Shown in pieces: positions 1-28,317 of a stretch of 28,317 bases of DNA. Position numbers and translations under genes: made by a program. Location: NCBI GenBank assembly GCA_044869275.1, contig JBIOXB010000174.1, positions 1 to 28,317 of the forward strand. Reading direction: 5' to 3'. The DNA is from a bacterium. Its GTDB lineage: Bacteria > Zhuqueibacterota > Zhuqueibacteria > Zhuqueibacterales > Zhuqueibacteraceae. The notes beneath the pieces were generated by a model. The model searched no databases. It saw only the letters and a program-made list of their open reading frames with translations, and was not told where the DNA came from. Within the stretch, counting starts at the first letter, position 1. The number at the start of each line of letters is the position of its first letter.

Positions 1-2896
1 CATCATAGTCAGCCGTGTTATTTCCTTGCCCTTCAAACGGCCCGCCGTTCACAAAATCATCAATATCCGTCGCTTCCCCGACATTTCGGGATGTACTGAA
101 GTACATATAGCGCAGATCCAAGACATTGTTGACATCGAGGAAAAGGGTTGCTTTGCGCGACCCGAAGTTGAGATTTTTGCTCAAGCGCAGGTCGAGGTTC
201 CAGAAATCGCGGAATTGCACGTTTTGCTCCACGCCGCGAAGCGTAGCGCCGCTGGGACCGGCCCAGGTAAAATAAGCTCCCGAACGGTACTCACCCAGGA
301 AATTCACTCGCCAATCTCCGAGCAGCGTGCCGTAATCCCGAGGGATGAGGACCTCGAGGTTAAGGTTGCCAAACGGCTGGGCGATGGGCCGAGTCTGAAA
401 GTTATCATTCGTTGTGCGCAAATACTCGGTTTGGTCGACCAGGTTCTGATTATTATCCTCAAATCCGAAATTCCCCCGCTTGGTCTGCATAGCGGTGTAG
501 GTCAGGAAGCCACGCAGCCAGCGGCCGGAGGTCTTAGTCAGCGTAAACTCGAGGCCCCGGACGTCGCTATAGTTGAATGGTACCCGCTGTTCGTATCGGG
601 TGGAGGCATCGAAACTGATGAATTCGATATAGGCCGGCTGATCCGCGAGGTCGCGATAGTAGCCGGAGACACGAATCAGGTACTGATCGGCGAAACTGTG
701 ATCGTACCCCAACTCGTAAGCAACCGTCTTCTGAAACGGCATCGAGGGGTTTCCAATCCTGCCCAATTTGCCATCCTTGCGCTCCTCGAACTCATACAGG
801 CTGGTCGGGTCGAGGTTCTGGCGGAAATGCCCATAGTTGAAATAGAGTTTGCTGTTAACCGAAATGGGGAAAGAGACACCCAGACGCGGGCTCAAGACCA
901 ACTGCTTATCGGCAGCGGCCGCGTTCATCTCCTCACTGAAAAGCTCTTCGTCAGCTCGCACTTTCGCTTTCGCCGGGCTGAATTCACGCGTATACGGGTC
1001 GTACACCCACCAGTCGCTGTTGGGATTGAAATACTCCAGACGCAATCCCAAATTCAAGATCATGCCCTTAAACTCGAGCTTGTCCTGAGCGTAAAGGGCG
1101 GCCTGCCAGGGCTTTGCTGTAAAGGTTTGAAATGACCTTTCAGCGTGCGAAATGTTATCGTCGACAGAACCCGCTTTAAAGTCATAGTCGTTGGTGATAA
1201 TTTCAAAACCCGCCTTGATCTGATTCACACGGTCGTACTGGGTGGTGTAATCGAAATTAGCCGTTATGAGTTTGACGTTGGTGGTATCGCGTCCGCGAGC
1301 CCAGTGCCCACCCATGCGGAGCTCCGCGCCCGGAGAGGAGACCGGCGGCGACTGCCATCCGAATGGCGCTTCATTCAACTGATACCCGTCGATGGTTGCG
1401 TTTACCGTACCCAGGTCCCTCGCTCGGCCCGGGCGGGTAAAGTAATCGGACCCGCTGTATTGCAGGCGCACTTCATAGAAGCTGTTCGCGTTCAGATTGT
1501 GGGTGAGCTTTGCGCCAACGAGGTTGCGATCGACGTCGGTTATGGCATGCCGGTCAAATGCGAACAAGGTACTGCGACCGGTATGGTCATTTATGTCATT
1601 GACAATACCCTGCCATTCCCAGGGGTAGTGCGGCGTAAGGCCAGGTACGGGCGCACTATTGTCGAGTCGCGCATAGTCCGTATAAGCACTCCCCTTTTCA
1701 TGCGAAAACAAACCGAGCCCTGTAACCTTCATTTTGTTGTTCAGGCTGGCGACCAGTTTGATCTGCGCACTATGGCTGCTATAATCATCTCTGTTCTCCC
1801 GATAGAGATAAGGCTGCAGAACGCTACGATAGGACGCCAGGAAGCGCAGGTCGCCAAGCCTGCCGCTCGAACCCGGAACGACCGGACCGCCGACGGTGGC
1901 GTCGAAGTCATAGCCCTCTTGATTTGTGAAATCTTTTCTGGTATGGTACGCATAGATTTTCTCCATCATGGCTGCGGTCGCCGTGAGACTATTGCCGAAA
2001 TCATCCTTTACCGCAGCGCCTTCAAACGCGTTCCAACCGCCAAATACCGGATATTGTCTTTGGGTATACCTATCCCAGGCACCGCTGCTGGTACCGTCTC
2101 CTTTAACCGCAGGATCGAAATAAGGCCGCATCCAGTAGGCATTCGGATCATTGGGCTTACCGTCAAAATTCATATCCTGAGCCGGTATGTAGCGTCCAAA
2201 CAGATCAGCGGTATATTCTGGAGATGGCGTCTTGGAGGTTACCTGAATGACGCCCGAACGCGCATTGCCGTATTCAGCGTTAAACCCTCCGGTCTGGACT
2301 TGCACTTCGTCAAGAGCCGTATAACTGACACCGGTAAAAGGCTCGTTGTCCCGGCCGTCACGCAGAGAGATACCGTCAAGGTTATATGCAAGCTGGTCCG
2401 GTAGGGCTCCACGAATACTCAAGTCGGGCTCGATGCCGGCTTGCAGTGAAATAATCCTGTCAACCCCGGCAATCGGCAGAAATTCAACGGTCTCCGCAAG
2501 CACGTTCGCTACGTTGGCAGAAACGTCCGGCTCCACGAGAGGACGATCAGAAACGATCGTAATCTCTTCTCCGGTCACGGCTTCGGCCTTAAGGTCAAAA
2601 TCGACTTTGGTGGTCTGGTTAATGCTGACACGCACATCAGAGATGGTCATTTTTGCATAACCAATGTAAGTCGCCTGCACCGTGTAACTCCCGGGAGGAA
2701 CATTGAGTATGTTATAAAATCCCTTCGCGTCGGCTGCAGCCCCGAGGGCAGTCCCGACAATAGCAACATTTGCCCCGATAAGGGATTCACCGGTTTCCTT
2801 CCCCTTGACTTGCCCGCTAATCTTGCCGGTTTGCGCAAACGTAAGGGCAGGTACAATGATCAACGCAAGATGAATTAGTAACCTAAAGCATTTCAT
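1..2896 (-). CDS. TonB-dependent receptor with N-terminal carboxypeptidase-regulatory-like domain and plug; 3' end lies beyond the window
   Basis: Manual translation from the ATG at 2896 (RBS CAGGAGAG upstream): signal peptide MKCFRLLIHLALIIVPALTFAQ, then TGKISGQV...GANV...VPPGSYTVQATYIGY, plug motifs IRG...YNLDGISLRD and VQVQTGGFNAEYGNARSGVIQV. The same frame reads ...GPFEGQGNNTADYD at the left edge. Confidence 0.93.
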   Translation of the reverse strand, partial: MKCFRLLIHLALIIVPALTFAQTGKISGQVKGKETGESLIGANVAIVGTALGAAADAKGFYNILNVPPGSYTVQATYIGYAKMTISDVRVSINQTTKVDFDLKAEAVTGEEITIVSDRPLVEPDVSANVANVLAETVEFLPIAGVDRIISLQAGIEPDLSIRGALPDQLAYNLDGISLRDGRDNEPFTGVSYTALDEVQVQTGGFNAEYGNARSGVIQVTSKTPSPEYTADLFGRYIPAQDMNFDGKPNDPNAYWMRPYFDPAVKGDGTSSGAWDRYTQRQYPVFGGWNAFEGAAVKDDFGNSLTATAAMMEKIYAYHTRKDFTNQEGYDFDATVGGPVVPGSSGRLGDLRFLASYRSVLQPYLYRENRDDYSSHSAQIKLVASLNNKMKVTGLGLFSHEKGSAYTDYARLDNSAPVPGLTPHYPWEWQGIVNDINDHTGRSTLFAFDRHAITDVDRNLVGAKLTHNLNANSFYEVRLQYSGSDYFTRPGRARDLGTVNATIDGYQLNEAPFGWQSPPVSSPGAELRMGGHWARGRDTTNVKLITANFDYTTQYDRVNQIKAGFEIITNDYDFKAGSVDDNISHAERSFQTFTAKPWQAALYAQDKLEFKGMILNLGLRLEYFNPNSDWWVYDPYTREFSPAKAKVRADEELFSEEMNAAAADKQLVLSPRLGVSFPISVNSKLYFNYGHFRQNLDPTSLYEFEERKDGKLGRIGNPSMPFQKTVAYELGYDHSFADQYLIRVSGYYRDLADQPAYIEFISFDASTRYEQRVPFNYSDVRGLEFTLTKTSGRWLRGFLTYTAMQTKRGNFGFEDNNQNLVDQTEYLRTTNDNFQTRPIAQPFGNLNLEVLIPRDYGTLLGDWRVNFLGEYRSGAYFTWAGPSGATLRGVEQNVQFRDFWNLDLRLSKNLNFGSRKATLFLDVNNVLDLRYMYFSTSRNVGEATDIDDFVNGGPFEGQGNNTADYD

Positions 2897-3283
2897 AGGT
2901 CTCTCTCCTGCTTTTGGTTAACAAAATTAACGCGTTAGCAATTCTCAAATGAGAGATACTTTTCCTGAAACAAGGTAGGACTTCGCGTCTCAATTATTTC
3001 AATCTCATCCAGATCGAAACAGGATAAAGCTATCCTTAATGGAAACACGAAACAGAATAATTCAATGATACAGATGCGAGAATAAAATCACTGTAAACGG
3101 CAAGGAGTGTTTCTTCTACTTGTTGCTGATCGGCAATGTTGGGTGATGGAGGCGTGGCCTCACGCGTCGGATTTCTATTTTCTCATCCTGAGGCTTTACG
3201 TGCGATCAGCAATCCTGAAGTATTTTGAATGAAGGCAAGAAGTCTTGGTGAATGTGCATTTCGGTGATGTTACAACCGCGACA

Positions 3284-3312
3284 AAGATATTACAGGAAAT
3301 ACTGTTTGTCAA
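3284..3312 (-). promoter_or_regulatory. sigma70-type promoter for the TonB receptor (TTGACA-17 nt-TATCTT)
   Basis: Minus strand reads TTGACA aacagtatttcctgtaa TATCTT: perfect -35 and 17-nt spacer. Confidence 0.65.
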
Positions 3313-3316
3313 GAAG

Positions 3317-3339
3317 TTTTTGTGAGCGTTGACAAAAAA
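3317..3339. promoter_or_regulatory. LacI/CcpA-family operator-like palindrome
   Basis: TTTTTGTGAGCGTTGACAAAAAA; the core TGTGAGCGTTGACA (3321-3334) fits TGWNANCGNTNWCA and lies just upstream of the -35. Confidence 0.55.
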
Positions 3340-3876
3340 CTTTAGCGATTAAATTAATAAAGCACGAGCACTATCGATGGAAGTGAACCTTGCTAAGCGG
3401 TTATAATTCAGAACTCCGGCGCAGCATTGCAGCATTTAACTAGTTTCATTCGAGCTGACATACTAACGAATACAAAAATTACGCCAGCTTCCGTTATCAG
3501 ACTTGCCCCACCAATTACAATGAATTAGGATGGCGTCTGCGAAAGCAAGTGGCGATGAATTTATCAGTTTGATAATGGCAGAATTATTAATTTGATAAGC
3601 TGATGATTTGCGCCAGCTTGACTTTGATGCTGATTTTTTTATTGATGACCGAGAATTTGAAAGCACTGACGAACTCACGAAAGTAAAAAGGTCTTGTGCG
3701 AATAGTTTTGCAATGAATAACATCCCAACTTTTTGTCGCCAACGGATAAATGAAGGCCAACTGATGAAAGGACCAAGTGTTTTTGTCTTGACAATGTTAA
3801 GTTGGCTAAAAAAGCCTTTAGTCTTTGTCATGCTGTAAGCATCTTCCCATGAGGCATGCACACAAACCTAGGGAAG

Positions 3877-3894
3877 ATCCCGAAGCGTCGGGAT
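3877..3894. repeat. short REP-like hairpin
   Basis: ATCCCGA-agcg-TCGGGAT followed by GACAA; the palindrome AACTTAAGTT is nearby (about 3914-3923). Confidence 0.4.
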
Positions 3895-4091
3895 GACAAA
3901 TTGTGATGACGTGAACTTAAGTTAACATTGTCAAGCTACATTGATTTATGATATCGAGCTGCTGGAAGTTTTGACCGGGAAAGAGTGACCTCAGTTTACT
4001 AAAGCGTTTTTGGTTTGTAGGAAGAGCCATCACTCTTCCATGCCATTCTGCAGGAATCAGCTTGTGTGAAAATGCTTGGTTTCAACGCCGG

Positions 4092-4143
4092 CTGAGCTTG
4101 TCGAAGCCGGGTTTTTGAACTAAGCACCCTTCGACAAGCTCAG
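4092..4143. repeat. REP-like inverted repeat downstream of the gntP operon; possible terminator or mRNA stabiliser
   Basis: Perfect 15-bp inverted repeat CTGAGCTTGTCGAAG (4092-4106) / CTTCGACAAGCTCAG (4129-4143). Confidence 0.7.
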
Positions 4144-4254
4144 GGTGCGGCATGCCCAAGTTATCAAAACAGCCTGATTCTTTCAAATGACAGAAATAGA
4201 TTATTGTTTCCGAGAGAATCGCGCCTGAGCAAAGACTCGTTACCCCGTCAACTC

Positions 4255-5589
4255 TCACGCGATAAATAATGACAACACAAAAACCACCAAGAATCCCACC
4301 AACGCGATCAGCGTTGCCACTATCGTCCACGAGCGCAGCGTATCTTTTTCGCTCAAGCCGAAATAGCGATTGACCAGCCAGAAGCCCGAGTCGTTCACGT
4401 GCGAAGCAATGGAAGCGCCGGCGGCAATCGCAATTACCATCAATCCCAAGATCGCGCCCTGCATGCTCAAAGCCGTCACGATCGGGGACATGATGCCGGC
4501 CGCGGTGATCATTGCCACCGTGGCCGAGCCTTGCGCGATGCGAATGAGGGCAGCGGCAAGAAAAGCCAGCAAAATGGGCGGCATTGAAGACGCCGCCATC
4601 ATCTCGCCCAAAACTTTGCCAACGCCGGAATCGATCAGAACCTGTTTGAACACACCGCCGGCGCCGGTGACCAAAATAATGATGCCCGCCGGCTCCAATG
4701 CTTTGGTGGCAATGCTTTGCACTTCTTCAGCGGAGAAGCCGCGCCGCTTGCCGAAAAGAAAGAAGGCGAGCAAGGTCGCAACGATCAACGCCACGAAGGG
4801 ATGCCCGGCGAAGGCTAACGCCTCACGCGCCATGCCTTCAGCCAGCCAGGCGCTCGAGACCGTGTTGAGCAGAATCAAGAGTAGAGGAACGAAAATGATG
4901 CCGACAACGGCGCCGAAGCTGGGCAAGTCTTTTTCATGCTCCAAAGATTTGTTGTCCACTTCGAAATAATCCGGCACTTTCACGTGAATGCGTTTGGCCA
5001 GATGCTTGGCGAACAACGGGCCGGCGACAATCGTCGCTGGAATGCCGGCAACGATGCCAAATAAAATCACCCAACCGAGCTCGACGTGCAGCAGCTCGGC
5101 GACCGCGATCGGCCCGGGCGTGGGCGGCACAAAAGCATGTGTCACCGCCAGCCCGGCGATGAGAGGTATGCCGTAATAAAGCAAGGAGCGCCCGGTTTTG
5201 CGCGTGAGGCCGTACACCAACGGCACAATGATGATGAATCCCACGTCAAAAAAAATCGGAATCGACACGATGAAACCGGTCAATGCCAAAGCCCATTGCG
5301 CATTGGCCTCGCCGAATTTTTCCAGCAAGCCGCGCGCGAGCCGCTCGATGCCGCCGGAGATTTCCAGCATGCGCCCGAACATGGCACCCAACCCGACCAC
5401 CACCGCCACGAACCCCAAGGTTTCCCCCATGCCTTTTTTAATGGATTCGAGTATGCCAAGCAACGGCATGCCGGCGGCGATGCCCACCAACAAACTCACC
5501 ACCAGAAGAGCGACGAACGCCTGAACTTTGAGACGGATCACGAGAAACAGCAACAACAAAATTCCCGCGAGGGCGACGATGATCGGCAT
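4255..5589 (-). CDS. gntP: GntP-family gluconate/sugar-acid:H+ symporter
   Basis: Highly hydrophobic; motifs GLGAMFGRMLE, IPIFFDVGF, HAFVPPTPGP, IRIAQGSATVA, SHVNDSGFW. Start moved to the ATG at 5589 after a GGAGA RBS; the track's N-terminal extension overlaps the upstream gene. Confidence 0.9.
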   Translation of the reverse strand: MPIIVALAGILLLLFLVIRLKVQAFVALLVVSLLVGIAAGMPLLGILESIKKGMGETLGFVAVVVGLGAMFGRMLEISGGIERLARGLLEKFGEANAQWALALTGFIVSIPIFFDVGFIIIVPLVYGLTRKTGRSLLYYGIPLIAGLAVTHAFVPPTPGPIAVAELLHVELGWVILFGIVAGIPATIVAGPLFAKHLAKRIHVKVPDYFEVDNKSLEHEKDLPSFGAVVGIIFVPLLLILLNTVSSAWLAEGMAREALAFAGHPFVALIVATLLAFFLFGKRRGFSAEEVQSIATKALEPAGIIILVTGAGGVFKQVLIDSGVGKVLGEMMAASSMPPILLAFLAAALIRIAQGSATVAMITAAGIMSPIVTALSMQGAILGLMVIAIAAGASIASHVNDSGFWLVNRYFGLSEKDTLRSWTIVATLIALVGFLVVFVLSLFIA

Positions 5590-5621
5590 GGCATCTCCAA
5601 GCAAGCTGTGCAAACGCATGC

Positions 5622-6635
5622 TCACATTTTCCCCTTCGTGCTCAACCCAATGCGGCAGAGATACATATCCGCCGTGATATACAGCACCGAACCCTCGTCT
5701 CCGAAAGCGCAATTGGAAGTCGCTTCGCCGGTGTCGATGGTGCCGAGATGTTTTCCTTCCGGACTGAAAACGAGAACTCCGCCCGGGCCGGTCGCATAAA
5801 GATTGCCGGCGTGATCGACCGACAAACCATCGGGCAAACCTTTCTTGCCCTCTTTGACCCACGGCGTCGCATCGAAAAGCACTTTGCCGTTGGCGATGGT
5901 GCCGTCTTCCAAAACTTTGAAAGCCATCCAAATGGCTTTATCCGGATCAGACTGGGCAACGTATAGCGTCTTTTCATCCGGTGAGAAGACAATGCCGTTG
6001 GGAAAAGTAAATTCCTTCGTCAGTAAAGTGAGCTTGCCGTCTTTTGACAATCGATAAACGCCGCTGAACGCCAGCTCCTTCTTGGGATCTTCGTTCTTCC
6101 CCGCCAAACCGTACGGGGGATCTGTGAAATAAAAATCGCCATTGGATTTGAACACGCCATCGTTCGGGCTGTTCAAGCGTTTGCCTTCATACCGATCTGC
6201 CAAAACTATCTTGGTGAAATTTTGCGTGTTGAGTTCGCTAATGCAGCGATTGCCGTGGTCACACATGACGAGCCGGCCCTGAGGATTCAAAATCAAACCG
6301 TTGGCACCAAGCTCTACGCCCGGCGGATCAGCACCCACATATCCTGCGGGCCGCAAGTACACGCTGACGCCCTCGCCTTGTTTCCATTTATAAATCGTGT
6401 TTTTGGGAATATCGGTAAAGAGCAGGCACTTTTCGCCCGGAATCCAAAGCGGGCCTTCGGTCCACTCGAAGCCCTCGGCGAGCTTTTCCAGTTTAGCTTC
6501 TGGCGGGACCAATTGATTAAGACGAGGATCAACGCGATGAATCATACCAAAGTTTTGCGCAGCAGCGGAAGCCACCCCCATAACCCAACAAACGGCGCAG
6601 AGGAGATACAACTTGGCGGCAAGGGCATGTCTCAT
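5622..6635 (-). CDS. SMP-30/gluconolactonase/LRE family protein, secreted
   Basis: Signal peptide; motifs FEWTEGPLW, GANGL, RLNSPND, YFTDPPYG, FPNGI, PDGL. Confidence 0.92.
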   Translation of the reverse strand: MRHALAAKLYLLCAVCWVMGVASAAAQNFGMIHRVDPRLNQLVPPEAKLEKLAEGFEWTEGPLWIPGEKCLLFTDIPKNTIYKWKQGEGVSVYLRPAGYVGADPPGVELGANGLILNPQGRLVMCDHGNRCISELNTQNFTKIVLADRYEGKRLNSPNDGVFKSNGDFYFTDPPYGLAGKNEDPKKELAFSGVYRLSKDGKLTLLTKEFTFPNGIVFSPDEKTLYVAQSDPDKAIWMAFKVLEDGTIANGKVLFDATPWVKEGKKGLPDGLSVDHAGNLYATGPGGVLVFSPEGKHLGTIDTGEATSNCAFGDEGSVLYITADMYLCRIGLSTKGKM

Positions 6636-6707
6636 GCAGTTCTCCTGACTTTGTAGTATAAATGATGTCTTTGAGGCTTTTGTCGGTGACCTGATCCATC
6701 ATGGAGT

Positions 6708-7709
6708 TCATTTTTCTGAAAACGCAGCATCAAACGCCACCGCCGAAGGCTTGAAATCAAGTTTTTTGACGAAGGCGCAGGCTTCGGCCGCGCCGTGCTC
6801 GCGATCCATCCCGCTATCTTCCCATTCGATGGAAAGCGGGCCATTATATCCGATGCGATTCAGCGCGCGAATGATTTCCTCAAAGTTGATGCAGCCGCGG
6901 CCGAGGGAGCGAAAATCCCAATAGCGATTCTTATCTCCGAAATTCAAATGGCCGCCGAACACGCCGGAGGGCTTCATGGTGGGCGACCACCAGACGTCTT
7001 TCATATGGGAATGATAAATGCGATCGCCGAATTTATCCAGGAACGCGAGGTAATCAACGCCTTGATAACCAAGATGGCTGGGATCATAATTGAAGCCGAA
7101 AGCCGCGCGGCCACCGACGGCCGCGAGCGCGCGCTCGGCGGTGACCACGTCAAACGCGATTTCGGTCGGATGCACCTCGAGCGCAAAACGCACACCGGCT
7201 TCATCGAACACGTCCAGAATGGGATTCCAGCGCTGCGCAAAATCTTTGAAACCGGCTTCGAGCGCGGCTGAATCAACGGGAGGAAAAGAATACAAAAAAT
7301 GCCAAATGCTGCTGCCGGTGAAGCCGTTCACGACTTTGACGCCCAGCCTGGCCGCGGCGCGCGCCGTGGCTTTCATCTCTTCGGCCGCACGTTGCTGCAC
7401 GCCTTCGGGTTTGCCGTCGCCCCAAACGTGCGCCGGCAGAATGAATTTGTGGCGCGCGTCGATGCGGTCGCACACCGCCTGTCCGGCGAGATGATTGCTG
7501 ATCGCCCAAACCTTCAGGCCGTGCCTGGCAAGCAGGTCGTGGCGGCTTTGACAGTATCCCGGCTCTTTGAGCGCGCGGCTCACCTCGAAATGATCGCCCC
7601 AGCACGCGAGCTCGAGCCCATCGAAGCCCCAGGCTTTGGCTTTTGGCGCAAGCGTTTCCAACGATAAATCGGCCCACTGGCCGGTGAAGAGGGTAACGGG
7701 TCTGGCCAT
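6708..7709 (-). CDS. sugar phosphate isomerase/epimerase (AP endonuclease 2 TIM barrel)
   Basis: Motifs [39 protein letters not shown]. Confidence 0.9.
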
Positions 7710-7727
7710 GAAAGATCTCCCGAGTTT

Positions 7728-7766
7728 AGGAGTGGAGTAAGGGAGTGTTGGAGTATTGGAGTGTTA
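7728..7766. repeat. 8-mer tandem array, downstream arm flanking the four-helix-bundle gene
   Basis: Plus strand ...TGGAGTAA GGGAGTGT TGGAGTAT TGGAGTGT; inverted relative to 8267-8326. Confidence 0.75.
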
Positions 7767-7782
7767 TGAACATTCGCATGCT

Positions 7783-8238
7783 TTATCGAGAATAATCCGT
7801 AGAATCGCCTGCGCCAGAATCGTCTCCGATGCGACTGATCCAAGTACCGGTTTCTCTTTTGGCTTCCAGGCTTTCAACCAAGCGAATGAGTTTGTTTTCC
7901 ACTTCGTAATGCAATACGTCAATTTCTTGAAATCGTAATGCAGTGATTTGAGCGGTAGTTTTGAGTCCGATGACTCGTGTCAACGTTTCACCTAATGAAC
8001 CCAATGCGATATACAAAAACTGAATATACTCATGAATCGAGCGACGACAATAACCTTCAGCTATATTTGACGAAACTGACTGTGCCGCATCAGCCAACTG
8101 TGCTCGTAACTTGTAATCAATCCTCACCTCCGCATAGACAGTTTTCCAAATCAATTTGTATAATTCGATGGCCTTCTGCCAAACTTCGAGCTTCATGTAG
8201 CCCCGATTTTTGTTTCGATATTTGGTAGGCTCGAACAT
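7783..8238 (-). CDS. four helix bundle protein (TIGR02436 / S23-IVS / Avd-like)
   Basis: LEVWQKAIEL, QLADAAQSVSSNIAEGY, EYIQFLYIALGSLGETLT; RBS GGGAGGT upstream of the ATG. Confidence 0.9.
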   Translation of the reverse strand: MFEPTKYRNKNRGYMKLEVWQKAIELYKLIWKTVYAEVRIDYKLRAQLADAAQSVSSNIAEGYCRRSIHEYIQFLYIALGSLGETLTRVIGLKTTAQITALRFQEIDVLHYEVENKLIRLVESLEAKRETGTWISRIGDDSGAGDSTDYSR

Positions 8239-8266
8239 TGCGCACCTCCCATTTGAATGGTTTCAT

Positions 8267-8326
8267 CACTCCATTTCCTCACTCCAGTACTCCATCAATC
8301 CATTGCTCCATCGCTCCATCGCTCCA
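8267..8326. repeat. 8-mer tandem array, upstream arm flanking the four-helix-bundle gene
   Basis: Minus strand right after the TAG of the upstream gene: TGGAGCGA TGGAGCGA TGGAGCAA TGGATTGA TGGAGTAC TGGAGTGA ggaaa TGGAGTG. Confidence 0.8.
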
Positions 8327-9499
8327 CTATTGCGGTGGCCTATATCCCGCCTTCAGCCACCCGCGTTGCTGGCTGCTTTTTACGACCGCATGAATGAAAT
8401 GCACGCCGCGTGCGCCGTCTTGCACCGTGGGGAAATCCAGGTCGAAGGCGCTGGGCGTTTCGCCCGCAGTTCTCGCAGCGATGACGCGCCCAACATTGCG
8501 ATAAATATTGGCGAACGCTTCGATAAAAGCTTCGGGGTGGCCCGAAGGCAGCCGTGAATTGTGAACGGCCACGGGCGCAAGATAACCGTTGCCGCGCTTG
8601 TAGACTTGTTCCGGCTGGTCCGCGAAGCGAACGTGCAAATAGTTGGGATTTTCCTGGCGCCATTCCAATGAGGCTGCGGTGCCATAGACGTGAATATGAA
8701 AATTGTTCTCCTCGCCGACGGAGATTTGTGAAGCGTACATGATTCCGCGCGCGCCGCCTTCATAGTGCACCAGCGTGTTGGCGTCGTCGTCCAATTTGCG
8801 GCCGGGCACGAAGGTGGTCAAATCGGCGCAGATTTCTTCGATTTCCAGTCCCGTGATATAATGCGCGAGATTTTCCGCGTGCGAGCCGATGTCGCCGAAG
8901 CAGCCCGCCACGCCCGCTTGCGCCGGATCCGTTCGCCACACCGCCTGCTTCGCGCCCTGGCCTTCGAGCAGGGTCGTGAGCCAGCCTTGCGGATACTCCA
9001 CCACGATTTTGCGGATCGTGCCCAACGCGCGTTGCTGCACCAGCGCACGCGCCTGTTTGACCATGGGATAGCCGGTGTAGTTGTGGGTGAGCGCGAAGAT
9101 GATATTGTGCTTCTTGACGAGCCGGCATAATTCTTCGGCGTCGGCAAGTGTGGTCGTCATGGGCTTGTCACAAATCACGTGAAACCCGGCGGTGATAAAA
9201 GCTTTCGCGATCGCGAAGTGATGGTGATTCGGCGTGACGATGGAGACGAAATCGATCCGCTCTTCCTGAGGCAGCCGGCTTTCTTTCTCAACCATTTCCT
9301 GATAAGAAGCGTACACGCGCTTGGGATTCAGGAAGAGTGCCGTGCCTTGGGCACGCGATTTCTCCGGCGAGGCCGAGAATGCCCCGGCGACCAATTCCAT
9401 CTCACCATCGAGCGCCGCGGCTTTGCGATGCACCGCGCCGATGAACGCACCCGGCCCGCCACCGACCATGCCATAACGTAATTTGCGTTGAAGCGCCAT
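8327..9499 (-). CDS. Gfo/Idh/MocA family oxidoreductase
   Basis: LRYGMVGGGPGAFIGAVH, IVTPNHHH, ICDKP, DIGSHA, GHPEAF. Start at 9499 after AAGGAG; the track's extension is repeat-derived. Confidence 0.92.
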   Translation of the reverse strand: MALQRKLRYGMVGGGPGAFIGAVHRKAAALDGEMELVAGAFSASPEKSRAQGTALFLNPKRVYASYQEMVEKESRLPQEERIDFVSIVTPNHHHFAIAKAFITAGFHVICDKPMTTTLADAEELCRLVKKHNIIFALTHNYTGYPMVKQARALVQQRALGTIRKIVVEYPQGWLTTLLEGQGAKQAVWRTDPAQAGVAGCFGDIGSHAENLAHYITGLEIEEICADLTTFVPGRKLDDDANTLVHYEGGARGIMYASQISVGEENNFHIHVYGTAASLEWRQENPNYLHVRFADQPEQVYKRGNGYLAPVAVHNSRLPSGHPEAFIEAFANIYRNVGRVIAARTAGETPSAFDLDFPTVQDGARGVHFIHAVVKSSQQRGWLKAGYRPPQ

Positions 9500-9519
9500 A
9501 TGATTCTCCTTAATATCAT

Positions 9520-9673
9520 TGACAATTGACCGTTGGCAATTGACCGTTGGCAATTGACCGTTGGCAATTGCTAATTGCTAATTGGGAATTCTGAATTGTG
9601 AATTGTCAATTGTCAACGATGAATGGTCAATGGTCAATCGCCAACGGTGAATGGTCAACGATCAACAGTGAAC
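9520..9673. repeat. 7-mer tandem array forming an inverted-repeat hairpin
   Basis: 22 in-phase heptamers (TGACAAT TGACCGT TGGCAAT ... GGTCAAT GGTCAAC AGTGAAC), including CAATTGACCGTTGG three times; the two halves are reverse-complementary. Confidence 0.85.
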
Positions 9674-10609
9674 TCAAAAATCATCGCACAGTTTGTAAGC
9701 CTCGAGTACTGCGATCTCGCCTTCTTTGCCCGGCGTGGCGTTGCCATGTTCCATGCCCAACACGCCGCGATAGCCCTTGCTGTGAATATGCTTGAACACA
9801 TTGCGATAATTGATTTCGCCGGTGGTCGGCTCCTTGCGGCCGGGATTGTCGCCAATCTGGAAGTAGGCAATCTCGTCCCACGCGAGCTCCATGTTTGGAA
9901 TCAAATTGCCTTCGGTGATTTGCTGGTGATAAATGTCGAACAGAATTTTGCACGCCGGGCTGGCCACGGCTTTGCAAATCATAAAAGCCTGAGGAATTTT
10001 CGACAAAAACATATTGGGGTGATCGCGAAAGGGATTGAGCGGCTCCAGCACCATGATCAGTTGATGCGGCGCAAAAATGTCCGCGGCGCGCTTGAGGCTT
10101 TCGATGGCATTGGCGGTTTGATAGCCCATTTCGAGCTTGTGATAGAGATCGCCCATCACCACCGTCATCCACTTGGCGTTGACGCGCTTGGCCACCTCCA
10201 CCGCCTCGCGGCAGTCGCTGAGGAATTGTTCGCGCATGTCCTTGTCGCCGCTGGTGAAGCTGGGCTGGCCGAAACCGTTGCTGTTGGCCACAAACACGCC
10301 CATGGTCATGTTGCGGCGCGCCAGCTCCGCACCGATTTTTTCTTGCGTTTCTTTGGGGCGCTTGCGCATGTCATTGTCCTCGAGCGCCGCAAAGCCTTGG
10401 TCAGCCATGAATTTCAACTGGTCGATCAACTCTTCGCCCGCGTGATGCTTGAACATGCCGAAGTGCGGCGCATATTTGTTTTTGAAGGAATGTTTTCCCT
10501 GGGCTGAAGCCGGCGTGCCTGGCGCTGCGGAGCTCCCTGCCGGCGAAGCCGTGAGGGCGGTAACGCCCGCGGCCAATCCGGTTTTCATGAATTCCCTTCG
10601 TTTCACCAT
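9674..10609 (-). CDS. hydroxypyruvate isomerase-like TIM-barrel protein with Tat signal
   Basis: MVKRREFMK Tat motif; YAPHFGMF, VLEPLN, ILFDIYHQQI, FQIGDNPGRKEPTTGEINY, GMEH. Confidence 0.88.
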   Translation of the reverse strand: MVKRREFMKTGLAAGVTALTASPAGSSAAPGTPASAQGKHSFKNKYAPHFGMFKHHAGEELIDQLKFMADQGFAALEDNDMRKRPKETQEKIGAELARRNMTMGVFVANSNGFGQPSFTSGDKDMREQFLSDCREAVEVAKRVNAKWMTVVMGDLYHKLEMGYQTANAIESLKRAADIFAPHQLIMVLEPLNPFRDHPNMFLSKIPQAFMICKAVASPACKILFDIYHQQITEGNLIPNMELAWDEIAYFQIGDNPGRKEPTTGEINYRNVFKHIHSKGYRGVLGMEHGNATPGKEGEIAVLEAYKLCDDF

Positions 10610-10639
10610 GTTCTCCCTGCGCTATTCCATTACAAATGA

Positions 10640-10746
10640 AATTTGTGCTTTTTGAACAAAGAAATCCAAAGCCCAAAGCCCAAAACTCAAAACCACTCTT
10701 GGATTTTGTGTTTTGAATTTTGGGTTTCCCGCTTGTCCGGGCTAGG
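10640..10746. repeat. dispersed 7-mer hairpin element, copy 1 (MITE/REP-like)
   Basis: ATCCAAA GCCCAAA GCCCAAA ACTCAAA accactc TTGGATT TTGTGTT TTGAATT TTGGGTT then CCCGCTTGTCCGGG; a near-identical copy lies at 15599-15696. Confidence 0.8.
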
Positions 10747-10747
10747 C

Positions 10748-12040
10748 CTATGTGGTTCGACTTAGCTTGGTGACGCCCGGCACGGCCACCGGCGGCACCG
10801 GCATCGGTCCGAAACTAAAGCTCTTGGGCGTAATATCAAGCTCGGAATTCAAGATTTCATCCCACGTGATCGCCTGCCCGGTGTAGGCCGCTTCGCGGCC
10901 CATGATCGCCGAGAGTGTGCTCTCCGCCACTTGCCGGCCTTCGTTGAGCGGCTGGCCCTTGCGAATGCTGGCGATCAAATCCGTGTGTTCTTGCACGTAC
11001 GGATTCGGCGCTTCGACTTCCGAGCGCCAGGGCTTGGCGCCTTTGATCCAGGACGAAGCATTCGAAGTGCCTTTGGTGCCCACCAAATGCTCGCTCACTT
11101 GCGAGGCTGTGCCGTCGATTTGCCGGCACATGCTCAACACGCGCGCGCCGTTGGGATATTCGAACTCGATGGCGAAATGATCGAAAATGTGGCCATAGGC
11201 GGGATCGACGCGCACTTGCCTGCCACCCATGCCCAGGGCTTTGACCGGATGCGCCTGCAACGCCCAATTCGCAACGTCGAGGTTGTGAATGTGCTGTTCC
11301 ACGATGTGATCGCCGGAAAGCCAGGTGAAATAAAGCCAATTGCGCGCCTGCCATTCCATGTCGGTCCAGCCGGGCTGGCGCGGGTGCATCCACAATCCGC
11401 CCTGATTCCAATAAACCTGCGCCGTGACCAGGTCTCCGATCGCGCCGCCGTGAATGCGCTTCATCGTTTCAACGTAGCCGAGGTGATGCCGGCGCTGCGT
11501 GCCCGCGACGATGGCGAGATTTTTTTGCCTGGCCAGATCAGAGGATGCAAGAACCGAGCGCACACCGGCGGGATCGACGGCGACCGGTTTTTCCATGAAC
11601 ACATGCTTGCCCGCTTCAATGGCGGCTTTCAGATGCATGGGCCGAAACCCCGGCGGTGTTGCCAGCACGATCAGATCGACGTCGCTGGCGATCACATTAT
11701 TATAGGAGTCGAAGCCGACGAAGCAATGCTCGTCTGTGACTTTGAGGCGGTCGCCGATGGCGTTACGCAGTTGTTCTCGGCATTGGCTCAAACGATCTTG
11801 AAAGAGGTCACCCAATGCGACAATCTCGATGCCCGGCGAGGATTGGACGCAATCTTTCGCAGCGCCCGTGCCTCGTCCGCCGCAGCCGATCAACCCGACG
11901 CGAATGGTTTCGGAGGTGGCAGAGCCAAAAGCAAAATTGCCTGCAGCCATCAAACCGGCAGTGGCGGCGGTGGTGGTTTTGATGAAGTCTCTGCGCGTCA
12001 GCGGCAGGCCGGATTTTGAAGTGTCCATATTGTTTTCCAT
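10748..12040 (-). CDS. Gfo/Idh/MocA family oxidoreductase with Tat signal
   Basis: LTRRDFIK; IRVGLIGCGGRGTGA, ATPPGFRP, FMEKP, GDHIVEQHIHNLD. Start at 12040 after GGAGA. Confidence 0.92.
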   Translation of the reverse strand: MENNMDTSKSGLPLTRRDFIKTTTAATAGLMAAGNFAFGSATSETIRVGLIGCGGRGTGAAKDCVQSSPGIEIVALGDLFQDRLSQCREQLRNAIGDRLKVTDEHCFVGFDSYNNVIASDVDLIVLATPPGFRPMHLKAAIEAGKHVFMEKPVAVDPAGVRSVLASSDLARQKNLAIVAGTQRRHHLGYVETMKRIHGGAIGDLVTAQVYWNQGGLWMHPRQPGWTDMEWQARNWLYFTWLSGDHIVEQHIHNLDVANWALQAHPVKALGMGGRQVRVDPAYGHIFDHFAIEFEYPNGARVLSMCRQIDGTASQVSEHLVGTKGTSNASSWIKGAKPWRSEVEAPNPYVQEHTDLIASIRKGQPLNEGRQVAESTLSAIMGREAAYTGQAITWDEILNSELDITPKSFSFGPMPVPPVAVPGVTKLSRTT

Positions 12041-12080
12041 CTCACTCTCCAACTGGTAAACTGTTTTGAGCTTTGTCCGT

Positions 12081-12347
12081 CTAGTTTTTCGCAAACTCGA
12101 GCTCAACCACCGTATCATACGGATCGATCGCATGCTGTGGTATCCGCAGGAGCAAGCCGAGCTCGTTGGCAACAGTTTGCGCCGCGCTTCCGTCCTTGAT
12201 TTTGGAATCGAACATCGCAAAGCCGTCATGATGTTTGCTGGTGATGGTGATATATTTCATGCCGGCCGCTTTGGCAAGCGCAACCCACGCCGCCGGATCG
12301 AACCCCGTGGGATTGAATTGCGGCGGCAGTTTTTCAGAATGTCTCAT
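12081..12347 (-). pseudogene. GH29 alpha-L-fucosidase remnant with 5' truncation and large internal deletion
   Basis: [39 protein letters not shown] is a GH29 signature; it is joined directly to about 40 residues resembling a GH29 C-terminus (IP...DPYDTVVEL). Confidence 0.75.
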
Positions 12348-12356
12348 GGGGCAGTT

Positions 12357-12767
12357 TTAGATCTTGGTCTTATATTTGAAGGATTGTTGCACCAATTTCT
12401 TGAGCGTGGGCAGATGGATATCGTCCAACCGGTTGATATACAGACACCCCTTCCCTGTCTTGTGCTTGCCCAGTTTCTTCAAAAGTTCAGCGCACCGCTC
12501 AAAACCGGCCAGGAGGTAGAGTGTCAAGTTCTGCTTGCGTGGTGAGAAGCCGATGAGGCACATGTCGCCTTCGTGTCCGCTGGCGTAGGCGTAGTGATAA
12601 CTTCCAAAGCCAATGATACTGCTGCCCCACATCTTGGGTTCGGCCTTGGTGACCTGTTCCATGAGCTTGACGAGGGCAAAACAGTCCTGGCGCTTCTGCT
12701 GGTCGGGGATACTGTTCAGGAAGCGCGTAACGCTGCGATTGTTTAGTTTTGTTTTGAGCTCGGCCAA
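12357..12767 (-). CDS. DUF1801 (YdhG-like) domain protein
   Basis: MAELKTK...PKMWGSSIIGFGSYHY...GFSPRKQNLTLY...LGKHKTGKGCLYI; TTG start with AGGAGG RBS. Confidence 0.87.
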   Translation of the reverse strand: MAELKTKLNNRSVTRFLNSIPDQQKRQDCFALVKLMEQVTKAEPKMWGSSIIGFGSYHYAYASGHEGDMCLIGFSPRKQNLTLYLLAGFERCAELLKKLGKHKTGKGCLYINRLDDIHLPTLKKLVQQSFKYKTKI

Positions 12768-12803
12768 GTTGATCTCCTCCTAGTGGAATGGATCTACCGC
12801 AGC

Positions 12804-12930
12804 CTGTGACACGGGTTCATCTTTTTGCTTGCCGCCCAACGTAATAACGTAATATTGATGCTGGGATTGAGGTGGGGCGCCGCATGCCACCTCATCGCAT
12901 GCCGTGCGCAACATGAATGTTGCGTCACAG
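12804..12930. repeat. structured REP-like intergenic element
   Basis: Outer IR CTGTGAC/GTCACAG, with inner hairpins TGAGGTGG...CCACCTCA (about 12868-12894) and CGCAACAT-GA-ATGTTGCG (12907-12924). Confidence 0.5.
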
Positions 12931-12943
12931 TCGGTCTTGATCT

Positions 12944-13966
12944 TCACGGCTCGCACACCACGCGAAAACCCACGAAGGTCGCATCCGAAAGCCACCACCT
13001 GCTCTTCGGCATTTGCGGATCCGTCATGTTCCAGGATGGTGCTTGTTGCGCGCGCGTACCATAATCCAGCTGTCCGGCTTTGCTCATGAATGAGCCGCCG
13101 GCCACGAGCGGAGCACCATCGTTGCCGATCACCCATTCCGCGACGTTGCCTAACATGTCGTGCAATCCCCAAGCATTCGGCGCTTTCGCAGCAACGGGGT
13201 GGGTTTTATCCTCGGCGTTGTCCCAATACCACGCCTGCTGATCCAGTTTTTCTTTTGAAAGTTTTCCAGCAGCGCCGGCGCGGCACGCAAATTCCCATTC
13301 CAAGGCAGTGGGCAAACGAAACTTCTTGCCCGTCTTGGCCGAAAGCCAGCGACAATACTCCTGCGCCGCGTGAATGGTCATGCTCAATGCGGGGTAGCCC
13401 TTGTGCCCGAAACCGCGATCGGGCGCGCCATAGGGCTTGCTCGGCCGTGCGACGGCGTCCAGCGCGCCAATCTTGGGATCACCGGCGCCGTCGAGCTGAA
13501 AAGCATAGTGATCGTATTCGTCCCAGGTCACTTCGTTCTTGCCCATCCACACTGGTTTGATCGCGACCACGCCTTTGCCCTCCGGCAGGCTGGTGTCAGC
13601 AATCGGGATGGTACCGGCCGGCAGCGGTTTCATTTCGAACCTCACCGCAGTGCCGGGAATGTTTGCCGTGAAAGGCGATAGTGCTTGGGTGGAGTGCTGA
13701 GGTTGAAGAATCCGTTGTTCGGTCGCGCGAAAAGCATCGCAACTTTCAAGTTGCGATGTCAGGCCTGTTTCAAATCGCAAGCTTACGCCGTTGCTGCGGT
13801 GATCGTTTTTCTTGGGAGAGGCCAAAACAATAAGGCCACAACTCATGGCCATAACCGTCGCCAGCGCACGCCGCGAGAAAGATCTGTGGTGCGTAAAAAG
13901 GATCCGTAGCCGGAGCGCATCAAGAAACCTGAAGATTTTTGTCCTGCAGCATAGGACTCTGGCCAT
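12944..13966 (-). CDS. FGE-sulfatase (SUMF1/EgtB/PvdO) family protein; start uncertain
   Basis: WMGKNEVTWDEY, AQEYCRWL, FRLPTALEWEFACRAG, PNAWGLHDMLGNVAEW, GFRVV; the ATG overlaps the upstream TGA (TGATG). Confidence 0.85.
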   Translation of the reverse strand: MARVLCCRTKIFRFLDALRLRILFTHHRSFSRRALATVMAMSCGLIVLASPKKNDHRSNGVSLRFETGLTSQLESCDAFRATEQRILQPQHSTQALSPFTANIPGTAVRFEMKPLPAGTIPIADTSLPEGKGVVAIKPVWMGKNEVTWDEYDHYAFQLDGAGDPKIGALDAVARPSKPYGAPDRGFGHKGYPALSMTIHAAQEYCRWLSAKTGKKFRLPTALEWEFACRAGAAGKLSKEKLDQQAWYWDNAEDKTHPVAAKAPNAWGLHDMLGNVAEWVIGNDGAPLVAGGSFMSKAGQLDYGTRAQQAPSWNMTDPQMPKSRWWLSDATFVGFRVVCEP

Positions 13967-14808
13967 CAGAACTGTAACTGTTTCAAATGCTGATAGCTCG
14001 CCGTAATGCTCTGCAGTGGATCCGCGGGGTTGTCGTGCTCAACAAAGTAATGCTTCAAGCCGGCTTGTTTGCTGTGCGCGAAAATCGCGGCAAAATCGAT
14101 CTTACCGCTGCCGACCTCGACCATTTTTTGATCGTCGGCCATGTCTTTTACATGACAAAGTGGAAAGCGTCCAGGCTGTTTTTCAAAGTAAGCGAGCGCA
14201 TCTTGCCCGGCCTTTCGAACCCAGAAAAGATCGAGCTCCATGCCTACGAGTTTGGGGTCGGTTTCGGCGAGCAGAAGGTCGTAGGGTATTTTGCCGTCTT
14301 GCGCTTCAAATTCGAAGTCATGATTGTGATAGGCGAATTGGAAGCCGGCTTTCTGGCAGGCTTCTCCGACTTTGTTGAAAAAGGCCGCATGCTCTTTGTA
14401 TTTTTCCAGCGTGCGGTCGGGTGGCGCCAGCCAGGGGCAGACGAGGTATTGATGCCCGATGATTTTGGAGGTGGCCAGGGTGGCGTCGAGCTTGTCGCGC
14501 AAGAGGTCAATTGAAACATGCACGGACGGGGCCTTCAAGCCAAGACCATCCAGTAGTTTCTTGACGTCTTCCGGCGTGTGGTCAAAATAACCGGCAAACT
14601 CCACTTCTTTATAACCGATTTTCGCTACTTTCTCGAGCGTGCCGGCAAAATCTTGTTTCATCAAATCCCGCACCGAGTAAAGCTGCACGCCGATCTTTTC
14701 CAGCGATTTTTTGGCGGGCAGTGCTGCATGCGCCTGCAACTCTTCCAGATACAAACCGCCCAATGCCGCGCTTGCGGAAATTTTGAGAAAGTCCCTGCGA
14801 TTTATCAT
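13966..14808 (-). CDS. sugar phosphate isomerase/epimerase (TIM barrel) with Tat signal
   Basis: MINRRDFLK; IGVQLYSVR, YHNHDFEF, MELDLFW, HVKD, FVEHD. Confidence 0.9.
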   Translation of the reverse strand: MINRRDFLKISASAALGGLYLEELQAHAALPAKKSLEKIGVQLYSVRDLMKQDFAGTLEKVAKIGYKEVEFAGYFDHTPEDVKKLLDGLGLKAPSVHVSIDLLRDKLDATLATSKIIGHQYLVCPWLAPPDRTLEKYKEHAAFFNKVGEACQKAGFQFAYHNHDFEFEAQDGKIPYDLLLAETDPKLVGMELDLFWVRKAGQDALAYFEKQPGRFPLCHVKDMADDQKMVEVGSGKIDFAAIFAHSKQAGLKHYFVEHDNPADPLQSITASYQHLKQLQF

Positions 14809-14988
14809 TTGGAGCCATCCTCACATTTAGTGTTAGTTGCGCGAGAACCTCGGATCTTCAAAAAAGGCCAAGCATTTCAAAAGCAGCTTTCAATGCGCTT
14901 GATGAAAAACATGCATACCTCCGCTTTTCCGTAAGGCGTAAAATGTAAGGCGCAAGAAGCTTTCTGCAAGGCTTTATGTTTCTGATGA

Positions 14989-15350
14989 CTAGCGCAACTC
15001 TGCCCATGCTCTGTGGTCCACGCGCTCGAGCGGAATGCAGCCGTCGAAGCGATTGGTGGCGGGTTGGAATTGCAACTCATCGTTCGCGCCCACGGTGGAG
15101 GTATAATAGCCGATCAAGGTCAGCTCTTTCAGCACGCCGAAGAACGGCAAGTCGCTCACACCGGCGCGCCGCGCGGCCACGGCTTCGCGATCCAATTCGG
15201 TTAGAATCTCAGTTTGCTCTTCCAGTTTGGCTTGCGCGAAAGGCTTGTTATATTTTTGCAGGAACTGGGCATTAAGAGCGGTGAGTCCGGCGTGGAAATC
15301 GCACCGCCCAACAGTAGCGTGACACGCTGCAGGGCCTCTCTTCGATTCAC
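14989..15350 (-). pseudogene. gluconate 2-dehydrogenase subunit 3 family, frameshifted by an internal deletion
   Basis: GTG at 15350 (RBS GAGGAG) gives NRREALQRVTLLLGGAISTP; a different frame continues FHAGLTAL...PFFGVLKELTLIGYYTSTVGA...FDGCIPL. The usual middle segment is absent. Confidence 0.78.
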
Positions 15351-15410
15351 GGCGCTTCTCCTCTCATTGCGGAGTAATGAGTTGTTTCTTTGCAATCAAA
15401 CAAAGCACAA

Positions 15411-15484
15411 ACCGCAAGTGACGCAAATTTTCGCAGATGAACGATTTATGGAATCATCAGAGTGTTTCCGCCAAATCCGTTGGC
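15411..15484. repeat. degenerate 9/10-mer inverted array
   Basis: ACCGCAAGT GACGCAAAT TTTCGCAGAT ... ATCAGAG..TTCCGCCAA ATCCGTTGG; resembles 19201-19387. Confidence 0.4.
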
Positions 15485-15598
15485 TGGTTTTTCTATTTGG
15501 CCACCGCTGCAAGGGCCTTTTTTATCTCGGCAAAATGGGCCCATGTGAGCGGGCAATAGATAATATATCCCGCATAAAATTGCAAATGAATAGTTAAG

Positions 15599-15696
15599 AA
15601 TCTGTGCTCTGAGCAAAGAAATCCAAAGTTCAAAATTCAAAACCACTTTTGGATTTTGTGTTTCGAACTTTGGGGTTCCGGCTTGTCCGGGTCATG
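15599..15696. repeat. dispersed 7-mer hairpin element, copy 2
   Basis: CAAAGAAATCCAAAGTTCAAAATTCAAAACCACTTTTGGATTTTGTGTTTCGAACTTTGGGGTTCCGGCTTGTCCGGG; matches 10640-10746. Confidence 0.8.
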
Positions 15697-15889
15697 TTTT
15701 ACGAAAGGTCGCAGGCTCGAAAAGGCGGCAAGACGGATGACGCTCACTTTGCAGGGCTTCCGCGTTTAGTAATTTAAGGAAAATGGCGATTAAGTATCAT
15801 GCTCCTTCTGCTCTGGCCAACCGGCTGGAGGCAGAACCCGTGCGCGAGGGCTCGTACGGATGTGTTATATTACAAATCCTGAAAATAAG

Positions 15890-15918
15890 TTGAAATCCGC
15901 TTCATTTTTGATTATCTT
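15890..15918 (+). promoter_or_regulatory. candidate sigma70 promoter for the deoC operon (TTGAAA-17 nt-TATCTT)
   Basis: 17-nt spacer and the same -10 hexamer as the TonB receptor promoter. Confidence 0.45.
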
Positions 15919-16358
15919 CGATGCGTTCCTTCTGGCCATCGTTCTCCCTTGCAGTCGCACGATCAGGAAATCGCTTCTTCGGCGCCGATCAGTTTTCCTT
16001 CCTTAATAGTTCAATTCGCCGACGACCGGGAACGGACAATACTCATGTTACACGATGGGGATGTCTGCCTCGAGTCGAACACCAGGACCCGCAATCCCGA
16101 ATAGGAATCTCGAAGAGTTCTGCAATCGAGATACACTTGTCAGCAAAGTTGACTGAGATCCTCCCACAACCGGACAAACCTTAAATGGCCGTTGAGAAAT
16201 CCGTTCCCTGCCGACATCGGGCGCGATCAAGCCGAGTATGCCAATCAAAGCAAGCGTGAAAATTTTTGCTGGGCGGTTGCAGCCACCAGCGGCTTTGTCC
16301 CGCCCTTGCGGGGTACGCATTTCCTTAGGCGCTGACTCATTCAGGCGAAGATGATACC

Positions 16359-17123
16359 ATGAACATTGAAGACATGAACGCGAAGTTCGCCAAGTTGTTC
16401 GATCACTCGATCGTCCGCCCGGACGCGACCACAGAAGATGTGCGCAAATTTGCAGAGACCGCGGTCAGGCTGAAAACTGCCACGTTAACCGTGCAGCCAC
16501 ATTACGTTCGGTTTGCTGCTGACTTGGTGCAGCACTCCGGAGTTCTGCTGGGAACGGTGGTGGGCTTCCCCCATGGCAACGAAACGCCTGCCGTGAAAGA
16601 ATTCCAAGCCAAAGCGGTTCTTGATCTCGGCGCCGAAGAGATAGACATGGTCATGAATATACCCGCGCTTAAGAACGGCGAAGAAAAACTGTTCATCGAC
16701 GACATTGCAGGAGTCGTCAAGGCTGCGGCAGGTGCGACGGTCAAAGTCATTACGGAAAACTGCTACTTGACACAGGAAGAAAAGCGCCGGGCTTGCCGTT
16801 GGATTGCCCAAGCCAGCGCTCATTTCGTCAAGACCTCGACGGCCTATGCCGAAGGAGGAGCGACGCTGGATGATGTTCGACTCATGTATCAGGCCGTCGA
16901 GGGGAAATGTTATGTGAAGGCCGCTGGAGGCATTCGGGAGATAGATGAACTTCTGGCGTACCTTCAAGCCGGAGCCCGGCGTTTTGGCTCGACCCGGTCT
17001 GACCAATTCATGCGGGCGTTTCAAGAGCTGCCCAGCGCGAAGAAAGCAGCATTCGAGGAGTTCTGCGGCGAAACTCGAAAAGCCGCTGGGCAAGCCGCTG
17101 TCACCCTCAATGGGCGAAGGTAG
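16359..17123 (+). CDS. deoC: deoxyribose-phosphate aldolase-like class I aldolase
   Basis: DHS, VVGFPHG, EIDMVMN, VKVITENCYL, FVKTST (Schiff-base Lys), VKAAGGIR. Confidence 0.88.
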   Translation: MNIEDMNAKFAKLFDHSIVRPDATTEDVRKFAETAVRLKTATLTVQPHYVRFAADLVQHSGVLLGTVVGFPHGNETPAVKEFQAKAVLDLGAEEIDMVMNIPALKNGEEKLFIDDIAGVVKAAAGATVKVITENCYLTQEEKRRACRWIAQASAHFVKTSTAYAEGGATLDDVRLMYQAVEGKCYVKAAGGIREIDELLAYLQAGARRFGSTRSDQFMRAFQELPSAKKAAFEEFCGETRKAAGQAAVTLNGRR

Positions 17124-17175
17124 TGAGGGCGAAACCTGCTCTTTAGTTTTGCCCAGGCAGGAGGCGCACAGTGCG

Positions 17176-17973
17176 ATGCAAACATTGGCTGAAAAAATTT
17201 TGGTCATCATCGGCGGCACCAGCGGCATCGGGCTTTCAGCCGCTGCTGCATTTATTGCCAGAGGCGCTCGCGTGGTTGCGGTTGGCCGCGCGGATGAGCA
17301 TCTCGAAAAGGCGCAAAGATTGTTGGGAGCTGCTGCATTTGTTTTTGCCGGCGAAGTGACGGATGCGGCAATCGCGCCACGCGCCATTGACGAGGCTTTG
17401 CAACGCTTCGGCGGCTTTCACGGGCTCTATCACGTCGCCGGCGGCAGCGCCCGCAAGCTGGGCGATGGCCCCTTGCATGAACTGGCCGACAGCGGCTTGG
17501 AAGCCGCGATGCGCCTCAATTTTTTTTCGGTGGTATATTCCAATCGCGCGGCGGTGAAGACATTCATGGCACAGGGCGCGGGCGGCAGTATTTTGAATTT
17601 GGGCTCAGTCCTCGGTTTTTCGCCTTCACCGCAATACTTTGCCACCCACGCTTATGCAGCAGCAAAGGCGGCTCTTGTCGGTTTCACCAAGTCCATCGCC
17701 GCTTATTACGCGCCTCATGGGATTCGCATCAACGCCATCGTGGCGGCATTAACCGCAACACCCATGTCGCAACGTGCCGCCAATAACGAAGATATATTGC
17801 ACTACCTCAAGACCAAACAACCACTGGAGGGCGGCCGAATCGGCATGCCGCATGATCTCGATGAAGCAGCGGTGTATTTTATGTCAGAGGGCTCGCGCTT
17901 TACCACCGGACAAGTGCTGGCGATCGACGGCGGTTGGATGATCAGCGAAGGGCAACACCACGTTTCGGAGTGA
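17176..17973 (+). CDS. SDR family NAD(P)-dependent oxidoreductase
   Basis: GGTSGIG, YAAAK catalytic motif, TGQVLAIDGG; start at the ATG at 17176 after AGGAGG. Confidence 0.9.
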   Translation: MQTLAEKILVIIGGTSGIGLSAAAAFIARGARVVAVGRADEHLEKAQRLLGAAAFVFAGEVTDAAIAPRAIDEALQRFGGFHGLYHVAGGSARKLGDGPLHELADSGLEAAMRLNFFSVVYSNRAAVKTFMAQGAGGSILNLGSVLGFSPSPQYFATHAYAAAKAALVGFTKSIAAYYAPHGIRINAIVAALTATPMSQRAANNEDILHYLKTKQPLEGGRIGMPHDLDEAAVYFMSEGSRFTTGQVLAIDGGWMISEGQHHVSE

Positions 17974-18116
17974 TGGAGTGGTGGATTAGTGGATTGATGG
18001 ATTGTTGGAGTAGTGGATTGTTGGAGTAGTGGAATAATGGATCGATGGGCTTTCCAGTCTTCCATTGATCCAGCAACCCAACAATCCAGTAATCCAACAA
18101 TCCACCGATCCAGTAT
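17966..18116. repeat. 8-mer tandem-array hairpin with no cargo gene
   Basis: 10 in-phase (T/C)GGA-NNNN units (17966-18045), a short loop, then 8 in-phase (T/C)CCA-NNNN units (18053-18116). Confidence 0.88.
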
Positions 18117-18144
18117 TGCCAGCATTCTTAGAGAGCGTTAGCGT

Positions 18145-19068
18145 ATGAATTTTGCCATCGGCATCGATCTCGGCGCGAGCAAGATCAAGCTCGTGAACGT
18201 TCGAGAAGATGGAGCGGTGTTGGCACGCCGCACCGTGCCAACGCATGATAATACAGAAATGCGTTGGGCCGACCATATCAAAATGTTGATCAATTCGGTC
18301 GAATCGAGCATGAGCGAAGCGGCGACATGGATCGGGTTGGCTGCTCCGGGCTTGGCTTCGCGAGATCATCGTTTTATTGCCTTTATGCCCTCGCGACTGC
18401 CGGGACTCGAAAGGCTCGATTGGACAAGTTTCTTGCAACGCTCGAATGCTGTAACCGTGTTGAACGATGCGCATGCCGCATTGTATGGCGAGCACTGGCT
18501 TGGCGCTGCCGCCGGCTTCGAAAATGTCATGATGCTTACTTTGGGCACGGGCGTGGGAGGAGCGATTCTTTCACGCGGCGAGCTCATGACCGGAACGATT
18601 GGACGTGCCGGACATCTCGGGCACCTTTGTCTGGATCCAAACGCGTCAAAAGATATCGTCAATACCCCAGGCAGCCTTGAATGGATGATAGGTGATTATA
18701 CGGTTCATGAAAGGAGCCGAGGTTTGTTTCATTCGACCAAAGATCTCGTCGCGGCGCATCTCGCCGGCAATCAGACTGCCACCGCGATTTGGTTGAAGTC
18801 GGTTCATGCGCTCAGTTGCGCGATTGCTTCGCTGGTCAATGTTCTCGATCCGGAAGCCGTGATTATAGGCGGGGGCATCAGTCGCGCCGGGGATGCGCTG
18901 TTCGAACCGTTGCGAAAATTCATGGCTGAAGTCGAATGGCGTCCGGGCGGTCATCGTGTCGAAATCATGGCCGCACAGCTTGGCGAATGGGCAGGCGCAT
19001 TGGGCGCGGCGCGCTTTGCGATGACGAACAAGGCGCGCAATACTGCGCTTAGATTGAATAGAATCTAA
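18145..19068 (+). CDS. ROK family sugar kinase
   Basis: GIDLGASKIK, LNDAHAA, TLGTGVGG, GHLGH, DPEAVIIGGGI, AGALGAA. Confidence 0.9.
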   Translation: MNFAIGIDLGASKIKLVNVREDGAVLARRTVPTHDNTEMRWADHIKMLINSVESSMSEAATWIGLAAPGLASRDHRFIAFMPSRLPGLERLDWTSFLQRSNAVTVLNDAHAALYGEHWLGAAAGFENVMMLTLGTGVGGAILSRGELMTGTIGRAGHLGHLCLDPNASKDIVNTPGSLEWMIGDYTVHERSRGLFHSTKDLVAAHLAGNQTATAIWLKSVHALSCAIASLVNVLDPEAVIIGGGISRAGDALFEPLRKFMAEVEWRPGGHRVEIMAAQLGEWAGALGAARFAMTNKARNTALRLNRI

Positions 19069-19200
19069 ATTCTTTCAACTCAGCAAGTGTTTTCGATTAG
19101 TTGGGCTGTTTCCGGTTCCCGACACTTCAGCCATTTTATGGAGGGTATTTATAGATTCTTTTAGAATGCAGCGGGACAGAGCCCGCAATCCCAAAAGCTC

Positions 19201-19265
19201 TGTACGCAGATCAAAACAGATTCACGCAGATTTTTATCAGCGTTAATCCGCGAAATCTGCGTATA
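19201..19265. repeat. 9/10-mer inverted array hairpin A
   Basis: TACGCAGAT CAAAACAGAT TCACGCAGAT / ATCAGCGTTA ATCCGCGAA ATCTGCGTA. Confidence 0.7.
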
Positions 19266-19315
19266 GAAGAAACTTTGTCAAAAAAGCAGAGATTTGCCAG
19301 TTTGTATTACAGATA

Positions 19316-19387
19316 ACCCGGATGACACGGATTCACACTGATTTCTGATCAAAAGCGAAAATCGGCCTAATCCGTGGCATCCGTGGT
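19316..19387. repeat. 9/10-mer inverted array hairpin B
   Basis: ACCCGGATG ACACGGATT CACACTGATT / AATCGGCCT AATCCGTGG CATCCGTGGT. Confidence 0.7.
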
Positions 19388-19491
19388 CAAAAAAGTATTG
19401 AAAACTACTTTTAAAAAACTGCTGAGGCTTCGGAAGGGGACAAAGTCCATCCTTTGGGAAAGCTTTTCATTTCGTATTGAGTCACAACACC

Positions 19492-20331
19492 ATGACGGCA
19501 TTGAGCTCTGCGCGACGGCCAGCTTTTGAATATTTGCAAAGATGCAGGGAATTGGTCGACCTGGTTGAGCACCAACTGGATAAAATAAACCAAGCCGCCG
19601 GCTGGTTCGCGGAAACGATCCTGGCCGATCGCATGGTGCATTTATTCGGCGCGGGCCACAGCCGGATTCTCGTCGAAGAAATGTGGCCGCGCTACGGCTC
19701 GTTTCCCGGTTTCAATCCGATTGTGGAGTTGTCGATGACGTTTCACAATCCCGTGGTGGGGCCGAACGGCCAGCGCCAGGCCATGTTTATAGAAAATGTC
19801 AGCGGCTTGGCGGAACGCATCTTGCGAAACTTCATGCTCTCGCCTAAAGATTCGGCGTTAGTGATCTCCTCCAGTGGCTGCAACGTTGTTCCCATCGAAA
19901 TGGCAAAAGGGTTTCAAGAGAGTGGCCTCAAAGTCGTGGGGCTGATTACGGCCAAACATGCTGCAGCGAGCGTGAGCAAACATCCCTCCGGCAAAAAACT
20001 CGCGGATTACGCGGATCTGGTTCTTGACACCGGCGCGCCGGTTGGCGATGCCATGGTGAGTATTGCAGATCTTGAAACCCCGGTTGCGCCCGGTTCGACC
20101 GTGGGAGGGTGTCTGGTGATCAACGCCATCAAAGCCAATGTGGCGGAGCGGCTCACGGCAGCCGGAAAACCGCCGAAGGTGCTTACCGCGGCTTCCCTCG
20201 TTGGCGGAGAAAAATCTTCATCTTTGTTTGAATCGGCTTACGACGAGCATTCCTCCCGCTTGAGCAGGTTGTATGGAAGTTTTGATGAATACGGCCTTGC
20301 GCAGCAGTCCCTGCGCAAGCCGGGTGGGTAG
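19492..20331 (+). CDS. SIS domain sugar isomerase-like protein
   Basis: VHLFGAGHS, LVISSSGCNVVPIEMA, ADLVLDTGAPVGDA, PGSTVGG; ATG at 19492 preferred to TTG at 19477. Confidence 0.87.
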   Translation: MTALSSARRPAFEYLQRCRELVDLVEHQLDKINQAAGWFAETILADRMVHLFGAGHSRILVEEMWPRYGSFPGFNPIVELSMTFHNPVVGPNGQRQAMFIENVSGLAERILRNFMLSPKDSALVISSSGCNVVPIEMAKGFQESGLKVVGLITAKHAAASVSKHPSGKKLADYADLVLDTGAPVGDAMVSIADLETPVAPGSTVGGCLVINAIKANVAERLTAAGKPPKVLTAASLVGGEKSSSLFESAYDEHSSRLSRLYGSFDEYGLAQQSLRKPGG

Positions 20332-20388
20332 AGTGCAATGCGCTTGCTGGCACTGTTTCAAATCTCATTCTCTTGAGGAATACTTCAC

Positions 20389-21417
20389 ATGCCCGTTCTT
20401 CCCGTGCGCACCACCGTCGTCGGCAGCTATCCTTTTCCGGGCTGGCTCGAGTTTTCCAGCCAGCATCTCGACCAGTTCGGTGCGGCAGACCTCGCAGAGA
20501 TGCAAGAACATGCGGTGCTCGCAGCGATTCATGATCAAATGGCCGCCGGCCTCGATGTGATCACCGACGGGGAGCAGACGCGCTTCGATTTCAATCTCTC
20601 GTTTTACGGGTATCTGGAAGGCATTAAACCGGAATCAGAATCTCCTCGCAAATGGGGACCGCCGGCGCACGATCAGCGCGGCAAGCATGAAATCATCGGC
20701 GAGCTGTGCGCGCCACGCGGCTTGGGCGCAGTTGCTGAATTCAAGCGATTGCAGCGCCTGGCGCCAACCGGACCAGCGCTCAAAGCCAGTGTGCCCGGAG
20801 CCTACACCCTGAGCGGGCGTTTGATCCCCAATGCGCGTTACAAAGATCGCTATGAAATTGCTGAAGTGCTCTTGCCCCTCGTCCGCAACGAATTGGAAGG
20901 CTTGGTGCAGGCAGGCTGCACGGAATTATCCGTTGATGAACCTTCCATGAGCTGTTACGCCTATCGTGAAGATACCAAGCGCTTTGTCGATATCTTCAAT
21001 CGCACCGTCGCACCCGTGGTGGGCAAGTGCCGGCTTTCGGCGCATCTTTGCTTCGGCAATTACAAAGGGCATGCGGTGGGCTATCGCCGTCTCGCTCCCA
21101 TGTTTCCGGACTTTCTCGATCTCAAAGTGAATGAGATGCATGTGGAAATGGCCAATCGTGAGTTTGCCGAGATCGAGATGATTGCGGGCATTGCTGAACA
21201 GATGGAGGTAGCCGTCGGCGTTGTCGATGTCAAGAGCTATTACATTGAATCGGTGGAGGATATTGCTGCACGCATCAAGCTTTGTTTGCAGTATGTGCCC
21301 GCCGAAAAGCTGTCCATCGCGCCGGATTGTGGCTTGAGCCAAACCGCGAGGTGGGCTGCGAAACAAAAGTTGATAAGCATGGTTGAGGGCGCGAGAAGGG
21401 TAAGAAAGCAATTGTAG
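20389..21417 (+). CDS. cobalamin-independent methionine synthase II (MetE C-terminal domain) family protein
   Basis: TTVVGSYP, GLDVITDGEQTR, SVDEP; Zn-ligand motifs HLCFGN, HVE and APDCGL. Confidence 0.88.
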   Translation: MPVLPVRTTVVGSYPFPGWLEFSSQHLDQFGAADLAEMQEHAVLAAIHDQMAAGLDVITDGEQTRFDFNLSFYGYLEGIKPESESPRKWGPPAHDQRGKHEIIGELCAPRGLGAVAEFKRLQRLAPTGPALKASVPGAYTLSGRLIPNARYKDRYEIAEVLLPLVRNELEGLVQAGCTELSVDEPSMSCYAYREDTKRFVDIFNRTVAPVVGKCRLSAHLCFGNYKGHAVGYRRLAPMFPDFLDLKVNEMHVEMANREFAEIEMIAGIAEQMEVAVGVVDVKSYYIESVEDIAARIKLCLQYVPAEKLSIAPDCGLSQTARWAAKQKLISMVEGARRVRKQL

Positions 21418-21482
21418 GCACTTGGAGTTTTGAATCCGTTGGCTGCTTTTATCCGTTGGAAGAATTTACAGAACCAGTCGCC

Positions 21483-22337
21483 ATGATAGTTCCTCGACTA
21501 AAGCACGATGCCTTATTGACCGATATCCGTGCTGCCGCGGTGAATCATGCCTCCTTCCATCTGTGGTGGCTCGGGCAGAGCGGATTTCTCCTGCAATGGC
21601 AGGGCAAGCATCTGCTCCTCGATCCCTATCTCTCTGATGCGTTGACGCGAAAATACGCAAAGACCGACTTGCCGCATATCCGAATGACGGAACTGGTGAT
21701 CGATCCGGCGCGACTTGATTTCATTGATATGGTCACCTCCAGCCACAATCACACCGACCATCTTGATGCTGAGACATTGGTTCCTTTGCTGAAAGCCAAT
21801 CCCGGGCTCAAGCTGCTCATTGCTGAAGCCAATCGCGAATTTGTTGCCGAGCGGCTTGGTATAAATGCTGCGGGTCCAATCGGCTTGAACGAGGGCGACA
21901 GCGTCGCGTGGGAGCGCTTCAAGTTCACCGGCGTGCCCGCGGCGCACGAAAACATTGAGCGTGACGCGCATGGACACTGCAGGTTCGTGGGATATGTGAT
22001 TCAGTTCGGCACGTGGACCCTCTATCACAGTGGCGACACGGTGCGGCACGATGAGATCGTGTCGCAGTTGAAAAACTTTTCCATCGATGTCGCCTTGCTG
22101 CCCATTAACGGCCGCAAGAGCGATCGCCGGGTGGCGGGAAATCTCGATGCCAAAGAAGCCGTGGAGTTCGCCCGGCAGATCGGCGCCAGACTGGCGATCC
22201 CCTGCCATTACGACATGTTCTCCTTCAACACGGCTGATCCGCAGGAATTCGCGCGCGAGGCGGAAGCACATGGCCAGCCCTATCGCCTATTGCAATGCGG
22301 CGAGCATTGGAGCAGCGTTGAGATAAAAAGCGATTGA
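21483..22337 (+). CDS. MBL-fold metallo-hydrolase (UlaG-like lactonase)
   Basis: WWLGQSGF, LLDPYLS, SHNHTDHLD, YHSGDT, LLPING, IPCHYDMF; ATG at 21483. Confidence 0.88.
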   Translation: MIVPRLKHDALLTDIRAAAVNHASFHLWWLGQSGFLLQWQGKHLLLDPYLSDALTRKYAKTDLPHIRMTELVIDPARLDFIDMVTSSHNHTDHLDAETLVPLLKANPGLKLLIAEANREFVAERLGINAAGPIGLNEGDSVAWERFKFTGVPAAHENIERDAHGHCRFVGYVIQFGTWTLYHSGDTVRHDEIVSQLKNFSIDVALLPINGRKSDRRVAGNLDAKEAVEFARQIGARLAIPCHYDMFSFNTADPQEFAREAEAHGQPYRLLQCGEHWSSVEIKSD

Positions 22338-22459
22338 CAGACACGGAAATAACATTATCTTGCGGAGACGAGCGCGCCGGTCAACGATGCATTTTTCGCG
22401 GTATGACAAGTTCTGTGTCATGAATCCCACCAATCATATAACAGGAAAGGAAAACGAGT

Positions 22460-23941
22460 ATGCCAGATCGTGAAACAACCTCCAAGCCACAGGGCGGCGC
22501 GATGACACGCCGCCAATTTCTGGGAACCACGGCGGCGGCGGCGGCATTTACCATCGTTCCGCGACGCGTGCTCGGTGGCCCCGGCTTCGTGCCGCCGAGT
22601 GACAAGGTCAATCTCGCCATGATCGGCGTCGGTGGACAGGGCACATACGACATGACCCAGTTCATGCAACTTCCGCAGGTGCAAGTCGTCGCAGTGGCTG
22701 ATCCCGTCAAAGAAATGGATTACAGCAAGTTCTATTTTGGTGGGATCAAGGGGCGCGATCCAGCGAAACAATTGGTGGATGAGACCTATGCCAAGCTAGC
22801 CGGTAATGGTTCCTACAACGGCTGCAATGCGTATGTCGATTTTTACGAGATGCTCGAAAAAGAAACCGGCATTGACGCCGTCTGCGTGTCGACCACGGAC
22901 AACTTGCACGCGTTTGGCGCAATGGCCGCGATGAAAAAGAAAAAGCACGTTTACTGCCAGAAGCCGTTGACGCATGACGTTTGGGAAGCGCGCCAGCTCA
23001 CGCTCGCCGCGCGCGAGCACAAAGTCATGACCCAAATGGGGAACCAAGGCCGTGCCGGTGAAGGCAACCGCCTGATGGTGGAATGGATCGAAGACGGCGC
23101 CATTGGCGACATCACCGAAGTGCATTCTTGGACGGACCGGCCCGCGGGTTACTGGCCGCAAGGTGTGACGCGGCCCGATTACGTTCCCGCGGTCACTCCC
23201 GATACCATTGATTGGGAGCGTTGGGTCGGCCCGGCGCCGATGCGTCCTTATCATCCGATCTATCTGCCGTTCAATTGGCGGGGCTGGTGGGATTACGGTA
23301 CCGGAGCGTTAGGAGACATGGGCTGCCACATTTTAGATACGCCGGTGTGGGCGCTCAAGCTCGGCCATCCCATTGCCGTGCAGGCGAGTTCCTCACCCTT
23401 CACTGAAGACAGCGGCCCCATTGCCACGATCGTGACGTTCGAGTTTCCGGCGCGCGACAAAATGCCGCCGCTGAAATTGATCTGGTACGAAGGCGGATTG
23501 ACGCCGCCGCGGCCGGTTGAGCTCGAAGCAGGGCGTCGCGTGGGCGATGGCAGCGGCACGCTGTTCCTGGGTACGAAAGGCGCGATCATGTGCAACACCT
23601 ATGCGGAACAACCGCGTCTCGTTCCGGAGACGAAAATGAAAGCCTACAAACAACCCCCCAAGCGCCTCAAACGCGTGCCCGAGGGCTTAGCCGGCATTTA
23701 TGCGGATTTCATCAACTCGATCAAAACCGGCGAACCGGCCTGCTCGAATTTCGACGTCTCCGGCCCGCTTTCCGAAATCGTGTTGATGGGCAACCTCGCC
23801 GTGCGCGCGAACGCCGCCTTCCAAGACAAGGGCCTGCGCGGCCAACGCTTGTTGTGGGACGGTGAAAAAATGGAAGTGACGAACATCCCCGAAGCGAACA
23901 AATTCGTCAAACGCGAATATCGCGAAGGATGGAGTCTGTAA
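22460..23941 (+). CDS. Gfo/Idh/MocA family oxidoreductase with Tat signal
   Basis: MTRRQFLG; AMIGVGGQG, VYCQKPL, WRGWWDYGTGALGDMGCH. Confidence 0.92.
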   Translation: MPDRETTSKPQGGAMTRRQFLGTTAAAAAFTIVPRRVLGGPGFVPPSDKVNLAMIGVGGQGTYDMTQFMQLPQVQVVAVADPVKEMDYSKFYFGGIKGRDPAKQLVDETYAKLAGNGSYNGCNAYVDFYEMLEKETGIDAVCVSTTDNLHAFGAMAAMKKKKHVYCQKPLTHDVWEARQLTLAAREHKVMTQMGNQGRAGEGNRLMVEWIEDGAIGDITEVHSWTDRPAGYWPQGVTRPDYVPAVTPDTIDWERWVGPAPMRPYHPIYLPFNWRGWWDYGTGALGDMGCHILDTPVWALKLGHPIAVQASSSPFTEDSGPIATIVTFEFPARDKMPPLKLIWYEGGLTPPRPVELEAGRRVGDGSGTLFLGTKGAIMCNTYAEQPRLVPETKMKAYKQPPKRLKRVPEGLAGIYADFINSIKTGEPACSNFDVSGPLSEIVLMGNLAVRANAAFQDKGLRGQRLLWDGEKMEVTNIPEANKFVKREYREGWSL

Positions 23942-23964
23942 GCCAGCCGGGCGGAAGAAGGTTG

Positions 23965-24020
23965 CGGATTGATGGATTCATGGATTGCTGCAGGCTCGGC
24001 GCTTCATGGTCCATCAATCT
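23965..24020. repeat. short remnant 8-mer hairpin
   Basis: CGGATTGA TGGATTCA TGGATTGC ... TCCATCAATC; perfect 10-bp IR with 23967-23976. Confidence 0.55.
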
Positions 24021-24067
24021 AAAGAAAATCGTGGAATCATTCAGAAAAACTATCAGCTATCCTTTTT

Positions 24068-26089
24068 ATGAAGACTGCGCAAATAGACATCAGATTTCCA
24101 GACGTTGAGCAAGATATGGCAGAGCTGACTGGAGAACCATCTATTGATCATTATTTCCCGGAGGATGAAGCCAATGCTCTTGCCAGGCTTGAGTCCTATA
24201 ATAAGCACCTTTTCCGGCCCAATTCATATCTACACAAATGGTGGGCGCGAAGATCAGGAACAACATTTCGATATTTACTAAAACAACTTGCTCCAGATCG
24301 ACACCTCAGAGATTATTATTGCCCTGGCGGGTTGGAGGGCGTTACCATTCTCGATCCAATGATAGGCGGGGGTACAACTTTACACGAAGCGATAAGATTG
24401 GGTGCCAACGTTATCGGGTACGACATTGACCCAATACCAATTCTTCAAGCCAAAGCTTCTTTGGCCGATATTGATCCGTATGAGAAGCAAGCTGTATTCA
24501 AAGATTTTCTGCAAAGACTGAAATCAAGTTTATCTGAATACTTTCAAACCAAGTGTCCGAAATGTCACGTAGAGTGCGAAACACAATTCGTCCTATATGG
24601 AGTAAGGAAGCTGTTCAACGGCACGGAAGTTGTTGTCATCGATTCATTCATACTTCGTTTTGAATCAAATGGTAAACATAAGAGGTTTGAGGATTTATAT
24701 CCCTCACGACAATTCAAATGCGGGAAGAATTGTTGGGAAGTACTTGATAAAGACAATGCGAAAGAGCGAGGAATCAACGGGAAGGGGGCTGAAAAATTTT
24801 CAATTAGTTTCAATGAACGTTACGTTCCCTTGGTTATCGTTGGGTACTGTAAAAAACATGAAGGCTTTTTTAAGGCAATTGAGGAAACGGATCTCCTAAT
24901 TTTGGAGAAAGCTCGCAAAAGTTCTGCCCAAATAGATTTACCAGCGCTAGAGAGACTTTCCATCCCGCATGGGCCAAAGTCTGATGATCTTTTGAACAGA
25001 GGCGTGTCTTATTTCCATGAGCTTTTCTTTCCGCGCCAGTTGCTTTATCTTGGCGAAGCAAAAAGCCTTCTCAACACGCTTCCTAAAGAGCATATTCCAT
25101 GGATGAGTTTGCTTATCTCCACATCTTTAGAGTTTAATTCTGCGCTATGTGGTTACAAGGGTGCGGAAGTGCGTCGACCTGGTGCAGTACGTCATGTCTT
25201 TTCACACCACGCCTATTCGTTTCCTTATACGTCGCTTGAAAACAATCCTGTTTTCTCCGGAAAGACTTCTGGGACATTAGGCCGCCTTTTCGATACCCGT
25301 ATTTTTGCTGCTAGTAAGTGGGCTAGGGCACCTATCGAAAGACACTATTCAAACGGGAAATGGGAAAAGACGACCATTTTAAATGAATCTGATATTGGCC
25401 ATGAATGCTCCTCAATAAGTAGCTTTGTTAGACAAAAAAAACTACTTCTTGTTAAGCAAATTGATTCATCGATGATTCCTTTGCCAGATAACTCCGTAGA
25501 TTTTGTTGTAACCGATCCTCCATATCTTGACAGTGTCCAGTATAGCGACCTATCGCATTTTTTCAGGTGTTGGTTGCGTTGGTTTCTGCCCAAACATGCT
25601 GATTGGAATTATCTTGCCACTTCGTCGGCTGTGGCGGAAACAAAGCATAATGAGCAAAAGTTTGGCGAAGTGTTAACGAAGATCTGGCAAGGATGCAATC
25701 GCGTATTGATTCGCCCTCACGGCAGGCTTATTTTTACTTATCACCATTGGCGTGCCAGCGGATGGGTACAGCTTTCAATTGCTCTCTCCGAAGCGAAGTT
25801 TCGTTTGATCAATGCATATGTCGTGCATTCTGAAAACCCCATCTCTGTTCACATTATGAACTTGAAAGCTCTTGAACATGATACAATTCTTGTCTTGAAA
25901 CCAATAGATGAATCAAACGAGAAACGTTGGCGACAGCCAGAACCAGTAAGATTAGATGACAGTTATTCTTTCTGCAAAGGGTGTGCTCAAATGCTTGGCT
26001 GGGTGTTAGACCACAGTCTTTGTAAGGAGATGATCACTGAAGTTTGGGAAAACTTTCTAAAAGACAGTAATGGCAAAATTTCCATCTGA
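24068..26089 (+). CDS. amino-type DNA methyltransferase (DUF1156-like)
   Basis: LHKWWARR, SAM-binding DPMIGGGTT...GYDIDP, CPKC, catalytic VTDPPY, GRLIFTYHH. Confidence 0.88.
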   Translation: MKTAQIDIRFPDVEQDMAELTGEPSIDHYFPEDEANALARLESYNKHLFRPNSYLHKWWARRSGTTFRYLLKQLAPDRHLRDYYCPGGLEGVTILDPMIGGGTTLHEAIRLGANVIGYDIDPIPILQAKASLADIDPYEKQAVFKDFLQRLKSSLSEYFQTKCPKCHVECETQFVLYGVRKLFNGTEVVVIDSFILRFESNGKHKRFEDLYPSRQFKCGKNCWEVLDKDNAKERGINGKGAEKFSISFNERYVPLVIVGYCKKHEGFFKAIEETDLLILEKARKSSAQIDLPALERLSIPHGPKSDDLLNRGVSYFHELFFPRQLLYLGEAKSLLNTLPKEHIPWMSLLISTSLEFNSALCGYKGAEVRRPGAVRHVFSHHAYSFPYTSLENNPVFSGKTSGTLGRLFDTRIFAASKWARAPIERHYSNGKWEKTTILNESDIGHECSSISSFVRQKKLLLVKQIDSSMIPLPDNSVDFVVTDPPYLDSVQYSDLSHFFRCWLRWFLPKHADWNYLATSSAVAETKHNEQKFGEVLTKIWQGCNRVLIRPHGRLIFTYHHWRASGWVQLSIALSEAKFRLINAYVVHSENPISVHIMNLKALEHDTILVLKPIDESNEKRWRQPEPVRLDDSYSFCKGCAQMLGWVLDHSLCKEMITEVWENFLKDSNGKISI

Positions 26090-27014
26090 GATATTTGGCT
26101 TCTTCTGGCAAGATACGAGTCAAGAAGCCAAAGGTGCACGGGAAAAGTATTGGTGCCCGTTTCATAATTCTGTGTGTTATAAACAGAGTAGGCTATTGAG
26201 CCACCCATTTGGCGTGTGCACAGCGCATGTTGAAGGGAAAGAAATCGCCCTATGTCCGCGCCGTTTTCTCGAGAAGAACATTATCTTTCGTGACATCGCC
26301 ATTCGGCATTTCAAATCATGTGATAATATTCTGGTATTCGCCGAAGTAAGATTGGGAAAAATTGGTAACTTTGATTTTGTGCTCGTGAAGCATAAGCCGA
26401 TGAGTGCAGAGGTCGAAGATTTTGTTATTGTTGAGTTTCAGACAGGACAAACGACTAGCACAGGAAAGCTGGTCAACGGTCTTAAAGACTTCTTGCAGGA
26501 CGGACAATTTCAGCAGGGAATATCCTATAACTTTGGTATCAATACTTATGATATTTGGAAGAGAACGTTTACACAAATTTTGAACAAGGGCATAATTCTA
26601 GAAAAATGGAAGCGGAAGATAATCTGGGTGATTCAAGAACCGATCTTCGAATACTTTCAGTATAAATACAGGTTGCAGCAACTGAGTTATAACGAAACAC
26701 ATTCAACGGTTTTTGCTTTATATGATTTGCACCCGAACCAAGATGCACTTGTGCTTACCGAATCCCAAATCTTATCGTCGACCATCGATGATTTGTTTAA
26801 TGCATTCAGAAAGAATGACGATATTCCTCCCGTAGAACAATTCATTGATCGTCTCGAAGCCAAACTTAAGGATGATACAAAATTAGGCCTTCGTTTAGAC
26901 GTTATCAAAACTTATCCAGGTATTGATGCGCCTCGACCCACTTCAACCGGACGGATACGAGAGGACGATGAGCAATATGGTTCAAAAGACAAACAACAAA
27001 AACTGTTTGACTAA
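26070..27014 (+). CDS. NotI-family type II restriction endonuclease
   Basis: Cys4 pattern CPF....C.K.......GVC...........CPRRF and catalytic FDFVLV...VEFQT; overlaps the MTase stop. Confidence 0.82.
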   Translation: MAKFPSEIFGFFWQDTSQEAKGAREKYWCPFHNSVCYKQSRLLSHPFGVCTAHVEGKEIALCPRRFLEKNIIFRDIAIRHFKSCDNILVFAEVRLGKIGNFDFVLVKHKPMSAEVEDFVIVEFQTGQTTSTGKLVNGLKDFLQDGQFQQGISYNFGINTYDIWKRTFTQILNKGIILEKWKRKIIWVIQEPIFEYFQYKYRLQQLSYNETHSTVFALYDLHPNQDALVLTESQILSSTIDDLFNAFRKNDDIPPVEQFIDRLEAKLKDDTKLGLRLDVIKTYPGIDAPRPTSTGRIREDDEQYGSKDKQQKLFD

Positions 27015-27036
27015 AGCGCATTGTGCAATTGGAATA

Positions 27037-28158
27037 TTGGCTGAAAATTTTCTGCGAAATAAACCGTTTCTCGGACTACTTGTTGTGCTTTTTTATTTGC
27101 CAATTATAACAGTTCGTTCGCAGGGAAAAAATTCTCTAACAGGCGTTGTCCTCGATATCGAAACCAACCTTCCCCTGCCGAATGTCAATGTCTTTCTTGA
27201 CAAATCGCTGATGGGCAGCGCCACGGATTCCAGCGGTCGTTTTGATATTAAGCACGTGCCCGCGGGAAGTTTTCAAATTGTGGTCTCCCACATCGGCTAT
27301 GAAGTGCAGAAGCGGGAAATTAACCTCACCAGCGAATTCAAAGATCGGCTCGTTTTCAATCTGCGCCCCACGGTCCTGCGAGGACCGGAAGTCGTGGTGA
27401 AGGCGGAAGATGAAAAGCAATGGCGACACGATCTTGAAAGATTCACTGATCTTATATTGAGCACCACCAAGAACGTCGCAGCAACCAAAATCTTGAATCC
27501 CCATGTACTCGTCTTTGGCGAAAACGGAAACGGCCAGTTTCAGGCAGTGGCGCGAGAGCCCTTGATCATTGAAAATCGGGCACTGGGCTATAAGCTCGCC
27601 TTTGTCTTGGATGACTTCGTTGCGACGAAGCAGAATTTGAGATATGCCGGTTTTACGAAATTTGAAGAGTTGGCGCCGGAATCGGAAAAGCAATACCAGA
27701 GGTGGCAGAAAAATCGACTGAGAGCATATCGCGGATCTCTGCGGCATTTCCTTGCGATTATCTGCGATACCCTGGCGCGTATCGATCTCAGACTCAAAGA
27801 AGAAGGATTCGAGATCTTTGCCTTCAAGCATTCTTGGGAACGAGAAAGCAGGCGCGTCGAGGAGCCGGTGAATTGGAGGCTTTTCTTCCGCCCTGGTGAG
27901 CAGCCGCATGAGATTTACTTGAGCTTTCCGGATTATCTCGGCGTGAAATATATGAATGAGAGCGAGGAGCGTGGCTATTTGCGCTATTATCAGGTTGAGC
28001 GTGAAGCGCAGGTGCAAGAATCGTGGATCAAGCTCGAGCAGAGTGTGGTCAAGCTTGACCGAAAAGGGCATTATTACAGCGATGCCGCCATCATGGAATT
28101 CGGATATTGGGCTTGGGAGAGACTCGCCGATATGCTGCCGCTTGAGTACAGGCCCTGA
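27037..28158 (+). CDS. carboxypeptidase-like regulatory domain-containing secreted protein; start uncertain
   Basis: Hydrophobic leader; LTGVVLD..T..PLPNVNVFL....G.ATDSSGRF...VVSHIGY, IIENRALGY, AYRGSLRHF, LADMLPLEY. TTG at 27037 chosen to avoid overlap with the endonuclease. Confidence 0.8.
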   Translation: MAENFLRNKPFLGLLVVLFYLPIITVRSQGKNSLTGVVLDIETNLPLPNVNVFLDKSLMGSATDSSGRFDIKHVPAGSFQIVVSHIGYEVQKREINLTSEFKDRLVFNLRPTVLRGPEVVVKAEDEKQWRHDLERFTDLILSTTKNVAATKILNPHVLVFGENGNGQFQAVAREPLIIENRALGYKLAFVLDDFVATKQNLRYAGFTKFEELAPESEKQYQRWQKNRLRAYRGSLRHFLAIICDTLARIDLRLKEEGFEIFAFKHSWERESRRVEEPVNWRLFFRPGEQPHEIYLSFPDYLGVKYMNESEERGYLRYYQVEREAQVQESWIKLEQSVVKLDRKGHYYSDAAIMEFGYWAWERLADMLPLEYRP

Positions 28159-28196
28159 TCTTTCCCTGCAGCAACAACAAAAATGGATCAAAGCAC

Positions 28197-28317
28197 ATGA
28201 TGAAACCAAAGTTCAGCCAATGGCCTGGCGTAGTGTGCGGCCTCATGCTCGTGTTGTTCGCTGGCATGATTTTTTCCCGGCCGTCTGCCATTCGGAAGTC
28301 CTCCGCAGTGGTGACGG
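28197..28317 (+). CDS. 5' end of a probable exported or membrane-anchored protein, truncated by the window edge
   Basis: MMKPKFSQWPGVVCGLMLVLFAGMIFSRP..., a signal-like N-terminus, open to the end of the window. Confidence 0.45.
   Translation, partial: MMKPKFSQWPGVVCGLMLVLFAGMIFSRPSAIRKSSAVVT

Follow-up and report, generated by a model that had tools for sequence, protein, structure and literature searches.

What are the periodic, self-complementary repeat arrays that lie at gene junctions in this bacterial DNA, and how do they come to be there? The window (the whole stretch of DNA analyzed, 28,317 nucleotides) contains between positions 7728 and 24020 a series of intergenic elements that an earlier note described as nine hairpins of one architecture, occurring in cargo-bearing and empty forms. 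The arrays and their inverted pairing are present at the positions given there, and the single architecture with filled and empty forms is supported. Eight of the nine elements proved real; the ninth (15411-15484) was excluded, the fold of 15405-15490 giving z scores of +0.6 and -0.7 and no copy being found elsewhere in the genome. We consider it probable (about 0.6) that these elements are selfish DNA cassettes of the intervening sequence (IVS) type together with their relics, and that a minority of the hairpins has spread as passengers of an unnamed insertion sequence (IS). The full unit consists of a repeat arm, a small gene and the reverse-complement arm. The elements of the window and the two host genes are the following.

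8327..9499, minus strand: gene for a Gfo/Idh/MocA oxidoreductase, the host gene that precedes the cassette; the ortholog comparison was based on it.
8264..8326, minus strand: 5′ arm of the filled cassette, built of TGGA-type 8-mers; its first base directly follows the TAG stop of the Gfo/Idh/MocA gene.
8245..8250, minus strand: Shine-Dalgarno-like sequence GGGAGG of the cargo gene.
7783..8238, minus strand: cargo gene for a four-helix-bundle/23S rRNA-IVS protein (S23p, Avd-like) of the NRGYM clade, 151 amino acids.
7727..7765, minus strand: 3′ arm, built of TCCA-type 8-mers; its end lies 17 nt upstream of the ATG of a xylose-isomerase-like gene.
9515..9673, minus strand: empty 7-mer hairpin, TTGAC/TTCAC ... 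GTCAA/GTGAA.
10622..10746, minus strand: MITE-like element with left end CCTAG-CCCGGACAAGCGGG at 10746, a CAAAA(T/C)-type 7-mer hairpin and right end ...CATTTGTAATGGAATAG.
15596..15696, minus strand: second copy of the preceding MITE, with one heptamer fewer and a truncated right end (82% mean column identity).
17176..17973, plus strand: host SDR gene, overlapping an 8-mer arm at its 3′ end.
17967..18115, plus strand: empty 8-mer hairpin, in whose first unit the SDR gene has its last codon and its TGA stop.
19168..19317, plus strand: MITE-like element with a second end type, left hairpin GCGGG-ACAGAG-CCCGC and right end AAACTTTG...GTTTGTATTACAGATAAC.
19317..19387, plus strand: empty 9/10-mer CACGGAT hairpin, its word being that of the arms of GxxExxY genes on contigs C235 and C139 of G000, the genome of the window.
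23964..24020, plus strand: short decayed 8-mer hairpin of 3 + 2 units, 22 nt past the stop at 23941.

RNA folds were scored against 200 dinucleotide shuffles per window element. The two long empty hairpins gave the strongest signals (9522-9671, z -7.7 on the sense and -9.0 on the other strand; 17968-18116, -8.7 and -10.5), followed by 15599-15696 (-5.5), 19316-19387 (-5.2), 19185-19265 (-4.7), 23960-24030 (-4.3 on the plus and -2.3 on the minus strand) and 10640-10746 (-3.3). In the 620-nt cassette the arms are paired in the MFE structure and in the centroid alike, so that complementary termini close a long stem; the energy of the whole fold does not stand out (z -1.0 against 20 shuffles). The words and polarity of the 9515..9673 hairpin match those of two hairpins flanking a four-helix-bundle gene on contig C53 of G000, and the element at 19168..19317 carries a CGCAGAT-word hairpin at about 19201-19265. 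An Rfam scan of the window returned nothing at gathering scores. Four stop codons had been described as abutting or overlapping the elements: those at 8327 and 9674 do abut an arm and that at 17973 lies within the first 8-mer unit, but the stop at 10748 adjoins an IS-type terminal motif, the heptamer arm starting only about 25 nt further on.

Periodic arrays were then counted genome-wide against a triplet-shuffle control. Period 7 is represented by 441 arrays (1 in the control), period 8 by 174 (4), period 9 by 42 (19) and period 10 by 21 (3). Inverted periodic pairs occupy 384 of 3082 spacers where 7 were expected from the control, as counted by a strict detector that recovers only four of the nine window elements. 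The words have a fixed polarity: TGGA/GGAT/GGAG stands first in 69 cases and the reverse order in none, and for the CAAA word the ratio is 72:0. The earlier note had argued polarity from TGGA preceding its complement on either strand, which is a tautology, because X...rc(X) reads identically on both strands and the statement holds for every inverted repeat.

Position is non-random as well. In 46 of 50 loci a sense open reading frame 600 nt or longer terminates at the left arm (8 of 50 in the mirror control), the stop-proximal half of the spacer holds 222 of the 304 elements not bounded by IS ends, and there is a strong bias toward co-directional junctions; elements are also found between convergent (26/241) and divergent genes (15/292). 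The cassettes are placed directly behind a host stop codon, face the host transcript and often take up all of the space between two coupled genes. Several families have 5′ arms richer in stop codons (44:21 for the 8-mers, 11:0 for GCAT), but the proposal that 5′ arms supply stops in all frames as a general rule was rejected, since the overall ratio is 138:159 and some families are reversed.

What the cassette carries is a member of a known family. The product of 7783-8238 matches TIGR02436 (E 3.6e-21), PF05635 (E 3.4e-22) and the structure PDB 2GSC (E 5.5e-12). This four-helix-bundle protein is not known to have a catalytic activity. The GC content of the gene is 43%, against 58-59% in the neighboring genes, and it is 81% identical to a copy in G010, a genome of another genus in which the upstream host gene has its closest homolog at 59%; the genome's own paralog is 64% identical. 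The earlier note had left the cargo without a name; the rRNA-borne member of its family already has such a design.

By eye, word arms were seen at nine of ten four-helix-bundle matches in the genome. In relatives, a strict arm test applied to 30 loci of each kind was passed by 22 with four-helix-bundle genes and by 10 with GxxExxY genes (0 of 150 shuffles in either case). In a tree of 85 proteins, from which four broken loci of the 80, L253, L255 and three partial G000 copies were left out, one clade (SH 99) has TGGA arms around 63 of its 65 members, against none of the 20 proteins outside it; this TGGA-armed clade spans several phyla. The arm-word label changes twice on the tree, compared with 15-20 times when labels are shuffled. 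Each protein clade keeps its own word, a match that reflects co-inheritance rather than binding because kin share labels. The pairing is of four-helix-bundle proteins with 7/8-mer words and of GxxExxY proteins with 9/10-mer words. Only 5 of the 384 detected elements enclose a four-helix-bundle gene, a lower bound, as are all cargo counts from the gene caller used, which misses low-GC genes.

The orthologous junctions in relatives are variously filled, empty, occupied by another word or bare. Behind 8327, the cargo is absent from all 15 relatives that share the gene pair; G016 and G008 have an empty TGGA hairpin there, and several more relatives have other words. At the SDR-ROK junction G001 and G007 carry an element (degraded in G007), G021 has a short spacer, and G002 shows a bare ATGA stop/start overlap. 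The elements are thus non-randomly placed, enriched in particular cargo families between the arms and polymorphic in presence; the earlier note had named the opposite of each as counting against a repeat-element system.

Arm copy numbers differ between the orthologs at the SDR-ROK junction, and unit numbers change in whole-word steps. Such variation, together with the many distinct words in the genome, is what would be seen if the arrays were neutral replication products, arising by heptamer or octamer slippage and template switching without any mobile unit. That origin is hardly credible and is already largely refuted: the polarity of each word is fixed, a given word accompanies one protein clade in different phyla, and a small set of words dominates.

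Another reading is selection by the host. If the elements were domesticated post-transcriptional devices, that is, selected RNase III sites, stabilizers or terminators tuning operons, with the small proteins as regulators, their strong bias toward co-directional junctions and stop-proximal halves would be accounted for, as would the retention of a hairpin at some junctions across genera despite a change of word. The 8-mer family leans to stability on the sense strand (46:33), and all 20 relatives have RNase III, although its gene, rnc, was not found in the 94%-complete assembly of G000. The heptamers of Xanthomonas are reported to be transcribed, and 83% of them to be kept between two species (PMC4692102). 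Against this, the transcribed strand shows no fold bias overall (154:171 of 326, p 0.26), and a U-tract follows the stem in 14 sense and 20 antisense cases of 304, on which ground Rho-independent terminators were rejected; the suggestion that empty copies act as mRNA-processing stems finds no support in either figure. At one and the same junction the word and even the presence of the hairpin turn over, G002 does without a spacer between SDR and ROK, and the cargo genes of several relatives contain internal stops. We therefore regard domestication as unlikely.

A different origin probably applies to part of the hairpins. The ends of an IS-like element bound three of the nine window elements (10622-10746, 15596-15696 and 19168-19317) and 48 of the 384 in the genome, so that the label "non-transposase" fails for these. 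The left-end motif has 89 matches (7-23 for shuffled motifs). Both ends delimit 42 copies, 24 of them 121 bp long and others 114, 128 or 142 bp; these short, non-coding, multi-copy units share their ends with an element bearing an open reading frame of about 505 codons, which the left end precedes in 9 of 80 metagenome loci. The ends are asymmetric and the left hairpin covaries. Terminal inverted repeats with a variable target-site duplication, as in MITEs, were not found; both junctions have only a fixed [AC]TAA(C) core. This core resembles RYYYAAC of the integron attC box consensus RYYYAAC/GTTRRRY, but an integron reading finds no support: no IntI scored above the TIGR02249 cut-off, and pairing of the attC kind is not seen between the inner boxes. 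A search of viral contigs did not turn up the left-end motif.

The element, with its asymmetric ends, is comparable with ssDNA transposons of the IS91/IS200 type. Its protein of about 505 amino acids matches no family in Pfam, NCBIfam and PDB sequence searches and falls only into unnamed clusters of the ESM Atlas; its close form is missing from G000, which has only a homolog of 24-28%. In a predicted model (pLDDT 81, from an 8-row alignment) residues 1-385 contain a TBP-like domain (1mp9_B, a middling Z of 8.9, rmsd 4.0 over 175 aligned residues), accompanied by a wHTH. The Rep_trans crystal structures 4cij, 4cwe and 4cwc are weak Foldseek matches (4cij, E 9.8e-3), and no Rep_trans chain is among the best 50 VIA matches. 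D19, E243/D247, Y317 and E327 are invariant in the eight sequences and are candidates for D46, D142, Y191 and E214 of RepDE. The protein resembles, in its modeled fold, the Rep_trans (PF02486) rolling-circle initiators and Rep-Arvir (PMC13107129), and is a candidate nickase of that type; unlike them, it is encoded by an IS-like unit that has MITE derivatives, rather than by a plasmid or virus.

All the hairpins might be MITEs or REP-like units that the Rep-like IS or else a Y1/RAYT enzyme mobilizes in trans, with the small genes as incidental passengers. Besides the IS-bounded copies, it speaks for this that one left end encloses 7-, 9- and 10-mer hairpins, a periodic hairpin standing directly behind it in 24 of 66 scorable metagenome loci (2 when shuffled), and that the genome has six Y1 transposase matches. 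Yet for the motifs used 336 of the 384 elements, including 88 of the 90 8-mers, have no such end, and the left-end motif is absent, by eye, from the flanks of the six Y1 genes. The IS-bounded copies occur in both orientations and keep a greater distance from stop codons (within 10 nt in 1 of 39 cases, against 103 of 304 for the others), and the strict clade-word match is unexpected for passengers. This makes trans mobilization of the whole set decidedly unlikely. As a separate observation, the Y1 gene on C252 has a CGCGGAT-type hairpin upstream.

Comparable intergenic heptamer arrays are the cyanobacterial STRR heptamers. Among systems described in the literature, the 23S IVS of Coxiella burnetii also has a PF05635 protein enclosed by terminal inverted repeats, with heptamers (GACAGAT) in variable copy number upstream of the S23p ORF; it is low in GC, sporadic and horizontally acquired, its ORF decays, and it is cut by RNase III (PMC4990558). 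The present cassettes differ in that they lie at stop codons between protein genes rather than inside a helix of rRNA, and in having many word/clade pairs per genome and hundreds of empty copies; excision by RNase III would here be by analogy. The GGGAATC repeats of Xanthomonas and GGGGA(C/T)T repeats of Nostoc (Rehm et al. 2015, PMC4692102) are likewise intergenic, between co-directional ORFs, with 70-75 inverted pairs per Xanthomonas genome and, on the sense strand, the G-rich arm close to the stop. Unlike ours, they were read as G-quadruplex regulators and have no cargo-bearing form in the text seen, the main text of which does not mention S23, four-helix, IVS or RNase III. The TAACTGA repeats of Beggiatoaceae (MacGregor 2015, PMC4679880) resemble our elements as intergenic heptamer arrays, patchy across phyla and overlapping gene ends, but are direct repeats near start codons, and the main text links them neither to inverted-arm cassettes nor to four-helix-bundle proteins. 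The DGR accessory protein Avd is homologous to PF05635 (PMC10053308), the family of our cargo; no reverse transcriptase was found among the 25 window ORFs scanned, and the three RT genes of the genome lie on contigs C154, C184 and C137. The Coxiella IVS and the inverted GGGAATC pairs are the closest known systems, neither paper, as far as its available text goes, describing the present one, and the literature searched, in which most subscription papers are missing, gave no description of the cassette system or of a Rep_trans-type IS.

On the reading as IVS-like cassettes, the unit would spread horizontally as DNA and insert behind stop codons, its protein presumably recognizing its own word. 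Paired arms on the mRNA probably make the insert tolerable, perhaps through RNase III-type excision as in the Coxiella IVS. The cargo gene would later drop out, either because the segment between the arms is deleted (TGGA type) or because two hairpins flanking it recombine (the type of C53 and 9520), leaving hundreds of empty hairpins of fixed polarity that may serve as homology handles for an incoming filled cassette with the same word. By a second route, three of the nine window hairpins would have traveled within non-autonomous copies, of about 120-150 bp, of the unnamed IS. We raise more tentatively a word code, in which each four-helix-bundle (Avd-like) and GxxExxY clade would bind its own 7-10-nt repeat and drive homing of the cassette to stop-codon junctions, the empties being landing pads and binding sites on host mRNA, and a separate transposon class with a Rep_trans-fold nickase ferrying empty copies.

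If the cassette reading is true, one design would explain the role of the huge "four helix bundle" and GxxExxY families and the commonness of heptamer repeats between bacterial genes, and rRNA intervening sequences would go back to the chance landing of a cassette in 23S rRNA. The strict clade-word pairing offers a direct binding test for these proteins of unknown function, and as a by-product the work yields a candidate transposon class with a Rep_trans-fold enzyme, defined ends and natural mini-elements.

The periodic arrays reported in the earlier note, i.e. runs of in-phase 7- to 10-mers followed by their reverse complement at gene junctions, were present where it had placed them, and eight of its nine elements were retained; the one at 15405-15490 was discarded (z +0.6/-0.7, no copy elsewhere). 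RNA folding against 200 shuffles each placed six of the seven empty window elements (hairpins without a gene) far above chance stability (z -3.3 to -10.5, better strand), with z -4.3 for the hairpin 23960-24030. In the 620-nt cassette (arm-gene-arm) the arms are paired in both MFE and centroid structures and the total energy is ordinary (z -1.0). The whole 6.67-Mb genome, G000, contains 441 period-7 and 174 period-8 arrays versus 1 and 4, respectively, in the shuffle. Inverted periodic pairs occupy 384 of its 3082 spacers (7 expected), as scored by a strict detector that recovers just four of the nine elements in the window; 262 have period 7, 90 period 8, 23 period 9 and 9 period 10. The argument that the TGGA arm comes first on both strands is uninformative, as any inverted repeat looks identical on either strand. 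The real regularity is the polarity of the word (the repeated k-mer of the arms): TGGA/GGAT/GGAG-first 69 versus 0, CAAA-first 72 versus 0 and TTAC-first 31 versus 8. Two non-periodic palindromes, at 4092-4143 (CTGAGCTTGTCGAAG / CTTCGACAAGCTCAG) and at 3787-3935 (with a 17-nt pair), represent another type of repeat. Features of the window mentioned in this text include:

7727-8326: cassette with arms built of the TGGA 8-mer
7783-8238, minus strand: cargo ORF of this cassette
12081-12347: 88-aa alpha-L-fucosidase fragment (PF01120), an apparent gene remnant adjoining a DUF1801 gene
24068-27014: gene for a DNA methylase (PF01555) that overlaps one for a NotI-family restriction endonuclease (PF12183), shortly after the 23964 hairpin and AT-rich by eye

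In 46 of 50 loci the left arm meets the end of a sense-strand ORF that is 600 nt or longer, compared with 8 of 50 in the mirror test. The median distance from host ORF end to arm is 1 nt, although in GC-rich genomes part of these stop-free stretches may be spurious. The final codons of the host protein are supplied by the first repeat unit in several relatives, where the right arm reaches the next ATG. Elements of G000 occupy 343/2549 co-directional, 26/241 convergent and 15/292 divergent spacers; those lacking ends of the IS-like element described below lie in the stop-proximal half of the spacer in 222 of 304 cases. A loose abut/in-phase test was passed by 25 of 64 8-mers versus 471 of 4238 gene ends. 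It is doubtful that the hairpins are domesticated mRNA elements: no strand bias in folding was found (sense more stable in 154, antisense in 171, of 326; p 0.26), sense-strand U-tracts were not in excess (14 vs 20), and the 5′ arms showed no general stop-codon enrichment (138 vs 159). RNase III had no match in the G000 assembly, probably owing to an assembly gap, since it is present in 20/20 relatives.

Profile matches identify the cargo as a four-helix-bundle/23S-IVS protein resembling Xanthomonas XCC0516 (2GSC, E 5.5e-12). The ORF has its own GGGAGG and a GC content of 43% (58-59% in neighbours), and its product carries Asp instead of Arg of the family motif GxxRxxxSxxxNxxE (QLADAAQSVSSNIAE; motif as given in the available part of PMC3936711). 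G000 yielded 10 four-helix-bundle matches and 16 GxxExxY matches, 10 of the latter above the cut-off. By eye, 7- or 8-mer arms flank 9/10 four-helix-bundle genes, each with a separate word except two TGGA copies; short GxxExxY genes have 9/10-mer arms, and one of their words, CACGGAT, is also that of window element 19317-19387. Under a strict arm test in relatives 22/30 four-helix-bundle and 10/30 GxxExxY loci passed (11 further GxxExxY loci at a weak score), with 0/150 shuffles for either. Of 80 related loci, which span many phyla, 57 encode an N-terminal NRGYM motif, and these 57 have both TGGA arms in 49 cases, one in 7 and neither in 1. In an 85-protein tree (FastTree, 127 columns) the TGGA word accompanies 63/65 members of the NRGYM clade (SH 99) and 0/20 proteins outside it, with 2 changes of arm-word label versus 15-20 for shuffled labels; as kin share labels, this match shows co-inheritance only. 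At contig C203 of G000 (~510-1030) a four-helix-bundle cassette with a 5′-truncated gene and 7-mer arms takes a spacer's place at the terminus of a CRISPR array, with the last complete repeat on one side and a degenerate repeat on the other.

Orthologous junctions in relatives (labelled G001, G002 and so on) were found filled, empty, with another word or bare. Behind the gene ending at 8327 the cargo is present in none of the 15 relatives that share the next gene; an empty TGGA hairpin stands there in G016 and G008, other-word hairpins (by eye) in G004, G007, G013, G017, G023, G025 and G028, 37 plain bases in G038 and an unrelated gene in G005. G001 (an unpublished genome) and G003 retain TGGA remnants behind this gene despite a different next gene. 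The cargo shares 81% identity with a copy at a different junction in another genus (G010) and 64% with G000's own paralog; for the upstream host gene, the closest homolog in G010 has 59% identity. The comparison favours recent arrival of the cargo at a junction already holding the cognate empty hairpin, with repeated loss as a less probable alternative. The SDR-ROK junction, in the four relatives with this pair, has the 8-mer in G001 and G007, a bare ATGA overlap in G002 and a short spacer in G021. Element 10622-10746 is present in 0/4 relatives. The junction of 9515-9673 carries 7-mer hairpins in G001, G002 and G003, a 10-mer one in G016, and a gene pair together with one arm in G012. In G001 (locus L005) the junction has two consecutive 7-mer hairpins, and ahead of the second lies a diverged copy of ~45 nt from the 3′ end of the upstream gene, stop codon included; a GxxExxY locus (G000:C139) shows a similar duplication of 3′ end plus arm. 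Such duplications may be traces of how the elements insert.

A second layout, hairpin-gene-hairpin, occurs at G000:C53 and at loci L260, L277, L280, L282 and L283, and explains families whose empty copies oppose the polarity of the gene-touching arms. Element 9515-9673 matches the C53 hairpins in words and polarity, as would be expected if recombination joining two flanking hairpins had left it behind as a solo copy.

Elements 10622-10746 and 15596-15696 belong to a single family, whose copies lie in either orientation relative to neighbour genes. Relaxed matching of its left-end motif gives 89 hits genome-wide (shuffled motifs, 7-23), and 42 of the 89 have the right end also; 24 copies are 121 bp long and others differ in 7-nt steps. 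At either junction the two-ended copies carry the same fixed core, [AC]TAA(C). The left-end hairpin covaries (CCGG/CCGG, GCGG/CCGC, GTGG/CCAC) and stands before 7-, 9- and 10-mer hairpins; element 19168-19317 has a second end type. Of 121 metagenome matches to the left end, 80 were examined; in 9 of these loci it stands before a homologous ORF (~505 aa in 8, interrupted in 1; a spurious tenth regex match was left out) that has a corresponding right end behind it, and this unit is the IS-like element. At L159 the ORF ends after ~220 homologous residues in unrelated sequence, as if another element interrupts it. Two such ORFs are visible in addition to the nine, and a periodic hairpin follows the left end in 24/66 scorable loci versus 2 in shuffles. 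At G000:C121 (~5113) a small ORF, which by eye may be HicA-like, takes the place of the hairpin behind the motif. The IS protein had no family match in Pfam or NCBIfam. Its model (pLDDT 81, from an 8-row alignment) combines a wHTH with a TBP-like domain (Z 8.9, rmsd 4.0 over 175 residues), and Rep_trans structures come up only as weak Foldseek rows; its invariant residues D19, E243, D247, Y317 and E327 are comparable to D46, D142, Y191 and E214 of RepDE, as far as the available part of PMC13107129 goes. We read it as a probable Rep_trans-fold transposase, as a lead and not as membership. G002 encodes an intact close copy, and G000 has no more than a distant one. Full-length ORFs at G000:C10:134-1650 and L232 (G002) have 10-mer CAACGGAT-type words from left end to start codon, which suggests how MITEs, the short non-coding copies, may acquire hairpins. 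That all hairpins are MITEs is improbable; IS ends bound 48/384 elements, and these lie farther from stop codons, so the IS route is secondary.

No published description of the cassette system or the IS was found in the literature searched (main texts). In the Coxiella 23S IVS, which RNase III excises, inverted repeats form the termini and tandem GACAGAT heptamers lie ahead of S23p (available part of PMC4990558); the window cassette appears to be built, and may work, like it, and is not a member because it lies outside rRNA. Inverted GGGAATC pairs of Xanthomonas share position and polarity with the empty form, and no cargo is linked to them in the available part of PMC4692102. The accessible portions of other sources report TAACTGA repeats as direct repeats (PMC4679880), 23S_rRNA_IVP genes within cas loci (PMC3936711) and homology of Avd to the four-helix-bundle family (PMC10053308).

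The best overall reading, to which we give a probability of about 0.6, is one of selfish word-armed cassettes and their empty relics, some travelling in MITEs; the earlier note had proposed a non-transposase repeat-element system. Neutral slippage as the origin of the hairpins is hardly credible. The data show where the elements lie and how they are oriented, their polymorphism, the pairing of clade with word, variation by whole units and the IS ends; beyond this we infer recognition of the word by the protein, an insertion chemistry and handling by RNase III. Word-armed cassettes would integrate downstream of stop codons in sense orientation, be carried along on the host transcript and decay into empty hairpins; they may refill cognate empty hairpins, and some of the empty hairpins would travel inside MITEs.
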